Shown here: piece by piece, positions 1 through 64,000 of the stretch | Layout of the letters: each line of letters starts with the position of its first letter | Position numbering within the stretch: position 1 is the stretch's first letter | Position numbers and translations under genes: made by a program | DNA from: an uncultured Bacillota bacterium | GTDB taxonomy: Bacteria > Sysuimicrobiota > Sysuimicrobiia > Sysuimicrobiales > Segetimicrobiaceae | DNA: 64,000 nt | Direction: 5' to 3' | NCBI GenBank assembly: GCA_963804645.1 | Contig: CAWDRG010000009.1 | Coordinates: forward strand, 128,001 to 192,000 | Notes under the pieces: model-generated | What the model was told of the DNA's origin: nothing | The model's input: only the letters and a program-made list of their open reading frames with translations | The model's database searches: none

Positions 1-318
1 GTAGGTCGCGCTATCCGACTGATGCCCCTCCGCCAGCCGGGCGAGACACCACTGATAGAGCGTGAGCAGACGCCCCGCGAGCACGGGGTCCGGGCCGGGA
101 TCGATCGCGCTGATCAACAAGAGCAGCACCTGCGTGACCCTCCGCTCCGCTTTGCGCACGGTGTCGAGATCGGCGGCCGCCACGGCGGCGGCCGCCCGGT
201 CGCACTCGTGCAGCGCGGTATCGTAGGCCAGCAAGAGCACGTCCGTGTTCGACGCGGTGAGAACGTTCGCGGCCTGGTATGCGCGAGCCGCTTCGACCCG
301 GCTGTCAACTGTCGCCAT
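1..318 (-). CDS. fliS: Flagellin chaperone FliS (runs off window edge)
   Basis: Not in ORF track. Manual translation from ATG at 318: MATVDSRVEAARAYQAANVLTAS...LLLAYD...LAGRLLTLYQWCLARL, matching FliS motifs; directly after fliD. Confidence 0.85.
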   Translation of the reverse strand, partial: MATVDSRVEAARAYQAANVLTASNTDVLLLAYDTALHECDRAAAAVAAADLDTVRKAERRVTQVLLLLISAIDPGPDPVLAGRLLTLYQWCLARLAEGHQSDSATY

Positions 319-324
319 CGCCGG

Positions 325-1782
325 CTAGCCTCCCGTCGAGCCCGAGCTCGACCCGCTGTGGCTGTTCGCGGCAGACGCCGCGCTGCTCGAGCCCGAACCG
401 CTCGTCCCGCCGCCGTTCAGCAGGGCCGTCTCGCCCGCGAGCAGGGTCAGCAAGCCCTGGTTCTGGCTCACGGTCTGCTCCATCGCGGTGAACAGCTGCT
501 GCTCGATCAGCGCCTCCTGCTGCAACTGCGCCTGCATCGTGTTGATCGTGGTGGTCAGATTCTGGATCTGGCTCTGGTTGGCGGTGATCTGCTCGGGAAC
601 CGCGCCGGTGTTCGTCTGATCCAGACTCGACAGCGCGGTGCCGGTCGCCTTCGCCACGCCTTGGATCAGCGTCTGCACGCCCTGGGGATTCTGCTGCAGC
701 GCCGACTGCAGGACCGAGTTGTTCACCGCAAGCGTGCCGTTGCTGGTCATGCTGATGCCGATCATGGCGAGGCTGTTGACCGCCGCCGGGGCCCCGGCGA
801 CCGGGCTCATCACGGTCTGGGCGAGCGTGCCGCCGACGAGATTCAACAGCGGGTTGCCGAACAGCGGGCCGCCCGGCGTCTGGGTAGTGGTGTCGTAGGT
901 GTTCTGCGTGTTGATGTCTTTCGCGAGCTGGTTGTAGGCGTCGACGAAGTTCTGGACGCTCGTGGTCTCGCTGCCCGTGTTGGGCGACACGGTCACTGTG
1001 CTCGTGCCCGGCGAGAGGAGCGACAGCGAGAGCCCCGGCAGGAGCGAGGTCACCGTATTCGAGGCGGACGTGACGTTGAGCGCGCCGGCCCCGCTGCCGA
1101 GCGTCAACTGCGCGTCCTGCGCGGCCTGCACGGTATCGAAGGGGCCGAGCGCGGTCCCGCCTCCGGACAGATTGTCGGTCACCGTAAACCCGTTCGTGGT
1201 ACCGGTCTGGTTCCCCGTCAGCAGGAGCTGATACGTCCCGATCCCGGTCTCGGCGACCTGGGCCGTCACGCCGATGCCGGCTCCGTTGATCGCCGCGGCG
1301 ATCCCGTTGAGGCTGTTCTGACCCGAGCCGATCGTGATCGACGTCGGCGAGCCGGTGCCCACCTGAATCGAGAGGGTGCCGGTTCCGAAGTCGAGCGCGG
1401 TCGGATCGCTGACGCTACCGGTGCTGACCGACTCCTGGCCCTGGGCGAGGCTCGAGACGGTCAGCTGATAGCTGCCGGCCGGAGCGCCGGACGACGCCGT
1501 CGCGGTCAGGGCGCCCGAGTTGCTCGACTGCACCCCCATGGCCTGGAACGTGAGGGGATCCTGCAGGGTCGTCACCTGGCTGCCGATCCCCTGCAGGTCG
1601 GTCAGGATCGTCTGCCACGCCGTGTTGGCGTCGGTGTAGGTGCCGACCTGGGACTGATACTCGTTGATCACGGCGGTCTGCGGCGCCTGCTCCGCCTGGA
1701 TGATCGACGTCGAGTTGATCCCGCTCGCGATGCCCGTGAACGAGACCGGAGCGCTGCTGCTGGAGCCGATGCTCAGCGACAT
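325..1782 (-). CDS. fliD: Flagellar filament cap protein FliD
   Basis: N-terminal FTGIASGINSTSII, YQLTVSSLAQ, QAAQDAQL, FVDAYNQL, C-terminal QQLFTAME; start moved to ATG at 1782. Confidence 0.93.
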   Translation of the reverse strand: MSLSIGSSSSAPVSFTGIASGINSTSIIQAEQAPQTAVINEYQSQVGTYTDANTAWQTILTDLQGIGSQVTTLQDPLTFQAMGVQSSNSGALTATASSGAPAGSYQLTVSSLAQGQESVSTGSVSDPTALDFGTGTLSIQVGTGSPTSITIGSGQNSLNGIAAAINGAGIGVTAQVAETGIGTYQLLLTGNQTGTTNGFTVTDNLSGGGTALGPFDTVQAAQDAQLTLGSGAGALNVTSASNTVTSLLPGLSLSLLSPGTSTVTVSPNTGSETTSVQNFVDAYNQLAKDINTQNTYDTTTQTPGGPLFGNPLLNLVGGTLAQTVMSPVAGAPAAVNSLAMIGISMTSNGTLAVNNSVLQSALQQNPQGVQTLIQGVAKATGTALSSLDQTNTGAVPEQITANQSQIQNLTTTINTMQAQLQQEALIEQQLFTAMEQTVSQNQGLLTLLAGETALLNGGGTSGSGSSSAASAANSHSGSSSGSTGG

Positions 1783-1801
1783 GGTATCGAGTCCCTCCCG
1801 A

Positions 1802-1837
1802 GGGGGTGGGCGGGGGCGTGTAACCCCCACCCACCCC
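1802..1837 (-). terminator. GC-rich hairpin between fliC and fliD (partial terminator or mRNA stabiliser)
   Basis: ggggtggg-cggggg ... ccccc-a-cccacccc inverted repeat just after the fliC stop; no U-tract. Confidence 0.5.
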
Positions 1838-1854
1838 GCGGTACCTGCCCGGCC

Positions 1855-3288
1855 TTAGCCGGTGATGATGTGGAGCAGCAGCGTCGGTTCGGCGTTCGCC
1901 TGCTGGAGCATGGCCACGCCAGCCTGGAACTGCACCTGCGCCTGCGTAAACTGCATCATCTCTTGCGGAATGTTCGCGTCCGCGATGACGCCGTTCGCGC
2001 TCTGCAGGTTCTGGGACGTGACCTGCAGGTTGCTGATCGTCGCCTGGACGCGGTTCTGCACGGCGCCGATCAGGGCTTCCTGGTTCGTGACGCTGGTCAG
2101 CGCGTTGTCGAGCGACGTGATCGAAGTCTGTGCGTTGCCAGCATCGAGCACGTTCGGTCCGCCGGCCTGAAGCGAGAAGTTGCCGATCGCGGTACCGGAC
2201 GCCATGGTCACGCCGTCAGACCCGGCCTGAAGCACCAGGTCGTTAATGCTCGCGGTCGTCGCGTCGACAAACGTGATCGCACCGTTCGCCGAGGCGCTCG
2301 GGTTCGTCGCGGTCGCGACCACGGTCGCGCCGTTCATGACGTTCAGGGCCACGGTGACGGTCAGGGTGCCGAGGGTCGACGTGCCCGAGGCGGGCGCGTT
2401 CGGAACCGCGACCTTGGCGCTGAGCTGAAGATCCTGCTGGCTCGTGTTGGTCAGGTCGTTGAAGCTGATGACCGTGTTGATCACGTCGCCAGCCACCTGG
2501 ACCGTCGACTTCGCGACGGTGACGCCCGTCACGGAGTTCACGACGTACGCGAAGCTGTCGGAGTTCAGGACGACCGTATAGGCACCGCCGGCCAGGGCGC
2601 TGCCCGCGGCGATCGTCGGCGTCTGGATGTCGGCGCCGGCCGCGGCGGACGTCGTCGCGGCAAACGTGAGCGAGTATGTCTGTCCGGCCACCAGCGCGGA
2701 GCCGGTGGGGGCGTTGCCGCCGACGAAGTCGGTCGCCGCGCAGGAACCGCTGGCGATCGAGGCCTGCTGGGTCTGCAGTCCGAGCGAGTTCGCGTCCATC
2801 GCGCCGATCGAGAAGCCGATCGTCTGGTTCGCGTTCGCGCCGACCTGCAGGTTGACGTTCTGGAGCGTGCCGTCGAGCAGGTTCTTGCTGTTGAACTGCG
2901 TCTGCTGCGCGATGCTGGTCAGCTGGTTCGCGAGCTGGTTCACTTCATCCTGGATCGTGGACCGGTCCGTCGGAGTCAAGGTGCCGTTCGCGGCCTGGAC
3001 GGCCAGGGTGCGCATCTGTTGCACGATCGACTGGCTCTGGCTCAGCGCGCCGTCGGCCGTCTGCAGGAGCGAAATGCCGGTCTGCGCGTTCGCCACGGCC
3101 TGGTTCAACCCTGAGACCTGGTTCTGCATCTTGGCACTGATCGCCAAGCCGGCTGGGTTGTCTGCTGCGCTGTTGATCTGCAGGCCCGAGGACAGGCGCT
3201 GCATCGCGGTGCTCATCGACATCTGGGCGTTGCCCAGATAGTACAGGTCCTGGACTGCCCCTGCGTTGGAGTTGATGCTCAGGCTCAT
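1855..3288 (-). CDS. fliC: Flagellin
   Basis: QRLSSGLQINSAADNPAGLAIS, LLQTADGAL, TQFNSKNLLDG, C-terminal IGAVQNR...IADAN...AMLQQAN. Confidence 0.97.
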   Translation of the reverse strand: MSLSINSNAGAVQDLYYLGNAQMSMSTAMQRLSSGLQINSAADNPAGLAISAKMQNQVSGLNQAVANAQTGISLLQTADGALSQSQSIVQQMRTLAVQAANGTLTPTDRSTIQDEVNQLANQLTSIAQQTQFNSKNLLDGTLQNVNLQVGANANQTIGFSIGAMDANSLGLQTQQASIASGSCAATDFVGGNAPTGSALVAGQTYSLTFAATTSAAAGADIQTPTIAAGSALAGGAYTVVLNSDSFAYVVNSVTGVTVAKSTVQVAGDVINTVISFNDLTNTSQQDLQLSAKVAVPNAPASGTSTLGTLTVTVALNVMNGATVVATATNPSASANGAITFVDATTASINDLVLQAGSDGVTMASGTAIGNFSLQAGGPNVLDAGNAQTSITSLDNALTSVTNQEALIGAVQNRVQATISNLQVTSQNLQSANGVIADANIPQEMMQFTQAQVQFQAGVAMLQQANAEPTLLLHIITG

Positions 3289-3374
3289 GAGAGGTCTCCT
3301 TCAATCAAATTGCCCGGGTGAACCGTGTCGTTGCGAAGAGTTCGTTGGCAGCCCCACCCCCTGTTGAATACAAG

Positions 3375-3400
3375 TCTCGACATCGGCGTATTCTCCTTAT
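3375..3400 (-). promoter_or_regulatory. Candidate sigma28-type promoter for fliC
   Basis: Minus strand reads TAAG-GAGAATAC-GCCGAT-GTCGAGAC; GCCGAT/GTCGA resembles the sigma28 -10 box but spacing is non-canonical. Confidence 0.35.
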
Positions 3401-4590
3401 CCGAGCGACGCGGCAGTCTTCGCGTCTTGGAGCGCGGTCTGCGCGGCCGCAATCGCCGCGTTGTAGGCCGTGGTCGCGGTCTGGAACTCAGCGTAAATCT
3501 CGGCCTGCTGGCTGGCCCCCGAGATCTGGCTCACCTCCGCCTGGATGGCCGAGTCTTGGCTTTGGAGCCGGGTGTTCGTGCTTTGCGCGACCGCCTGCTG
3601 GCTGCCCATGTACGCGTCGATGCTGCTGACGGTGGTCTGGGCCGTTTGAAGCTCGGTCAGGCGGTTGGCCAAGTCCGCGACGTTGTTCGTCTGGAGATCG
3701 GTCAGCGCGCCCTGCAGGGCGTCGAACAGATTGTTGGGTTTGGTCTCGTTGACGATCCCGCCCATCGCATTGACGATCCCGAGCGACTGCAGCACGCCGG
3801 CGCCGCCGTCTACCAGGACGAGCGGATTCGTCGACACACTGCTGATCTGAAGCTCCTGCTGCCCCCCGGCCACCGGCACAGTAGTCGCGGAGACGCCGGC
3901 GTTGGCCCCGTTGATCGCCGTGGCGATCTGCGCCAGCGTCATGCCCGCGGTGACGGTCACGGTCTGACCGTCGACTGTGAAGGTGCCGTTCAGCCCCAGG
4001 ACCCCCGCCGACTGGGGACTGCCGGTCGCCATGTCGGTCTGGGCTAGGAAGATCGCCGTTCCGGGCTCTCCAACGGTGATCTCGGTCCCGGGGCTCAGCG
4101 ACACCGTCGAGGTGTTCTGATTCCCGTTGTAGGTGATGGACGTCGCGGTCTGCGTAAACGGGGTGGCGGATGACGTGCCGTTGAACAGGTAGCGGCCCAC
4201 GCCGCTCTCGGTGTTGGACAGCGAGACCATGTTCCCGAGGATCCCCTGCAGCTGGCTGGCGAGCGCGGTCAGGTCGCTCGCGGTCAGCGTGCCGTTCTGG
4301 GCCTCCACGAGCAGCGTCTGCGCCTGTCCGAGGCCCTGCGTGACGGTCTGCAGCACGGTGTCGGTCTGCGAGAGCGTGGCGGTCTGCACCGCGGCCGTCT
4401 GCTGCCCCTGCTGGTTGAGGCCGATCTGCTCCTGGTCCTGCAGCATCAGCGCCATCGCCGCGGGATTGTCGGACGGCTGCTGGACGAGACTCCCGCTCGC
4501 CGCGTCAACGCTCAATTGCGAGAGGTTGCTCTGATCGTTGTTGAGGATGTTCGAGAGCGCGAGGCTCAGGCCGTAGTTGGTGACTCGCAT
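3397..4590 (-). CDS. flgL: Hook-filament junction protein FlgL
   Basis: MRVTN start, QQPSDNP, GRYLFNGT...TPF, YNGN, C-terminal AYNAA; follows flgK. Confidence 0.93.
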   Translation of the reverse strand: MRVTNYGLSLALSNILNNDQSNLSQLSVDAASGSLVQQPSDNPAAMALMLQDQEQIGLNQQGQQTAAVQTATLSQTDTVLQTVTQGLGQAQTLLVEAQNGTLTASDLTALASQLQGILGNMVSLSNTESGVGRYLFNGTSSATPFTQTATSITYNGNQNTSTVSLSPGTEITVGEPGTAIFLAQTDMATGSPQSAGVLGLNGTFTVDGQTVTVTAGMTLAQIATAINGANAGVSATTVPVAGGQQELQISSVSTNPLVLVDGGAGVLQSLGIVNAMGGIVNETKPNNLFDALQGALTDLQTNNVADLANRLTELQTAQTTVSSIDAYMGSQQAVAQSTNTRLQSQDSAIQAEVSQISGASQQAEIYAEFQTATTAYNAAIAAAQTALQDAKTAASLG

Positions 4591-4600
4591 CGGTCCGCTC

Positions 4601-5953
4601 CTACACGCCCACGGCCGTCAGCAGGCCGTTCAGCATCGCCTGGACCGCCTGCAGGACCGCCGAGGCGGCTTGGGACTGCGATTCATCGAGCAGCAGGGCG
4701 GTCTGCTCGTCGGACGTCGACACGCCGGAGACGGACTGATCGAGCTGCTCGAACGACGTCACCTGGTTGTTGGCGGTCGTCTGGCCCTGGTTGGCGGTCG
4801 CCAGCATCGTGCCGACCTGCACGACGAGCGCGTTGTACTGCTGCGTCAGCGTGCTGCCGCTCATCCCGGCCGCGGTGGCCAGGTTCGCAATGAGCTGCGC
4901 GTTGGCGCCGTCGTTCGGCGAGCCCGACGCGGACGCGGCGATCTCGTTGGTGTTGGCGGCGATCGCGGGATTGATCGCGATGTCGCCGGCTCCCGTGCCC
5001 TGGAAGAACGCGACCCCCGTCACCGGAGGCGTGTCCAGCGTGTACCCGGCCTGGCTCTGCGTGTTGACGGCCTGAATCAATCCGGCCGCCACCGCGTTCA
5101 ACTGCCCCTGCACGGTCGGAATCTGGCTGGTCACCGCTTGGATCTCGGCCCCGAGCTGGCCGCCCGTGAGGTTCACCGCCTGGCCGTTGGCCGCCCACGT
5201 GACGCTCACGCTCGTCGGCGTCGTCGCGGCCTGGAGCGCGTAGACAGTCTGGCCGACCACGAGCGGCTGTCCGTTGACCACGACGGTCGGCTGCCCGGTC
5301 GGGAGCGCCGTTGGCGCCGCGCCCACCAGCGCGGCGAGCTGGCTGACCAGCTGATCGCGCTGATCCTGCAGCGAGTTCACGTTCTGCCCGCCGGCGATGC
5401 CGCTTGTGATCTGGCCGTTCAGGCTCGCCACCTGTTGGGCAAGGGAGTTGACTTGGTCGATCTGCTGGCCGATGGCCGGGACCAAGGACTGCTGGAGGGC
5501 GGTCAGGCCGTCGGCCACGGTGTTGAACTGCGTCGTGAGCTGCGTGGTCGCGCTGACGAGCGCATCGCGGGCCCCCGGGTCCGACGGCGAGTTCGCGACC
5601 TGCTGCCAGGCGTTCCAAAACCCGGTCAACTGGGTACTGAGCCCGTTGCTCGGCTCTCCGAACAGCGCCTGGACCTGGGACAGGATCTGGCTGGACTCGG
5701 ACGCTCCGCTCTGCTGGCCCTGCGCGCTCAGTAACGAGGAGCGGATGGTCGGAGTCACCAACCGCTCGATATTGTTAATCGCGACGCCCGAGTCATTGGG
5801 GGACGTGGTGAGGTCCACCTGCTCTCGCGCGTACAGGGGCGTCGCGGCGTTCGCGATATTCTGGGTGCTGACCGCGGCCTCGGCCGACGCGGCGTCGAGC
5901 GCGGTCCGCGCGGCGCTCAGGGCGCCGGTAAGCGTGAGGGGGAGGGTAGACAT
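4601..5953 (-). CDS. flgK: Hook-associated protein FlgK
   Basis: NIANAATPLYARE, FWNAWQQVANSP, LQDQRDQLVSQLA, SVSGVSTSDEQ. Confidence 0.95.
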   Translation of the reverse strand: MSTLPLTLTGALSAARTALDAASAEAAVSTQNIANAATPLYAREQVDLTTSPNDSGVAINNIERLVTPTIRSSLLSAQGQQSGASESSQILSQVQALFGEPSNGLSTQLTGFWNAWQQVANSPSDPGARDALVSATTQLTTQFNTVADGLTALQQSLVPAIGQQIDQVNSLAQQVASLNGQITSGIAGGQNVNSLQDQRDQLVSQLAALVGAAPTALPTGQPTVVVNGQPLVVGQTVYALQAATTPTSVSVTWAANGQAVNLTGGQLGAEIQAVTSQIPTVQGQLNAVAAGLIQAVNTQSQAGYTLDTPPVTGVAFFQGTGAGDIAINPAIAANTNEIAASASGSPNDGANAQLIANLATAAGMSGSTLTQQYNALVVQVGTMLATANQGQTTANNQVTSFEQLDQSVSGVSTSDEQTALLLDESQSQAASAVLQAVQAMLNGLLTAVGV

Positions 5954-5958
5954 CGGCG

Positions 5959-6294
5959 TCAGACGACCCGGTTGACCAGCAGTCCGCCGGCGGGGCCCGA
6001 ATCACCGAGGTACTGGACCAGCCGCTCGCGCGCCGCCTTCAGCGCTCGCAGCAGGGCGAGATTCGTGCTGATGACGGCGAGGGTCTCTTGGATCACGCTG
6101 CGCGCCTTGGTGTCGGTGACGCCGGCGCTCCGCAGCGAGGTCACCAGCTCGGCGAGCTGCTGGGTCGTGGTCTCGACGCTCTCGCGCTCGAGCCGCACGA
6201 TCCCGGCCTGCTGCTGCTGGGCGAGCATCGCGATTCTGAGGATCATGCCTTCGAGGTCGGCGGGTGCGCTCTCGCGCTCGATGGTCGCGCTCAT
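5959..6294 (-). CDS. flgN: FlgN-like export chaperone
   Basis: 111 aa helical protein between flgM and flgK; N-x-x-LL and C-terminal LLVNRVV pattern; called mostly by position. Confidence 0.6.
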   Translation of the reverse strand: MSATIERESAPADLEGMILRIAMLAQQQQAGIVRLERESVETTTQQLAELVTSLRSAGVTDTKARSVIQETLAVISTNLALLRALKAARERLVQYLGDSGPAGGLLVNRVV

Positions 6295-6599
6295 GACTGC
6301 CCACCCGTGAACGCGGCGATGATCGCCGCGGCGATCGCCTTCGGGTCGGGCTGGTACTGGCCCGACCCGACCGCGGCCGAGAGCTCCGCGATCTTGTCCG
6401 GGGATGCCGCCTGCGGTGCGACACCGCCGTGCCCGTGGATGCCCTGGACATCAACGGTAACCGCGGCCGGCGGGACGGTCTCCCCACCTGCGGTCGGCGG
6501 AACGGCCTGCGCCGCGGCCTGGTCGGCCGGCGTCGTGATCGGGGCTGTCAGTCCAGGAACGCCGCCTGGTTGAAGCGGGCTGATCCGGTCCATAACCAC
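6291..6599 (-). CDS. flgM: Anti-sigma28 factor FlgM
   Basis: C-terminal DKIAELSAAVGSGQYQPDPKAIAAAII; GGAGAGG RBS upstream. Confidence 0.9.
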   Translation of the reverse strand: MVMDRISPLQPGGVPGLTAPITTPADQAAAQAVPPTAGGETVPPAAVTVDVQGIHGHGGVAPQAASPDKIAELSAAVGSGQYQPDPKAIAAAIIAAFTGGQS

Positions 6600-6696
6600 C
6601 TCTCCTGTCTGCGCCGCCGGCCGGTGCTGTGGGACCGTGCCGGTACTGTTGTCCTCTGTTTCTGAAGACGGCGGCGGCCGGAGGTTGTCTCACGGA

Positions 6697-6723
6697 AAAT
6701 CGACTCACAGTGAAAGATTTTGG
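6697..6723 (-). promoter_or_regulatory. Candidate sigma28-type promoter for flgM-flgN-flgK-flgL
   Basis: Minus strand CAAA-N14-GTCGATTT in an AT-richer patch, downstream of a terminator and upstream of flgM. Confidence 0.4.
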
Positions 6724-6771
6724 GCCCTGGGCCAGGACAGCCGGCCGGCATCCCTGGGAGTCCAAACCAGG

Positions 6772-6811
6772 CAAAAGGCGAGAGGGAGCGGGCATGACCC
6801 CCGCTCCCTCT
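6772..6811 (-). terminator. Intrinsic terminator ending the flgB-flgJ transcript
   Basis: gagggagcggg...cccgctccctc hairpin followed on the minus strand by CGCCTTTT, just after the flgJ stop. Confidence 0.7.
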
Positions 6812-6836
6812 TACAACACAGCCCGCCTGGGCCGAT

Positions 6837-7163
6837 TTATGGGGTGTGTGGACCCGAAAGTTTGTTCGGGTTCGAGCCCTGCCCGTGATGCGTGAGCGAG
6901 TCCAGCACCATCTTGGCGAGACCGTTGTCCCCCCGCGATACCGCGTCCGCGAACCCCTGCTCCACGAGCCCTCCATAAATGTCCGCGCCGCCGGACGAGT
7001 CTCCCATCAGCGTGTCCGTCGGAAGGGCGGTATGGAGCACTTCCTGCCACAGCATGGAGGCAAAGTCCTCACTCGCCTTCACGAGCTTCGCGTCCGGTGC
7101 TGCGGGGGCCGAGGCCGCTGCGGGGACGGCGGGCCCCAAGCCGGCCGGCTCGACGGCGGCCAT
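6837..7163 (-). CDS. flgJ: Rod-cap FlgJ, rod-binding domain only (no muramidase domain)
   Basis: KLVKASEDFASML...GGADIYGGLVEQGFADAVS...GLAKMV; follows flgI. Confidence 0.85.
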   Translation of the reverse strand: MAAVEPAGLGPAVPAAASAPAAPDAKLVKASEDFASMLWQEVLHTALPTDTLMGDSSGGADIYGGLVEQGFADAVSRGDNGLAKMVLDSLTHHGQGSNPNKLSGPHTP

Positions 7164-8287
7164 CAGATCACCTCCACGTCGGCCTGCAGGGCGCCGGCCC
7201 GCTGCAGCGACTCGATGATCGTGATGAGGTCGCGAGGCGGCACCCCCAGCGAGTTGAGCGCGGCGACAAGGTCGCTCAGCGTCGCCGCCCCGCCCACCAG
7301 CAGCATGGGTTTATTGCCCTGCTGCACCGAGATCTGCGCGTTCGGCACCGTCTGGGTCGTCCCGTTGCTGAAGGGCCCGGGCTGGCTGACCTGCGTCGTG
7401 TTCGTAATGATGACCTTGATCGAGCCGTTGGCGATCGCCGCGGGCATGAGATGGACGTCCCCCCCGGCCACGATCGTGCCGGTGCGCTCGTTGATGACGA
7501 CCTTGGCCGACACGTGCGGGGCGACGCGCAGTCCCAGCACCTGGCCGATCCACGCGTCGGGGGCCTCGGCCTGTGCCATCGGGGGCGTCACGATGATCGT
7601 CGTCGCGTCCTGGGCGACGGCCTGGCCGAGCCCCATTTGATTGATCGTCTGGGCGATGACGGCCGCGGTCTGGTAATCCGGGTTTCTCAGCGCGAACCGG
7701 ACGTCGCCGTGCTCGTCAACCGCGAGCGCGTCGTCAATCGGCGCGACCACGAGCCCGCCGGACGGCATCATGCCCACGGTCGGATGGTTGACCTGCACGC
7801 TCGACCCGGACTGCTGCGCGTTGAAGCCGCCGATGCTGAGCGCCCCCTGCGCCATCGCGTGCACCTGCCCGTCGAGACCCTGCAGCGGCGTTTGGAGCAG
7901 CACCCCGCCCTGCAGCGACGTGGCGTTGCCCATCGAGCTCACGGTCACCGCGAACCGCTGGCCGTCGGGCGCGAATGCCGGCAGCGACGACGTCACGACG
8001 ACCGCCGCCACGTTGCCGATGTTCATCTGTGACCCGCCCGGCACGTGGATGCCGAACCGCGCGAGCATGTTGGTCACCGTCTGCACGGTGTACGTTGCCT
8101 GGCTGCTGTCGCCCGTCCCGGCCAGACCGACCACGAGCCCGTAGCCCGCCAGGGGATGATCGTGCACGCCCGAGACCGTCGCCAGGCTGCCGACCTCCAC
8201 CCCGCTCTGGACCTGCGCCCATCCCGCGCCGGCGCCGAGCACCGCGACGAGCAGTCCCACTGCGCACCCTACCAGATGACGCCGCAT
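7163..8287 (-). CDS. flgI: Flagellar P-ring protein FlgI
   Basis: Signal peptide; GYGLVVGLAGTGD, NVAAVVVT, ATSLQGGVLLQTPL, AKVVINERTGTIV, AGALQA. Confidence 0.97.
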   Translation of the reverse strand: MRRHLVGCAVGLLVAVLGAGAGWAQVQSGVEVGSLATVSGVHDHPLAGYGLVVGLAGTGDSSQATYTVQTVTNMLARFGIHVPGGSQMNIGNVAAVVVTSSLPAFAPDGQRFAVTVSSMGNATSLQGGVLLQTPLQGLDGQVHAMAQGALSIGGFNAQQSGSSVQVNHPTVGMMPSGGLVVAPIDDALAVDEHGDVRFALRNPDYQTAAVIAQTINQMGLGQAVAQDATTIIVTPPMAQAEAPDAWIGQVLGLRVAPHVSAKVVINERTGTIVAGGDVHLMPAAIANGSIKVIITNTTQVSQPGPFSNGTTQTVPNAQISVQQGNKPMLLVGGAATLSDLVAALNSLGVPPRDLITIIESLQRAGALQADVEVI

Positions 8288-8363
8288 GATCGATCCTCCT
8301 CGTCCCATTTCACGTGCTCCGCCCGAGCGCGCCGCGGCCTGCGCCGAAGCGCGGCGGGATCGC

Positions 8364-8942
8364 TCACAGCGCCGGGATCAGCTTCAAGATGATGCCGACG
8401 CCGAACGCGATCGCCAGCGCATCCCAGATGGTGAATCGCTGGACGGTCGTGAGGTGGCCGGTCATCGTCGCCACCACGTCCGCCAGCCGCGAGCCCTGGA
8501 CCGAATCGTCGGACCCGAGGTCCTGCGCGCGCAGCACCCCGGTAATCGTGATCGTCTGCAGGTTCCCGTCGAGCCTGAACTGGCGCGAGCCCTGCACCGT
8601 CATCAGTCCGCCGGGCGCGATGCCCGTGACGCGCATCGCGAAGTCGCCCGTCAGGGCGTTCTGCCAGGTCGTCGCCGAGCCCTGAGTGGTCTGCAGCCCC
8701 TGCGACACAAAGATGCTGACCAACGGCGAGTTCGTCGTCGTGGTCGACGTCCCGTTCACCGTCGCCTGAACCGACGACGAGGTCAGGTGCACCAGCACGA
8801 TGTCGCCGACCGCGCTGGCGATGGGGTCGACAAACAAACTCCCCGCCGGCGGCGCGTCGGGATTCGCGCCCCAGGCGGGCGCCCCGCCGAGCAGCACGCA
8901 CAGCACGAGTGCGATCCACCCATATCCCCGCAACATCCTCAT
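8364..8942 (-). CDS. flgH: Flagellar L-ring protein FlgH (atypical, no lipobox)
   Basis: SLFVD...VGDIVLV, RVTGIAPGGLMTVQG, ITGVLRAQDL...SRLAD; between flgA and flgI. Confidence 0.85.
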   Translation of the reverse strand: MRMLRGYGWIALVLCVLLGGAPAWGANPDAPPAGSLFVDPIASAVGDIVLVHLTSSSVQATVNGTSTTTTNSPLVSIFVSQGLQTTQGSATTWQNALTGDFAMRVTGIAPGGLMTVQGSRQFRLDGNLQTITITGVLRAQDLGSDDSVQGSRLADVVATMTGHLTTVQRFTIWDALAIAFGVGIILKLIPAL

Positions 8943-8964
8943 CCCTCCGATCGCTCCCGCCGCC

Positions 8965-9951
8965 TCAGGGCAGCGAGAGTTCCACAGTATCGGTGCCGGT
9001 GACCCGACCGGTCACGGTCACCCCGGTCGACAGGATCTTGACGGGCACCATCTGCCCGACCACGGCGTCGTCCTGCGCCTGCCCCTCGGCGCTGATCCAC
9101 AGCGTGCCGCGCTGCACCACGACCGTGACCATCGCGCCGCGCTGCACGGCGGGCATCGGCGCGACCATCTGACGGGTCAGGACCGTTCCCGCGGGGATCG
9201 ACTGCGTGGTCCACATCTCCGCGACCGCCGCGGGATCGTGAAACGAGCTCACGTTGGGCGTGGTGGTCGTATGCACTTCCAGACGCACCGCCGACGGACC
9301 GATCGCCGTGTGGTACGGCAGCGCGTCGACCGTGACGAGCACCGACGCGCGCAGCCCGATCTCGATCGGGATCATCGCCGTCCGCAAGAGCGTGCCGTCC
9401 TCCATCACGCGGATCCCCACCGTGACGATGCCGAGTCCGACCGATGGGGGCAGGATCGGAGCCAGCGTCCACGGCCTCGCCGGCACCACCACGGCGTCCG
9501 GCTGCGTCATCGGGGTCACCACGTAGGCGGCGTCGGCCCCCGGCGGCGGCAGCGCGTCTTCCACCGCCTTGGTCGCCGCCGCGACCAGCCGGTCCGCGGG
9601 GATCGTTTCGGCGGGCGTCGTGACGACGCACGCGTCCGCCCCGGCCCACGCGACATCGCGGATGCCCATGCCGGTGAGCACGGCCGCGATCTGCCCGCGC
9701 GTCAGCACCTCCTGCCTGCCCGCGAGCGGCGCGGTGGCGAGCCCCATCGCGCCGAGCCCGTCGGGCACGGTCCCCGTGAACTGCACGCAGTCCGACAGCC
9801 GCACCACGGACCTGACCGCGGCGACCCGCGCCACCACGGTCGCCGTCAGCCCCTCGGTCCCGCCCGCCGGAACTCCGCTCAGGGCGGCGACCGCGACGAC
9901 CGTCGCGAGGCCGCCCGCGATCCCGCGCGCCCACCCGCGATGGGTACCCAT
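8965..9951 (-). CDS. flgA: P-ring assembly chaperone FlgA (long form)
   Basis: Signal peptide; C-terminal SAF-like VQRGAMVTVV...ISAEGQAQDDAVVGQMVPVKILSTG. Confidence 0.88.
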   Translation of the reverse strand: MGTHRGWARGIAGGLATVVAVAALSGVPAGGTEGLTATVVARVAAVRSVVRLSDCVQFTGTVPDGLGAMGLATAPLAGRQEVLTRGQIAAVLTGMGIRDVAWAGADACVVTTPAETIPADRLVAAATKAVEDALPPPGADAAYVVTPMTQPDAVVVPARPWTLAPILPPSVGLGIVTVGIRVMEDGTLLRTAMIPIEIGLRASVLVTVDALPYHTAIGPSAVRLEVHTTTTPNVSSFHDPAAVAEMWTTQSIPAGTVLTRQMVAPMPAVQRGAMVTVVVQRGTLWISAEGQAQDDAVVGQMVPVKILSTGVTVTGRVTGTDTVELSLP

Positions 9952-9953
9952 GG

Positions 9954-10739
9954 CTATCCGTTCATCTGGTTGGCCATCTGCAGCATCTGGTCGCCGGTGG
10001 ACACGACCTTGGCCATCGCCTCGTACGCGCGCTCCGCGTCGATCAGCGAGACCATCTCGTTGGTTAGGCTGACATTGGACCCCTCGACGTAGCCCTGCGA
10101 CAGGGTGCCGAGACCCTGCTGTCCCGGGGTGGCGACCAGCGGGGCGCCGCTCGCCTGCGTCGCCGTGAACAGGTTCTGCCCCTGCGCGGCGAGCCCGGCC
10201 GGGTTCTGGAATTCCGCGAGCTGCAGCTGCCCGACCGTCTGCGGGGCCGTCTGCCCCGACACGGTCACCGAGACGGTGCCGTCGGCCCCGATCGCGATCG
10301 ACGTGGCGTTCTGCGGGATCGTGATCGCCGGCTGGACGAGGTACCCGTCCGCGGTCAGCAGCTGGCCCGTGCCGCTGAGCTGGAACGAACCGTCGCGCGT
10401 GTAGCCGACGGTCCCGTCGGGCAGCGTGACCTGGAAGAACCCGGCCCCGGAGATCGCCAGGTTCGTCTGGCTGCCGGTCTGCTGCAGGCTGCCCTGGGTA
10501 AACACCCGGCTCGTGGCCGCGAGCTTCGTCCCGAGTCCGACCTCCACGCCGGTCGGCACGACGCTTCCGCCCGGCGCCGTCGTCCCCGGCGCGCTCTGGG
10601 TCTGGTACACGAGGTCCTGGAACGTCGCGTTCGCCGCCTTGAACCCCGGCGTGTTCATGTTGGCGAGGTTGTTCGCGATGACGTCGAGCCGGGTCTGTTC
10701 CCCCGTCATGCCGGTGCTTGCCGTCAGCAGTGCCTGCAT
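9954..10739 (-). CDS. flgG: Distal rod protein FlgG
   Basis: IANNLANMNTPGFK, FQDLVYQ, YTRDGSF, QGYVEGSNV, RAYE. Confidence 0.96.
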   Translation of the reverse strand: MQALLTASTGMTGEQTRLDVIANNLANMNTPGFKAANATFQDLVYQTQSAPGTTAPGGSVVPTGVEVGLGTKLAATSRVFTQGSLQQTGSQTNLAISGAGFFQVTLPDGTVGYTRDGSFQLSGTGQLLTADGYLVQPAITIPQNATSIAIGADGTVSVTVSGQTAPQTVGQLQLAEFQNPAGLAAQGQNLFTATQASGAPLVATPGQQGLGTLSQGYVEGSNVSLTNEMVSLIDAERAYEAMAKVVSTGDQMLQMANQMNG

Positions 10740-10758
10740 CGTCTCTCTCCTCCTCGTC

Positions 10759-11517
10759 CTAAGAGACCAGGCCGACGTTCGAGGTGGCCAGGTTCTTGGT
10801 TTGGTCGTCCAACTGCAGCCCTTGCGTCAACTCTTGGTACACCCGCAGCACGGTGATGAGCCGCACCATCTGCTCGACCGACGACACGTTGGACATCTCG
10901 AGCGATCCCTGAATGACGGTCGGGGGCGTGGCCGGCGGCACGATCGGCGCCGTGCTCTGGTACAGCGACCCGCCGAGCGGCACGAGGGCGAGCGGCGCCG
11001 GCGGCGCCGCGAACTGGAACTGTCCCACCGGCACGTTGTCGGCGCTGACGGTCCCGTCGGACGCCACCTTGATCACCTTCGTGTTCTGCGGGATGAGAAT
11101 CGGCCCGTTCGCGCCCATCACCGGATCGCCGTTCGACGTGACGATCTGGCCGGTCGTATCGACGCGGAACGAGCCGCTGCGCGTGAGCGCGGCCCCCGTG
11201 GGGCCGGTCGCGACGATGAAATACCCCTGACCCTGCAGCGCGAGGTCGAGCGGGTTGCCCGTCGGCTGGAGCGTCCCGGGCTGCTGGCTCACGGACACCA
11301 CGAGCCCCGCCGGCATCCCCTCCACCGTGCCGAGGGATGCCACCCCGTCGTCCGACGAGCGAAGCATCTCAGTCGGCTGCCCGCCCATCACCGTCATCAT
11401 CATGGACTGAAACCCCGGCGTGTTGACGTTCGACAGGTTGTTGGCCACGACGTCGATCATCTGCTCCAGCATGTTGATCGAGCCCCCGGTCGCCCCCGCA
11501 GCCGTCGTTCCGCTCAT
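10759..11517 (-). CDS. flgF: Proximal rod protein FlgF
   Basis: VANNLSNVNTPGF, TGNPLDLALQGQGYF, QGSLEMSNV; ATG at 11517 overlaps the fliA stop. Confidence 0.88.
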   Translation of the reverse strand: MSGTTAAGATGGSINMLEQMIDVVANNLSNVNTPGFQSMMMTVMGGQPTEMLRSSDDGVASLGTVEGMPAGLVVSVSQQPGTLQPTGNPLDLALQGQGYFIVATGPTGAALTRSGSFRVDTTGQIVTSNGDPVMGANGPILIPQNTKVIKVASDGTVSADNVPVGQFQFAAPPAPLALVPLGGSLYQSTAPIVPPATPPTVIQGSLEMSNVSSVEQMVRLITVLRVYQELTQGLQLDDQTKNLATSNVGLVS

Positions 11518-12179
11518 GCGTCCCCTCCTTCTCCCGCGCCGCCCAGCGCTTCCGCGAGCGTGCGCAGAATGCGCTGGTGCCGGCGTCCGATCGTCGGCTT
11601 CGTGCTGCCCACCACGTGCGCGATCTCCTCGTAGGTCAGTTCCTGCGTCCAATAGAGCCCGAGCAGCTGCTGGTCTTCCAACGGCAGCTTGCCGATCGCC
11701 TCGGCGAGCTTGCCGGCCATCACCGACTGGACCGCCGCGGCCTCGGTCGGCGCGGGATCGATGTCGATCTGCTGGCGCAGCCGGTCCCAGAGCGCCACCT
11801 CCTCCACGCACGAGGTGGCCGACCCCTCGTCTCCACCCGCCTCGGCGTGCTCCGCGTCGCCGTCCGACGCGTCCGAGGCGGCGTCCTGGCGCGGCGCCGG
11901 CTGGCGCGGACCCGCGCGCCGCAGCTGCTGGCGCACGTAGTCGAGCACGCGCCAGCGGATCCGGCGGATCGCAAACGGCTCCAGCGGCCCGTTCTGCGAC
12001 GGATCGTACGCCCGAATCGCCTCGAGCAGCGCCACCGCCGCCTCTTGATCGAGGTCGTCGTAGGTCAGCACCCCGTCCGCGTAGGAGAAGTACCGCCGGA
12101 CGACGCGCTTCGCCATCGGCAGGTACTTGGCGACCAGCGCCGATTCATCGATCCGCACGTACTCGCCGACGCCGGGCAT
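11514..12179 (-). CDS. fliA: Divergent sigma28/FliA-family sigma factor
   Basis: Last 221 aa of ORF 11514..14111: region 2 (YDDLDQEAAVALLEAIRAYDP) and region 4 (AIGKLP...LYWTQELTYEEIA); follows flhA, and flgM is present. Confidence 0.8.
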   Translation of the reverse strand: MPGVGEYVRIDESALVAKYLPMAKRVVRRYFSYADGVLTYDDLDQEAAVALLEAIRAYDPSQNGPLEPFAIRRIRWRVLDYVRQQLRRAGPRQPAPRQDAASDASDGDAEHAEAGGDEGSATSCVEEVALWDRLRQQIDIDPAPTEAAAVQSVMAGKLAEAIGKLPLEDQQLLGLYWTQELTYEEIAHVVGSTKPTIGRRHQRILRTLAEALGGAGEGGDA

Positions 12180-14332
12180 CAGGGCACCGAGATCATCCCG
12201 AAGGAATTGAGCGCGACGTCCGCCGCGAGCTCCTCGTACGCCATGATCGGCAGCCCGGGCACCCGCGCGGACACCAGCTTCCGCAGCGTGCTGCGGATCG
12301 ACCCCGGCACCAGGAGCACCGGGGAGACGCCCTTCGCCGCCGCGCTCGCGCGCGCGGCGACCAGCTGATCGCTCAGCACCGTGACCTCCTTCAGCCCGAG
12401 CCCCAGCAGCGGCTTGTGCTGGTCCTGCGCCTGCCGGAACCGGTCCTGCACCGCCGGGTCGAGCATCAGCACCGGCAGCTTCCGGTCCGCGCCCAGGTAC
12501 GACTGCCACAGCGCCGGCCCAAGCTGGCGCCGAGCCATCTCGACGAGATCGGCCGGGTCCTTCTGGTTGGCGTTGACCCCATCGGCCACCGCCTCGATGA
12601 TGCGGACGAGCGACCGCACCGGGATCTGCTCGGCCAGCAGGCCCTGGAGCACGCGCTGAAGCGTGCCGAGCGACACGATCTTCGGCACGACCTCGTCGAG
12701 CAGCACGGCGTGCTGACCGCGGAGCCGCTCCACCATGTCGCGGGTCGTCTGGCGCGTCATCAGATCCGGGGCGTGCCGGCGCAGCAGCTCGACCATGTGG
12801 GTGGCGATGACCACCGTCGGGGGCACCAGCAGGTACCCCGCCCGCTCGACGTCGTCCTTGATCGCCTGATCGACCCACACCGCGGGCCCGCCGAACGTGG
12901 GATCCTTCGCCTGCAGGCCCTCGATGGCCGGCGGGTTGGGGACCGTCGGAATGGCCATGATCCGGTTGGGGTAGACCTCGCCCCGGCCGACCTCGGCCCC
13001 CCACAGCGTCACCGCGTAGGTGCGCGCGCCGAGCGTCGCGACGTCCCGGATCCTGATCGTCGGGACCAGCACGGCGAGCTGCTGCGTCACCTGACGGCGC
13101 GCCAGCACCATGCGGTCCGCCAGGTCCCCCTGCGTCACGAGCGTCGCCAGCGACGGCGCCAGCAGCAGTTCGATCGGCTCGACCACGAGCAGCGATTCCA
13201 TCGCCTGCGGCGATCCGAGGTCCGCGGGCGCGGGGGCCGCGGCCGGCGCGGCTTTCGGCTGACGCCGCCGCGCGTTGCCCGCCACGATCAGCCCGACGGC
13301 GAACAGGAGAAAGACCACCTTCGGCATGCCCGGGATGAGGGCGATCACGCCGACCATGGCCCCGGCGAGCGATAGCGCCTGCGGCCGCGCGGTGATCTGC
13401 GCCACCGCCTCGGCGCCCAGCTCCTCGCGGGACGCCGCGCGCGTCACCAACAGTCCGCTCGCCATGCCCATCAGCAGCGCGGGGACCTGGACCGCGAGCC
13501 CGGCGCCCACCGTGAGCACCGTGAGGGCCTGCGCCGCGTCCTGAATCGGCTGGCCGCGCATGAACGCCGCGATCGCGATGCCGCCGACGAGATCGATCAG
13601 CACGATCACCGCGCTCGCGACCGCGTCGCCGCGCACGAACTTCCCCGCGCCGTCCATCGCGCCGTAGAAGTCCGCCTGCTGCTCGATCGCGCGGCGGCGG
13701 GTGCGCGCGACGTCCTCCGTGATCACCCCGGCGTTGAGATCGGCGTCGATCGCCATCTGCTTGCCGGGCATCGCGTCGAGCGTGAACCGGGCCGCGACCT
13801 CGGCGATCCGGCTCGCGCCGCTGCTGATCACGACGAACTGGACGATCATCACGATCAGGAACAGCACGAACCCGACGATGGCGTTGCCGCCCATCACGAC
13901 GTTCCCGAACGCGGCGATGAGGCTGCCGGCGCTGCCCTGGAGCAGGATGAGCCGCGTCAGCCCGATGTTGACGGCGAGGCGGAACACCGAGCTCATGAGC
14001 AGGACGGACGGGAACACCGAGAACTGCAGCGGGTCCGTCGTGTACGCGGCCACGAACATCACGAGCACCGACACCGCGATGTTCGCCGCCACCAGCAGGT
14101 CGATGATCCACGGGGCCAGCGGCGCCAGGATCAGCAGCGTGACCAGCAGGGCCGCGCCGCCGACGAGGACGTCGCCGAGCCGGCGCCCCGCCGTCTTGGC
14201 CGGAGTGGCGCCCGGCGCGGCGGCCGGACGCGCGGTACGGGCGGGGCGCACCTCTCGCGTCCGCGGCGCCTGCCGTCCCGGCGATCCGCCCACGCCGCTC
14301 ACGCCGGCCGACTCCGGCACGACGCTAGCCAC
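12179..14332 (-). CDS. flhA: Export apparatus protein FlhA
   Basis: RIAEVAARFTLDAMPGKQMAIDADL, ADFYGAMDGAGKFVRGDA; GTG start inferred. Confidence 0.97.
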   Translation of the reverse strand: MASVVPESAGVSGVGGSPGRQAPRTREVRPARTARPAAAPGATPAKTAGRRLGDVLVGGAALLVTLLILAPLAPWIIDLLVAANIAVSVLVMFVAAYTTDPLQFSVFPSVLLMSSVFRLAVNIGLTRLILLQGSAGSLIAAFGNVVMGGNAIVGFVLFLIVMIVQFVVISSGASRIAEVAARFTLDAMPGKQMAIDADLNAGVITEDVARTRRRAIEQQADFYGAMDGAGKFVRGDAVASAVIVLIDLVGGIAIAAFMRGQPIQDAAQALTVLTVGAGLAVQVPALLMGMASGLLVTRAASREELGAEAVAQITARPQALSLAGAMVGVIALIPGMPKVVFLLFAVGLIVAGNARRRQPKAAPAAAPAPADLGSPQAMESLLVVEPIELLLAPSLATLVTQGDLADRMVLARRQVTQQLAVLVPTIRIRDVATLGARTYAVTLWGAEVGRGEVYPNRIMAIPTVPNPPAIEGLQAKDPTFGGPAVWVDQAIKDDVERAGYLLVPPTVVIATHMVELLRRHAPDLMTRQTTRDMVERLRGQHAVLLDEVVPKIVSLGTLQRVLQGLLAEQIPVRSLVRIIEAVADGVNANQKDPADLVEMARRQLGPALWQSYLGADRKLPVLMLDPAVQDRFRQAQDQHKPLLGLGLKEVTVLSDQLVAARASAAAKGVSPVLLVPGSIRSTLRKLVSARVPGLPIMAYEELAADVALNSFGMISVP

Positions 14333-15386
14333 GGGCCGCCTCCGCCCGCGCCGTGCGATAGATCCAGCCCAGGACCTCGGCGACGGCGCGGTACAGCCGC
14401 GGCGGGATGAACTGTCCGACCTCGACGCTGGCATACAGCGCCCGGGCGAGCGGGGGTTCGGGGTGGATCGGCACGCCGGCGCGCCACGCCACCGCGCGGA
14501 TGCGCGCGGCGACGTGCCCCTGGCCCTTCGCGACGACCTGCGGCGCGGCGAGGCCCGCCTCGTAGCGCAGGGCGACCGCCACTTCGGTCGGGTTGGTGAT
14601 CACGACGGCCGCCGTCGGCACCGCGTGCATCATGCGCGCACGCGCGATCGCGCGCGCCCGGGCGCGGCGCCGGGACTTCCAGTACGGGTCGCCTTCGGTC
14701 TCTTTGAGATCCTCGCGGACCTCCTGGCGCGTCATCCGCAGCTCACGCTCGACCCGGAACCGCTGCCACGCGTAGTCCGCCGCCATGATGATCGCGCCGA
14801 CGGCGAACAGCCGCGCGAGGAGCGGCCCCGCGACCGCGCGCAGCACCTGCCAGACGCCGTCCGGCGACGCCAGCTCGCCGGCCGTGGCCCGGTTGAGGAT
14901 GTCCCGCAGGCCGGCCTTCAGCAGCAGCCCGACGACCACGCTGATCGCGGCCATCCGCAGCACCTCGACCGCGATCCGCGCGGACACGAGGCGCTTGAAC
15001 CCCGCGAGCGGATTCATCCGCGAGAGCTGCGGCTGCAGGACCGCGGGGGCGGCGCGCCCGCCGGTCTGAGCCAACCCCAGCGCGAGCGCCCCGGCGCACG
15101 CGCCGGCCGTCACCACGGCCACCGGGATCGCCGCGGTCCACAACGCGGTCCGCACCCACCCCATCGCCCACGGGATGCCGGGATCCGCGGGCACCGGAAG
15201 AGACGGCTGCGTGATCGCCCGCTCGAGCCAGCCCCATACCCAGCCACCTCCGAGCGCGAGCATGCCGAGCGCCCCGCCGACGGCTCCCACGGCCGTGGCC
15301 ATCCCGGTCCGTGCGATCTTGCCCTCCGTCTGCGCGCGCTGCCGCCGCCGCGGGGTGGGGGCCTCGGTGCGATCGCCGAGCGACAT
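14325..15386 (-). CDS. flhB: Export switch protein FlhB
   Basis: RTEAPTPRR, MTRQEVREDLKETEGDP, NPT autocleavage site (ITNPTE), PPLARALY. Confidence 0.96.
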   Translation of the reverse strand: MSLGDRTEAPTPRRRQRAQTEGKIARTGMATAVGAVGGALGMLALGGGWVWGWLERAITQPSLPVPADPGIPWAMGWVRTALWTAAIPVAVVTAGACAGALALGLAQTGGRAAPAVLQPQLSRMNPLAGFKRLVSARIAVEVLRMAAISVVVGLLLKAGLRDILNRATAGELASPDGVWQVLRAVAGPLLARLFAVGAIIMAADYAWQRFRVERELRMTRQEVREDLKETEGDPYWKSRRRARARAIARARMMHAVPTAAVVITNPTEVAVALRYEAGLAAPQVVAKGQGHVAARIRAVAWRAGVPIHPEPPLARALYASVEVGQFIPPRLYRAVAEVLGWIYRTARAEAARG

Positions 15387-15456
15387 CAGCGGCTCACCGC
15401 CGCCGAGGATCCCGCCTCGCCGCGCCGAGCGGTGCCGGCCGCACGCCGCACGCGCG

Positions 15457-16224
15457 TCACGGGACCACCAGCTGCCGGGCGGACCCGATGATCTCACCCA
15501 GGCCGCCGAGCAGCCGGCCTTCGAGCGCGAGGGTCACGGCCACGGTGATCGTGACCGCGATCAGCGCGGTGCCGAGCTCCGCGGGCAGCGCCGCCATGTA
15601 CAGCGCGTTCTGCGCGGTCAGCCGGCCCGCCACGGCCAGGGTCAGGTTGACGACGAAGAGGGAGAGCAGCACGGGGGCCGCGAGCGTGAGGGCCACCCCG
15701 ACCAGCCGACCCACCATCGCCACCACGGCGAGGCCGGGCCGGGCCGGCAGGCTGCCCGTCAGCGGGATCGTGGCAAAGCTGTCGCCGAGGGCGTGGATCC
15801 ACTGTTCCAGCCCGCCGCCGCCGAAGAACAGGAGCGCCAACATTAAAGGATAGATCTGCCCGAGGCTCGTCGCGGACGGCCCGCCGCCGGCTCCTAGAAT
15901 GCCCGCGGGGTTCAGGCCCACGGCGAGTTCAGCGATCGACCCGGCCATCTCGGCCGCGCTCCACAGCAGGCTGATCGCGAATCCGAACACGAGCCCGAGC
16001 GCGAGGTTCCACGCGATCCCGCCGACCAACCCGCCGGTCGTGGTCGGCACCGCGAGCCCCCGATGCAGCAGGTCCGGCGTCAGCGCGAATCCGATCGCGG
16101 CGGCCAGGGCGGCGCGAAACTGGATCGGCAGCACCTCGGCGCCGATCCACCCCGGCGCCGCGAAGATCCCCATCGCGCGGGATGCGGCCAGGACGAACAT
16201 CGTCAGTTCGGTCATCGGGGCCAT
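15457..16224 (-). CDS. fliR: Export gate protein FliR
   Basis: Hydrophobic; AAEMAG, ALGDSFATIP, ALTLAAPV; follows fliQ. Confidence 0.9.
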   Translation of the reverse strand: MAPMTELTMFVLAASRAMGIFAAPGWIGAEVLPIQFRAALAAAIGFALTPDLLHRGLAVPTTTGGLVGGIAWNLALGLVFGFAISLLWSAAEMAGSIAELAVGLNPAGILGAGGGPSATSLGQIYPLMLALLFFGGGGLEQWIHALGDSFATIPLTGSLPARPGLAVVAMVGRLVGVALTLAAPVLLSLFVVNLTLAVAGRLTAQNALYMAALPAELGTALIAVTITVAVTLALEGRLLGGLGEIIGSARQLVVP

Positions 16225-16228
16225 CGGG

Positions 16229-16501
16229 TCACCGCACCGCCACGGTCCCCAGCATGTCGAGAATGCCGGACGCGAAATGCACCATCGTCGCGAGCATCCA
16301 GCCGCCGAAGATCACGACCGCCGCGGCGACCGCCAAGAGGCGCGGCAGGTACGTCACGGTCGGATCCTGCAGCTGCATCGCGGCCTGCAAAATGCTCGTC
16401 GTGAGCCCCACCGTCAGCATCATGCCGAGCAGCGGCGCGAGCACCTCCGCCACCACCACGAGCATCCGCACGAACAGCGTCAACACCGCCCCGTCGGTCA
16501 T
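16229..16501 (-). CDS. fliQ: Export gate protein FliQ
   Basis: VGLTTSILQAAMQLQDPTVTYLPR...GGWML. Confidence 0.93.
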   Translation of the reverse strand: MTDGAVLTLFVRMLVVVAEVLAPLLGMMLTVGLTTSILQAAMQLQDPTVTYLPRLLAVAAAVVIFGGWMLATMVHFASGILDMLGTVAVR

Positions 16502-16516
16502 GCGCGTCTCCTCTCC

Positions 16517-17194
16517 TCAGTGCACGCTGGCCACGAGGCCGCCGACCACGCGGTCCCACCCGTTGGTCAGGACGAACAGCAGCAGCTTGACCGGCAGCGA
16601 AATCACGGTGGGCGGCAGCATGAACATGCCGAGCGACAATAACGTGCTGCTGACCACCAGGTCGATGACAACGAACGGCAGGAATACCAGCGTCCCCAAC
16701 ACAAAGGCGGTGCTCAACTCGCTGGTCACGAACGCCGGAACCAGCACGTACGTCGGAACGTCCGCCTGCGTCGCCGGCCTCGACAGATGGGCCATCTGCT
16801 GGAACAGCGCCACGTCGCGGTCGTGCGTCTGCCGGAACATGAACGCCCGGATCGGGGGCTGCACCAGATCCAGCGTCTTTTGAATCGTGATCTTGCCGGC
16901 CATGTACGGCTGGAGGGCCGTCTGGTCGATCTCGCGGAACGTGGGCGCCATCGTAAACATCGTCAGCACCAGCGCGAGGCCGGTCACGACCATGTTGGGC
17001 GGCACCGTCGGCGCGCCGATCGCGTTCCGCAGCAGCGACAGCACGACGACGATCCGGACGAACGACGTGAACATGATCAGGATCGCCGGCGCGAAGCTCA
17101 GCAGCGTCAGCAGCAGCATCAGCTCGACGATCGGGGCGCCGCCTCCGGCGCCGGGGGAGCCGAGCTGGAGCGAAATCGGCGGCATCGACGGCAT
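16517..17194 (-). CDS. fliP: Export gate protein FliP
   Basis: TSFVRIVVVLSLLRNAIG, PAFVTSEL, LGMFMLPPTVISLPVKLLLFV. Confidence 0.97.
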   Translation of the reverse strand: MPSMPPISLQLGSPGAGGGAPIVELMLLLTLLSFAPAILIMFTSFVRIVVVLSLLRNAIGAPTVPPNMVVTGLALVLTMFTMAPTFREIDQTALQPYMAGKITIQKTLDLVQPPIRAFMFRQTHDRDVALFQQMAHLSRPATQADVPTYVLVPAFVTSELSTAFVLGTLVFLPFVVIDLVVSSTLLSLGMFMLPPTVISLPVKLLLFVLTNGWDRVVGGLVASVH

Positions 17195-17406
17195 CAGCGG
17201 TGATCCTCCTCAACGGGTCGGGGCAGCGCCCCGAGCGACGCGATCGTCTGCGGCGCGATGCCGACGACCAGCCGCTGGCCTTCGATGTCCACCACAAAGA
17301 CGGCGTGGCCCGCCCCCAGGGCGGCCCGCCCGACCACGCGGACCGGCACCGCCGCCGCGGGATTGCGGATCAGGGCCCGCCGCCACCACTCACGCACTCC
17401 CATCAT
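17194..17406 (-). CDS. fliO: Minimal FliO
   Basis: VRVVGRAALGAGHAVFVVDIEGQRLVVGIAPQTIASL beta-domain; between fliN and fliP; no clear TM helix. Confidence 0.75.
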   Translation of the reverse strand: MMGVREWWRRALIRNPAAAVPVRVVGRAALGAGHAVFVVDIEGQRLVVGIAPQTIASLGALPRPVEEDHR

Positions 17407-17792
17407 GCCGAGGCTTCGGTCGCGCCCGCCACGGCGCCGAACGGCTGGTCCGCGCCGTCGGCTCGTTCCGCGTCGCCGTGCGGCACCTGGGGCGTCAAGA
17501 TCTCGGTGATCCGCACCCCGAACGTGTCGGTGATGACCACGACCTCGCCGAGCGCGAAGCGGTGCCCGTTCACCAGCACGTCGACGGGCTCTCCGACCAG
17601 GCGGTCGAGCTCCACGATCGAGCCCGAGCGGAGCTCCAGGATGTCGCGAATCGGGATGCGCGTCCCGCCCACTTCCACGCTGATGCGCATCTCGACGTCG
17701 CGCAGCGCATCCATCGCGACGGTGGCGCCTCCCGCCAACCCGTCCGCCGTGAGCTGCGCGGGCGCAAGCGACTTGACCGGTGTCTTCTTCAT
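17403..17792 (-). CDS. fliN: C-ring protein FliN
   Basis: DVEMRISVEVG...GSIVELDRLVGEPVDVLVNG...GEVVV...FGVRITEI; GGAGG RBS before ATG 17792. Confidence 0.95.
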   Translation of the reverse strand: MKKTPVKSLAPAQLTADGLAGGATVAMDALRDVEMRISVEVGGTRIPIRDILELRSGSIVELDRLVGEPVDVLVNGHRFALGEVVVITDTFGVRITEILTPQVPHGDAERADGADQPFGAVAGATEASA

Positions 17793-18712
17793 ACGGGTTC
17801 CTCCTGGAAGTGCGGAGATTCGCCGGCCACGATCTGCACGGCCATGCGGGTGCCGACCGCCCCCAACTGCCCGACCGCGAGTTGACGTCCCTCGATCGAC
17901 AGCGGCAGCGGGCGCGAGCACGGATGCCCAAGCGGAATCACATCCCCGACCGACAGGGTGGCCAGCTCGGCGAACCCGAGCGGCAGCCCCTCGATCGTCA
18001 CCGACAGCGGCAGCGTCGCTTCCACGAGCGCCCGCCGCACCAGCTCCCGGCCGCGGTGCGTTGCCACCTGCTGCCGCGAGGAGGCCGCCCACGTCGCGGA
18101 GCGCAGCCGCGCCAGGTGCGGCTGCAGGCCCGTGTGCAGCAGCAGCACGTCGATCGCCATGGGCTTGTCCCCCACCCCCTCGAGCGCGAGGTGGACGGTC
18201 ACGACGGTTTCCTGCGCCGACGCCAGCTGGACGAACTCGAGACTCCCCTCGAGCCGGTCCAAGCTGACCTCGAGCTCGGCCACGGGATGCCAGGCGCTCC
18301 GCAGGTGGTCGGGCCACAGCGCAAACACGCGCTCCAGCACCAGCTGCTCCGTCTCGCCCATCGGCCGCTCCGGCCCGACCATCTCCCCGCGCCCGCCCAG
18401 CATCAGGTCGGCGAGGACGGCGCCCGACGCCGCGGGGAGCACCGCGACGACCCACCCGCCCAGCTCGGCGACGTGCAGCACCGCGGCGCACACGAACGGC
18501 GGCATCTTCTGGAGAATCTCCTCGTACGCCGACTGGTCGATCCCGGACACCGACAGCCGCACCGAGGTCCGCAGCAGGCCGCCGATCTCGGGGGCCACGA
18601 ACCGGCCGAAGGCGTTGAACATCCCGGCGAGCATCGTCAGCTGTTCCTTGCCGAGCCGGTCTGGGCGCCGGAAGTCGTACGCACGGATCTGCGTGGCGGT
18701 GGTCTCCTTCAT
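17789..18712 (-). CDS. fliM: C-ring protein FliM lacking the N-terminal CheY-binding segment
   Basis: YDFRRPDRLGKEQL, MLGGRG, C-terminal SpoA domain LSVGDVIPL. Confidence 0.92.
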   Translation of the reverse strand: MKETTATQIRAYDFRRPDRLGKEQLTMLAGMFNAFGRFVAPEIGGLLRTSVRLSVSGIDQSAYEEILQKMPPFVCAAVLHVAELGGWVVAVLPAASGAVLADLMLGGRGEMVGPERPMGETEQLVLERVFALWPDHLRSAWHPVAELEVSLDRLEGSLEFVQLASAQETVVTVHLALEGVGDKPMAIDVLLLHTGLQPHLARLRSATWAASSRQQVATHRGRELVRRALVEATLPLSVTIEGLPLGFAELATLSVGDVIPLGHPCSRPLPLSIEGRQLAVGQLGAVGTRMAVQIVAGESPHFQEEPV

Positions 18713-18714
18713 CG

Positions 18715-19143
18715 CTAGTCTCTCGCGAACTCCGAGAAGTAGACGCGGTCGAGGCTCGCCGGCGCGAGAATCTCGCCGAACCGCGCCTGGAGCCGTCCCG
18801 TCACCGTCCGAAATCCCGCGGCCGTCCGCATGCTGTCGTACCGCTGGCCCTCGAACGTCCAGATCAACCCGTCGAGCAGCGCCGGCGTGCGGTCCGCCAC
18901 CATCTTGGCGAGCGCGTCCTTCCCCATCGGGCCCCGCATGACCAGGCTCACCTGGACCTTGAGGTACCGCACCCCGTCCGCGCCGTCGAGGTTGACGATC
19001 ACGGCCGGCAGCGGCACGACCGAGTACACCTTCGGCGTCGGGCGCGGCGACGCGGCCGGCCCGTGCGGGCGCAGCAGCAGCGCGGTGCCGGCCCCGAGGA
19101 CCACCGCGGCCAGTCCGAGCGCCACGCGCCGCCGGAGCGTCAC
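18715..19143 (-). CDS. fliL: FliL
   Basis: N-terminal TM, IVNLDGADGVRYLKV, RVYFSEF; GTG overlaps the motB stop. Confidence 0.9.
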   Translation of the reverse strand: MTLRRRVALGLAAVVLGAGTALLLRPHGPAASPRPTPKVYSVVPLPAVIVNLDGADGVRYLKVQVSLVMRGPMGKDALAKMVADRTPALLDGLIWTFEGQRYDSMRTAAGFRTVTGRLQARFGEILAPASLDRVYFSEFARD

Positions 19144-19895
19144 GGCGCCACCTGCTGCACGATGTGGGTGATCACGATCTCCACCCGGCGGTTGGCCGCC
19201 TGCCCGTCGGGCGTCAGGTTGGTGGCGAGCGGGTTGTTCGCGCCGTTGCCGCCCGCCGTGAGGATCGACGCGTCCACGCCGTCGGCGACGAGCGCGTGCA
19301 GCACGGCGAGTGACCGCGCCGACGACAGCTCCCAGTTGCTCGGGAAGAGCGGCGTCACGATCGGGCGCGAGTCGGTGTATCCCTCGACGCGCACCTTGTA
19401 GCCGCGCAACGTCACGAGAAACGCGGCGACCTTCCCGAGCACCGGCGCGGCCGCGGGCTTCAACTGCGCGGTTCCGGTGTCGAACAGCACGTCGGTCTGC
19501 AGCCGGATCGCCACGCCCGTATTCGCCTGGACCACGCGCATGTTCAGCTGGAGGCCGGCGTTCCGGATCGCGTGCACGAGCGAGGCCGTGGCCGGGGCCA
19601 TCGTCGGGGCCGCATGCAGCGCCGCGCCGTACCCCTGAAACGGCCGCGGGCCCGGCCCGATCGGCCCGGCTCCCCGCGGCTGCATGTCGAACGGCAGCGA
19701 TACCGCCCCGCCGTTCGGCTCGGCCATCGCCGACCGGATGCTCGCCGCCACCTGTCCGAACATCGGCTTGTGGGTGCTCGCGATGCTGAACAGCAGAATG
19801 AACAGCGCCAGCAGCAGCGTGATCATGTCCGCGTAGGTCAAGAGCCAGCGCTCGTTGTTCTCGTGCTCGGGTTCCGCCTTGCGCCGGCGGCTCAT
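19140..19895 (-). CDS. motB: Stator B subunit (MotB/MotS family)
   Basis: ERWLLTYADMITLLLALFILLFS, OmpA-like VEGYTD, NWELSSAR, NRRVEI. Confidence 0.95.
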   Translation of the reverse strand: MSRRRKAEPEHENNERWLLTYADMITLLLALFILLFSIASTHKPMFGQVAASIRSAMAEPNGGAVSLPFDMQPRGAGPIGPGPRPFQGYGAALHAAPTMAPATASLVHAIRNAGLQLNMRVVQANTGVAIRLQTDVLFDTGTAQLKPAAAPVLGKVAAFLVTLRGYKVRVEGYTDSRPIVTPLFPSNWELSSARSLAVLHALVADGVDASILTAGGNGANNPLATNLTPDGQAANRRVEIVITHIVQQVAP

Positions 19896-20731
19896 GAGGT
19901 CTGCGCTCCCGGCTGGCCGAGCGTCTCAACGGGCGGTTCGGCCGGCGGCGCTTCCGCTGCGGTACGGGTGGATCCGTACGCCGCGCGCTGCTGGGGCGGG
20001 AGCATGGCGACGAGGTGGTCGCGGAGCACGCTCGGGCTCTCGCCCCGGGCGATCCCGAGCGCGCCTTCCATCGCCAGCTCCTTGCTCACGGACTCGTGGT
20101 TGTGCTGGGCGCGCAGCTTGTTGGCCACCGGCAGCAGAAACAGGTTCGCCATCGACACGCCGTAGAGGGTCGCCATAAACGCCGATGCGATCGCCGGTCC
20201 GATCGAGCTCGGGTCCGCGAGGTTCTGCAGCATGTGGATCAATCCGACCACCGTCCCGATGATGCCGAGGGTCGGCGCAAAGCCCGCCGCGGTCGTGAAG
20301 AACCGCTCGCCGGTTTTGTGCCGCTCCTCCAGGTGGGCGCAGTCGTTCTCGAGCGCTTCACGGATCTTGGCCTCCTCGGTGCCGTCGATCACGAGCGTGA
20401 GCGCGCGCCGCACGAACGGGTCCGACTCCTCGTTGAGGGTCCGGTCCAGCTGCAGGATGCCCTGCTTGCGCGCCACCGTCGCGAAGTCCACCATCCGGTT
20501 CAACAGTGTGATGTTATCGTCGCCGGGCTTCGTCGTCTGCTTCAGCAGCGACACGAACTGCTTGACCTGCTCCATGCGCGCGCTCGCGAGCGTCGCGCCC
20601 GCCGTCCCGCCGATCACCAGGATGATCGCGGGGATGTTGAAGAACGTCGAGGGGCTCATGCCGTCGACCAGCATCGCGCCCACGAGCGCGCCCCAGGCGA
20701 GCCCGACCCCGATGAGCGTGCTGAGTTCCAT
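19892..20731 (-). CDS. motA: Stator A subunit MotA
   Basis: ARKQGILQLD, APTLGIIGTVVGLI, AFMATLYG, ANLFLLPVANKL. Confidence 0.96.
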   Translation of the reverse strand: MELSTLIGVGLAWGALVGAMLVDGMSPSTFFNIPAIILVIGGTAGATLASARMEQVKQFVSLLKQTTKPGDDNITLLNRMVDFATVARKQGILQLDRTLNEESDPFVRRALTLVIDGTEEAKIREALENDCAHLEERHKTGERFFTTAAGFAPTLGIIGTVVGLIHMLQNLADPSSIGPAIASAFMATLYGVSMANLFLLPVANKLRAQHNHESVSKELAMEGALGIARGESPSVLRDHLVAMLPPQQRAAYGSTRTAAEAPPAEPPVETLGQPGAQTS

Positions 20732-20735
20732 CCGG

Positions 20736-20942
20736 CTAGCCCTCGCCCGCCGGCACCGGCCCCGCGGCCAGGCGCCGTTTGTACGCGATCACCCGCGACA
20801 CCACCTCGTCCCGCGAGGTGCGGACGACGTAGTGCCGGCCGTTCGTGAGCACGATCATGGTGTCGGGGTTCTCGTCGATGCGCTCGATGAGATCCGCGTT
20901 GAGCATGAATTCCTTGCCGCTCAGGTGTTCAAGAATGATCAC
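20736..20942 (-). CDS. flbD: FlbD/SwrD family flagellar protein
   Basis: MIILEHLSGKEFMLNADLIERIDENPDTMIVLTNG...V. Confidence 0.92.
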   Translation of the reverse strand: MIILEHLSGKEFMLNADLIERIDENPDTMIVLTNGRHYVVRTSRDEVVSRVIAYKRRLAAGPVPAGEG

Positions 20943-20968
20943 GAGCCCCGATCACCTCCTCCGGAGAC

Positions 20969-20999
20969 GCGCGCCGGGGGGCCGCGGGCCCCCCGGCGC
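20969..20999 (-). terminator. GC hairpin after flgE
   Basis: gcgccggggg...cccccggcgc inverted repeat between flgE and flbD; no U-tract. Confidence 0.5.
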
Positions 21000-21016
21000 A
21001 CCGCGTAACGGCCGCG

Positions 21017-22546
21017 CTACGGCACCATCTGGATCGCGGCCTGCTGCATCGCCGTGATCGCGGTGATCGTGCGCGCGTCGGCCTGATAGCTCGACTGCGC
21101 TTGAATGACCTGCGTCAGCGCGTCGCTCATGTCCACGTTGCTCTCTTCGAGCGCGCCGCCAGCCAGGGTGCCGGCGCTGCCCGTGCCGGGCGCGGTGATC
21201 GCGGCGACACCGCTGTCAGGCGTCTCGGCCAGCTGGTTCTGCCCGACGCTGCTGAGGCCCTGAGGGTTGATGAAGGTCGCGAGCGCGATCTGCGCGATCG
21301 CCTGCTGCACGCCGTTGCTGTAACTCCCGGTCAGCACGCCGCTCGGACCGATCTGGAAGCTCTGCAGCGTGCCCGGCGACGAGCCGTTCTGCGTGCCGAG
21401 GGCGATCGTGGAGGCCGACCCGAACTGGGTGACGGTGCTCAGGTTCAAATTCGCGGCGACCGCCGCCGCGCCGTCGGTCGGGGTGATCGTGAGCGGCCCG
21501 CCGGTCTGCCCCGTGAGCTGGCCCGACGAGTTGAAGGTCATCGTCCCGCTGCCGGCCGACGTCACCGTGAGGGTGCCGAGCGCCTGCACGTTGCCATTCG
21601 CGGCCGGGATCCCGCCGGCGCCGGCGGTCGCCGTCATCGCGACCGTGGCCGTGGTGATTCCGCCAACCACGTTGTCGAACGTCACCGGCTGGCCGGCGCC
21701 CGTGCCGCCCGCGCCCGTGGCCACCGCCACCACCGTCGCGCCGCTCAGCACCTGGACGTTGCCGGTCGCCGTCTCCTGGATCGTATATGTCACGCCGCCG
21801 CCGAGCGTGCTGTCGGCGGGGATCGTCGGGTTGGCGGCAAACGGTGCGCCGCCTCCGAAGGCGCCCGCGGGGGTCGCGACGCTGCCTCCGCTCGGGACCG
21901 TCGCCGACCACGTCCACTGCCCCGACGCGAGCGGCGTGAACGAGAACGACACGGTCAGCGGATTCCCGAGCGAGTCGTAGACCGTGGCGAGCAGCGGCTG
22001 CGAGGCGGTCGCCCCGGCCTGCAGATTGCCCAACAGGCTCACCGTGGAGGTCGCGACCGGATCGATCTGCTGCGCGCTCGAAAGGTTGATCGGCGCGATG
22101 ACCCCCTGCGGGGTCACGACGCCGTTCACGCCCGTCCACCCCTCGATGAGCCCGCCGGTCGAGGCTTGCACCAGGTTGTTGCCCGCGTCGACCGACAGTT
22201 GGCCGTCGCGGGAGTACACCTGGTTGTCGCCCTGCTGCAGCACGAGGAAGCCGCCGCCCTGGATCGCCACGTCGGTCTGGACGCCGGTCTGCTGCACCGA
22301 CCCCTGACCCTCGTCCGCGAGAATCGCCCCGCGCTGCACGCCCAAGCCGATCTGGATCGGCGCGGTGCCGCCGGTCGTCGCGCTCGGCGCGGACGCCCCC
22401 GCGATGTTCTCGCTCAGCAGGTCCTCAAACGAGACCGTCTGCGCTTTGAACCCCGTCGTGTTCAGGTTGGCGAGGTTGTTGCTGATCACGTTCATCCACT
22501 GCGTCGCCGAATCCAATCCGCTGACGATCGTGTCCATGCCGGCCAT
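21017..22546 (-). CDS. flgE: Hook protein FlgE
   Basis: ISNNLANLNTTGFK, IGLGV, YSRDGQL, ALEESNVDM, YQADARTI. Confidence 0.96.
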   Translation of the reverse strand: MAGMDTIVSGLDSATQWMNVISNNLANLNTTGFKAQTVSFEDLLSENIAGASAPSATTGGTAPIQIGLGVQRGAILADEGQGSVQQTGVQTDVAIQGGGFLVLQQGDNQVYSRDGQLSVDAGNNLVQASTGGLIEGWTGVNGVVTPQGVIAPINLSSAQQIDPVATSTVSLLGNLQAGATASQPLLATVYDSLGNPLTVSFSFTPLASGQWTWSATVPSGGSVATPAGAFGGGAPFAANPTIPADSTLGGGVTYTIQETATGNVQVLSGATVVAVATGAGGTGAGQPVTFDNVVGGITTATVAMTATAGAGGIPAANGNVQALGTLTVTSAGSGTMTFNSSGQLTGQTGGPLTITPTDGAAAVAANLNLSTVTQFGSASTIALGTQNGSSPGTLQSFQIGPSGVLTGSYSNGVQQAIAQIALATFINPQGLSSVGQNQLAETPDSGVAAITAPGTGSAGTLAGGALEESNVDMSDALTQVIQAQSSYQADARTITAITAMQQAAIQMVP

Positions 22547-22580
22547 AGGTCGTCTCCTCCTGAAGGACAAGATGCGGGCG

Positions 22581-23006
22581 CTACGGCACGCTGACGAGAT
22601 TCCCGAACGGGATTTTCTCGTTGTTGATCGTGAGCATCGGGCCGCTCGTGCCGACCGCCGCGCCCGTGACGCTGCCCTGCACGGTGTCGCCGCTCGTGGG
22701 ATCCTGATACGTCACCGACTGCCCCACCAGCTGGAGCGCGGTCTGGAACTGCGTCGTCTGGCTCGCCTGCGCGGTCTCCTCGACGTCGGTCATCTGGGCG
22801 AGCTGCGTGACCATCGTCGTCGGATCGGTGGCGTTCGTCGGATCCTGGTGGCTGAGCTCCTCCAACAGCACCTGCAGAAACATCTGGCTGACCGGCGTGG
22901 TCGCGCCGCTGCCGTTGAGGCTCGCGGCGCCGCTCGGGCCGCTGGTCGATCCGGCCGCCGGCGTCGTCGCGGGCGTGGTGACTTGGTTAAGCACCGGACT
23001 GCTCAT
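22581..23006 (-). CDS. flgD: Hook cap FlgD
   Basis: FLQVLLEELSHQDPTN...MVTQLAQ...LVGQSV; GAGGAGG RBS. Confidence 0.93.
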   Translation of the reverse strand: MSSPVLNQVTTPATTPAAGSTSGPSGAASLNGSGATTPVSQMFLQVLLEELSHQDPTNATDPTTMVTQLAQMTDVEETAQASQTTQFQTALQLVGQSVTYQDPTSGDTVQGSVTGAAVGTSGPMLTINNEKIPFGNLVSVP

Positions 23007-24567
23007 GTGTGTCCTCCTCTGAGTCTGGCATCGTCGTGTGGAAGCTCTGGGCCGATCGCGGAGGCCGGTGCGACCCGCCCTGCGGGTGCCCGTTTGACGA
23101 ACGGTCGGACGACGCGGGCCGCACGGCGAGATCCGACAACTGCACCTCGTGCGACGCGAGGGCGGAGCGCAGGGCCCCGGCATGGTCCCGAAGCGTCTGC
23201 GCCATCCCCGGCGTCTGCGTCACGACGCGCGCCGACACCGCGTCCGCCCGGTCGGTGAGGGTGACCGTGACCGGTTGGTCACCGCCGGACCGAATCGTCA
23301 CGTGGGAGACCGAGCCGCCGGTCGGTGCGCCGGCGGCCGGTCCATCCGTCACGCGCCCCTGCGCCCCGGCACCTGCGGCCGACGCGGCGCTCCCGGACGA
23401 TGCGGGCCCGGACGCCGCACCGCCCTGCGGGGCCTGGTTCATGCCCTGCCCGATCCCCTGATACCCGCCGCCGCCGGCCTGCGCCTGTCCGCCGTTCCCG
23501 GCGGTCACGCCGCCGAGATCCACCGCCAGCGCCGCATCGGCACCCCGCCGGCCCCCGTCCCGTCCAGAGCCCGCGGAGCCGGCGGCGCTGTCGATCCTCG
23601 CCTGCACCACCGCCGCCACCCCGTCGGCGTTGATCCCGTTCGACCCCGCGGCCTGACCGGCGACCGGCTTGACGGCCTGCCCGCCGCGGACGAATGCGCC
23701 ATCGGGATCCCCGCCGCGACCGGGGGCTATCCCGCGGGGCGGCGACACGTCGACGCGGTCAGATGCGGGCGCGCCGGCCTTCGCCCCGCCCGTGGAGGCG
23801 GGCGCAGCGGAACTGGCCCCGCTCGGTGCGGCGGGCGCCGGGGCCTTGGCCCCGCCCGTGGAGACGGGCGACGATCCCTGGCCCGCGCGGGTCCCGGCGC
23901 TCCCTCCCGTTCCCGAGGCGGCGCTGCCCGCGGCGCCGGCAGCGCCGCGGTGCGTCGGGTCGGTTCCGGTCGACCCGCCGGCCGTGCCGCTCGCAAGCTG
24001 GCGGGCAATGTCGTCACGCGCGCGCATGATGTTCGAGACGTACGATTGGGTCTCGGGATAGGGAGGCACGCCGCCCCACGACGAGACGGCGCCGCTGCCG
24101 GCGTTGTAGGCCGCGAGCCCGAGCGGGACGGAGCCGAACTCGGTGAGCTTCTGCCGCAGGTAGTCCAACCCGCCGGCGAGGTTCTGCGTAGGATCGAGCG
24201 GCTTTGAGACGCCGAGCTCTTGGACCGTACCCGGCATCAACTGCATCAGCCCCAGCGCCCCGGACGGCGACACGGCGCTGGGATTTCCGCCGGATTCCTG
24301 CAGGACGACCGCGAGCGCGAGCGCCGGGTCGACGCCCTCGCGGCGCGCCTGGCTGATGATCAGCTCGCGCTCGCTCTGCGGCAGCTTGCTGAGCTCGGCC
24401 GCGGCGCTCGACCCCGTGCCGCTGGCGCCTCCCGAGACCTGGTTCAGGACGCTCGCGAACGTGGACGTGCCCCCGCCCGAGTCCCCCGAGGCGTCCCCGG
24501 AGATCCCGAAGCGGGATTGGATCGTGCCGATGCGCGCGAGCACGGCGCTGAGGCTGGCCGGCATCAC
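22987..24567 (-). CDS. fliK: Lytic transglycosylase (SLT) fused to a FliK-like hook-length-control C-terminal domain
   Basis: SLT motifs QESGG, GLMQLMP, AAYNAG, ETQSYV; long G/A/S/P linker; VTVTL...VSARVVT...LRDHAGALRSAL...V at the C-terminus; occupies the fliK slot between fliJ and flgD. Confidence 0.8.
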   Translation of the reverse strand: MMPASLSAVLARIGTIQSRFGISGDASGDSGGGTSTFASVLNQVSGGASGTGSSAAAELSKLPQSERELIISQARREGVDPALALAVVLQESGGNPSAVSPSGALGLMQLMPGTVQELGVSKPLDPTQNLAGGLDYLRQKLTEFGSVPLGLAAYNAGSGAVSSWGGVPPYPETQSYVSNIMRARDDIARQLASGTAGGSTGTDPTHRGAAGAAGSAASGTGGSAGTRAGQGSSPVSTGGAKAPAPAAPSGASSAAPASTGGAKAGAPASDRVDVSPPRGIAPGRGGDPDGAFVRGGQAVKPVAGQAAGSNGINADGVAAVVQARIDSAAGSAGSGRDGGRRGADAALAVDLGGVTAGNGGQAQAGGGGYQGIGQGMNQAPQGGAASGPASSGSAASAAGAGAQGRVTDGPAAGAPTGGSVSHVTIRSGGDQPVTVTLTDRADAVSARVVTQTPGMAQTLRDHAGALRSALASHEVQLSDLAVRPASSDRSSNGHPQGGSHRPPRSAQSFHTTMPDSEEDTHEQSGA

Positions 24568-25010
24568 GCGATGGTCCTCCGCGCGCGCTCCGCCACCATC
24601 TCGTCCGTGGCCCGCTCCTGCTCCCGCGCGGCCTCGAGGCGGTGGGTGGCGAGCGCGCGGTCCTTGAGGCGCTCGACGATCTCCGTCTCCTGGCGGCGCG
24701 CCTCGACGACTCCCCGCGCCTCGGCGACGGTCGCCGCGGCCTGGGCCAGCAGGGTGGACTCGCTCTCCAGCGCCGCGTGCATGCCGCGCAGGATGGTGTC
24801 CGCGGTCAGCACCTCGGTCGCCGTCGGACTCTCGAGCAGGCGGTCGCGGACGTCGTCCACCGCGTCCTGGATCTCCGACTCGACCGCCGCCACCCGTTCC
24901 TCGGCCTCGCGCTGCCGCACGACCGACGCGTGCAGCTCGGCCTGGGCCGCGAGCATGCGATGGTGGCGCACTTCGAGCAACCGCTCCAGAGGAAACCGAA
25001 ACTTCTTCAT
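24564..25010 (-). CDS. fliJ: Export protein FliJ
   Basis: MKKFRFPLERLLEVR...ERLKDR...EQERATDE. Confidence 0.92.
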   Translation of the reverse strand: MKKFRFPLERLLEVRHHRMLAAQAELHASVVRQREAEERVAAVESEIQDAVDDVRDRLLESPTATEVLTADTILRGMHAALESESTLLAQAAATVAEARGVVEARRQETEIVERLKDRALATHRLEAAREQERATDEMVAERARRTIA

Positions 25011-26326
25011 CCCTGCAACACCGTCCTCAGCTGGTTCACGATGCCCTCGGCTTGCCCGACCTCGTTCTGATCCTGCCGCAGAAACGTCTCCAGCCCGGCC
25101 GCCACGTGGCGCGCCCGGTCGATCCGCGGATTCGAGCCGGGCGTGTAGGCGCCGATGTTGATCAGATCCTCCGCCTCGCGCAGCGCCGCAAGATGCCCGC
25201 GGACCTCCTGCGCCAATCCGAGATGGTCCGTGCCCACCACGGCCGGCATCACCCGGCTCAGGGACTGGACGATGTCGATCGGAGGAAACCAGCCGCGCTG
25301 GGACAGCGCCCGCGACAGCACGATGTGGCCGTCGAGAATGCTGCGCGTCGCGTCGGCGATCGGATCCATCATGTCGTCCCCGTCGACCAGCACCGTGTAC
25401 AGCGCCGTGATGCACCCGCGCGCGGCCGTCCCGGCCCGCTCCAGCATCCGCGGCAGCTGCGCGAACGCCGAGGGCGTGTACCCGCGGGTCGCCGGGGGCT
25501 CGCCGGCCGCCAGCCCGATCTCCCGCTGGGCCATCATCCACCGGGTCACGGAGTCCATCAGCAGCAGCACGTCCTGTCCCTGGTCCCGAAACCACTCGGC
25601 GATCGCGGTCGCGACGAGCGGCGCCGTCGCGCGTACCATCGGCGGCTCATCGCTCGTGGCCACGACCACCACGCCGCGCGCGAGCCCCTGCGCGGAGATG
25701 ATCTCGAGGAACTCGTTCACCTCGCGGCCGCGCTCGCCGATGAGCGCCGTGACCACCACGTCCGCCTGGGCCGACCGCGCGAGCATCCCGAGGAGCGTGC
25801 TCTTGCCCACGCCGCTCCCGCTCATGATGCCGATGCGCTGGCCCCGCCCCAGCGTGAGGCAGCCGTCGATCGCGCGCACACCGGTCCACAGCGGCGTCGT
25901 GATCCGGGGACGGTCGAGCGGGTTCGGGGGCGATCGCCGGATCGGGGCCCAGTCGCGCCCGACCACCGGCGGCTTCCCGTCCAGCGGGTGTCCGAGCCCG
26001 TTCACCACGCGGCCGAGCACGTCGTCGCCCACCCGGATCGCCAGCGCCCGTCCGAACGGTACGACCTCGGCGCCGGCGCCCATGCCGCTGAGATGGCCGA
26101 GCGCCATCAGTAGGACGCGGCCCTGGCGGAACCCGACGACCTCCGCCTCGATCGCGGGCTCGGTCGGAGACGACTGCACGAGGCACAGATCGCCGACGGC
26201 GACGCCCTCGGGCCCGCGCGCCTCAAGGATCAGCCCCACGATGTCCGTGACCGTGCCGATGACCCGCACGAGCGACGCGTCGGAGACGCGCTGCGGAATC
26301 TCCGCGAGCAGCGGATCAAGATGCAT
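25007..26326 (-). CDS. fliI: Flagellar export ATPase FliI
   Basis: GSGVGKST Walker A, LIGERGREV, DSVTR, GEPPATRGY, LDGHIVLSR. Confidence 0.97.
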   Translation of the reverse strand: MHLDPLLAEIPQRVSDASLVRVIGTVTDIVGLILEARGPEGVAVGDLCLVQSSPTEPAIEAEVVGFRQGRVLLMALGHLSGMGAGAEVVPFGRALAIRVGDDVLGRVVNGLGHPLDGKPPVVGRDWAPIRRSPPNPLDRPRITTPLWTGVRAIDGCLTLGRGQRIGIMSGSGVGKSTLLGMLARSAQADVVVTALIGERGREVNEFLEIISAQGLARGVVVVATSDEPPMVRATAPLVATAIAEWFRDQGQDVLLLMDSVTRWMMAQREIGLAAGEPPATRGYTPSAFAQLPRMLERAGTAARGCITALYTVLVDGDDMMDPIADATRSILDGHIVLSRALSQRGWFPPIDIVQSLSRVMPAVVGTDHLGLAQEVRGHLAALREAEDLINIGAYTPGSNPRIDRARHVAAGLETFLRQDQNEVGQAEGIVNQLRTVLQG

Positions 26327-26999
26327 CGCCGTTCCTCACCAGCGCGGTATGAATCGCCGCGAGCTTGGCGTCGAGACGAGCGTCGACGAGGCCCCGCGAG
26401 GTCTCGACCACGCACCCGCCGCGGACGACGGTGCGGTCCGACCGAACCGTCACGTGCATGCCGGAGTCCCGCTCGAGCGCCTCGCGCACCGGCGCGAGCA
26501 GCGCCGCGTCGTCCGGGTGCAGCCGGAGCACAACCCGGTCGTCCTCCCGGATCGCCTCCAGCGCCGTGCGGACGATGGCCTCGAGGCGCGCCGGATCCGC
26601 GACGATCGCGCCCTGAGCCACGACCCCGGCGATGTGCACGATCGCGTCGACGACGCGGCCGCTGACGCTCGTGAGCAGCTGGTCGCGCGCCTCGGCGATC
26701 TGCGCGACCAGCCCCTGCGCCCGCTCGATCGAGTCGCGCAGCTGCTCGAGGCCCTGGGCCTTCCCCTCGCGCGCGCCCTGCGTGCGCGCCTGCTCGCGCA
26801 GCGCCTCCGCCTCGCGGCGCGCCTCCGCCAGCATCGTCTCCGCCTGCGCGCGCGCGGCGATCAGGATCTGCTCGGGCGTCATCCCGTCGACGATGGCGAC
26901 GTCGGCGATCGGCGGCCGGACGGGCGCGGGCACGACCTGCCCCGTCACGACGGCCCCGCGCACGAGGCGGGACGCGGTTCCGGACAGCACCTTAGACAA
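26316..26999 (-). CDS. fliH: FliH
   Basis: GAREGKAQG repeats, LRLHPDD, GGCVVETSRGLVDA. Confidence 0.9.
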   Translation of the reverse strand: MSKVLSGTASRLVRGAVVTGQVVPAPVRPPIADVAIVDGMTPEQILIAARAQAETMLAEARREAEALREQARTQGAREGKAQGLEQLRDSIERAQGLVAQIAEARDQLLTSVSGRVVDAIVHIAGVVAQGAIVADPARLEAIVRTALEAIREDDRVVLRLHPDDAALLAPVREALERDSGMHVTVRSDRTVVRGGCVVETSRGLVDARLDAKLAAIHTALVRNGDAS

Positions 27000-27996
27000 C
27001 GAGCTCCTCCTCGCCCCGGACCACGGTGATCTCGCCCGACTCCTCGAGCGCGCGGACGACCGCCACGATCGATCGCCGCGCGTTCTCCACGTCGCGGACG
27101 CGCGTCGCGCCCATCAGCTCCATCTCTTCCTTCACGACCTCCTGGGCGCGCTGGCTCAGGTTCCGCAGCATCTTCTCGCGCACGTCGTCCTGCGCGCCCT
27201 TCAGCGCCGTGGCCACGACCTTGTGCTCCACGTCCCGCAGCACACGCTGCAGCGTCGCGTCGCTCAGCATCAGCAGGTCGTCGAAGACGAACAGCAGCGC
27301 CTTGACCTCGTCCACCAGCGCGGGGTCCCGCTTCTCCAGCTCACCGAGGATGGCGCGCTCGGAGTCGCGGTCGACGCGGGTGATGATGTCGACCAGGGCC
27401 TTCACCCCCCCGGTCGGCTCCGCCGTCAGGGGCATCACGACGACGATCTTCTTCTCGAGCGAGTGCTCGACGCGGCGCAGCAACTCGGGGCTCACCGGCT
27501 GCGCCCGCGCGATCCGGTGGGCGAGATCCGCCTTGACCCCCGCCGACATGGCCTGCAGCGCGCGTCCGGCGACGTCGCTCGGGAGGTAGGACAGCGCCAG
27601 CGCCGCGGCCTGCGGATGCTCGTCCTGCAGCACCGCGGCGATCTGCTCGGGCCGCGCCCGCCGCATCCGGTCGAACATCGCGCTCTGCTTCGGCATCAGC
27701 TGCGCCAGCATGTCCTCGGCGCGCTGCGGCCCAACGGCGCCCTGCAGCAGCTCCCGGTAGTACGACATCCCGCCGCTCCCGCCGAACACCGTGGACCGCC
27801 CGAACTCCTTCAGCACCGCCTCGCGCTCCCCGTTGGGCGCGTTGCCGACGGCCATCATCTCTGCGAGGAGCGGCGCGACATCGTCCTCGTTGAGGTACTT
27901 GAGCACCTGCGCCGCCACGTCGCTCGGCAGCATCAACATGAAGATCGCCGCCTTCCGCCTGCCGGTCAGTCCGTTCGCCGTTGCCGCCGCGCTCAT
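26992..27996 (-). CDS. fliG: C-ring protein FliG
   Basis: GRRKAAI, EHPQAAALALSYL, GGVK, LFVFDDL, NLSQRA, LEESGEI. Confidence 0.96.
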   Translation of the reverse strand: MSAAATANGLTGRRKAAIFMLMLPSDVAAQVLKYLNEDDVAPLLAEMMAVGNAPNGEREAVLKEFGRSTVFGGSGGMSYYRELLQGAVGPQRAEDMLAQLMPKQSAMFDRMRRARPEQIAAVLQDEHPQAAALALSYLPSDVAGRALQAMSAGVKADLAHRIARAQPVSPELLRRVEHSLEKKIVVVMPLTAEPTGGVKALVDIITRVDRDSERAILGELEKRDPALVDEVKALLFVFDDLLMLSDATLQRVLRDVEHKVVATALKGAQDDVREKMLRNLSQRAQEVVKEEMELMGATRVRDVENARRSIVAVVRALEESGEITVVRGEEELVV

Positions 27997-29582
27997 CAGT
28001 TCACACCCTCCTGGCCGCCGTTGCCCCACCATGCGCGCACGACATCGGCGCTAACCGCGGGGTTCCGCCGCGCCCACTCGGCGACTTGCTGCGCGAGCGC
28101 GCTGTCGGTCTCCGCGGGCGCCGGGGCGTTCTCGGGCATCACCGGGATCGACACCACGGGTGCCGGGGCCGGCGCGGGCGCGCGCCGGCGGCCGCGCATG
28201 AGGAAGAACGCGAGCGCGCCGATCACGGCGAGGGCGACGCCCCCGCCCGCCGCGAGCATCACCATCGACGGCCCGCTCTTGGCGCCCGCCGCGCCCGTGG
28301 CCGCCGTGAATCCCGCCGCCGCGGTCGACGGGGCGAAGGGAACGCGCGTCACCATGACGCTGTCACCCCGCTTTGGGTTGAGATAGCTGCTCGAGATCGC
28401 CCGCTGGATGTTGTTCGCGGTGGTCAGGCCCACCGAGTTGTCGACGAACACGGTGATCGCGAGCCGATCGATCTGGCCGCCGGGATCGCTGGTCTCGACG
28501 CGCCGCTCACCCTCGTGGTAGTTGGTCGTCTGCAGCGTGCGCTGATACGCGCTCGCCGATCCGGCGGAGGCGGCACCCGCGGCCGGCCCGTAGGTCGGCG
28601 GCTTGGCCGGCGCGCCCGCGCCGGCGGGGCCCGTCCGGCCGGCGGTCGCGGTGCCCGTGGCGCCGACGTTCGGCGCCACGCCGCCCGGTCCGCCGGAGTA
28701 GGTCTCCTGGGTCGACTGCTGGCTGACCGGCACCCCTTGGGTGGGCAGGTCCTCGACCGTCCGCACCTGCGCCGCGCGGATGTCGGCCCGGACCTCGATC
28801 ACGGCCTTGCCGGGGCCGGCGACCGCGTTGACGAGCTCCGCCACCTGGTCGTGGACGCGCTGCTCCGTCGCCTGCTCGACGGTATCCATCTCGGATCCGG
28901 ACACAAACCCGTCGGCCTGCCCCGACCCGGCTGCGAGCAGCCGTCCGTGGTCGTCGGCGACGGAGACGCGATCCGGCGTCAGTCCCTCCACCGCTGAGGC
29001 CACGAGATGCGTGATCGCCCGGACTTCAGAGCTGGACAGCTCCCCGCCCGGCTGCAGCGATACCATCACCGCCGCGTGCGCGGGCCGGTCGTTGCTCGAG
29101 TAGGTGCTGGTCTCCGGCAGCGCCAGCATCACCTGCGCGGAGCGCACCTCGCCGAGGGCTTCCACCGCCTGGGTGAGCTGGCCCTCGAGCGCGCGCATGT
29201 AGTCCACGTGCTCCACGGTGTCGCTCGCGCCGAGCGGCAGGTGGTCGAACAGGCCGAAGCCGACGATCCCGGTCGGCAGCCCTTCGCCGGCCAGCTGGAT
29301 CCGGGTCGCGGCCAGCCGGTCCGGCGCCACGAGAATGCTCGTGCCATCGTCGCTCGGCCGGAACGGGATGTGGTGTGCCTCGAGCGCGGTGATCACCTGG
29401 CTCGCGCCGTCGGGCGTGAGGTTGCTGTAGAGCACGCTCCACTGCGACTGCCGTCCGACCACCGCGAGCGCGGCAAGCACGACGGCCACGGCGACGGTGA
29501 TCGCCAGGCCAAAGCGCCGCTGCGTGGGGGGCACGTTCGCCCACGTCGCGCTCACCGACTGCATCATCTGGTCGACGGACAC
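27996..29582 (-). CDS. fliF: MS-ring protein FliF
   Basis: LYSNL, GFGLFD, RALEGQL, HLVASAVEGL, RGDSVMV, second TM, C-terminal VVRAW. Confidence 0.95.
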   Translation of the reverse strand: MSVDQMMQSVSATWANVPPTQRRFGLAITVAVAVVLAALAVVGRQSQWSVLYSNLTPDGASQVITALEAHHIPFRPSDDGTSILVAPDRLAATRIQLAGEGLPTGIVGFGLFDHLPLGASDTVEHVDYMRALEGQLTQAVEALGEVRSAQVMLALPETSTYSSNDRPAHAAVMVSLQPGGELSSSEVRAITHLVASAVEGLTPDRVSVADDHGRLLAAGSGQADGFVSGSEMDTVEQATEQRVHDQVAELVNAVAGPGKAVIEVRADIRAAQVRTVEDLPTQGVPVSQQSTQETYSGGPGGVAPNVGATGTATAGRTGPAGAGAPAKPPTYGPAAGAASAGSASAYQRTLQTTNYHEGERRVETSDPGGQIDRLAITVFVDNSVGLTTANNIQRAISSSYLNPKRGDSVMVTRVPFAPSTAAAGFTAATGAAGAKSGPSMVMLAAGGGVALAVIGALAFFLMRGRRRAPAPAPAPVVSIPVMPENAPAPAETDSALAQQVAEWARRNPAVSADVVRAWWGNGGQEGVN

Positions 29583-29585
29583 GGG

Positions 29586-29882
29586 CTAGACGGCCTCCGA
29601 CATCAGCGACTGATAGGCGCTCACGACCCGGTCGCGGACCTGGGCGAGCAGGCCCACGGCCAGCGTCGCCTCCTGCAGCGTCAGCATGGTCTTGGCGATG
29701 TCGCCGGTGCCGTTGGCGAGCTGGGTCACCTGGGACTCCGCCTGCGTCTCGAGTCCCTCGGCCTGCCCGACGACGCCGCCGAGCATCCCGGCAAAGCCCG
29801 ACTCCGCCGGCCCGCTCGGGCGGGCGGTCTGCAGGTCGGTGGTCGCAACGGGCGCCAGCGTGGGCCCGGAGATCGGCATCAT
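29586..29882 (-). CDS. fliE: FliE
   Basis: FAGML...MLTLQEA...QVRDRVVSAYQSLM. Confidence 0.92.
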   Translation of the reverse strand: MMPISGPTLAPVATTDLQTARPSGPAESGFAGMLGGVVGQAEGLETQAESQVTQLANGTGDIAKTMLTLQEATLAVGLLAQVRDRVVSAYQSLMSEAV

Positions 29883-30340
29883 GCTTTCCCGATCCCGATC
29901 GCGGCGGTCGCCATGCTCTTGGCGTCCTCGATCGCGGTGACGTTCGCGCGATAGTGCTGCGCGGCGCCCATCAGGTCCACCATCTCGCTGATCGAGGACA
30001 CGTTCGGCTGCTGCACGTAGCCCTGCGAGTCCGCGAGGGGATTGCCCGGGTCGTACGTCTTGCCGCCTTGGGTCGTGTCCGTCCTCACGCCCACGACCTC
30101 GACGCCGGCGCCGGAGGAATCGCCCTGCAGCAGCGGTTCGTCGACCGCCCCCGTAGGGGCCGCGGCCCACACGTCCGACGAGCGCTCCGCGACGATCGCC
30201 TCCTGCCGCTGAAACGGGCCGCCGCCCGGGGAGTTGGTCGTGTCGACGTTCGCGAGGTTGTTGGCGATCAGGGACATGCGAAACCGCTCGGCCGTCATGC
30301 CCGACGCGCTCACCGACATGCTCTGAAACAGCGGATCCAT
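29879..30340 (-). CDS. flgC: Rod protein FlgC
   Basis: SASGMTAERFRMSLIANNLAN, YDPGNPLAD, PNV...EMVDL. Confidence 0.96.
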   Translation of the reverse strand: MDPLFQSMSVSASGMTAERFRMSLIANNLANVDTTNSPGGGPFQRQEAIVAERSSDVWAAAPTGAVDEPLLQGDSSGAGVEVVGVRTDTTQGGKTYDPGNPLADSQGYVQQPNVSSISEMVDLMGAAQHYRANVTAIEDAKSMATAAIGIGKA

Positions 30341-30355
30341 GGCGTGCCTCCTCCG

Positions 30356-30757
30356 CTATCCCATCAGTCCGGTTTTGGCGAGCGTGATCTCGCCGCCCGC
30401 CGCGGTGGAAATGGCCTGGTACGACAGCGCGTTCGCCGCGATCTCCGCCATGGTGGCGTCGGGGTCGACCCCGCTGCCTTCGGATCCCGCCAGCACCGGC
30501 GCGGTGACGATCGTGTCGACGTCAGAGTCCGACGTGGCCGCCGTGGAAATCGGCGCGGCGCTCGCATCGGGCGGGCGGAGGGACAGAGTCTGGTCGAGCG
30601 TGTCGGCGAAAGACGTCGTATCGACGTCGCGCGCGACGAACCCCGGCGAGTGCGCGTTCGCCAGGTCGTTGGCGAGGACTTGCTGCCGGAACGCGTGCAG
30701 TGACAGCGCCCGTGCCACTTCGGTTAAGCCTGGGATCATCATCGCACCGTCAACCAT
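30356..30757 (-). CDS. flgB: Rod protein FlgB
   Basis: RQQVLANDLANAHSPGFVARDV, GSGVDPDATM...NALSYQA; start uncertain. Confidence 0.9.
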   Translation of the reverse strand: MVDGAMMIPGLTEVARALSLHAFRQQVLANDLANAHSPGFVARDVDTTSFADTLDQTLSLRPPDASAAPISTAATSDSDVDTIVTAPVLAGSEGSGVDPDATMAEIAANALSYQAISTAAGGEITLAKTGLMG

Positions 30758-30813
30758 AGCGAGCCCGCCCGTGCGAGACAATCTGCAAACGCCTATTCAC
30801 TTGCGTACTGCCC

Positions 30814-32028
30814 TTAGTCCGCGGCGGGACCCTCGACGCGTGCGGTGCGCTGCGCGGACGCCAGTGCCGGCGCGCTTCCAATGTGCTGCACGTCCGGGAC
30901 GTCCGGCACAGCCTGCAGCGGGGCCGCGGGTGCGGTGCCGTTGCGGGTGGGCGGGGTGGAACCGGGCAGCATCGCGACGAGCGCGAACACCGCGCGCGCC
31001 TGCTCGAGGACGCTGCTGGCGTCGGTGATTTGTCCGGAGGACGTGTGCAGGTCCGCGAGGACCACGAGGCTCTGGGCCTCGGTCAGCGCGTCGCCGGCCT
31101 CGTGCGCCACCGCGCGGGCGTATCCGATCTGGGCGAACGCTTCGTCGATCCGCCCCTGCCGGCGCGCCGCCTGCCCCAGGTGCAGGCGCGTGACCGCCTC
31201 CTGCCGCTTGGTCGCCAAGGCCTCGCGCAGCATCAGCGCGTGCTGATTGGCATTGACCGCGCCTGCCAGGTTCCCGTGGCTCTCGGCGGTGATCGCCTGC
31301 GCTTCCCACAGTTCCGCCGCCTGCTGGGGCGCGAGCGAGGCCATCGCCTCCTCGAGCTGCGCCTCGAGGCCGTCGCTGCCGTCGCCCTGCGCCAGCGCGA
31401 CGCAGATCAGCTCGGCCACGCAGCGCGCGCGCAGGCCCGGCCAGGAGTCACCCATGCTGGCCAGCGTCGTGATCAGCGTCTGCTGGGCCCGGGGATGATC
31501 GCCCTTCGCGTGCAGCGCCACGGCCAGCGCGTAGCGACTCTGGGCCACCGCCTGCGCGTGCCCGAACCGCGCCGCCTCCGTCTGCGCCGCGGTCAGCTCG
31601 GTCTCATACTGCGGGGTCCACCGGCGCTGCACGCGCGCCGACGCGAACTCAAGACGGGCGAGCGCGGTGCGGGACGCATCCGAGGCGGTCACCGCGAGGG
31701 CCTCGGCGGTCTCAAACAGGCGCTGCGCGGTCTCCAGGTCGCCCGCGGCGCGCCGGATCCTCGCGCGCAGCAGCACGCAGTCGATCTCGGCCTCGTCCGG
31801 GCCGCCCTGCTCCAGGAAAAATCGGATGGGCTTCCCGACGCGGCGCGCGATGTGCGACAGCACCCGACGGGTGGGGTTCACGCGGCCGGACTCGATCCGG
31901 TGGATGGTGACCGGATCGACCTCGCCGCCCGCGAGCTGTGCTTGCGTCAGCCCAGCCTCCAAACGCGACTGTCGAACCTTGTCCGCGAGCGAGGCTGTTG
32001 AGGAACTCAACCGGATCGTCCCCCCCAC
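30814..32028 (-). CDS. XRE-family HTH plus TPR-repeat transcriptional regulator
   Basis: KVRQSRLEAGLTQAQLA...IHRIESGRVNP HTH followed by Ala/Leu-rich helical repeats; GTG start. Confidence 0.85.
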   Translation of the reverse strand: MGGTIRLSSSTASLADKVRQSRLEAGLTQAQLAGGEVDPVTIHRIESGRVNPTRRVLSHIARRVGKPIRFFLEQGGPDEAEIDCVLLRARIRRAAGDLETAQRLFETAEALAVTASDASRTALARLEFASARVQRRWTPQYETELTAAQTEAARFGHAQAVAQSRYALAVALHAKGDHPRAQQTLITTLASMGDSWPGLRARCVAELICVALAQGDGSDGLEAQLEEAMASLAPQQAAELWEAQAITAESHGNLAGAVNANQHALMLREALATKRQEAVTRLHLGQAARRQGRIDEAFAQIGYARAVAHEAGDALTEAQSLVVLADLHTSSGQITDASSVLEQARAVFALVAMLPGSTPPTRNGTAPAAPLQAVPDVPDVQHIGSAPALASAQRTARVEGPAAD

Positions 32029-32570
32029 CTAACCGGCGCCGCCGACCGTTCCGGCCCGCGACGTCTCGCCCGCAGGAATCCAGGCGACCAGGGTATACCC
32101 CCAGGGTCCAGTCCCTAGACCTCGCACCACCTAACGCTTTCGGTGCGGGTCGCGAACCGTTCCGAGCTTGGTATGGGGGGACGAGCGAATCACGAGAGCC
32201 CGGTCGACAGATGGCGTGAGAGAGGACAGCACCGGCAGCGTTGTCGCTCTCGCACCGTGGATCCCTCGCCCCCCCGGCAAGTTTGTTGGTACGAATCTCC
32301 CCGCTCGAGCGGAGAGAATGAGCACGTCTGCACGGGTACCGTACGCCTTTTGAAGGAGCGACTCAATGGGAATTTCGGACGCACGAAGCCCAAAGGTACC
32401 ACCGGTCCCACCTAGTCCGAAGGTACCGGGAGAAAACGTGCGGGACCCCCGCTGGATCGCGGGGGTTCGGGGCAGAAGATGCTTTGGTGTAGTACGTGCC
32501 CACGACGCCGGTGGTGCTTCTGTCACCGCGGGCGCGTCGCGGCGTGACGGCGGATCGGACCGCCCCGCGG

Positions 32571-33428
32571 CTACCGTCCGGACGCGAGCAGCACCACGAG
32601 GCTCGGAAGGACGAGCAGCGCGGTCAAGATCAACACCAGTACGAACGACGGCGTCTGCGCGCGCGCCGCTCTCGTCTCCAACGCCTCGAGGGTCATCAGG
32701 CGCAGCCCGTTCAGCGCGTGGTACACGACCGCCGCGACCAGCGCGCCTTCCATCGGCACGAGAAACGGGGCGGCGTACGCGCGCACCGTGCGGTCGTACA
32801 GGTCCGGGGCCAGCGGGACGAGCGCGACGTCGAGGATGTGGACGCAGAGAAACCCGAGCACGCCGACCCCGGCGGCGCGGCTGAGCGCGAACGCCCACTG
32901 TCCCGGGTACACCCAGCGGCCGAGCGGAAGGCGAGCCAGCATCCGCGCGCACAGCAGGACCGCGGCGGCGAGCCCGGCGGCGTACGTCAGCGCCGCCAGC
33001 GCCGCCAGGGCCGCGAGCATGGCCGCGGGGATCCACGTCGCCCCCGACAGCGGCCCCGGGGCGCTCCCCGGGACCCGCGCGCCCGCGAGCAGCGCCCACA
33101 CGCCGAGGGAGCCGAACGCGAGCAGGACGACGGCGAACCCGCCGCCGAGCGCCGCGCGCGGAACGCCCGGCCGTACGCGCGCCCGGAGCGCGCCGTACGC
33201 GCCGGCGACGCCGTGCGACAGCGCCAGCAGCAGCAGCACGCCGTCGAACACCCGCCATGCCGATCCGGCCCAGCGTCCGGCCACGAACGCCGCGTCGGTC
33301 GCAAACGGCGCGCGCTGATAGTGCATGATGAGGAGGTGGCCGAACGCAAAGGCCACCATCGCGAGCCCGCTCACGCGCAGGTAGTACCACGTGGCGGCCT
33401 CGACGCCGCGGGCCGGCCGGCTAGCGAT
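32571..33428 (-). CDS. Fused SdhD-SdhC-like membrane anchor (cytochrome b)
   Basis: WYYLRVSGLA...HLLIMH...HGVAG (SdhD-like), then WAFALSRAAG...HILD...YHALNGLRL (SdhC-like); start probably upstream of the called GTG at 33374. Confidence 0.8.
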   Translation of the reverse strand: MASRPARGVEAATWYYLRVSGLAMVAFAFGHLLIMHYQRAPFATDAAFVAGRWAGSAWRVFDGVLLLLALSHGVAGAYGALRARVRPGVPRAALGGGFAVVLLAFGSLGVWALLAGARVPGSAPGPLSGATWIPAAMLAALAALAALTYAAGLAAAVLLCARMLARLPLGRWVYPGQWAFALSRAAGVGVLGFLCVHILDVALVPLAPDLYDRTVRAYAAPFLVPMEGALVAAVVYHALNGLRLMTLEALETRAARAQTPSFVLVLILTALLVLPSLVVLLASGR

Positions 33429-34125
33429 CGACGGTACCTTTCCGCAGCCGCATGATCGACAGCAGCGGATCGATGTCGACCGGGCACGCGGCGACGCAGC
33501 TGCCGACGTCGTGGCACGCGTGCACGCCGCCGTCCCCGGAGACCAGCCGCAGGCGATCGCGGTGTGCCGTCTCGCGCGCGTCCGCCGCGAGCACGTACGC
33601 GCGGTTGAGCGCGGCCGGGCCGAGGTACCCGGGATTGCTCGCGACGACCGGACACGCCGAATAGCACGCGCCGCAGGAGATGCACCCGAGCTGTCGGTCC
33701 ATGAGGTCGCGCGCGCCCGAATCGGGACGCACGACCGCCGGCGCGCCGCCGCCCGCGGTGATCGCGGCCGGCTCGCCGACGTAGAAGGGATCGACGGCCC
33801 CGTACTTGTCGAAAAACGGGGCCATGTCGACGACCAGGTCCTTGATCACCGGGAGCGACCGCAGCGGCTCGACGTGCACCGGCTCCCGGACCGCCTCCAG
33901 CCGGAGCCGGCACGCGAGCGCTTCGCGGCCGTTGACGACCATCGCGCAGGAGCCGCACATCCCCGCCCGGCACGAGTACCGGAAGCCGAGGCTGCCGTCC
34001 GTGTGCTCGAGGATCCAGAACAGGGCGTCCAAGACGCTCATCCGGGGCTCGGCGCCCACCGTGTACGACCGCCACGCCGGGCGGGCGTCCGTCGTCGGGT
34101 CGAAGCGTCTGACGCGGAAGATCAC
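33421..34125 (-). CDS. Sdh/Frd-family iron-sulfur subunit
   Basis: SCRAGMCGSC...C, CISCGACYSACP, CHDVGSCVAACP, VIKDLVVD. Confidence 0.93.
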   Translation of the reverse strand: MIFRVRRFDPTTDARPAWRSYTVGAEPRMSVLDALFWILEHTDGSLGFRYSCRAGMCGSCAMVVNGREALACRLRLEAVREPVHVEPLRSLPVIKDLVVDMAPFFDKYGAVDPFYVGEPAAITAGGGAPAVVRPDSGARDLMDRQLGCISCGACYSACPVVASNPGYLGPAALNRAYVLAADARETAHRDRLRLVSGDGGVHACHDVGSCVAACPVDIDPLLSIMRLRKGTVDR

Positions 34126-35849
34126 GACGGCGCGGGCTGCCGCCGCCCCGCGGACCCGTCCGGCAAGAGGCGCGTCAGGCGCACCGGCTCCGTCCAGGGC
34201 TCGCGCCCGGCGGCCTGATGAATGTGGACCAGCCAGTGCGCGTCGTCGCGCTCCGGGAAATCGCTGCGCGCGTGAGACCCGCGGCTCTCGCGGCGCAGGA
34301 GGGCCGCGGCGGCCGTCAGGCGGGCGGCCGTGAGGAGATTGCGGACGTCGAGCGCCTGCTGCCACGCGAGGTTCCACCGCCGGCCGCTCGGCGCCGCCGC
34401 CTGCGCGGCCCGCGCGTCCAGATCGTCGATCTCGGCGAGGGCCCGCGCGAGCCCCGGTCCGTCGCGCACCAGCCCTACCTGGTCCCACATCAGACGCTGC
34501 AGCCGGTCGCGGATCTCAAACGGGTGTGACCCGCGCTCGCGGCCGAGCGGCGCCAGGGCTGCGTCGCACGCCCGCTGGGCCTCGTCCGGATCGGGGGCCT
34601 CGAGCGGGCCCTCGGCGCGCGCACGCGCCGCGGTCATCCCGGCCCGCGCGCCGAACACGCAGGACTCGGCCACCCCGTTGCCCCCCAGACGGTTGGCGCC
34701 GTGCACGCCGCCGGCGTCCTCGCCGGCGACGAGCAGGCCGGGCAGCGCGGTCCGGCAGTCCGCGTCGATCCGCACGCCGCCCATGTGGAAGTGCGCCGTG
34801 GGCGTCACCTCGACCGGCCCGGTGGTCAGATCGTACCCCACCTCCGCGCACCGCTTCACCATGCCGGGGAAGTTGCGCGCGACGAACGACGCGCCGAGGT
34901 GGGACGCGTCGAGCAGCACCCCCCCGGCGGCGGTCCCGCGCCCGGCCGCGATCTCGAGATAGCTCGCCCGCGAGACGAGGTCCCGCGTCGCGCGCTCCAT
35001 CCGCTCCGGATCGTACCGCGCCATGTAGCGCTCGCCGCGGGCGTTGCGCAGCCATGCCCCGGCGCCGCGCAGGCCTTCCTCCAGGACCATGCCCGACAGC
35101 CGCGAGGCGCCGGCGAGCAGGCCCGTCGGATGAAACTGCATCATCTCCATGTCGATGAGGTCGCAGCCCGCCCGCCAGGCCATCGCGTAGCCGTCCCCGG
35201 TCTTCTCGAGCGACGGCGCCGAGAACGTGTACATCCGGGGTCCCCCGCCGGTCGCGAGGATCACCACCCGCGCCGTGACGACGACAAACGCCCCCTCGCG
35301 CTGCCGCAGCAGGAGCGCCCCCGCGATGCGGCGGCCCGCGCGGTCGTGGAGCAGGTCCACGGCCCGCGTTTCGTCAAGGACCCGGATGCGCCGCGCGAAC
35401 AGCTGGTCATGGAGGCGGCTCACGATCTCGATGCCCGTGAGGTCGCCCCGGTGGATCGTGCGGTCGAACGACTGCCCCGCGAACGCCTTCTGGTGGATCG
35501 CGCCGTCTTCGCGCCGGTCGAAGAAGCACCCCACCTTGGTCTCCAGCTTGCGGATCACGTCGGGCGCTTCGCTGACCAGCGTCCAGGCGAGCTCCTGATC
35601 GTTCAGGAACTGCCCGCCCGCGAGCGTGTCGCGGAAGTGCAGCTCGGGGGAGTCCGCGGGGTCGAGCGCGGCGTTGAAACCGCCCTGCACGAGCCGCGTG
35701 CAGCCGCTCTTGCCGACCAGCCCCTTCGCGGCCAGGATGATGTCGAGGGTGGGGTCCGTGTCGTACGCGTGCAGCGCGGCCATCAGACCCGCGCCGCCGC
35801 TCCCGAGGATCAGCACATCGCAGGCGAGCTCGTCCCACTCACGGCTCAT
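34122..35849 (-). CDS. Sdh/Frd-family flavoprotein lacking the covalent-FAD His
   Basis: GSGGAG, GKSGCT..VQGG, QFHPT, TRDLVSRA, AHFHMGG, HGANRLGGN, RRESRGSH. Confidence 0.92.
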   Translation of the reverse strand: MSREWDELACDVLILGSGGAGLMAALHAYDTDPTLDIILAAKGLVGKSGCTRLVQGGFNAALDPADSPELHFRDTLAGGQFLNDQELAWTLVSEAPDVIRKLETKVGCFFDRREDGAIHQKAFAGQSFDRTIHRGDLTGIEIVSRLHDQLFARRIRVLDETRAVDLLHDRAGRRIAGALLLRQREGAFVVVTARVVILATGGGPRMYTFSAPSLEKTGDGYAMAWRAGCDLIDMEMMQFHPTGLLAGASRLSGMVLEEGLRGAGAWLRNARGERYMARYDPERMERATRDLVSRASYLEIAAGRGTAAGGVLLDASHLGASFVARNFPGMVKRCAEVGYDLTTGPVEVTPTAHFHMGGVRIDADCRTALPGLLVAGEDAGGVHGANRLGGNGVAESCVFGARAGMTAARARAEGPLEAPDPDEAQRACDAALAPLGRERGSHPFEIRDRLQRLMWDQVGLVRDGPGLARALAEIDDLDARAAQAAAPSGRRWNLAWQQALDVRNLLTAARLTAAAALLRRESRGSHARSDFPERDDAHWLVHIHQAAGREPWTEPVRLTRLLPDGSAGRRQPAPS

Positions 35850-36444
35850 CACTGAGGCCCAGCTTCGCGTAGACATCGGCGAGGCGCTGGCGCGCCCGCG
35901 CGGCCACGTCCCGGTACATGCTCGCGCCCGCGGCGTCCATGGCGACGGTCAGCGGCCCGAACGCCCGCACGCGGAACTGCCAGAGGCACTCGGGCATCAG
36001 ATCTTCCCAGTACACGTGCTCGATCGCCTCGACCTGCTCGGTCTCGACCGACGCGGCGCCCCCGACGATGGCGAGATACACGCCGCCGTACCGCGCGAGC
36101 GCGGCGCTGCTCGCGTCCGACAGCCCGCCCTTGCCGATGATCGCCCGCACGCCGTAGTCCCGGAGGAGTCCCTCGGTGAACCGGTCCATGCGCATGCTGG
36201 TGGTGGTGCCGACCGTCGTGGGCACGTAGCCGCTCGGCACGGCGGAGGACCGGCGCACGTTCGGCGCCACGTGCAGGAGGGCGCCGCCCCGCAGCTCCGC
36301 GGGCGGCGGCTGCCCCTGATCGAAGATGCGGATCAGGGTGGCGTCGCGGATGCCCCACACCACGCCGTCGAGCATCACCGCATCGCCGACGCGGAGGGCC
36401 CGCACCGCGTCCTCGTCGAGCGGCGTGCGGAGGAGATGCTCCAT
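35839..36444 (-). CDS. Class I fumarate hydratase / L-tartrate dehydratase beta subunit
   Basis: LRVGDAVMLDG...RD, GTTTSMRM, IIGKGG, DLMPECLW, FGPLTVAMD. Confidence 0.9.
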   Translation of the reverse strand: MEHLLRTPLDEDAVRALRVGDAVMLDGVVWGIRDATLIRIFDQGQPPPAELRGGALLHVAPNVRRSSAVPSGYVPTTVGTTTSMRMDRFTEGLLRDYGVRAIIGKGGLSDASSAALARYGGVYLAIVGGAASVETEQVEAIEHVYWEDLMPECLWQFRVRAFGPLTVAMDAAGASMYRDVAARARQRLADVYAKLGLSDEP

Positions 36445-36446
36445 CG

Positions 36447-37352
36447 TCAGTATCCGACCTCCACGCGTCCCCCGGCGTACACGCGCGCGCGGCGCCGCTC
36501 GCCCCGCCAGCACTGCATGTTCACGGCGACGGGGTTGAGGGTGATGTGCGTCCACGCGGTCTCGACGTGAAGGTCGAGCGCCGTCGTGTCGCCGCCGAGC
36601 CCCATCGGTCCGATGCCGGTGCTGTTGATCGCCTCGAGCAGCTCGACCTCGAGCGCGGCGATCTTCGGATCGGGATGCCGCTCGCCGACCGGCCGCAGCG
36701 TCGCCTTCTTCGCCAGGGTCACGCACACGTCCGAGGACCCGCCGATGCCGACGCCGATGATCGTCGGCGGGCAGGGACGTCCGCCCGCGCCCACGCACGT
36801 CTCGAGCACGAACTTCTTGATGCCGTTGATCCCGTCCGCCGGCAGCAACATCTTCAGGAAGGACATGCTCTCCGAACCCGACCCTTTCGGCATCATCATG
36901 ATGTCGATGTGGTCGATCTCCTGCGAGAACTCGACGTGGAACACCGGAATCCCCTCGCCGCTGCTCGTCTGCCGGTTTTCCCGTTCGATCGGCGAGACGA
37001 TGCTGGACCGGATCGGCGTCTCGACCGTGGCCCGTTCGACCCCGCGGCGCAGCGCGTCGAGCATGCGCGCGCCGTCGACGACCACCCCGCGGCCGATCGT
37101 GATCCAGAAGATCGGAATGCCGGTGTCCTGGCAGACGAGCGTGTGCGTGCGGTCGGAGACGTCGATCGCCTTGAGGATCGTGCGGAAGATCCCGCGGGCG
37201 ACCGGGCTCGTTTCGCGCGCCAGCGCGCCGCGCAGTCCCTCGCGGACGTCGGGCGGAATGTCGATCTGCGCGTCCAGGTAGAGCCGCCGCCCCAAGTCTT
37301 CGAACAGCGCGTCGTACTCGCGGGCGTCCATGGTGACCTCCGCCATTTCCAC
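36447..37352 (-). CDS. Class I fumarate hydratase / L-tartrate dehydratase alpha subunit
   Basis: CQDTG, PKGSGSE, PCPP..GVGIGG, GIGPMGLGG, VAVNMQCW. Confidence 0.92.
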   Translation of the reverse strand: MEMAEVTMDAREYDALFEDLGRRLYLDAQIDIPPDVREGLRGALARETSPVARGIFRTILKAIDVSDRTHTLVCQDTGIPIFWITIGRGVVVDGARMLDALRRGVERATVETPIRSSIVSPIERENRQTSSGEGIPVFHVEFSQEIDHIDIMMMPKGSGSESMSFLKMLLPADGINGIKKFVLETCVGAGGRPCPPTIIGVGIGGSSDVCVTLAKKATLRPVGERHPDPKIAALEVELLEAINSTGIGPMGLGGDTTALDLHVETAWTHITLNPVAVNMQCWRGERRRARVYAGGRVEVGY

Positions 37353-37403
37353 GCCTCCCGCTTCGTCAGTCCCGCACCCGGTCCCCCCGGCGGACGCGGG
37401 CGC

Positions 37404-38603
37404 CTAGCCGGCCAGCACCTGCCGGAGACGGGCGGCCACGGCGTGCTCTTCTCCGGGCCGCAGCGCGGACGCGTTCAGGCCGATCGCCCGGCGGTGGAGA
37501 AACTGCTGGGACACGCCGATCGGCGGGTCGCCCTCGAACAGCGCGTTCACCAGCGTCTCGACCGACCGGCCGACGACGGCTTCGTCCAGATGCACCACCG
37601 CGACGGGATAGCGGCGCGCGGGGTCCGCCTCGTCGAGCAACTCCGCGCGCACGCCGGCGAGGCCGGCGAGCGCCTCGACGATCGTCCGCAGCTGCCCGCG
37701 CTGGGCGGCGCTCGTGCCGGCGTGATCGCTCGCGACGAACCGGCGGAGGGCGACGACGAGCCCAACGATCTCCTCGCGGCCGACCTTCATCGACCGGCCG
37801 AGTCCGTGGTGCGGCGGCCCGGGAAGGCGTCCGCTCGACAGGTAGCGGTCGCGCCACGGCCACGTGAGCGGATGCACGTCCATGTCCTGGTGCTGGAGGG
37901 CGACCGATTCGATCAGATCGGCGCGCCCCACGAGAATCCCGCTCGCCTGCGGGCCGCCGATCGCCTTGCCGCCGCTGAACGCGACGAGATCGGCCCCGTC
38001 GGCGATGAACCGGCGCAGATTCTCGGCGGGCGGGAGCGCGGCGGCGGCGTCGACGATCACCGGCAGCGCGTGCCGGTGCGCGATCCGGACGACCTCATCC
38101 AGGGGGACGCTGCCGGGCGCGTCGCCGACCGTGAACGCCACCGCGGCCGTGCGCTCGCTGATCGCGGCTTCAACCTGCCACGGCCAGGTCGCACCCCCGC
38201 CGGGATACCCCAGGTAGCCGACTTCCACTAAATGAGCCCCGGCGACCCGCAGCGCGTGCGTGTACGCCGTGAGGTGCGGCCGCTGAACGACGATCTCGTC
38301 GCGGAGCCCGGTGGTGCTCGGAAGCCGGTCCATCGCCGCGACGTCCAGCCCCGCGATGCACGCCGCGGCCGCCAGCGTCAATCCCGCGGCGGCGCCCGCG
38401 GTCACGTACCCGGCGTCGGCCCCGGTGACGTCGGCCAGGTACCGCCCCGCGGCGGCCTGCAGCTCGTCGATGCGCACGCACTGCTGCGCCGCCTCCGCCA
38501 TCGCGGCCGCCACCTCGGGGGCGATCGGCATGCCGCTGAGCCGCGTCAGCGGCCCCGCGGCGTTAATGATGGGGCGCACACCGAGCTCTTCGTAGATTCC
38601 CAC
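37404..38603 (-). CDS. SelA-like PLP-dependent enzyme (DgaE-like lyase family)
   Basis: YEELGVRPIINAAG, IVDAAA, GADLVAFSGGKAIGGPQASG (PLP Lys), GRSMKVGREEI. Confidence 0.88.
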   Translation of the reverse strand: MGIYEELGVRPIINAAGPLTRLSGMPIAPEVAAAMAEAAQQCVRIDELQAAAGRYLADVTGADAGYVTAGAAAGLTLAAAACIAGLDVAAMDRLPSTTGLRDEIVVQRPHLTAYTHALRVAGAHLVEVGYLGYPGGGATWPWQVEAAISERTAAVAFTVGDAPGSVPLDEVVRIAHRHALPVIVDAAAALPPAENLRRFIADGADLVAFSGGKAIGGPQASGILVGRADLIESVALQHQDMDVHPLTWPWRDRYLSSGRLPGPPHHGLGRSMKVGREEIVGLVVALRRFVASDHAGTSAAQRGQLRTIVEALAGLAGVRAELLDEADPARRYPVAVVHLDEAVVGRSVETLVNALFEGDPPIGVSQQFLHRRAIGLNASALRPGEEHAVAARLRQVLAG

Positions 38604-38811
38604 GCGCTCCTCCGCAGCCGTGCCGGCGCTTCCGCGCGCCGGCGCGAGGCCCGCGCGGCCGGCCGGAGACGGCCCCGCGCGACACCCTCAATTGTAGACG
38701 AAAAACTCCCAGGGGGTGAACACGACCCGTGCGGTGCGTCGAGCGCCCGGGCCGGCGGCGTCAGCGCGGCGCCGGCCGCCGCAGAGGCGGTCGCGCGAGA
38801 TGCGAAGCCGG

Positions 38812-40230
38812 TTAGCCGCCGCCCGCGACGTCCGCGGGGACGCTGGGCACGAGCTTGTTGAGGCCGTTCAGCGCCGCGGCCTTGTACGCTTCCGCCAGCG
38901 TCGGATAGTTGAACACCACGTCCCGGAGGTAGTTCACGGTGCCGCCGTGATCGACGAGCGCCTGCCCGATGTGAATCAGCTCGGTGGCGCTCTGCCCAAG
39001 GATGTGCACCGCCAGCAGCTTCAGCGTCTCGCGGTGGAACAGCACTTTCAGGAGCCCGTCCCGGCCGCCGCTGATCTGCACGCGCGACAGCTCGCGGAAC
39101 GGCACCACGCCGACCTCGTAGGGCACCGCCAACCGGGTCAGCTGCTGCTCGGTCGGACCGACCATCGCGACTTCCGGAATGGTATAGATGCCGTACACCA
39201 ACCGCGTGGACATCGGGGGCGCGTCGACGCCGCACGCGTGCAGCGCGGCGAGGCGGCCCTGCTCCATGGACGTCGACGCCAGGCTGAACCCTCCGATGAT
39301 GTCGCCGACCGCGTAGATGTTCGGGACGCTCGTCCGGTACGTCTCGTCCACCTTGATGCGGCCCTTCGCGTCCGTCTCGATGCCCACCGCGTCCAGCTTG
39401 AGATCCGCCGACGCGCCCGAGCGGCCCGCCGCGACCATCAGCGCATCCGTGAGGAGCGCCTTGCCGCTGGCCATCCCCACGTGCACGCGGCCCTCCGGGG
39501 TCCGGCGCACGGTGGAGACGGTCTCGCCGAACCGCAGCGTGATGCCCTCGTCCCGCATGTGGTAGTACAGCGCGTCCTCGATCTCGTCGTCCAGGGCCTC
39601 CATCGGACGCTCGCGGGAGTCGATCAGGGTCACCTGCACCCCCGCCGTCTGGAAGATCGTCGCGTACTCCACGCCGATGATCCCGGCGCCCACGACCGTC
39701 ATCGTGCGGGGAATCTCGGACAGCGTGAGCAGGCCGTCGCTGTCGATGACCGTACGGTCATCGAACTCAAACGCCGGCGGACGCAGCGGCCGGCTGCCCA
39801 CCGCGATGACGGCCTTATCGGCCGTCACCGTGCGGGAGCCGTCCTCGGTTGAGACGGTCACGTGGTGCGGGTCCGCAAACGAGCCGGTGCCGGCGAAAAT
39901 ATCGACGCCGTTCCGGATGAGCTGATCGCGCACGATGTTGGTCTCCGCCGCGATGACGAGCTGCGTCCGCGCGGTGAGGTCCTGCATCCCGATCCGCTCT
40001 TTCACCCGGAACGCGGCCCCGTACATCGGGCGCTGCCGGACCCCGGAGAGATAGGCGACGACCTCGCGCAGGGTCTTGCTCGGAATCGTGCCGTGGTGGA
40101 TGCAGCCGCCGCCGACGTCCATGTTGCGCTCGACGATCGCGGTCCGCCGGCCGATTTTCGCCGCCGCGATCGCGGCCCGCTGTCCCGCCGGGCCGCTGCC
40201 GATCACGATCAGATCATACTCGTTCGCCAC
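38812..40230 (-). CDS. sthA: Soluble pyridine nucleotide transhydrogenase
   Basis: GSGPAG, GGGCIHHGTIPSKTLRE (CxxxxT), SLASTSMEQGR, YGIYTIPE, FNYPTLAEAYK. Confidence 0.93.
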   Translation of the reverse strand: MANEYDLIVIGSGPAGQRAAIAAAKIGRRTAIVERNMDVGGGCIHHGTIPSKTLREVVAYLSGVRQRPMYGAAFRVKERIGMQDLTARTQLVIAAETNIVRDQLIRNGVDIFAGTGSFADPHHVTVSTEDGSRTVTADKAVIAVGSRPLRPPAFEFDDRTVIDSDGLLTLSEIPRTMTVVGAGIIGVEYATIFQTAGVQVTLIDSRERPMEALDDEIEDALYYHMRDEGITLRFGETVSTVRRTPEGRVHVGMASGKALLTDALMVAAGRSGASADLKLDAVGIETDAKGRIKVDETYRTSVPNIYAVGDIIGGFSLASTSMEQGRLAALHACGVDAPPMSTRLVYGIYTIPEVAMVGPTEQQLTRLAVPYEVGVVPFRELSRVQISGGRDGLLKVLFHRETLKLLAVHILGQSATELIHIGQALVDHGGTVNYLRDVVFNYPTLAEAYKAAALNGLNKLVPSVPADVAGGG

Positions 40231-40327
40231 AGCCGTCTCTCCCCCGAGTCGTCGCGGAGCCTCAGCGCGGTGACATCCGGCCGGGCCGCCGCCCTCCGGA
40301 TGCTTGCATCCGCGGGCAACCGGTAAC

Positions 40328-40357
40328 AATATACACGCGGCCGCCGGTTATTGGACA
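40328..40357 (-). promoter_or_regulatory. Candidate sigma70 promoter for sthA
   Basis: Minus strand TGTCCA-N18-TATATT with TG just upstream of the -10 box. Confidence 0.35.
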
Positions 40358-40554
40358 CGATCGGCCCGTCCGGACCCGCACGGCGGAGGCCGGCACGCGC
40401 GATCAGGATACGCGCGACGTGTTATGCCCCCCTCCAGCGACCGTTACCTTTCTATATAAGAGAAGACGAATGCTCGGGCGGACCGGATCACTGTCTCGCG
40501 GAAGACTAATTTCGAAAGCGAAGGGTTGCGTAGCGCCGGCCTCCGGCGCGCCGC

Positions 40555-41136
40555 TCAGTTGGCGAAGGTAATCTCGATCTTGGGTTGGGTCTGCAGTTCG
40601 CGGAGAGGCTCGCGGATCGGCTTCACGGCCTTCATCTCGCAGATCATCTCCCGCACCACGTTGCGGTGCGTCCGGATGTGCTCGATGATCGCCTTCGCAT
40701 CCATACCCGCATAGGCGGCCCGTTCCACTAAGAGGAGAATGCGCACGACGTCCCAGTCTCCCCGGTAGCCGTAATCCGCCCGCCAGTAGTACGGCTGCCC
40801 AAAGTACCCGAACGTGCCGGGAAAGCACAGACGCACGTGCGTGGGATCTTCCGACCCGTCGTCGCTCGCCCCGTGGGGCACGCGGATCGTCGCCATGGCC
40901 CCGGGCTTGGCGACCCGGTGCAGCTCCTGCATCATCGGGAGCGGCGCGCGGATGTGCTCGAGCAGGTGCGAGAGCAGGAACTCGTCGATGCTGTTGTCCT
41001 CGATCGGCAGGGGGACATCGGCGCAGCGTTCGAGATCGGCCACGATGTCCACGCCGGGCAGCGGCATGACGTCGAGGTTGATCCATCCCTCGAGAATGTT
41101 CCGTCCGCACCCCACGTTGAGGCGCCGTTCAGCCAT
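40555..41136 (-). CDS. Class I SAM-dependent methyltransferase
   Basis: LNVGCG, GWINLD, HLLEH, ELHRVAKPG, DPTH. Confidence 0.88.
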   Translation of the reverse strand: MAERRLNVGCGRNILEGWINLDVMPLPGVDIVADLERCADVPLPIEDNSIDEFLLSHLLEHIRAPLPMMQELHRVAKPGAMATIRVPHGASDDGSEDPTHVRLCFPGTFGYFGQPYYWRADYGYRGDWDVVRILLLVERAAYAGMDAKAIIEHIRTHRNVVREMICEMKAVKPIREPLRELQTQPKIEITFAN

Positions 41137-41172
41137 GACGCCGGCCGCCCGTCGCGCACCGCCCCACGGGGC

Positions 41173-41859
41173 TCAACTCGTCTTGCCCGGCTTGACGATC
41201 TCGATGTGGATGATCTTCACCGGATTCTGCGGCCGGTCCTGACTGTTCCGCGGCATGCGCGCGATCTTCTTCACCAGCTCCACGGACGCGTCGTCGCACT
41301 GCCCGAAGATCGTGTACCCGCCCTGCGGCGGATTCAGGCCCGGCTGCGCGGCCTCCGTGATGAAAAACTGAGACCCGTTGGTGTTGGGGCCGGCGTTGGC
41401 CATCGCGAGCCGCCCGGGCCGGTCGAACGTCAGATCCGGGCGCAGCTCGTCCGCGAACTGATAGCCGGGTCCGCCCATGCCCGTGCCCACCGGGTCGCCG
41501 CCCTGGATCATGAAGCCCGGGATCACCCGGTGAAAGATGACGCCGTCGTACAGCGGCCGGCCGTGCACCACCTTGCCGGTCGCGGGGTCGGTCCAGTCCT
41601 TGGTCCCGGTCGCGAGCCCGATGAAGTTGGCCGAGGTGACCGGCACCTTCTCGAGGAAGATCTCGCATCGGAGATCGCCCGCGGTGGTGTGAATGATCGC
41701 GGTCGGGTCCTGCGTTGCTGGGGCGGGCTGCGCGGCAGACATCTGAGATCCTCCGGATTCGACGGTATCGTCCACGATGGGCCGACCGCCCGTAGGCCCG
41801 GCCAGGGCCGGCACGGTCAACACGGCGAGCACCATCCACACGATCGCACCAATACGCAT
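41173..41859 (-). CDS. Cyclophilin-type peptidyl-prolyl isomerase with signal peptide
   Basis: FHRVIPGFMIQGGDP, LAMANAGPNTNGSQFFI, YTIFG. Confidence 0.95.
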   Translation of the reverse strand: MRIGAIVWMVLAVLTVPALAGPTGGRPIVDDTVESGGSQMSAAQPAPATQDPTAIIHTTAGDLRCEIFLEKVPVTSANFIGLATGTKDWTDPATGKVVHGRPLYDGVIFHRVIPGFMIQGGDPVGTGMGGPGYQFADELRPDLTFDRPGRLAMANAGPNTNGSQFFITEAAQPGLNPPQGGYTIFGQCDDASVELVKKIARMPRNSQDRPQNPVKIIHIEIVKPGKTS

Positions 41860-42037
41860 GTCATCCCTCTCCTGAACCGCCCGTCATGACGTTCGACGAC
41901 GCTCGCGACTGATGGGGGCGCCGCGCTTCGAGCCGGCAACTCCCTGATATGCCACGTCTCAACGCCCTGCACCTGCTTGTGTACACCGGGGAGCCCGTAC
42001 CACGACCACCGCCGGCGTCGGGCCGCGGGGCCGCGGC

Positions 42038-43745
42038 CTATCCCTCCGTCCGCCACGCCTCGACCGCGCCGGCGATGGTGGTCGTCGGCTCGAGCGTGCC
42101 AAATCGATCGGCTGGCGCCGCCGCCAGGATCAACCGCCGCACCGGGTAGCGCGCATGCACCAGCCGCAGGCTGATGCCGCTCTTGCCGAGCCGGTCGTGG
42201 AGATCCTCGAGCATGGCCACCGCCGCCAGATCGACCTGCGACGCCCCTTCCAGGGTAAACACGACGAGCTTGATCGGCCGCCCTGCCCGCTCCACCGCGG
42301 CGGTCGCCGCGTTTCGCACGGACGCCGCGTTGGCGAAGAAGATGGCGCCATCCACGCGAAAGACCAGCACGTCCGGAATCTCCTCGTTGTGCGGGGCGTG
42401 GGCCAGATCCGTGAAATTGTCCGTGCCCGGGACGCGGCCGAGGATCGCCGTGGGCGGGTGCGCCGCGCGTGCGATGAGCATCACGACGGACGCAATGACC
42501 CCGACGAACAACCCCCGGAGCATCCCCAGGACCAGCGACGCTGATCGCGGCCAGCAGGGCGATCCGAAACTCGGCCGGGCTGGCGCGGCGCATGCGGCCC
42601 AACGCCCCCAGGTCGATCAGGCCCGCCGCGGCCACGAGCACCACCGCGGCCAAGATGGGACTCGGCAGGTTGCGGAACAACCCGGTCAGGAACATCAGCA
42701 CCGCGGCGATCAGCGCGACGGCCACCAGGAGCGCCGCGGGCGTCCTGGCGCCGCTGGCGTCGTTCACGGCCGACTGCGACATCCCGCCGCCCACGGGGTA
42801 CCCGTGACCGAACGCGACGGCCGCGTTGGTGACGCCGAGCGCGAGCAGCTCCTGGTTCGGGTCGATCTCGTAGCCGTGCTTCGCGGCGAAGGTGCGAGCG
42901 ACCGCCATGCTCTCGACGTAGGACAGCAAGAAACACGCCAGCGCCAGCGAGAGCAACGTGTCGAAGTCGGCCCCCGACACGGCGGGGAGCGTCAGCGCGG
43001 GCAGCCCTTGTGGAATCCGCCCAACCACGTCGACCCCCCGCGCTGCCAGCGAGGTCACCGAGGCAAAGACGATGGACAGCACGACCACCACCAGCGACAC
43101 CGGCCGCCTGGGAAATAGACGTCCGCCGACGACCAGCAGCACGATGCCGGCCAGGCCCACTTCCAGCGCGGGCCCCTTCGTCTCTCCCAGATGTCGAACG
43201 AGGAACACGATGCGGGGGATGAAGTTGCCGCTCCCCCCCGAGATGCCGAACAACTTCGGCAGCTGCGTCGAGGCGATCTGCAGCGCGACCCCCGCCTTGA
43301 ACCCCGTCAGCACCGTGTCGGCGATGAAGTTGACGATCACGCCCAGGCGGAGGGCCCAGGCGACGGCGCTCGCGACCGCCACCATCAGCGCCGTGGCGGC
43401 CGCGAGGGCCGCGTAACGTGCCGGATCGCCGGCGACGAGCGCGCCGAGCGTCGAGGCCACGAGGATCGAGATCGACGAGGTCGGGCCCACCGCCATCTGC
43501 CGCGAGCTGCCGAAGACCGCGTAGGCCAGACCGCCGAGCATGACGCAGTACAGCCCGACCTGCGACGGCAGCCCGGCGAGGGACGCGTAGGCGAGCGCCA
43601 CGGGAATCGTGAACGCCGCGAGCGTCAGGCCGGCCACGATGTCGGGGCGCAGCCACGCCGCTTCGTATCCCGGCAGCCACCGGGTGATCGGCGCGACGGT
43701 CTTCAACAGCATGAGCCAGCGGGAGTGGGGGGCTGACGCCGCCAT
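42038..43745 (-). CDS. SulP anion transporter with STAS domain (+1 frameshift near 42537, probably an error)
   Basis: DIVAGLT..IPVALAYASLAG, FGSSR..VGP, NQELLALG; continues in ORF 42038..42523 with FRVDGAIFFANA STAS. Confidence 0.88.
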
Positions 43746-44114
43746 CTCAGGATCCGGTCAGCTCGTGCGGGTCATGCGACGCGAACGGCCGGCGCGCACG
43801 TGCGGCGCCGATGCACGACTGAGTCCGGACGGCCTCCTCCCCGGCAGGGTGCCCGCAGTGGATGCAGATCCATACGCTGCGTCCGCCGGGGATTCCTGGC
43901 GCCGCGTTGCGCGGCGGTGCCGTCCGCCGCGGGGCGGAATCCGGGATGCGCCCGGGCGAGCAACGCGGAGTTATCTGTCCGCTGTGCCGATCTGAGCGGG
44001 TGGGTGTGGAGACGCGCGCCGGCGTCCGCCGTGACGCTGCCGGACGGCCCCCCGGGAACCGGCGGCCGAGTCGCGCGTCTCCCCGGCGTGCCGAGCGGCC
44101 CTACGGCGGCGATC

Positions 44115-46731
44115 CTAGCCGTACCGAAAGCCGACGCCCCCGCAGAGCGTCGCCATCAGCACGCCCTTGTCGGCGGTGCTCGTCCGGTACGTCCGGCAGG
44201 TGAACCCCCCGGCGTTCGTGAGAATGTACGTGGCGGGCGGATTGTCGGGGTTCGCGGTCGTGTTTAGGGCCACCAGACCGTGGTGGCTGCCGCCGGACGT
44301 GTAGTTGGGGGACATGAGCCACTGCGTGCCCGAACCGTCCGTATAGACGTCGATGCCCGGTGCGGCGAGCGGATTGTTTGTCGGATCCGAATCACCGGTC
44401 GCGGTGATCTGTCCGGTCCGCCGCATCGTGGCCGGATTGTAGACTCGGATGCCGAGATCTCCCTGGCTCACGTAGATCCGTTGGCTCGCCTTGCGAATCT
44501 CGCAGATCCCGCCCGCGGCCGGAATGAAGGACCCGCTGACGTTGGGCGCGTTGCCGAACCACCCGATGTGTTGGGACGCGAGCGTGATGGCGCGCGTCGA
44601 CGCCGGCAGGCCGACGGCGCCCGTGACGGGCGACGGGCCGAAGATCTGCGGGCTCGTCGTGTACTGGTACTGCCCGTACACGCTCAGCGTCGCCGACAGC
44701 GGCGGCGCGGGCGGCAGTCCCGACACGATGAGCGCGTTGGACGGACTCTGCAGCGTCACCGCGTTGGACAGCCCCGACATCCCGCAGCACACGCCGAAGG
44801 CGTCAAAGTAGGCGATCAGCACCTGATACGTGAACGGTGTCTCGACGCTCCCGCCGGTGCCGGCGGCGATGTGCGGCGCCGCGACGAGCGTCACCAGCCG
44901 GTCCGGGATGTCCGCAGTCACGATCGGCGCGATGATGCCGAGGCGGCCGACGTCGAACGCCATGACGCCGAGCGCGGAGTCCGAGACCCACAGCGTGGAG
45001 CCCGGTACGCCGCACGCGCCGTCGATGAACAAGACCGTTGATCCCCTGCGTCCCGGACGGCCCCGTGTACGCCGCAACGGCCGTGAGCGCGTACGACGGC
45101 GCGGGCCCCACCGCGTAGGTCACGATCTTGAGCACCCCGTAGGCGTTCACGAGCGCACTCAGATACTTTCCGTCCCACGCGGTGTTGACGAGGGTCGAAT
45201 CGCCGTAGCACAGAAGCGGTGTCATGTTGCCGTTCCGGCACTGGAACAGGTAGTCGTAGGCGTTTTCGGCCGCGCCCGGCGCGATCCGCAGCGTGGGATC
45301 GGTCCCGCCCGCGGTGGTGCCGAACGGCTGCAGGCGGCTGCCGATCAGGGTCCCCACGGACCCGGTGGCCCTTAGATTGTCCGTCGGATCGTGCACCTCG
45401 TAGGAGAAGCGGCACGTCGAATACACCCACTGGTCGGCGTCGCTCGCCACCGTCGTCGCCTGGCGGGTTTCTGCGTTGGCGTAGCACCGCTGCAGCACCC
45501 CGACCGGTCCGGCGGCGGCCACCTTCGACACATCGTAGATGACCGTCCCGCCCGGTCCGCCGCCGCCGCCCTCGGACGAGAGCGCAAATTTGTTCCCGTC
45601 CGGGCTGACCGCCGTGTCGACGGCCGGACACGACATGCTGCCGCCGGGACCGGACTGCGTCCACCCGGGGATGGTGGTGATCAGGCTCAGCGCGTCCCCT
45701 GCCCCGATCGCGAGCACGTCCGTTCCCGATTGATTCATATCGCCCCACGTGGCGTACAGCAGATTGTGCACGCGGTCGAACTTGAGCTGTCCGTACCCCG
45801 TCGCGCGCGCGGGGGCCTGGTAGGTCGCGGGAGCGCCGATCGGCCGCGGCGCCGTCGGTGTGGTGATGTCGTACGTCACAATCACGTTGCCGTTCCCGGC
45901 GTACAGGCGGGTGCCGTTGGGGACGCCGACGTGCAGGTTCGGGATTGTGGCGAGGCGCGTGCCCGGCCCTCCCCCCGCAACGAGCAGCGCCAGGTTGAAC
46001 AGATAGAGGTTCCCCGTCGCGTTGTCGCAGCACACGAGCCGCTGGTTGGCGCGGTCGATCTCCATGCCGTAGACGCCGCTCCACTGATCCGATGACTGAA
46101 ACGTGAACGTCGCTCCGCTCTGGATGTTCGTCGCGGTCAGCGTGCCGGGCGTCCCGTCATGGGCGAGGTAGACATACGTGCTGTCAATCTGCACGGCCTG
46201 GCTGATCGCGCTGAAGGCTTTGGGCCAGTTCGCATTCGCCATCGCCATGGTGGAGCCGTTGAGCACCTGTGCCTGGGGCACGATCGAGTTGTTGACGGCC
46301 ACGTACCCTTTGAACTGGGCACTTTTCCGCGGGTTGTTGTACACGGCGTTGCTGCAGGCGTAGGACAGCACCGTGTTCTGTCCGCTCTGCGTGTCGACGC
46401 AGATGACCCCGACGTCGCCTTCCTGCGTGGGGATGTACAGGTACCGGCTGTCGTCGCTGAACGCCGGACCGCCCGCGAACCCCTGAAAGCTCGCTTTCGT
46501 CACCGGGACGGTGATCGCCGGGCCGCCGTAATTGCCGTAGACCGTCATGTCGCGCAGCTTCTGCCAGGTTCCCCCGCTGACGGCCGCCAACGCAGTGTCG
46601 GTGTTCGTCGCGGTCTTGATCGCGGCGGCGACCCCGCCCATCGCCCCGCCCAGCCCGATCGAGATCACCGCGCTGGCGCTCTGGCGAAGGAACGTTCTCC
46701 GACTGTAGGCGGACGCGGCCGTGCCTGTCAT
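44115..46731 (-). CDS. Large Tat-exported LVIVD-like beta-propeller protein (frameshift near 45035)
   Basis: SRRTFLR twin-arginine signal; repeats such as LYAGNGNVIVTYDITTPTAP and IYVSQGDLGIRVYN; ORFs 44803..46761 and 44115..45077 join on removing one base. Confidence 0.72.
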
Positions 46732-46987
46732 CGCACCGACCCCTCCCCGGGTTCCGTCCAACGGCGCCGCGCAGTGTCAGCGCAGCCGTCCGGATCGTCG
46801 TGCTGCGTCGCACATCCCGCCCCGTATATGCCCGCCGCCCCGTTTACCCGGACGCCACGAGACAGAAAACTCAGTCCGCACGTCTACACCGGGGCGTCCC
46901 ATCCCTCGATCTGTCGGGTGGCGGCAGGTCTGAATCCCGCCGGTGCACGGTATAAACGAAGAGGCAGGGTCGGGGAGCGGCTGCGGG

Positions 46988-47573
46988 ATGACGCGAAGAC
47001 GACGGATCGCCGCGGGACGCAGGCGGCGCGCTGCGGATTGGGGTGAGACCGGGTTCACCCTGATCGAGACGATGCTTGGGATCGTGCTGCTGACTGTTGG
47101 ACTCCTCGCCGTCGCGGACGTCTACCCGCACGGACTGGCGCTGTCGGCGTACGGCCAGGCTCAGACCGCGGCGGCCGCCCTGTCCGAACGCTGGATCGAG
47201 GATCTCAAGAGCGAGCCCGACCTCCACGCTGATCCATGACCTGGGGGACTACGGCACGGTGCCGAGCCAATATTTCGACCAAAACGGCACCCCCACGACG
47301 GCCGCCGCCGCGGTCTTCACGGTGGACCTCCAGATCCAGTCGTGGATCTGGGACCCGGGGACGGCCCAGTACATCATCTCCGCGACGCCGTACACCTCCC
47401 CGAGCTCCGGACAGTACGTCTATCGCGTGTCGGCCGCCACGCACTGGCTCGTCAACGGCCACACCGCGTTCACGTTTGGCAACAGCGGCGCCCCGAACGG
47501 GTGCGTGGTCGGCGGGGTCGCGGCGCCGGAAGGAGCCGGCTGTGTGCAGACGAGCACCTTCGTCACGCCGTAA
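46988..47573 (+). CDS. Type IV minor pilin-like protein (PilV-like; frameshift near 47218)
   Basis: Basic leader then G|FTLIETMLGIVLLTVGLLAV; continues in frame of ORF 47097..47573 after removing one C. Confidence 0.8.
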
Positions 47574-48276
47574 CGCCGCGCGGCCGCACGCGCGCGCAGG
47601 CCTCGGCGCCGAGCAGGGCATGACGGTGATCGAGCTGATGAGCGCGCTGCTCGTGTTTTCGCTCGTCATGGGCGCGCTCTCGTCGCTGTTGATCACGAGT
47701 CTGGCCGTGTATTCGAAGGGCAGCGTGAGCACGCAGGCCCAGGTCAGCGTGCACCTCACGCTCGGCCGCCTTGTGCGCGAGGTGCGCCAGGCGCGCCGGT
47801 TGCTCAACGGCACGCAGGAAAGCGCGAACGGCGTGACGTTCAGTTTCAATACAACGTGCACCATCACCCCACAGCTCAGCTTCGCGCTGCCGCATACCGC
47901 GGTGTACGCGCTGTCCGACGGCACGACCGCCTACACCACCGACGCGAACGCGTCGGGCGTCAACCCCTACGACGGCTGGTACGTGAGCTATTACCTGTCG
48001 GCCGCGCAGGCGGCCGGGACCGGAGCGCTCGCGCCCGCGGCGGATGCGTCGGGTCCGTACGTCATTCGGGTCGAGTACGATGTCACCGCCGGCCAGCTGT
48101 CGTACGGGACGGTAACAGGCGGCGTCACGGCGCTGACGCTCGCCGCCCAGGGCGGCTGCCCCACCGCGAATACGCGCAATCTCTCCATCACGGTGGCGGG
48201 AGCCGCGGCGGCGGTGAACGAGGCCGTAACCACCACCGACGTGATCACGAGCGATGTCACCCTCCGCAACCAATAG
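47542..48276 (+). CDS. Type IV minor pilin-like protein (PilW-like)
   Basis: EQG|MTVIELMSALLVFSLVMG...RLVREVRQA; GTG at 47542 with AGGAG RBS. Confidence 0.82.
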   Translation: MCRRAPSSRRNAARPHARAGLGAEQGMTVIELMSALLVFSLVMGALSSLLITSLAVYSKGSVSTQAQVSVHLTLGRLVREVRQARRLLNGTQESANGVTFSFNTTCTITPQLSFALPHTAVYALSDGTTAYTTDANASGVNPYDGWYVSYYLSAAQAAGTGALAPAADASGPYVIRVEYDVTAGQLSYGTVTGGVTALTLAAQGGCPTANTRNLSITVAGAAAAVNEAVTTTDVITSDVTLRNQ

Positions 48277-48356
48277 GGTCCGGCAGCGGACCCGCGCGCC
48301 CCGGGGACGCGCCGCGTGCGGCGGGGTGGGAGTCGGCCGCCCGCTCGGACGCCGGG

Positions 48357-49989
48357 ATGGCGTTCGTGATGACGCTGCTGGTGGTGTTCTTCGTGGGCAT
48401 GATGCTCTTCGCATTCGTCTTCACGAGTCAGAGCGGCGTGTGGTTTGCGACCAACGACCGAAACAGCACCGTCGCCATGGAACTCGCAGAGGCCGGCGTC
48501 CAGGAAGCGCTGAACCGGCTGCGGGTGTCTGGCGTCGGCGCGACGGGCACGTTCGCGAACAGCCTCGCGGCCAGCGCGGCGGCGCCGCACAGCAGCGGGA
48601 CCGTGACGCTGCAGGCTCCGCTCGCGATCAACCCGACGATCATTCCGATTCTCTCCGTTGCGGCCTACGGCGGGATACAGCGCGCGGCGCGGGTCCTGGT
48701 GCAGGCGGCGTACCAGCCGGGATTCGGCAACGTGGTCCAGGCTCCGCTCGTCGTGTTTCAGGGCGACGCATCCGCGATCACCGGGGACACATCCTCGCTC
48801 TCCAGCGTGACGTTTCAGACCTATCAAACGTCACCCGCGCCGGCGTCGGGCGCGACCGCGACGAACCTGATTTCCCCCCAGGTGATGGCGGGGACCGACA
48901 TCACGACCCAGGGCAGCGGCCCGGGCGACTTTTTCTTCGAGTGCGCCAACGATTCGACGACCGAGGTCGCGCCGACGACGTGCATGCGCCAGACCAACCT
49001 GCCGATCAACTGGCATCCGGCCACCCCGCAGGGGATGCCGTCCGCGGACTTCACTGCCGTGATCCTGCAGTGGAACGGCAGCAACGCGAACCTGCCGAGC
49101 GGCCTCCAGGTGGTACAGGCCACGCAGGGCGGCGTCGGCGTGACGTACACGTCCGCGGGGACGTACACGCCGACCTACTGGACGACCGTCGCCGCCACGG
49201 CCGGGCAGGTGTTGCTGATCGTCGACAGCGGCGGTCCGTTCTGCGTGAACGGGGCGAGCGTCACCGCCGGGGTCTGTACCGGCCTCGGCACCCTCTACGG
49301 CGATGTCAGCGGGGGCGGGGCGGACGAGCGGTATCTCGACTGGGGCCTCGTCGCCGACGATCTCAGCCGGACGACAGCCGCCGCGTTCTTCCAGGCGCCC
49401 ACCTGCGCGACGTGCAACGCCGGCGGGCCGAACGGCAACCAAAACGGCGTCCGGTACGTGTCGCTCGATCCCCACCGTCGACGTGCTCGGCATCGCGTGC
49501 AACAACAACCTCGCCCCGGGATTCAGCGCGTTCTACAATGTCTCCAGCGACGGGATGACGTGCGCAGCCCCTCCGACGCTCATCGGCAGCGGCACCTTCA
49601 CCGGGACGAAGAGCAACCCCGAATTCCTCGTGATCGACAACGGCGCTCCGGGCGGCGCCGCGGTGACGATCACCGGCACGGGGCGCGCGACCGGGTGCAG
49701 CGATACCTTCGCGTCCGCGAACTGGGGGGTGATCGTCGCGACGGGAGACCTCACCCTGCAAGACTTCGCGTTCGACGGCGTGATCTACACGCTTGGCAAC
49801 GTGTATACGCAGGGCCACATCTACGTCAAGGGCGGGATCTTCTCCGGCACGCCGTCCACGACACAGGTGGACCAGTTGAGCGGCACGCTGTCGTTTTGCG
49901 GCGGCGCATCGGTGAGCGTCCCCATGGCCGCGACGTTCTTCAATTTCACGCCGATGTCGTGGGTGGACCGCCCGGCCGGACAACCCTGA
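48357..49989 (+). CDS. PilX/GspK-like pilin with large C-terminal domain (frameshift near 49467)
   Basis: DAG|MAFVMTLLVV (no Glu5)...AMELAEAGVQEAL; the duplicate at 53698+ lacks the extra C and reads through; true start unresolved. Confidence 0.78.
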
Positions 49990-50003
49990 CGAGGACGCAT
50001 CCG

Positions 50004-50053
50004 GTCGACGCGCCTCCGCCGCGGGCGTCTTCCCCCGCGGCGGAGGGGTCGAC
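50004..50053. terminator. Hairpin after the pilin operon (repeated at about 54415-54464)
   Basis: gtcgac-gc-gcctccgccgcggg...cccgcggcggagg-g-gtcgac inverted repeat. Confidence 0.6.
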
Positions 50054-50067
50054 GGTACGCCGGCCGA

Positions 50068-50109
50068 TGGAGACGACAGGATTCGAACCCGTGACCCTCG
50101 GGGTGTGAA
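50068..50109 (-). pseudogene. tRNA 3' half remnant (Ala-type acceptor), att-like
   Basis: Minus strand GGTC-ACGGG-TTCGAAT-CCTGT-CGTCTCC-A: T-arm plus acceptor 3' strand; no D-arm or 5' strand. Confidence 0.7.
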
Positions 50110-50192
50110 GCGGACCACGGTCATGCCGCCGGACGATTGGCGCTGGTGCGGGCCTCTCTATGGCGATGCGTGTCGATACGGAGATGTCACGA

Positions 50193-50762
50193 CTACTTGT
50201 TGAGCGGCCCGATCTTTGCGCCCGTCAGCGAGAAGTCATACATCAATCCTTTCGAGCCCACCACGAATCCGGCGATCGGCGCGGTAACCCGCATCGTACT
50301 GAGGTCGTCTCCCGCACCGACGTGGATCAGGGTCACCGGGCCGTTGGTGCCGACCACCCAGCCCGCCGTGAGCTCGAAACTCCTGAGCGCCGCGGCATCG
50401 CGGAACACGAAAATGACATCCTTCGACAGCACATCCGTCGAGGCTCCCCACTTGGCCGTGAAGCTGTAGTATCCGAAGCTCCGCGCGACTCCATTGATCC
50501 GCAAGGCGCCCTCTCCGTACTGCTGGCCGTACAGGAATGCGGCCTTGACGACCTCCGGGAACACCACCACGCCCTGTGACTGAGCGATGAATTTCGCACC
50601 GCCCTTGACCTGTTGACCAAACCGCGCCAACGCCGCGTTCACGGCGGTGTCGATCTGCCCGGTCGTCTTCGCTTCAGAGGTACCGGGAAGCATGAGGCTG
50701 CCGAGTAGCAGCAAACATCCCGCGAGCGCTATGCTGCGGGAAATCCGCCGAGCGCGCATCAT
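50193..50762 (-). CDS. YSC84/SYLF-domain secreted protein, copy 1
   Basis: Signal peptide; VVVFPEVVKAAFLYGQQYGEGAL, KGLMYDFSLTGAKI. Confidence 0.85.
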   Translation of the reverse strand: MMRARRISRSIALAGCLLLLGSLMLPGTSEAKTTGQIDTAVNAALARFGQQVKGGAKFIAQSQGVVVFPEVVKAAFLYGQQYGEGALRINGVARSFGYYSFTAKWGASTDVLSKDVIFVFRDAAALRSFELTAGWVVGTNGPVTLIHVGAGDDLSTMRVTAPIAGFVVGSKGLMYDFSLTGAKIGPLNK

Positions 50763-51093
50763 CTTACCCCCCGATCAACCAGAAGTCGGTCCGAACCGTT
50801 TCACGACCGCAGTCGGGGCCGCCGCGCCGCCACCTGGGCGCGTGCATCCGCCGCGCATCGCCCAAACGAGCATACTCCGCGTCACAACCAAAAGCCTTGT
50901 GGCGGCCTCACGGCCCGATGCTCCGCCACGTTTGCCGCATCTATCTGAGACCTTCCATGCTTGCGTTCGAACGTGGGGTACGCGAATCGACTGCTGTCGT
51001 GGCCTAACGCGAGGCGCCCAGCCCGATGCCGGTGCCCGTACGTCTCGTGGAATGGTGAGGGAGCGGAGACGACCCCGCTCCCTCACCGATCGG

Positions 51094-53467
51094 TTATTGT
51101 CTCGCCATCGCGATCCGAAGCGCTTCCTCCGGCGACACCAAATGGTCGGCGCTCTCGGCGGCCGCGGCGATCGCGATCTGCACGCCCTTGACGCGGCCCG
51201 AGAACGCGTTGCCCCGCGGCCCGTAGTCAGGGGACACCGGCGCGCCCGTGTCTTCGCCGACGTCGCAGCCGTCGTCGGCGGAAAACACCATCGCCGCCGT
51301 GGCCGCGACCTTGCTCTCTCCGACCTTCTTGCCGTCGACGTAGAGCGACACCTGGCCCCCCTTGCCGAGACCGCCGCCCGCATAGGCGAACTCCATCCGC
51401 ACCTGGTGTTCGCCCGCCGGCAGCGGGCCGGCCGCTTCCGCGTAGAAGTACTGCACACCGAGCAGATTGTAGCAGTACTTGAGCTTGTTGCCCTTCGCGT
51501 ACAGGCTCCAGCCGCCGATGTTGCCCCCCTGCGCGACGATCACACCCTCGGCGCCAGACGCCGGCACCACGATCTCGGCGGTGATCGAGTGGGACTTGTT
51601 CTTGACGTTGATGACGGAGTTCTCCGACAGCCGCCCCATGCCGCTGAACAGAATCTGGGAGGTGCCCTTGATCAGGATGGGCCGACCGGCGATCTCCGGA
51701 CGTGCCCGCTCGAGCCCGCGGTCGTCCAAGGGCAGCACGTTGTACCGCGTCGCCTCGATCAGCCACAGGCGCTGCAGCTCATGCAGTTTCTCCGGCATCT
51801 CCTTCGACAGGTCCCGCGCCTGGCTCCAGTCTTTGCTGGTGTCGTAGAGCTCCCAGACGTCATCGTCGAACGCCGGGTTCTTTCCGCCGACGATCACCCA
51901 CGGCGTGTTGTGCCGCGTCACCGCGGTCCAGCCCTTGTGGTAGATGCCCCGGTTGCCGAACATCTCGAAGTACTGCGTCTCGTGCCGGTCGGCCGCCTTG
52001 GCGTCGTTGAAGGAGTACAGCATGCTGACGCCCTGGATGGGCATCTGCTGCACCCCGTTCACCAAGATGGGCTCGGGGAGCCCGGCCGCCTCGAGGAGGG
52101 TCGGCGCGACGTCGATGACGTGGTGAAACTGGCTGCGGAGTTCGCCCTTGCCCGTGATCCGCTTCGGCCAGTGCACGATGGTCCCGTTGCGCGTGCCGCC
52201 CCAGTGCGATGCCACCTGCTTGGTCCACTGATACGGCGTGTCGAGCGCGTGCGCCCAGCCGACCGCGTAGTGGTTGTAGGACTCCGGTCCGCCGAGTTTG
52301 TCGATCCGCGCCATGAGAAACTCCGGCGTCTCTAAGGCGGCCATGCCGTTGAAGTTGATCATCTCGTTGAACGTGCCGTTCAGCGTCCCTTCCGCCGACG
52401 CCCCGTTGTCTCCGATGATGTAGTACACGAGCGTATCGTCCAGGATGTTGAGCTTTTGCATGCCGTCCAGCAGGCGGCCGACGTGGTAGTCGACGAATTC
52501 CATGTAGCCTGCGTACACCTCCATCTCGCGGCGGAGCACGGGCTTGAGTGCCTCCGGCATGTCGTCCCACGCCGGGATCTCCTTATGGCGTGGGGTCAGC
52601 AGCGCATCCTGCGGGATCACGCCCAACTCTTTCTGCCGCTTGAACGTCCGCTCTCGCAGCTTGTCCCACCCATCGTCGAACTTCCCCTTGTACTTGTCGG
52701 CCCACTCCTTCGGTACGTGGTGCGGTGCGTGCGTGGCGCCGGGCGCGAAGTAGACGAAAAACGGCTTGTCGGGCATGAGCGCCTTCTGCTGCCCGACCCA
52801 CGCGATCGCTTTATCGGTCATGTCCTCCACGAGGTGGTACCCCTCTTCCGGCGTCTTCTTGACGTCCACCGCCGTCGTGCCCTCGTAGATCGTGGGATAC
52901 CATTGGTTAGCTTCTCCGCCGATGAAGCCGTAGAAGTACTCGAAGCCGCCGCCGCCGCTGGGCCACGCGTCAAACGGACCGGCCGGACTCGTCTGCCACA
53001 CCGGCACCTCATGGCACTTGCCGAACTGCGCCGTGGCATACCCGTTCAGCTTCAGCGTCCGCGCAATCGGCGACGCGGTGTTGGGCAGGACTGAACTGTA
53101 CCCCGGCGCGCCGGTCGCGACTTCCGTGATGGCGCCCATGCCGACCGAGTGGTGGTTGCGCCCGGTCAAGAGCGCCTGCCGCGTCGGGGAGCAGAGGGCC
53201 GTCGTGTGAAACCGGGTGTACTTCAACCCGCCGGCCGCCAGCCGTTCCGCGTTCGGCGTGTTGCACGGGCCGCCGAACGCGCTGGACGAGCCGAAGCCCG
53301 CGTCGTCGATCAGCACGATGAGCACGTTTGGCGCGCCCTGTCGGCGGACGCAGCTGCGGGATCGGCGGGTACTGGCTGTCGGGATCCTTGGCGTCGAACG
53401 TGATCAGCCCCGTGCGGGGACGGTCGGGGATCGGTAAAACGGTGCGTCCGTGCTCTAGGTCCGGCAT
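51094..53467 (-). CDS. Arylsulfatase (formylglycine-dependent), copy 1; +1 frameshift near 53339
   Basis: PNVLIVLIDD, ALCSPTRQALLTGR, FGKCH, GDNG; extra T relative to copy 2. Confidence 0.9.
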
Positions 53468-53697
53468 CTCTGTTGCCTCCTCTGATTCCCAATACATTGG
53501 GTTTCGCGGGGGTTCGCGAGCGCGTACTGTATAGGTTCGACATCGACCAGCGACCCCATGCCTGTGGCGAGACGCCGAATCGGAGAATGGCACCGCCACT
53601 GCCGCGCAGGGGTGCGTCTGGTAGCAGACGCACCCCGTGAATTCACCCGCCTCCCCGACATCGCCCCGCGGGACGTGCTCACATCCAGAACAACCAC

Positions 53698-54400
53698 CGG
53701 CACCCTGTACGGCGATGTCAGCGGGGGCGGGGCGGACGAGCGGTATCTCGACTGGGGCCTCGTCGCCGACGATCTCAGCCGGACGACAGCCGTCGCGTTC
53801 TTCCAGGCGCCCACCTGCGCGACGTGCAACGCCGGCGGACCGAACGGCAACCAAAACGGCGTCCGGTACGTGTCGCTGATCCCCCCCGTTGACGTGCTCG
53901 GCATCGCGTGCAACAACAACCTCGCCCCGGGATTCAGCGCGTTCTCCAATGTCTCCAGCGACGGGATGACGTGCGCAGCTCCTCCGACGCTCATCGGCAG
54001 CGGCACCTTCACCGGGACGAAGAGCAACCCCGAATTCCTCGTGATCGACAACGGCGCTCCGGGCGGCGCCGCGGTGACGATCACCGGCACGGGGCGCGCG
54101 ACCGGGTGTAGCGATGCCTTCGCGTCGGCGAACTGGGGGGTGATCGTCGCGACGGGAGACCTCACCCTGCAAGACTTCGCGTTCGACGGCGTGATCTACA
54201 CGCTTGGCAACGTGTATACGCAGGGCCACATCTACGTCAAGGGCGGGATCTTCTCCGGCACGCCGTCCACGACACAGGTGGACCAGTTGAGCGGCACGCT
54301 GTCGTTTTGCGGCGGGGCATCGGTGAGCGTCCCCATGGCCGCGACGTTCTTCAATTTCACGCCGATGTCGTGGGTGGACCGCCCGGCGGGACAACCCTGA
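53698..54400 (+). pseudogene. Duplicated 3' fragment of the PilX-like gene
   Basis: GTLYGDVSGGG...WVDRPAGQP without the pilin N-terminus. Confidence 0.85.
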
Positions 54401-54478
54401 CGAGAACGCATCCGGTCGACGCGCCTCCGCCGCGGGCGTCTTCCCCCGCGGCGGAGGGGTCGACGGTACGCCTGCCGA

Positions 54479-54520
54479 TGGAGACGACAGGATTCGAACC
54501 CGTGACCCTCGGGGTGTGAA
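54479..54520 (-). pseudogene. tRNA 3' remnant, copy 2
   Basis: Same sequence as 50068..50109. Confidence 0.7.
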
Positions 54521-54603
54521 GCGGACCACGGTCATGCCGCCGGACGACTGGCGCTGGTGCGGGCCTCTCTATGGCGATGCGTGTCGATACGGAGATGTCA
54601 CGA

Positions 54604-55170
54604 CTACTTGTTGAGCGGCCCGATCTTTGCGCCGGTCAGCGAGAAGTCATACATCAATCCTTTCGAGCCCACCACGAATCCGGCGATCGGCGCGGTAACC
54701 CGCATCGTGCTGAGGTCGTCTCCCGCACCGACGTGGATCAGGGTCACCGGGCCGTTGGTGCCGACCACCCAGCCCGCCGTGAGCTCGAAACTCCTGAGCG
54801 CCGCGGCATCGCGGAACACGAAAATGACATCCTTCGACAGCACATCCGTCGAGGCTCCCCACTTGGCGGTGAAGCTGTAGTATCCGAAGCTCCGCGCGAC
54901 TCCATTGATCCGCAAGGCGCCCTCTCCGTACTGCTGGCCGTACAGGAATGCCGCCTTGACGACCTCCGGGAACACCACCACGCCCTGTGACTGAGCGATG
55001 AATTTCGCACCGCCCTTGACCTGTTGACCAAACCGCGCCAACGCCGCGTTCACGGCGGTGTCGATCTGCCCGGTCGTCTTCGCTTCAGAGGTACCGGGAA
55101 GCGTGAGGCTGCCGAGTAGCAGCAAACATCCCGCGAGCGCTATGCTGCGGGAAATCCGCCGAGCGCGCAT
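54604..55170 (-). CDS. YSC84/SYLF-domain secreted protein, copy 2
   Basis: Near-identical to 50193..50762. Confidence 0.85.
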   Translation of the reverse strand: MRARRISRSIALAGCLLLLGSLTLPGTSEAKTTGQIDTAVNAALARFGQQVKGGAKFIAQSQGVVVFPEVVKAAFLYGQQYGEGALRINGVARSFGYYSFTAKWGASTDVLSKDVIFVFRDAAALRSFELTAGWVVGTNGPVTLIHVGAGDDLSTMRVTAPIAGFVVGSKGLMYDFSLTGAKIGPLNK

Positions 55171-55503
55171 CGTCTTACCCCCCGATCAACCAGAAGTCGG
55201 TCCGAACCGTTTCACGACCGCAGTCGGGGCCGCCGCGCCACCACCTCGGCGCGTGCATCCGACGCGCATCGCCCAAACAAGCATACTCCGCGTCACAACC
55301 AAAAGCCTTGTGGCGGCCTCACGGCCCGATGCTCCGCCACGTTTGCCGCATCTATCTGAGACCTTCCATGCTTGCGTTCGAACGTGGGGTACGCGAATCG
55401 ACTGCTGTCGTGGCCTAACGCGAGGCGCCCAGCCCGATGCCGGTGCCCGTACGTCTCGTGGAATGGGAGGGAGCGGAGACGACCCCGCTCCCTCACCGAT
55501 CGG

Positions 55504-57877
55504 TTATTGTCTCGCCATTGCGATCCGAAGCGCTTCCTCCGGCGACACCAAATGGTCGGCGCTCTCCGCGGCCGCGGCGATCGCGATCTGCACGCCCTTG
55601 ACGCGGCCCGAGAACGCGTTGCCCCGCGGCCCGTAGTCAGGGGACACCGGCGCGCCCGTGTCTTCGCCGACGTCGCAGCCGTCGTCGGCGGAAAACACCA
55701 TCGCCGCCGTGGCCGCGACCTTGGTCTCTCCAACCTTCTTGCCGTCGACGTAGAGCGACACCTGGCCCCCCTTGCCGAGACCGCCGCCCGCATAGGCGAA
55801 CTCCATCCGCACCTGGTGTTCGCCCGCCGGCAGCGGGCCGGCCGCTTCCGCGTAGAAGTACTGCACACCGAGCAGATTGTAGCAGTACTTGAGCTTGTTG
55901 CCCTTCGCGTACAGGCTCCAGCCGCCGATGTTGCCCCCCTGCGCGACGATCACACCCTCGGCGCCAGACGCCGGCACCACGATCTCGGCGGTGATCGAGT
56001 GGGACTTGTTCTTGACGTTGATGACGGAGTTCTCCGACAGCCGCCCCATGCCGCTGAACAGAATCTGGGAGGTGCCCTTGATCAGGATGGGCCGACCGGC
56101 GATCTCCGGACGTGCCCGCTCGAGCCCGCGGTCGTCCAAGGGCAGCACGTTGTACCGCGTCGCCTCGATCAGCCACAGGCGCTGCAGCTCATGCAGTTTC
56201 TCCGGCATCTCCTTCGACAGGTCCCGCGCCTGGCTCCAGTCTTTGCTGGTGTCGTAGAGCTCCCAGACGTCATCGTCGAACGCCGGGTTCTTTCCGCCGA
56301 CGATCACCCACGGCGTGTTGTGCCGCGTCACCGCGGTCCAGCCCTTGTGGTAGATGCCCCGGTTGCCGAACATCTCGAAGTACTGCGTCTCGTGCCGGTC
56401 GGCCGCCTTGGCGTCGTTGAAGGAGTACAGCATGCTGACGCCCTGGATGGGCATCTGCTGCACCCCGTTCACCAAGATGGGCTCGGGGAGCCCGGCCGCC
56501 TCGAGGAGGGTCGGCGCGACGTCGATGACGTGGTGAAACTGGCTGCGGAGCTCGCCTTTGCCCGTGATCCGCTTCGGCCAGTGCACGATGGTCCCGTTGC
56601 GCGTGCCGCCCCAGTGCGATGCCACCTGCTTGGTCCACTGATACGGCGTGTCGAGCGCGTGCGCCCAGCCGACCGCGTAGTGGTTGTAGGACTCCGGTCC
56701 GCCGAGTTTGTCGATCCGCGCCATGAGAAACTCCGGCGTCTCCAAGGCGGCCATGCCGTTGAAGTTGATCATCTCGTTGAACGTGCCGTTCAGCGTTCCT
56801 TCCGCCGACGCCCCGTTGTCCCCGATGATGTAGTACACGAGCGTATCGTCCAGGATGTTGAGCTTTTGCATGCCGTCCAGCAGGCGGCCGACGTGGTAGT
56901 CGACGAATTCCATGTAGCCTGCGTACACCTCCATCTCGCGGCGGAGCACGGGCTTGAGTGCCTCCGGCATGTCATCCCACGCCGGGATCTCCTTATGGCG
57001 TGGGGTCAGCAGCGCATCCTGCGGGATCACGCCCAACTCTTTCTGCCGCTTGAACGTCCGCTCTCGCAGCTTGTCCCACCCATCGTCGAACTTCCCCTTG
57101 TACTTGTCGGCCCACTCCTTCGGTACGTGGTGCGGTGCGTGCGTGGCGCCGGGCGCGAAGTAGACGAAAAACGGCTTGTCGGGCATGAGCGCCTTCTGCT
57201 GCCCGACCCACGCGATCGCTTTATCGGTCATGTCCTCCACGAGGTGGTAGCCCTCTTCCGGCGTCTTCTTGACGTCCACCGCCGTCGTGCCCTCGTAGAT
57301 CGTGGGATACCATTGGTTAGCTTCTCCCCCGATGAAGCCGTAGAAGTACTCGAAGCCGCCGCCGCCGCTGGGCCACGCGTCAAACGGACCGGCCGGACTC
57401 GTCTGCCACACCGGGCACCTCATGGCACTTGCCGAACTGCGCCGTGGCATACCCGTTCAGCTTCAGTGTCCGCGCAATCGGCGACGCGGTGTTGGGCAGG
57501 ACTGAACTGTACCCCGGCGCGCCGGTCGCGACTTCCGTGATGGCGCCCATGCCGACCGAGTGGTGGTTGCGCCCGGTCAAGAGCGCCTGCCGCGTCGGGG
57601 AGCAGAGGGCCGTGGTGTGAAACCGCGTATACTTCAACCCGCCGGCCGCCAGCCGTTCCGCGTTCGGCGTGTTGCACGGGCCGCCGAACGCGCTGGACGA
57701 GCCGAAGCCCGCATCGTCGATCAGCACGATGAGTACGTTGGGCGCGCCCGTCGGCGGACGCAGCTGCGCGATCGGCGGGTACTGGCTGTCGGGATCCTTG
57801 GCGTCGAACGTGATCAGCCCCGTGCGGGGACGGTCGGGGATCGGTAAAACGGTGCGTCCGTGCTCTAGGTCCGGCAT
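55504..57877 (-). CDS. Arylsulfatase, copy 2; +1 frameshift near 57413
   Basis: ORFs 57380..57877 and 55504..57450; ccgggcacc versus ccggcacc in copy 1. Confidence 0.9.
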
Positions 57878-58088
57878 CTCTGTTGCCTCCTCTGATTCCC
57901 ACTACATTGGGGTTCGCGGGGGTTCGCGAGCGCGTACTGTATAGGTTCGACATCGACCAGCAAACCCATGCCCGTGGCGAGACGCAGAATCGGAGAATGG
58001 CACCGCCACTGCCGCGCAGGGGTGCATCTGGTAGCAGACGCACCCCGTGAATTCACCCGCCTCCCCGACATCGCCCCGCGGGACGTGC

Positions 58089-58397
58089 TCACATCCAGAA
58101 CAACCACGCACGGCGTGTGGGGATCGCGTGTTGGAGTACTTCGCCCACGCTCGCGGCCATGACGCGGTCCCAGGACAAGAGACCAGCAAGGTGCTCGGCA
58201 TCGACGACCGGCACCACCTCTTCAGACTCCATCATCATGGCGGCAGCGGCGTCCTCGAGTGAAGCCGAGGGCTTCACGGCGGAACCAGGAGAGACGAACA
58301 TCCCGCCGACGACTACGTCGTCCAGCCGATGCCATACCTCGTCGATGGATTCCGTCGTGGCCGCCGAGGGCGTGACGCGCAACAGCCCCCTTCTCAT
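58089..58397 (-). CDS. Small CBS-domain protein, possibly degenerate
   Basis: VKPSASLEDAAAAM...VVPVVDAEHLAGLLSWDRV. Confidence 0.65.
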   Translation of the reverse strand: MRRGLLRVTPSAATTESIDEVWHRLDDVVVGGMFVSPGSAVKPSASLEDAAAAMMMESEEVVPVVDAEHLAGLLSWDRVMAASVGEVLQHAIPTRRAWLFWM

Positions 58398-58534
58398 CCA
58401 CGTGAATCGTACGGCGTTCGGCCAGCGATTTGACGCAAAACCACTACCACTCTACAATGAACGTGGTCCATCTGCCCTGTTCGCGGTCGCGAGACTCACT
58501 GTCGCTATCGAACTTAGTCGTGGAGGGCATGACC

Positions 58535-58912
58535 ATGCGCAACAAACTCTCGATTGCGATCCTCTCGCTGATGCTGCTTTGCACGGCGCAGAGTTGGGCC
58601 GGTACGACGGGCAACGGGACGGCGCAGCAAGCAAAGACGCAATACGCATTCTGCTATGGGGGAAACGTAAAGGTCGTCTATTTCAGCCAGGTCCTCACTC
58701 TGGCTCCCACCGTGAGCGCCCCCAAGCTTGGGGCTGCATACGCACGCTACATTGAGACGACATACGGACTGCCCGGCGTTGATCGGCAGCGGTGCGTCAC
58801 TTCAGACTCGAGCGCTGGCGCAGCGGCTGAGAAGCAGCGCTATAAGGGGATGTTTGGCACGACAAGAATCATCGAGATTGAATGGGCAGGCGACTCTGCG
58901 GGCGCCCATTAG
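58535..58912 (+). CDS. Hypothetical secreted protein
   Basis: GGAGGG RBS; MRNKLSIAILSLMLLCTAQSWA signal peptide; two Cys in the mature part. Confidence 0.75.
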   Translation: MRNKLSIAILSLMLLCTAQSWAGTTGNGTAQQAKTQYAFCYGGNVKVVYFSQVLTLAPTVSAPKLGAAYARYIETTYGLPGVDRQRCVTSDSSAGAAAEKQRYKGMFGTTRIIEIEWAGDSAGAH

Positions 58913-59100
58913 TCCTACAGCCGCACTTCATTCTTGACCTTTCTTGAGCCGCGCCACGCGGCGTCGGTGATGACACGGTTGCGCGCGCCCTTGATGAACG
59001 ACGCCGCCACGTCGACCACCGCACGGTATGCGTGAGCTCCGGGACGGCGCTCCAGACGACGCGGCACAGGAGGCGCCGCACTTCCGGGACCGTCAATGGA
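58909..59100 (-). mobile_element. IS701-family right-end remnant
   Basis: PLTVPEVRRLL...WSTWRRR...AR peptide and terminal AAGTGCGGCTGTAGGACTAA, resembling IS701 ends (...GCGGCTGTAGTACTAG). Confidence 0.7.
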
Positions 59101-59206
59101 AAGCGATGCAAGCGCCTCCACGAGTATTCTGGTCAGAAGCCGAGCGCGGTACCAGCCAAGCTCGGATACCCTTTCAAACCGACCCGGGATGGGAGAGGAG
59201 CAAACA

Positions 59207-60270
59207 GTGGCTCAGCAACATCAGGTAATGGTGGTACCGAAGAATAATGCGCCGGCTAATGCGCCGGCAGCCATGGTGCAGTTACAGCGCGACGGCAGTT
59301 TCCACTATGTCCTCGCGTGGAGCGACGCAAGCTGGAATATGTGGTCTACCTGGTGCCCTGCGGTTCAAGGTCAAACCAGTTATGCTTGGACCAAACCCAT
59401 CCAGATCCCTGGGGGAACGTCGGCAGGGCCAGCCTTGGCGGGCGGCGGGCAACGGGGTTGGGCGGCTTGGAAGGGTCAGGGGAGCGATGAGCGGATCTTT
59501 TTGTCCTCGCTCCAAGGCACTGGTGGTACGCAGGCGTGGGTTGCTCCAGGCGCCCAGATTCTCGGGATCGGCACCAGTGCCGCTCCGGCCCTCGCGGCGA
59601 TTATTGGTGGGCCTCTGATCCTCGCGTGGAAGGGCATACCCGGTGACAATACAATTTACTGGTCGCAGTCTAACGCTAACCCAGATTCGCCCTCCACGGC
59701 GTGGGGCAACCAACCGGCAACGCAGCAGCAGGTGCAGCCAAACGCGTTGAGCACCGATACGCCAGCGCTGGCAGTATGCTATCCCGACCCGGCCGCCTCC
59801 GCGGGGGTATTGCCAGCGTATGTCTTGTGTGCATGGAAAGGACAGAAAACCCCGCACGATAAAATTTTTGCGGCCGTGTACAACTTGAGCATGAACCACA
59901 CACCGACATGGACGAACCTTCCGATTCCCCAGCAGTTTCAAACTGATGTCGGACCAGCGTGGGATTCGACTATCTGGGCAATATTCATCTGGCATGGAAG
60001 GGCGGGGGGGGACCATCTGACTACTCCATTTGGACGTCGTCATTGCAGGCCCAATATTGGCAGGGGTTGAAAAGTTCGCCAAACGTCACGAATGACTGGA
60101 CTACACCCGACGCGCCCTTACCCGTGATCGCGACAGCCGCGCGGCCGGCGTTGACTGACCTGTCGGGGGCCGGTGGTACCCAGCCCGATCAATTGGTGGC
60201 TTGGCAGGGGCACAAGAGCCCCTTCGAGTTGTGGGTCGGACCGTTCGAGGGCCTGATATTTGGTGTCTGA
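59207..60270 (+). CDS. Repeat beta-propeller-like hypothetical protein (frameshift near 59959)
   Basis: GGAGAGGAG RBS then GTG; five to six T-x3-PALA...AWKG repeats across ORFs 59096..60070 and 59959..60270; lower GC. Confidence 0.72.
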
Positions 60271-60427
60271 AGGGCAGATCGGGACGGGAAAGTGCAGAAA
60301 CGACCCGCCCAGACCCCCGCGCATTCGCAGGGCATTTGCAGAGATGCGCACGAGCGGGTTCGTCCCTTGCGTTGGTCCGAGACAGGCTCGACGACCATGG
60401 TAACAGGCCGGAACAGGTGAGCAGGTG

Positions 60428-60598
60428 ATGACGACACGTAGCGAGCCCGCCGCTGAGGCCACAGAAGATCCCATGATGGTCTTCGGGGAGCGTAGGCGCG
60501 GGTGGTTCTTGTCGCTCCTGCCCAAAGGGTTCACGGTGGAAGCGGCGGCGCGCCGGGCAGGGGTCAGTAAGAACCTGCTTCGTCTGACGCCGGCGTGA
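60428..60598 (+). pseudogene. Short HTH fragment, mobile-element-like
   Basis: Manual translation, 56 aa: ...FLSLLPKGFTVEAAARRAGVSKNLL. Confidence 0.45.
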
Positions 60599-60716
60599 CG
60601 CCGAGTTTCGGGACTCCTGGCGCTATGCAGTCATGGACGCGAAGCTCGGAGCGTACAGGCATTTGCAGAACGATGGGTCGCGCGATGCGTAACCGCGCGG
60701 AAACCATTGACAAATA

Positions 60717-60761
60717 TGGTGGAGACGGCGGGACTTGAACCCGCGACCCCCTGCTTGCAAA
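60717..60761 (-). pseudogene. tRNA-Ala(TGC) 3' half, att-like remnant
   Basis: Minus strand TT-TGC-AA-GCAGG-GGGTC-GCGGG-TTCAAGT-CCCGC-CGTCTCC-ACCA; 5' half missing. Confidence 0.82.
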
Positions 60762-60974
60762 CAAGATCCGCGTAGTGGTGCCCCGTGCACCTCCGTGTAC
60801 GTAGGTCTTGTCCTGTAAGCGCTTCCGCGTAGCGCATTATCGGCTTGTGCTGGCCTGTGCAGCTGAGTTTGGCTCCGTAGATTAGCAAAGGATTAGTAGA
60901 ACGTGAGGCACTCTGGCCGCGCGAGCCCTTCATGTCCGCCATGCCACACGGGCATGCCGGCGCCACGCCAGGCC

Positions 60975-61255
60975 GAACCCGAGGAGGACATGGCGTTCTA
61001 AGGGATCTTCGGCATCGCGCTCGTCGCCGGAGCGGTCCTGGTTGCGCTCGCCTCCAATCTGGTCACCTTGAGTGTCGGCATCGAGGTCATGAACGCCCTG
61101 CTGTTGCCCCTGGTGCTTGGATTTCTGGTGACGCTAGCCTTCGGGGCGCTGCCGGCGCAACACTGTTTTCGCGACCCATCCCGTTGGGTTGTCGTCGGCG
61201 TCGCCCCACTCACGGCGGGGCTGAGCGTGCACTTCGGGTTGACCGGAGTGCGAGG
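60975..61255 (+). pseudogene. C-terminal fragment of an Nramp-like metal transporter
   Basis: AF*GIFGIALVAGAVLV...LVTLSVGIEVMNALLLPLVLGFL..LA..ALP; internal stop and no N-terminus. Confidence 0.6.
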
Positions 61256-61306
61256 GTTTGGAGGGTACCGCACCGATCCAACAGCGCCCATACGAGCCGG
61301 GTCAAG

Positions 61307-62395
61307 TCATGCTGCCATCTCATACCAGACGCGAGTGCGGTTGACGATCCAGACCACCATGAGCATAACCGGGACTTCCACTAGTACCCCCACGACCGTC
61401 GCCAGGGCGGCGCCCGAATTGAAACCGAAGAGGCTGATGGCGGTCGCCACCGCCAGTTCAAAGAAGTTGCTGGCACCGATCAAGGCGGACGGTCCGGCCA
61501 CACAATGGGGCACGCGGAGGCGGCGGTTCAGGAGATACGCGAGACCCGAGTTGAAGAAGACCTGGATGACGATCGGGACGGCCAGCATGACGATCACCAA
61601 GGGCTGGTGCAAGATCCGGCCCCCCTGGAAGGCGAACAGCAGGATCAGGGTCGCCAGCAGTGCGACCAAAGACACGGGATTCAGGCGGGCAAGCGTGCGC
61701 TCGAGGACGCCCGGGCCAGCGCCGAGCATGGCACGGCGCCAGAGTTGGGCGAGGATCACCGGGACGACGATGTAGAGCAGCACGGAGAGGAGGAGCGTAT
61801 CCCAAGGGACGGTGATGGCCGAGAGGCCCAGCAGCAGCCCCACGATGGGGGCAAAGGCGACGATCATGATGGCGTCGTTGAGGGCGACCTGGCTCAGGGT
61901 GAAGTGCGGCTCGCCACGGGCGAGATGACTCCACACGAACACCATGGCGGTGCAGGGCGCCGCGGCCAGCAGAATCAAGCCGGCGATGTAGCTGTTGGCT
62001 TGATCCGGCGCCAGCCAGGGCGCGAAGACGTGCCGGACGAAGATCCACCCGAGCAACGCCATCGAGAACGGCTTGACGCCCCAGTTCACGAACAGCGTGA
62101 CGATGATGCCGCGCCATTGAGCGCGCACCTGCGCGAGCGCGCCAAAGTCGATCTTGAGCAACATGGGAATGATCATGGCCCAGATGAGCGCTGCCACCGG
62201 CAGATTGACCTGGGCGATGGCGAGGCGGCCCACGGTTTGCACGGGCCCGGCCAGGAACTCGCCCGTCAGGATCCCGGCGGCCATGCAGGCGAAGACCCAC
62301 AGGGTGAGGTACCGTTCGAAGACGCTCATGCCCATCACGGGGGCGGGGAACCCCACCGCGCCGTCGAGCTCCAGGGGCGAGGACCTCGTCGTCAC
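61307..62395 (-). CDS. acr3: ACR3-family arsenite efflux permease
   Basis: FERYLTLWV, NWGVKPFSM, APCTAMVFVWS, GASNFFELAVA, VVGVLVEVPVM. Confidence 0.96.
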   Translation of the reverse strand: MTTRSSPLELDGAVGFPAPVMGMSVFERYLTLWVFACMAAGILTGEFLAGPVQTVGRLAIAQVNLPVAALIWAMIIPMLLKIDFGALAQVRAQWRGIIVTLFVNWGVKPFSMALLGWIFVRHVFAPWLAPDQANSYIAGLILLAAAPCTAMVFVWSHLARGEPHFTLSQVALNDAIMIVAFAPIVGLLLGLSAITVPWDTLLLSVLLYIVVPVILAQLWRRAMLGAGPGVLERTLARLNPVSLVALLATLILLFAFQGGRILHQPLVIVMLAVPIVIQVFFNSGLAYLLNRRLRVPHCVAGPSALIGASNFFELAVATAISLFGFNSGAALATVVGVLVEVPVMLMVVWIVNRTRVWYEMAA

Positions 62396-62844
62396 GCCCG
62401 CGATGGCTTTGCGTTCCGCTCGATGATTGGCAGGAGAAGGCGGATTCTGGTCGCCAGTTCAGTGGCGACTTTTCGAAAGGCACGATAGCGATCGTCCTCG
62501 GACCCGGAGACGGCCGCGGGGTCGTCAAAGCTCCAATGGATCCGTTCGGGATCACCGGGGAACACGGGACAGGTCTCCCGGGCGCGATCGCAGACGGTGA
62601 TCACGTAGTCGAAGTGTTGGCCGACAAACTCGTCGAGATGCTTCGAGCGCTGCCCGCTGATGTCGGTGTCCAAGAGACGACGGACGACGTCCACCGCGAG
62701 CGGGTGAATGTGCGACGGCTCGGTGCCCGCGCTATCGACGTCCACGGTGCTGCGACTCAGGTGGCGCAGGATCCCTTTGGCCATTTGCGATCGTGCCGCA
62801 TTGTGCGTGCAGAGAAAGAGCACGCGTGGCTTCGGTGCTGTCAT
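62392..62844 (-). CDS. arsC: Thioredoxin-coupled arsenate reductase (LMW-PTP fold)
   Basis: VLFLCTHNAARSQMA, SAGT, ITVCD...CPVFPG, HWSFDDP. Confidence 0.9.
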   Translation of the reverse strand: MTAPKPRVLFLCTHNAARSQMAKGILRHLSRSTVDVDSAGTEPSHIHPLAVDVVRRLLDTDISGQRSKHLDEFVGQHFDYVITVCDRARETCPVFPGDPERIHWSFDDPAAVSGSEDDRYRAFRKVATELATRIRLLLPIIERNAKPSRA

Positions 62845-62876
62845 GTCACCGCCTCCGTGGAGTCCGTGCTCCAGCG

Positions 62877-63689
62877 TCACACCGCTGCGGGCTTCCGAGC
62901 GCGCACGAACGCGCTCATGAATCTCTCGCGGACCAGTGGCGCGATGGTGTCTACATCCAGCCCATGGCCGGCCAGGAACGCACGGGCGTCATCGATGGTG
63001 TAGATGCGCGTCGGCTCGATGCTCACCGCTTCGAATCCGGCCTGCGTGAGCTTGGCCACATAGTCGGTCTCGTCCAACGCGCCGGCGACGCAGCCGACCC
63101 AGAGCTCCATGCTCCGACGGATCTCGACGGGCACGGGCCCCCGGACGACGACGTCCGACACTGCGAGCCGCCCGCCTGGCTTGAGCACCCGGAACGCCTC
63201 AGCGAAGACCCGCTCTTTCTCGGCGGAGAGGTTGATCACACAATTGGAGATGACGACGTCCACGGAGTGGTCGGGTAGCGGGATGTGCTCGATCTCACCC
63301 TTGAGAAACTCGACGTTCTCCACGCGGGCCTTGCGCTGGTTCTCCCGAGCCAACGCCAGCATCTCGTCCGTCATGTCGAGGCCGTACGCTTTTCCGGTCG
63401 GGCCCACGCGCGCGGCGGAGAGCAAGACATCGATCCCACCACCAGAGCCGAGGTCGAGGACGACCTCTCCCGCCGCCAGCTGCGCCAAGGCCGTGGGATT
63501 GCCGCATCCAAGCGAGGCCTGCACGGCTTCGGCAGGAAGGCGCGCAGTTTCGGCACGGTCATAGAGATTCGACGTGATGGGATCCGACGCGCTCCCGCAG
63601 CATGCGCTGCTGCAACATCCCGCGCCGTCTGTTCCCACTCGGCGGGCCGCGTCCGCGTATTTCTCGCGAACAACGTCTTTAAGATCCAT
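62877..63689 (-). CDS. arsM: Arsenite S-adenosylmethyltransferase
   Basis: VREKY...CC..CC, SLGCGNP, VLDLGSGGGID, ISNCVINL, WVGCVAGA; GGAGG RBS before ATG 63689. Confidence 0.95.
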   Translation of the reverse strand: MDLKDVVREKYADAARRVGTDGAGCCSSACCGSASDPITSNLYDRAETARLPAEAVQASLGCGNPTALAQLAAGEVVLDLGSGGGIDVLLSAARVGPTGKAYGLDMTDEMLALARENQRKARVENVEFLKGEIEHIPLPDHSVDVVISNCVINLSAEKERVFAEAFRVLKPGGRLAVSDVVVRGPVPVEIRRSMELWVGCVAGALDETDYVAKLTQAGFEAVSIEPTRIYTIDDARAFLAGHGLDVDTIAPLVRERFMSAFVRARKPAAV

Positions 63690-63694
63690 ACTCG

Positions 63695-64000
63695 TCACCT
63701 CCGCGCGGATTCCCGCTCTTTCCGAAATTGCTTGCCGATCCACACGATCTCTTGGGGCTTCACGGCACGGTTCAGGGTGCAGCATTCTGCATACAGAAAC
63801 CCCAGGAGGTCTCGGAGTGTGTCCGTGTTCGCCGCGTACCGTAGATATGTGCCCTCGCGGGTCACCGTGACCAGCGCCTCCTGTCGGAGTTTGTCGAGGT
63901 GGTGCGAAAGCGTCGAGTTCGGGATGTCGAGCGCCGGCCTGAATGTCGCCGACGACCATGCCGTCGGGATGGGCGGCCAGCAACAAGCGGAGGATCCGGA
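63695..64000 (-). CDS. arsR: ArsR/SmtB repressor with C-terminal Cys-Cys (5'-truncated; +1 frameshift near 63935)
   Basis: RILRLLLAAHPDGMVVGDIQ, then shifted frame LDIPNSTLSHHLDKL...FLYAECC. Confidence 0.88.
   Translation of the reverse strand, partial: SGSSACCWPPIPTAWSSATFRPALDIPNSTLSHHLDKLRQEALVTVTREGTYLRYAANTDTLRDLLGFLYAECCTLNRAVKPQEIVWIGKQFRKERESARR

Follow-up and report, generated by a model that had tools for sequence, protein, structure and literature searches.

To our knowledge, flagella that naturally lack chemotaxis are either secondary systems or belong to deep, isolated lineages such as Aquifex. Flagella are costly, and ecology has yet to explain why a cell keeps one that it cannot steer. 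In the relevant part of PMC4525482, the flagellum of Aquifex aeolicus is described as the sole flagellar system of a bacterium without chemoreceptor homologues; most cells swim linearly, and the authors propose that the motor does not switch. This flagellum is single and polar, and it is reported to lack FliM, which is disputed in a passage of PMC12199754. The lateral flagella of Shewanella putrefaciens and Vibrio alginolyticus have unidirectional motors, and those of Shewanella ignore the chemotaxis system (passages of PMC12016497 and PMC8203827); they are secondary flagella in cells that still steer by a polar one. According to sections of PMC10746217, reduced actinobacterial flagella have lost FlhF and FlaG as well as FlgFG, FlgM, and the L/P rings, and the F1 or F5 chemosensory systems are mostly kept. 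In our own comparison, some of their FliM proteins are without the CheY-docking peptide.

Diderm Firmicutes (Negativicutes, Halanaerobiales) carry chimeric monoderm/diderm flagella in which a Bacillus-type operon is combined with flgF-flgG-flgA-flgH-flgI-flgJ, and the passage of PMC5007114 on this other phylum mentions neither a missing chemotaxis system nor a missing FliM peptide. A passage of PMC13277936 takes the L/P-ring genes to be ancestral. In the phylum to which the host studied here probably belongs, the main text of PMC11604079 reports flagella only for Sysuimicrobiaceae and Thermofontiviventaceae. Within the open-access literature, including that main text, we found no description of the system reported below and no general survey of chemotaxis-free flagella.

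Cluster layout and host

The window analyzed here is a 64,000-nt stretch of a genome (G000) that is 96.77% complete in 22 contigs. As the preliminary description stated, its flagellar genes form a single co-oriented run, flgBC-fliEFGHIJ-SLT/fliK-flgDE-flbD-motAB-fliLMNOPQR-flhBA-fliA-flgFG-flgAHIJ-flgMNKL-fliCDS (Table 1). The run comprises 37 flagellar genes and one XRE-TPR gene without interruption, all on the minus strand with intergenic gaps of -20 to 237 nt. It lies inside a 1.4-Mb contig; beyond the left edge of the window come the end of fliS, a gene for a GT2-TPR glycosyltransferase, and a second fliL.

Table 1. Features of the flagellar cluster (positions within the window)
Feature	Position	Strand	Evidence
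XRE helix-turn-helix + TPR protein at cluster head	30814..32028	-	Pfam HTH_3/TPR_12; same position in G070 and G068
flgB, flgC, fliE (proximal rod)	29586..30781	-	family matches
fliF, fliG (26992-27999), fliH, fliI, fliJ	24564..29582	-	family matches
fused SLT lytic transglycosylase + FliK hook-length control protein, 526 aa	22987..24567	-	Pfam SLT 69-166, Flg_hook 432-488
flgD, flgE, flbD	20736..23006	-	family matches
motA, motB, fliL (stator)	18715..20731	-	family matches
fliM without N-terminal LSQxEIDxL CheY-P/FlhG docking peptide	17789..18712	-	alignment
fliN, 128 aa	17403..17789	-	family match
fliO, fliP, fliQ, fliR, flhB, flhA	12179..17400	-	family matches
divergent sigma factor at FliA position	11514..12179	-	regions 2 and 4
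flgF, flgG, flgA, flgH, flgI, short flgJ (distal rod, P/L rings)	6837..11517	-	family matches
flgM, flgN (by position), flgK, flgL	3397..6599	-	family matches
fliC flagellin, 477 aa	1855..3288	-	family matches
fliD + start of fliS	1..1782	-	family matches; fliS end is 84 nt left of window

Genes for the export gate, ATPase, MS and C rings, rod, hook, junction, filament, and cap are all present, and the stator is represented by MotA and by a MotB that retains its transmembrane Asp and plug. A non-flagellar type III secretion system is ruled out by the joint presence of filament, hook, and stator genes. A lateral Fla2/Laf system is also ruled out: the genome has one FlhA, and the flagellin reaches scores of 146 and 79 with the LafA models, whose cut-offs are 365 and 440.

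Each flagellar gene was identified by family matches except flgN, which is named by position only because it matched neither the FlgN family nor, significantly, a relative's FlgN. All NCBIfam matches of flgB fall below the cut-off, and flgJ gives a weak rod-binding match (E 0.0045). FliO, at 68 aa, is without a hydrophobic segment, and FliP has no signal-peptide-like start. FlhA (717 aa) starts at 14332, overlapping the flhB stop, and fliM starts 2 nt after the fliL stop. Rfam searches returned 0 matches.

The host is diderm, as had been proposed, with Omp85, Skp-like neighbours, and LpxC present. It probably belongs to a Sysuimicrobiota-like lineage, judging from one order of seven families in which flagella and che genes occur together in a three-genus and a one-genus family. 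With this cluster, motility genes are found in one more family of the phylum, one without reported flagella in the main text of PMC11604079. With a Bacillus-type operon joined to flgFG-flgAHIJ in an outer-membrane host, the locus is a diderm-Terrabacteria (chimeric) flagellum. The preliminary description had singled out this pairing of a monoderm-type order with L/P rings as distinctive; it is published (PMC5007114) and phylum-wide, being common to the chemotactic families, and the order of the L/P-ring genes is in itself no novelty.

The view that several parts have been remodelled at once is supported. SLT and FliK, fused here, also form one ORF in G068, are interrupted by one frameshift in G070 (a genome with several frameshifts), and are two overlapping genes in the relatives G091 and G092. 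The sigma factor at the FliA position has no region 3 match, its recognition helices are unlike those of the relatives' FliA, and it is 26% identical to FliA of G091. The XRE-TPR gene is regulator-like and no flagellar part, and we infer that it is a candidate stand-in for the sigma-54 system of the relatives.

Steering genes and the switch complex

What is distinct about this lineage is loss, since its relatives keep che, FliY, FlhF, FliW/CsrA, PilZ, and sigma-54 genes in the same cluster. The clusters of the chemotactic families f3, f5, and f6, which are likely the Sysuimicrobiaceae and Thermofontiviventaceae of PMC11604079, share both the flgBC-fliEFGHIJ-SLT-fliK-flgDE-flbD-motAB-fliLM...flhBA and the flgFG-flgAHIJ-flgMNKL-fliCDS order, have an FlgH without a lipobox, and contribute the nearest FlhA and FliG in trees. 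Unlike the present cluster, they keep cheAWYBR, MCPs, FliY, FlhF (with FlhG in f6), PilZ, FliW, CsrA, FlaG, sigma-54 with its activator, a FliM bearing the peptide, and SLT and FliK as separate genes. Because these chemotactic sister clusters have the same gene order, each loss can be itemized and put to the test by exchanging FliM, FliN/FliY, and FliG. Compared with Aquifex, G000 keeps FliM minus its tip, is without FlhF, and has close chemotactic relatives for a before-and-after comparison; compared with the lateral flagella, its flagellum is accompanied by no other.

The preliminary description had noted the absence of flhF/flhG after flhA, of fliW/csrA before fliC, and of che genes, while allowing that the missing genes might lie just outside the window; all of these absences stand, and those of che, flhF, and fliW/csrA extend across the whole of G000. 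The 1-nt overlap of flhA with fliA leaves no place for flhF or flhG, and the 108 nt between flgL and fliC none for fliW or csrA. Searches of G000 for CheW, MCP, and the CheA dimer domain, and for FliW, CsrA, sigma-54, and PilZ, gave no match, and FlhF gave only two sub-cut-off matches that we read as SRP-type GTPases. When the relatives' proteins served as tblastn queries against G000, there was no match to CheA, CheW, CheR, FlaG, or RpoN; the CheB and CheY queries matched receiver domains only, and FlhG had four MinD/ParA-type matches (27-35%) outside the cluster.

CheW, MCP, CheA, sigma-54, PilZ, FliW, and CsrA are all missing from G000 (96.8% complete), G068 (97%), and G070 (65%); G091 and G092 have the full set of seven. 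Among FlgI-bearing genomes, CheW occurs in all 11 outside family f1 and in none of the 3 inside it, a contrast that represents one evolutionary event rather than independent samples. The sole CheW match of G035 appears to belong to a non-flagellar cluster. We likewise read as non-flagellar the CheW of the non-flagellated G077, which is clustered with a CheA-receiver hybrid and a CHASE3 receptor beside integrase-like genes. G000 encodes two stand-alone receiver proteins and has 7 GGDEF matches.

The strongest point, absent from the preliminary description, concerns the switch: the CheY-docking peptide of FliM is gone, and in place of FliY there is only a FliN. A canonical chemotactic flagellum is accompanied by CheA, CheW, MCPs, and CheY in the genome and has an LSQxEIDxL peptide on FliM, FliY, or FliN; this one does not fit that description. 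In alignments, all 11 outside relatives have the FliM peptide and none of the 3 genomes of this genus does, and it is missing from all 12 clade FliM with a readable N-terminus (a further 2 of the 14 are incomplete there). Position 6 of the clade FliM profile corresponds to residue 32 in the full-length protein of Salmonella (8umd_C), and the middle domain folds as FliM (rmsd 1.9 Å to 4fq0). No loose docking-motif match occurs elsewhere in the G000 cluster, and the two strict matches in G000 lie outside it, inside other reading frames. Where this lineage has the short FliN, relatives have a FliY of 335-360 aa with CheC domains. FliG, aligned with chemotactic relatives, keeps the EHPQ, GG linker, and LFVF motifs.

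The FliM2 of Shewanella is also said to be without the docking peptide. Among FliM of other phyla, the peptide is missing in 3 of 6 non-clade matches (one labelled Micrococcales) and in Thermomicrobium roseum; actinobacterial FliM is only 25-28% identical to that of G000. In the parts of two studies that bear on the motif, its mutation in Caulobacter leaves swimming speed intact and abolishes reversals (PMC5677366), and an E9K change in Vibrio results in straight swimming (bioRxiv 2022.04.21.489128).

Selection and transcription

The flagellar genes are under purifying selection. Compared with G070, dN/dS is 0.06-0.28 in 16 of 16 genes, including motA (0.14) and motB (0.22), with fliL at 0.23. 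For the XRE-TPR gene, it is 0.10 against G070 and 0.55 against G068. The idea that the switch proteins evolve fastest was rejected, as the divergence of FliM (3.2x), FliN (2.9x), and FliG (2.8x, from 173 columns only) falls within the 1.2-3.7x of all 21 proteins.

Contigs from peat RNA libraries, 97.5-100% alike, cover fliC in 4 of 4 runs among the matches listed; the runs are all of one study and were picked for containing this stretch. At an identity of at least 95%, 53 such contigs fall on window positions 1-12000 and 7 on a 17.9-kb control; they show neither level nor strand, and gaps in cover over the early genes carry no information. A GCCGATG-like -10 word precedes fliC in G000 and G068 (with one change in G070) without a TAAA at the customary distance, and flgM and fliC are each preceded by a GAGAC-like word, in a comparison of three sequences only, which is too few.

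Origin and function of the cluster

We give a probability of roughly 65% to the reading that this is the phylum's own flagellum stripped of steering, with a one-way motor for unsteered swimming. Judged from its genes, it is likely a native, streamlined, non-switching flagellum for unsteered dispersal, resembling that of Aquifex or the lateral flagella of Shewanella. Swimming without steering is likely because there are no chemotaxis genes and FliM is without a docking site for the steering signal. An ancestor of the lineage would have lost the chemotaxis block along with the factors for flagellar number and placement. Two elements would then have been left without partners and been deleted: the CheC domains of FliY and the peptide of FliM, to which CheY-P and FlhG bind. 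The motor is predicted to be fixed in direction, its sense of rotation not being readable from sequence. Motility may be controlled mainly by making or not making flagella, through the XRE-TPR gene, the divergent sigma factor, and FlgM, and cells could spread in wet peat or soil by swimming straight and being reoriented passively. A bolder version appears distinctly unlikely: that the whole peat/soil clade reshaped its chemotactic flagellum as a dedicated motor for dispersal that has no switch, with all known rotor inputs deleted (CheY dock, FliY phosphatase, PilZ brake, FlhFG), the transcription cascade rebuilt on the XRE-TPR protein and a sigma factor of new promoter specificity, a wall-lytic enzyme fused to the hook ruler, and, in one branch, a separately controlled second FliG setting motor state by subunit exchange.

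Against a one-way motor, FliM of other phyla also lacks the peptide in places, the loss by itself is no proof that a motor is locked, and any of the second fliL, second fliG, stand-alone receivers, or GGDEF proteins could modulate rotation. A motor regulated without the Che pathway, by stop/go, brake, or load control via second FliG, second FliL, a receiver, or c-di-GMP, is unlikely in our estimate, although several features would suit it. An intact second fliG (G000:C17:227010-227996) carries a ribosome site of its own, shows 94% DNA identity and a dN/dS of 0.24, lies downstream of a two-component pair, and belongs to a type whose subclade (7 rows, support 97) draws on several assemblies. Both G000 and G070 have a second fliL at the flank of the cluster, GGDEF genes are plentiful, and rotor brakes other than CheY are known, such as FtgA on FliN (a passage of PMC11522434). 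However, G000 has no PilZ protein, the second FliG shows no change linkable to switching and its copy was not found in G068 or G070, and G068 has one fliL in the region compared. Both single-domain receivers are far from the cluster and, against the relatives' CheY, score no higher than ordinary response regulators. A filament serving mainly adhesion, surface sensing, or secretion, with swimming minor or absent, has a small probability: the steering genes are gone, the glycosyltransferase gene adjoins fliC-fliD-fliS, and motA dN/dS rises to 0.46 against G068, but motA, motB, fliL, fliG, fliM, and fliN are intact and constrained against G070, the MotB Asp is kept, a chemotactic relative has the same glycosyltransferase, and a filament gene predicts motility well (part of PMC12199754). 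That che genes exist and were missed by assembly or binning is very improbable. G000 is in 22 contigs, G068 is in about 260, and G070 is incomplete; yet the cluster lies inside its 1.4-Mb contig at the site where relatives keep che genes, three genomes agree, and the matching parts of FliM and FliN are lost as well.

That the whole cluster came horizontally from an unsampled lineage, already free of chemotaxis genes, is quite unlikely as well. Such a transfer would account for the patchy distribution (three of the seven genomes in the genus, none of the 16 from the family's other genera), for flanking genes that differ between G068 and G000/G070, and for the greater divergence on the G000 branch of all 21 flagellar proteins tested, which RecA does not share; the deepest clade members, at 58-62% FlhA identity, are database sequences without an organism label. 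Nevertheless, the flagellum groups with the phylum's own systems, on a long branch, and is likely native. The FlhA tree places it in a clade with f3/f5/f6 at support 100 (FastTree, 132 rows) and SH-aLRT 99 (mixture model, 47 rows), and the FliG tree with f5 (support 89), given a long stem branch (0.92), outgroups taken from the top 120 matches, and several rows of biased composition. Gene order and the GT2-TPR gene are common to the cluster and f6, flagellar GC is 70.6% against 70.2% next door, and four flanking loci hold no tRNA. Transfer from Actinobacteria, plasmids, or phages was rejected, with no close match (best FliM 27% in plasmids and 25% in viral contigs). Under native descent, the presence in only three of seven genomes is likely due to repeated cluster loss. 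One locus (L077) has a deleted remnant joining fliM and fliG fragments, which suggests loss under way in relatives or may be an assembly chimera.

Against native descent, RecA sets f1 apart from f5/f6, with non-flagellated families between them. G092 FlhA is 95% identical to that of a cluster labelled Armatimonadota. Cluster loci were found twice in the genome collection and 9 times in metagenomes, all 62% or more identical; the loci of the deep clade members are outside these. In a test for an empty site, the flanking genes proved to be on separate contigs in non-flagellated relatives. The missing lipobox Cys of FlgH was considered as a novelty and dismissed, as among the 150 best representatives 109 have no sequence that even loosely matches a lipobox, and the C-terminal helix is general. 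Only 7 of the best 150 representatives have a tail as hydrophobic as that of the G000 protein, and the ESM Atlas shows ordinary FlgH clusters.

Gene content of the cluster and its genome

The cluster comprises 37 flagellar genes, all on the minus strand and running head to tail, with flgB first and fliS last; this bears out the co-oriented run noted in the preliminary description. flgN is named from its position only. An XRE-TPR gene stands first in all three flagellated f1 genomes (the window's genome, G000, and its congeners G068 and G070), where relatives carry sigma-54 genes, and we infer that its product is a master regulator. The GT2-TPR glycosyltransferase, which together with a second fliL ends the cluster immediately left of the window, likely serves flagellin glycosylation. 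Because flhA directly adjoins fliA, fliM directly adjoins fliN, and the flgL–fliC spacing is 108 nt, the cluster has no space for flhF/flhG, fliY, or fliW/csrA.

Coordinates of features in the window's genome and in related loci (C, contig; L, fetched locus)
Feature	Location	Strand	Remark
XRE-TPR gene	ahead of flgB	minus	heads cluster
flgB	window 30781	minus	start of flagellar run
motB	window 19140-19895	minus	
Sigma factor at fliA position	window 11514-12179	minus	
End of fliS	left of window		followed by GT2-TPR gene and second fliL
GT2-TPR glycosyltransferase and second fliL	G000:C9:125419-127960 (L124:17419-19960)	minus	
Second fliG, intact	G000:C17:227010-227996 (L067:1498-2484)	minus	outside cluster; own ribosome site
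Tandem duplication	window 49286-58046		
Inverted block, G068	C249, L045:19800 - L046:9200		
Frameshifted genes, G070	G070:C18 (L048-L051)		
Chemosensory cluster, G077	C34, L109:5777-15033		
Metagenomic remnant	L077:740-1663		

Family searches of the whole G000 genome (5.3 Mb, 96.77% complete, with the cluster inside a 1.4-Mb contig) found no CheW, MCP, CheA, FliW, CsrA, sigma-54, or PilZ; the same searches were positive in known control genomes and in the chemotactic relatives G091 and G092. Two FlhF matches fell below the cut-off and read as SRP GTPases. tblastn of G000 with the relatives' proteins agrees with these absences, and FlhG gave four weak MinD/ParA-type matches, all away from the cluster. 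The reported lack of che, flhF/flhG, and fliW/csrA genes thus holds in the cluster and, for CheA, CheW, MCP, FliW, and CsrA, in the family searches across the genome. The diderm host proposed earlier is also supported, since G000 encodes Omp85 and LpxC, established markers of an LPS-type outer membrane.

Switch complex and other remodelled parts

The window's fliM begins 2 nt past the fliL stop, and its product lacks the N-terminal LSQxEIDxL peptide; the profile of the clade (this system and the closest relatives of its FlhA and FliM) begins near residue 27 of full-length Salmonella FliM, and the remainder of the window protein folds as FliM. The peptide occurs in 11/11 FliM genes outside f1 versus 0/3 in the window's genus. 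Of 14 clade proteins, 2 are truncated, and it is missing from each of the 12 whose start can be read. It was not found relocated to another gene of the G000 cluster. Three of six non-clade FliM matches and Thermomicrobium FliM also lack it, which cautions against reading too much into its absence. The portions available of two reports identify the peptide as the binding site of CheY-P and FlhG (PMC5677366; bioRxiv 2022.04.21.489128), and the former describes Caulobacter peptide mutants that do not reverse and swim at unchanged speed. Both partners are missing, or none is recognised, in G000, and the FliY of relatives is replaced by a 128-aa FliN. These losses of peptide, FliY, and partner genes match one another, yet constitute one event on the tree.

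The second fliG, downstream of a two-component pair, shares 94% DNA identity with the cluster copy. Several further assemblies carry a fliG of its type, which forms a 7-row subclade (support 97); no second copy was found in G068 or G070.

SLT and FliK form a single ORF in G000 and G068 and separate genes in G091 and G092, and the window's FliO and FliP lack their N-terminal hydrophobic parts. The sigma factor encoded where fliA is expected shares 26% identity with G091 FliA, without a region 3 match. Because an acidic low-complexity linker replaces region 3 and the promoter-recognition helices are changed, it may read a non-standard promoter. For MotB, the MotD model gives the highest score, followed by PomB/MotS-type models, and the protein has Leu at a transmembrane position where this residue would mark a sodium-type stator.

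Origin and alternative readings

Among 94 phylum genomes (one order, seven families), 14 carry FlgI: three belong to the window's genus and the other 11 to families f3, f5, and f6. Flagella with CheW fall mainly in one three-genus and one one-genus family, a pattern with which the Sysuimicrobiota description (PMC11604079), as far as available, agrees; we infer Sysuimicrobiota as the host phylum. The host's family, f1, may be Segetimicrobiaceae, a tentative guess based on habitat and genome size. The available main text of that description places flagella in only two families, neither being f1. In G077, a non-flagellated member of the host's family, integrase-like genes flank a CheW-CheR-CheW-MCP-CheA-CheB-kinase cluster, which is likely an acquired chemosensory system unrelated to motility.

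The gene order, previously considered distinctive, proved to be shared: G090, G091, and G092, chemotactic relatives outside f1, share the core order and the flgFG-flgAHIJ-flgMNKL block, so it is native to the phylum, and the available part of an earlier study describes it in diderm Firmicutes (PMC5007114). The window's cluster differs from its relatives by subtraction: the G091 cluster additionally has MCPs, CheA, CheW, CheY, CheB, CheR, FliY, FlhF, a PilZ protein, FliW, CsrA, FlaG, and sigma-54 with its activator, and the G092 cluster adds FlhG.

An FlhA search returned six relatives at 58-78%, after which matches fall to 47%. The FlhA tree joins the clade with the phylum's other flagella (FastTree, 132 rows, support 100), as do a mixture model (47 rows picked from the 132, SH-aLRT 99) and the FliG tree (support 89). 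The stem is long: on the G000 branch, divergence is 1.2-3.7 times greater for each of the 21 flagellar proteins tested, and RecA shows no such excess. Switch proteins were rejected as divergence outliers, lying within the range of the 21. In the RecA tree, flagellated G068 nests among three non-flagellated congeners. A metagenomic locus, L077, holds motB, a damaged fliL, and pieces of fliM and fliG joined in that order, then unrelated GGDEF and receiver genes; it looks like a decayed cluster, and could be either what a deletion left behind or a chimeric assembly. Both observations fit repeated cluster loss.

We favor, at a probability of roughly 0.65, the reading that the phylum's native flagellum was reduced to an unsteered, single-direction motor, which would be controlled by whether it is built. 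Control of the motor by a non-Che route is unlikely. Somewhat less likely still is acquisition of the cluster as a module from an unsampled relative, which would be compatible with the same motor behavior. A mainly adhesive role of the filament appears doubtful, and loss of che genes in assembly is very improbable, as the same genes are missing from G068 (97% complete) and G070 (65%). The reduced, unsteered motor would resemble in its working the Aquifex flagellum (PMC4525482, as far as available) and Shewanella lateral flagella; it belongs to neither. A literature search found no published description of this chemotaxis-free system.

Selection, transcripts, and local rearrangements

dN/dS against G070 is 0.06-0.28 in 16/16 genes; against G068 it is 0.16-0.32 in 13 genes and 0.46-0.64 in motA, the XRE gene, and fliL. 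Contigs of four peat RNA runs (one study) cover most of fliC, with 53 contigs at ≥95% on window 1-12000 versus 7 on a 17.9-kb non-flagellar control. These runs were picked because they contain the window's stretch, so the contigs are consistent with transcription rather than proof of it.

The G068 cluster has its flgM-flgN-flgK-flgL-fliC-fliD-fliS-GT2 block in the opposite orientation to the remainder, and its flanking genes are unlike those of G000. In G070, a frameshift interrupts each of fliD, flgK, flgE, SLT-fliK, fliI, and an acyl-CoA synthetase gene at the flank, a pattern that suggests sequencing error more than decay. The window also holds a 4.41-kb tandem duplication with a sulfatase gene inside; its pieces are 97-99% identical, and it is either a recent duplication or an assembly artefact.

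Follow-up and report, generated by a model that had tools for sequence, protein, structure and literature searches.

Gene organisation of the locus

The window, i.e. the whole 64,000-nt stretch of DNA that was analysed, carries flagellar genes indicating that the host is a diderm with P and L rings. Between fliJ and flgD lies a single ORF that encodes a lytic transglycosylase (SLT) domain at the N-terminal side and a FliK-type domain at the C-terminal side (Table 1). In gene order it precedes flgD-flgE, a position as for fliK. The ORF begins with a GTG codon, codon 2 is ATG, and the sequence GGAGGA is located 8–11 nt 5' of the start codon. Its start overlaps the fliJ stop, its stop codon is at 22987–22989 on the minus strand, and flgD overlaps its 3' end by ~20 nt. 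The starts of fliJ and flgD were inferred from homologues of 149 and 141 aa, respectively, in the related genome G004. An earlier sequence-only reading of this DNA had described one ORF of 526 aa in which an SLT domain, a Gly/Ala-rich linker and a FliK-like C-terminal domain are joined, and the ORF list, the Pfam matches and the AlphaFold2 model all gave the same architecture.

Table 1. Features of the SLT-FliK locus and of related flagellar genes, with their positions in the window.
Feature	Position	Strand	Basis
SLT-FliK fusion ORF, 526 aa including GTG start	22987..24567	-	ORF list, Pfam, short-read contigs
N-terminal export-signal-like region, residues 1-45	24433..24567	-	conservation, AlphaFold2
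F-A-S-V-L, ORF residues 37-41 (36-40 from ATG), gate-recognition-motif-like	24445..24459	-	conservation
SLT (GH23) lytic transglycosylase domain, residues 69-166	24070..24363	-	Pfam, AlphaFold2, Foldseek
Disordered Gly/Ala/Ser/Pro-rich linker, residues 196-419, presumed ruler segment	23311..23982	-	composition, pLDDT
FliK-type C-terminal (T3S4, substrate-switch) domain, residues ~421-489	23101..23307	-	Pfam, alignment, models
Acidic, disordered C-terminal tail, residues 490-526	22990..23100	-	alignment; pLDDT <50
fliJ, directly upstream of the fusion	24564..25013	-	Pfam FliJ
flgD (hook cap), directly downstream of the fusion	22581..23006	-	Pfam FlgD
flhB, export-gate switch protein; presumed target of the FliK-type domain	14325..15386	-	Pfam Bac_export_2
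FlgJ-like 108-aa ORF directly after flgI	6837..7163	-	Pfam Rod-binding, sub-threshold

FlgJ had been said to have no hydrolase domain in this window. The FlgJ-like ORF shows a Rod-binding match only, which is below threshold (E 0.0045, 17.9 bits vs a cut-off of 25.1), and a hydrolase domain was not found in it by Pfam. A scan of the whole genome with the Rod-binding family returned nothing at E ≤ 1, and the fusion protein includes neither a Rod-binding nor a glucosaminidase domain at E ≤ 0.1 (Pfam). FlhB has kept the conserved N-P cleavage site; NPTE forms residues 265–268, and N265 and P266 are invariant in the alignment (P0278 sequence).

SLT domain

The Pfam SLT model (PF01464) matched residues 69–166 with E 8.9e-27 and 93.4 bits (cut-off 21.3). 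The segments LQES (E91-S92), GLMQLMP and AAYNAG, which contain the catalytic Glu, GLMQ and AYNAG motifs first reported as intact, are present and invariant across 14 fused homologues; the codon for the catalytic Glu91 is at 24295–24297. In the AlphaFold2 model, pLDDT is 80–92 over most of residues ~60–195, with a dip to 45–61 at residues ~97–120. Comparison with known structures by Foldseek gave Slt, Slt70 and MltD at E ~1e-6, as well as MltF and MltE, the set spanning E 1e-6 to 1e-4 with probability 1.00. The NCBIfam model for BB0259 matched the SLT part only, at 55.5 bits vs a cut-off of 234. A 245-aa CwlQ-like ORF of Bacillus mexicanus, with its catalytic Glu at position 149, shares 45% identity with the SLT half over 167 aa (E 2e-41). 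By profile, motifs and predicted fold, the SLT half belongs with the GH23 lytic transglycosylases, and catalysis is predicted.

N-terminal region

Residues 3–11 of the fusion are non-polar, and a helix at residues 3–18 was predicted by AlphaFold2 with low confidence. R11, I12, F36 and L40, when numbered from the ATG, show no or almost no variation among the 14 fused homologues; F36, the first residue of the F-A-S-V-L segment, is invariant and L40, the last, is nearly invariant. The pattern F-x-x-x-hydrophobic occurs in 90 of 120 SLT family members, vs 32.0 expected from shuffles, at a median position of 36.5 in these 120. The same N-terminal motif was found in stand-alone SLT proteins of sister genomes and in proteins of ~170–230 aa from many lineages. 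Early flagellar subunits of Salmonella are described as carrying an N-terminal hydrophobic signal and a gate-recognition motif (GRM) at residues 36–40, and the GRM of FlgD, 36-FLTLL-40, is in the same place as the motif of the fusion (PMC8983047). The layout of the fusion N-terminus resembles that of these export signals.

Inspection by eye for a Sec or Tat signal revealed neither a basic n-region nor a twin-Arg. An invariant Arg lies within the N-terminal helix, and the maximum hydropathy over 11 residues is 1.64. Judged by inspection, the fusion appears to have no Sec signal, in agreement with what had been proposed. A complex prediction for FlhB residues 212–353 with residues 1–60 of the fusion gave scores of 0.20 and 0.24 vs a mark of 0.32 and weighs neither way.

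Linker

The linker is ~225 aa long by composition and pLDDT, close to the ~230 aa first estimated. Residues 196–420 (225 aa) include 58 Gly, 55 Ala, 23 Ser and 16 Pro, and pLDDT below 50 across residues 195–419 predicts disorder. Both length and sequence of the linker differ among homologues, one of which (P0008) has a duplication, and no similarity was detected between the linker and the separate FliK of a sister genome. The sole in-frame ATG of the linker preceded by a Shine-Dalgarno-like sequence is at residue 376, and it is kept in the closest relatives only. In the fusions of this clade the switch domain lies 372–451 aa from the N-terminus, and in the separate FliK proteins of sister genomes ~395–487 aa (a rough range, from regex positions); the two ranges overlap.

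FliK-type C-terminal domain

Pfam Flg_hook (PF02120) matched residues 432–488 with E 2.6e-7 and 30.8 bits, marginally above the cut-off of 29.8; scores of fused relatives reach 58.9 bits. The domain is 34% identical over 61 aa (E 4e-6) to the separate FliK of sister genome G036. Only these C-terminal 61 aa align, and a FliK-type N-terminal region was not found in this alignment. Across the clade, the C-terminal domain is the best-conserved part of the protein after the SLT domain.

The predicted fold consists of three strands, two helices and a strand, with pLDDT ~80. As the full-length model returned SLT enzymes only in Foldseek, the C-terminal domain was folded alone. Its best Foldseek match was the FliK C-terminal domain (2rrl), though weak (E 0.099, probability 0.94), and the match to PscP (5cuk) had a TM score of 0.54. 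Alignment by VIA-align gave Z 5.8 for PscP and Z 4.9 for FliK, values in the same range as those of unrelated folds. A sequence search of the PDB with the C-terminal 137 aa gave nothing meaningful, the best E of 0.13 being to unrelated proteins. The profile and structure checks suggested with the first reading of the locus left the SLT domain clear and the Flg_hook domain just above its cut-off with weak structural matches to FliK; the assignment of the C-terminal domain as FliK-like holds up.

In Salmonella, the very end of the C-terminus is important for switching. The tail of the fusion clade does not have the hydrophobic ending of the ..VDYVV type seen in the separate FliK proteins of sister genomes.

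A Flg_hook scan of the genome, which is 96.8% complete, gave five weak matches, and only that of the fusion exceeded the cut-off. Two of the four matches below the cut-off were examined; both are on contig C4 and neither is FliK, one lying within a histidine kinase and the other in an ORF without a Pfam family. No true fliK was found elsewhere in this genome, and the fusion is its only FliK candidate.

Confirmation of the fusion

Over 22900–24700, no insertion or deletion was seen in the Logan short-read contigs of four peat-metagenome runs. Exact pieces from run X1 cover 22900–23484 and 23588–24583, and an exact piece from run X3 (23302–23617) bridges the gap between them. The strain variants in the short-read contigs are substitutions only.

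Both Pfam domains were present in 13 among the best 120 homologues listed. These fused homologues are 43–100% identical to the fusion in the best local segment and 23–91% identical over the whole protein in the alignment, and in-frame homologues keep the architecture down to ~35% overall identity. In genome G006, of the same genus, the fusion is in frame. The assemblies of two close homologues, P0006 and P0009 (the latter from G004), include a frameshift in the linker, and in G004 an ATG-started ORF of 249 aa holds the switch domain after the frameshift. These two frameshifts indicate that split forms may exist or be tolerated. The fusion itself is genuine and conserved and is not an assembly artefact, as had been favoured over an indel from the start.

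Two joints in run X2, each in a single contig, leave out 208 and 114 bases; the shorter side measures only 24 and 21 letters, respectively, and they were rejected as length variants because this support is too weak. The RNA runs cover small fractions of the stretch only.

Origin from neighbouring genes and recurrence

Four genomes from sister families of the same order (G028, G030, G033 and G036) include fliI, fliJ, a gene for an SLT protein of 164–189 aa and a separate fliK. The SLT proteins have the N-terminal motif of the fusion, and the stop codon of the SLT gene overlaps or directly adjoins the start of fliK. The separate order fliJ-SLT-fliK was also found in records named Nocardioides, Geodermatophilus, Couchioplanes, Anaerolinea, Bellilinea and Synergistaceae. 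This comparison of gene orders indicates that the fusion joins two formerly adjacent flagellar genes, that for the SLT protein and fliK.

The search of related genomes for the same architecture found fused homologues in several bacterial groups. Among 58 long representatives, 28 include both SLT and Flg_hook (21 of them above the cut-off), and labelled examples of the fusion come from MAGs of Acidimicrobiales, Armatimonadota and Deltaproteobacteria. On the tree of SLT domains, 11 changes are required to explain the fused state, and well-supported branches force at least five of them. These sequences show that other genomes have the fusion too and that it recurs across several lineages.

Loci L033 and L036, from MAGs labelled Eremiobacteraeota and Vulcanimicrobiota, were rejected; each holds a different, non-flagellar SLT paralogue beside transporter-like genes.

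Comparison with known systems

To our knowledge, CwlQ of B. subtilis is the one characterised flagellum-secreted transglycosylase. Its gene lies outside the main flagellar operon. CwlQ is described as a 244-aa SLT protein with E148 and neither a Sec nor a Tat signal, the secretion of which depends on FliF and requires residues 2–35, and it is reported there to be dispensable for flagellar assembly (bioRxiv 10.1101/2021.01.13.426625). The fusion is like CwlQ in that a non-enzymatic N-terminal region precedes an SLT domain that has a catalytic Glu; in the fusion, too, no Sec or Tat signal is apparent by eye. However, CwlQ is a stand-alone protein, whereas the enzyme in the window has the linker and switch domain of FliK covalently attached. 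CwlQ is SigD-dependent and needed for swarming. The gene in the window lies between fliJ and flgD, in a diderm with P and L rings.

With FliK of Salmonella (T3S4, PDB 2rrl) the fusion shares a gene position before flgD and flgE and a long disordered segment followed by a small alpha/beta Flg_hook domain. It differs from FliK in its N-terminal third, which is an enzyme with the N-terminus of the SLT family and not the FliK N-terminal domain, and in its tail, which is acidic and does not have the hydrophobic ending found in FliK of the neighbouring lineages.

The dual-domain FlgJ of beta- and gamma-proteobacteria combines the rod cap with a GH73 glucosaminidase. There too, a flagellar protein carries a wall-cutting domain, and FlgJ is exported by type III secretion at rod assembly, as is predicted for the fusion. 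In FlgJ, however, the GH73 domain is C-terminal on the rod cap, whereas in the window the SLT domain is N-terminal on the ruler. The hydrolase activity of Salmonella FlgJ is reported only to improve efficiency (PMC13584718).

SltF of Rhodobacter and BB0259 of Borrelia are described as having Sec signal peptides that direct them to the periplasm, where they bind FlgJ (PMC8517470). Like the enzyme in the window, they are SLT-type enzymes dedicated to the flagellum in hosts whose FlgJ has no hydrolase domain (PMC8517470). These two use Sec, whereas the protein in the window has no apparent Sec signal and scores far below the cut-off of the BB0259 model.

NlpC/P60-SLT proteins of Actinomycetota and M23-SLT proteins of Chloroflexota have the same N-terminal motif, belong to the same SLT family and are encoded in the same position between fliJ and fliK. 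Their fusion partner is a second enzyme, while in the window the partner is FliK, a regulatory ruler. No description of an SLT-FliK fusion was found in the literature searched, which lay outside subscription journals and database architecture pages. The parts are known, and their combination as SLT-FliK appears to be new.

Proposed function of the fusion protein

Taken together, the data make it likely that, besides being a genuine fusion of neighbouring genes, the locus produces a single early type III substrate that combines an enzyme with a ruler and switch. For the export route, the enzyme activity, the ruler function and the advantage of coupling them, we infer the following. The N-terminus derived from the SLT protein, with its non-polar residues followed by F-x-x-x-L at 36–40, would dock the product at the export gate, and the product would be exported as an unfolded thread. 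While the rod is still periplasmic, the SLT domain would fold there and cut the peptidoglycan that surrounds the rod as it grows. The roles of FliK, length measurement and the switching of FlhB to late substrates, would be filled by the disordered linker together with the C-terminal domain.

The sequence-only reading had suggested that the secreted ruler may deliver the enzyme. A type III substrate that carries the enzyme is indeed the best-supported mechanism, but the direction is probably the reverse, the signal of the enzyme carrying the remainder of FliK, since the fusion shares its N-terminus with the stand-alone SLT proteins and CwlQ is secreted via the flagellum on its own. Furthermore, as a FliK N-terminal region was undetectable, the FliK half would depend on the SLT N-terminus for export. 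A role of the enzyme in rod penetration is not assured, given that CwlQ is dispensable for assembly and that the FlgJ hydrolase of Salmonella only boosts efficiency.

Alternatively, the fusion may be neutral, the stop having been lost between overlapping, co-expressed genes for early substrates, with the two halves acting independently and the linker perhaps cut after export. The overlapping or abutting SLT stop and fliK start in sister genomes mean that a small change could fuse the genes, and the repeated fusion and fission on the SLT tree, the joining of flagellar SLT domains also to NlpC/P60 and M23 and the frameshifted or split versions in two assemblies agree with this explanation. It is nonetheless unlikely, because the fused state with both domains is kept over deep divergence, to ~35% overall identity, and because the FliK half seems to rely on the SLT N-terminus.

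A bolder proposal is that the SLT domain now serves in place of the FliK N-terminal sensor domain, so that wall penetration and length measurement with the switch would become one mechanical event. The emerged SLT domain would fold and grip the peptidoglycan or the tip of the rod or hook, anchoring the ruler. If so, the repeated independent fusions would mark a selectable advantage of coupling; at present we regard this as quite improbable.

It is slightly less probable still that the protein is a flagellar lytic transglycosylase with a degenerate tail derived from FliK, hook length and the switch being controlled otherwise. The marginal Flg_hook score, the weak structural matches and the loss of the usual hydrophobic C-terminal ending would fit such a tail. 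They are set against a C-terminal domain that is second only to the SLT domain in conservation and has a confident fold in the full-length model, the absence of another FliK candidate from the genome and the conserved N-P cleavage site in FlhB.

Finally, it is scarcely credible that two genes were joined artificially by a mistake in sequencing or assembly, namely an indel in the linker. The linker DNA is error-prone, being of low complexity and 78–80% G+C, and the frameshifts of the two homologues also fall in it. On the other side, the independent short-read contigs align to the window with 0 gaps, and in-frame fusions with linkers that differ in length are found in assemblies from four sources (JGI, ENA, NCBI and Logan).

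The preferred reading, one early type III substrate with an enzyme and a ruler, bears on how flagella cross the wall when FlgJ has no hydrolase or is absent. The recurrent in-frame fusion is a 'Rosetta-stone' hint, suggesting that the enzyme shares its route and stage with the earliest export substrates. It also suggests that the N-terminal third of FliK can be replaced by a folded enzyme with the overall length roughly kept. Natural fusions of this type are ready-made constructs for secretion assays, chimeras and tests of the ruler model. Where such a protein is annotated as 'SLT domain-containing protein' or as 'FliK' alone, FliK seems absent or the enzyme is overlooked.

Structure of the SLT-FliK fusion

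The sequence-only reading had described a 526-aa ORF with an intact lytic transglycosylase (SLT) domain, a Gly/Ala/Pro/Ser linker and a FliK-like C-terminus, and the ORF, the Pfam matches and an AlphaFold2 model agree with this description. The ORF starts with a GTG that overlaps the fliJ stop codon; codon 2 is ATG, and GGAGGA lies 8–11 nt upstream of the start. The SLT motifs are intact, with the catalytic Glu (E91, counted from the GTG) in LQES, followed by GLMQLMP and AAYNAG. The linker, residues 196–420 (225 aa), includes 58 Gly, 55 Ala, 23 Ser and 16 Pro. In the full-length model, built on 14 fused homologues, the SLT domain (approximately residues 60–195) is mostly confident with a dip around residues 97–120, residues 195–419 are predicted to be disordered, and residues 420–487 form a compact domain of three strands, two helices and a strand (pLDDT ~80).

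Positions of the fusion, its domains, and neighbouring or related genes
Feature	Location	Strand	Remarks
SLT-FliK fusion ORF, 526 aa	window 22987-24567	-	single ORF
SLT lytic transglycosylase domain	residues 69-166	-	Pfam, E 8.9e-27, 93.4 bits
FliK Flg_hook domain	residues 432-488	-	Pfam, E 2.6e-7, 30.8 bits, barely above the cut-off of 29.8
Acidic tail of the fusion	window 22990-23100	-	
flgC, fliE, fliF, fliG, fliH, fliI, fliJ		-	in this order before the fusion
flgD, flgE, flbD, motA, fliL, fliM, fliO, fliP, fliQ, fliR, flhB, flhA		-	in this order after the fusion
flgF, flgG, flgA, flgH, flgI		-	following flhA
108-aa ORF, flgM, flgK, flgL, flagellin, fliD		-	following flgI
111-aa ORF	window 5959-6294	-	between flgM and flgK
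Helix-turn-helix and TPR protein	window 30814-32028	-	directly upstream of the flagellar operon
Split homologue, genome G004	L007 (G004:C18) 725-2325	-	same genus
277-aa sigma factor, window's own genome	L003 (G000:C4) 802-1635	+	regions 2, 3 and 4
~325-aa genes, Nocardioides and Couchioplanes	L035 3383-4363, L078 3425-4396		between fliJ and fliK

Integrity of the assembly

The linker has a G+C content of 78–80% and is the kind of sequence in which indels arise. The sequence-only reading had suggested a read check here, and the Logan short-read contigs of four peat-metagenome runs, compared over window 22900–24700, revealed no inserted or deleted letters. Exact pieces are present in run X1 (22900–23484, 23588–23963, 23934–24429 and 24400–24583), which is possibly the source sample of the window and hence checks the assembly without being of independent origin, and in run X3 (23302–23617). 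Co-occurring strain variants differ by 2–22 substitutions per piece with 0 gaps.

Independent support for a real fusion is provided by in-frame homologues from several assemblies. The hunt for the same architecture in relatives, also suggested earlier, was successful: of the best 120 proteins listed when 5.8 billion clusters were searched, 13 have both Pfam domains, the window's own included. These share 43–100% identity over the best local segment and 23–91% over the whole protein in the alignment of fused homologues; every one is in frame, with linkers of varying length. The fused homologues derive from JGI, ENA, NCBI and Logan assemblies.

The assemblies of two close homologues (P0006, and P0009 from G004) carry a frameshift in the linker. 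At the G004 locus, a first ORF of 384 aa includes the SLT domain and then an Arg-rich out-of-frame tail, and a second of 249 aa with an ATG start contains the FliK-type switch domain; this split might stem from misassembly, pseudogene decay or genuine gene fission. In run X2, individual contigs omit 208 and 114 bases at window 23398–23607 and 24118–24233, the shorter side being only 24 and 21 letters, and these skips may reflect variation in length or faulty joins within low-complexity sequence.

Assignment of the C-terminal half

A true fliK elsewhere would speak against the FliK reading, as had been pointed out from the sequence. A six-frame Flg_hook scan of the window's genome (22 contigs, 96.8% complete) gave five matches at E ≤ 1, and the fusion alone exceeds the cut-off. 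Of the four weaker matches, two were rejected as FliK: one falls within a histidine kinase, the second within an ORF without a Pfam family.

When the C-terminal domain was modelled by itself from an alignment of 10 relatives, its mean pLDDT was 57 (moderate confidence). Among PDB entries, Foldseek ranks the FliK C-terminal domain first (2rrl; E 0.099, probability 0.94) and the PscP switch domain (5cuk) fourth. VIA-align places PscP second (Z 5.8) and FliK third (Z 4.9), scores that unrelated folds can reach as well. Taking these matches together with the Pfam hit, homology to the FliKs of sister genomes, the place in the operon and the absence of a rival candidate, we regard the C-terminus as a FliK-type domain. 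In sister genomes, separate FliKs terminate in ..VDYVV or ..IDLIV (loci L021–L024 and L018), whereas the fused clade has an acidic tail instead, ..MPDSEEDTHEQSGA (..DSEEDTHEQSGA).

Origin from adjacent genes

Within the order, the full-length fusion was detected solely in the window's genus, where it is in frame in the window's genome and in G006 and frameshifted in G004. In the same place, four genomes of families f4 and f7 (G028, G030, G033 and G036) have fliJ, a stand-alone SLT of 164–189 aa, and a separate FliK that begins at or overlaps the SLT stop. The stand-alone SLTs and the fusion have in common the N-terminal motif M-I-P-x-x-L-x-x-L-x-R-I-x-x-I-E/Q, and the C-terminal domain of the separate FliKs aligns with that of the window's protein. 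BLASTP aligns the fusion with the G036 FliK only over the domain's final 61 aa (34% identity, E 4e-6), with no similarity found for the linker. Thus, the fusion combines the N-terminus of the SLT gene with the C-terminus of the FliK gene.

The switch domain starts at residue 372–451 in fusions of the window's clade and at ~395–487 in the sister FliKs, the latter being a rough estimate from match positions. As these ranges overlap, the protein has not been lengthened by the ~190 aa of the SLT module, and a roughly kept length would be compatible with selection on ruler length. In the linker of homologue P0008, a ~30-aa stretch, ..DGSVAAPQARSADAV.., is present twice; hence, tandem duplication alters the length of the presumed ruler segment between close relatives.

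Of 94 genomes in the order, 8 have a Flg_hook match at E ≤ 0.001 (four above the cut-off), a tally that includes one matchless row for the unpublished genome G034. Without the window's genome, the matches are distributed as 2/22 in family f1, 4/12 in f4 and 1/1 in f7. FliK was detected in three of the seven genomes of the window's genus. This patchiness indicates that motility genes have been gained or lost often in the lineage.

Recurrence of the fusion and the SLT family

From a search of 1.84 billion representatives with a profile of 14 fusions, the best 150 were taken. Among these, 28 of the 58 long proteins (260–1000 aa) have SLT and Flg_hook by Pfam at E ≤ 0.01, with 21 exceeding the Flg_hook cut-off, and a local HMM found a FliK-type domain in 42 proteins, query set included. 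Judged by N-terminus, tail and length (484–820 aa), the fused proteins form visibly distinct groups. Source labels exist for few, namely an Acidimicrobiales MAG (P0126), Armatimonadota MAGs (P0163) and a Deltaproteobacteria-labelled MAG (P0229 cluster); the window's clade is labelled 'bacterium'. A FastTree of the SLT domain was built from 133 rows, after 24 of 157 candidates without exactly one AAYNAG-type motif at positions 90–270 were dropped. The fused state must change 11 times on this tree, at least five of the changes being forced by well-supported branches, though the count is rough given the few columns and many unresolved forks. A single origin of the fusion is unlikely.

Dozens of proteins of 170–230 aa among the best 150 match from approximately residue 2–5 through the SLT domain. 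Separate fliJ, SLT, fliK and flgD genes occur in this order in Nocardioides sp. Root122, Geodermatophilus poikilotrophus, Couchioplanes caeruleus, Anaerolinea and Bellilinea MAGs, a Synergistaceae MAG and one metagenome chromosome. A 2026 preprint includes 'Transglycosylase' among broadly distributed flagellar genes, without using the word 'fusion' (PMC13277936). The ~325-aa Nocardioides and Couchioplanes proteins share the N-terminal motif but have additional sequence ahead of the SLT domain, and the corresponding Nocardioides cluster (P0053) carries NlpC/P60 and SLT. This flagellar SLT also occurs in fusions with NlpC/P60 and with M23 peptidases.

The first 196 residues of the fusion match, at 45% identity (E 2e-41), a 245-aa Bacillus mexicanus ORF with the catalytic Glu at position 149, which fits the size and Glu position of B. 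subtilis CwlQ (244 aa, E148; bioRxiv 10.1101/2021.01.13.426625). By sequence, the SLT half belongs to a large flagellar family with one characterised member, CwlQ. CwlQ is reported to have neither a Sec nor a Tat signal, to depend on FliF and to require residues 2–35 for secretion, and to be needed for swarming though not for flagellar assembly (bioRxiv 10.1101/2021.01.13.426625). SltF and BB0259, the other known flagellar transglycosylases, are reportedly exported by Sec signals (PMC8517470). The NCBIfam BB0259 model scores 55.5 on the fusion, far short of its cut-off of 234.

Putative export signal and proposed role

Counted from the ATG, R11 and F36 are invariant in the 14 fusions and I12 and L40 nearly so. 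In a survey of 120 SLT family members (80 short and 40 fused), 90 carry F-x-x-x-hydrophobic in the segment from residue 15 to the SLT domain, compared with 32.0 expected from shuffling the same segments, at a median position of 36.5; at least four small or non-polar residues lie within residues 2–12 in 108. The layout is the same as that described for Salmonella rod/hook subunits, which have a hydrophobic N-terminal signal and a gate-recognition motif (FlgD 36-FLTLL-40) at a critical distance, and FliK likewise is stated to require a non-polar N-terminus (PMC8983047). By analogy, the window's protein would be exported by the same early-subunit route. In a complex prediction, the N-terminus and the FlhB C-domain scored 0.20 and 0.24 against a mark of 0.32, which favours neither binding nor its absence.

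A flagellar regulon, all on the minus strand, occupies the whole stretch. FlgH and FlgI are encoded, and the organism therefore has an outer membrane. FlhB, the presumed target of the FliK-type domain, carries the conserved N-P site (NPTE). An FlgJ without hydrolase had also been claimed: the 108-aa ORF indeed has no hydrolase domain, while its identity as FlgJ is plausible but weakly supported, with a Rod-binding match below threshold (E 0.0045, 17.9 bits; cut-off 25.1) and no match at E ≤ 1 in a scan of the whole genome with this family.

On balance, the fusion is probably one early type III substrate that delivers a transglycosylase and whose tail serves as ruler and switch. The predicted transglycosylase would reach the periplasm during rod building, and the tail would then act in length control and switching. 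The dispensability of CwlQ for B. subtilis assembly and the report that FlgJ hydrolase activity merely raises efficiency in Salmonella (PMC13584718) are caveats to this reading. The parts are already known, and the joining of the SLT to FliK is a new variation on them: no description of an SLT-FliK fusion was found in the open-access and preprint literature.

Other genes were observed in passing. The 111-aa ORF has no Pfam family; the usual occupant of the slot between flgM and flgK is FlgN, the chaperone of FlgK and FlgL. The helix-turn-helix and TPR protein may be a regulator of the flagellar operon. The 277-aa sigma factor, met while a spurious Flg_hook match was being checked, could be the flagellar sigma factor FliA.
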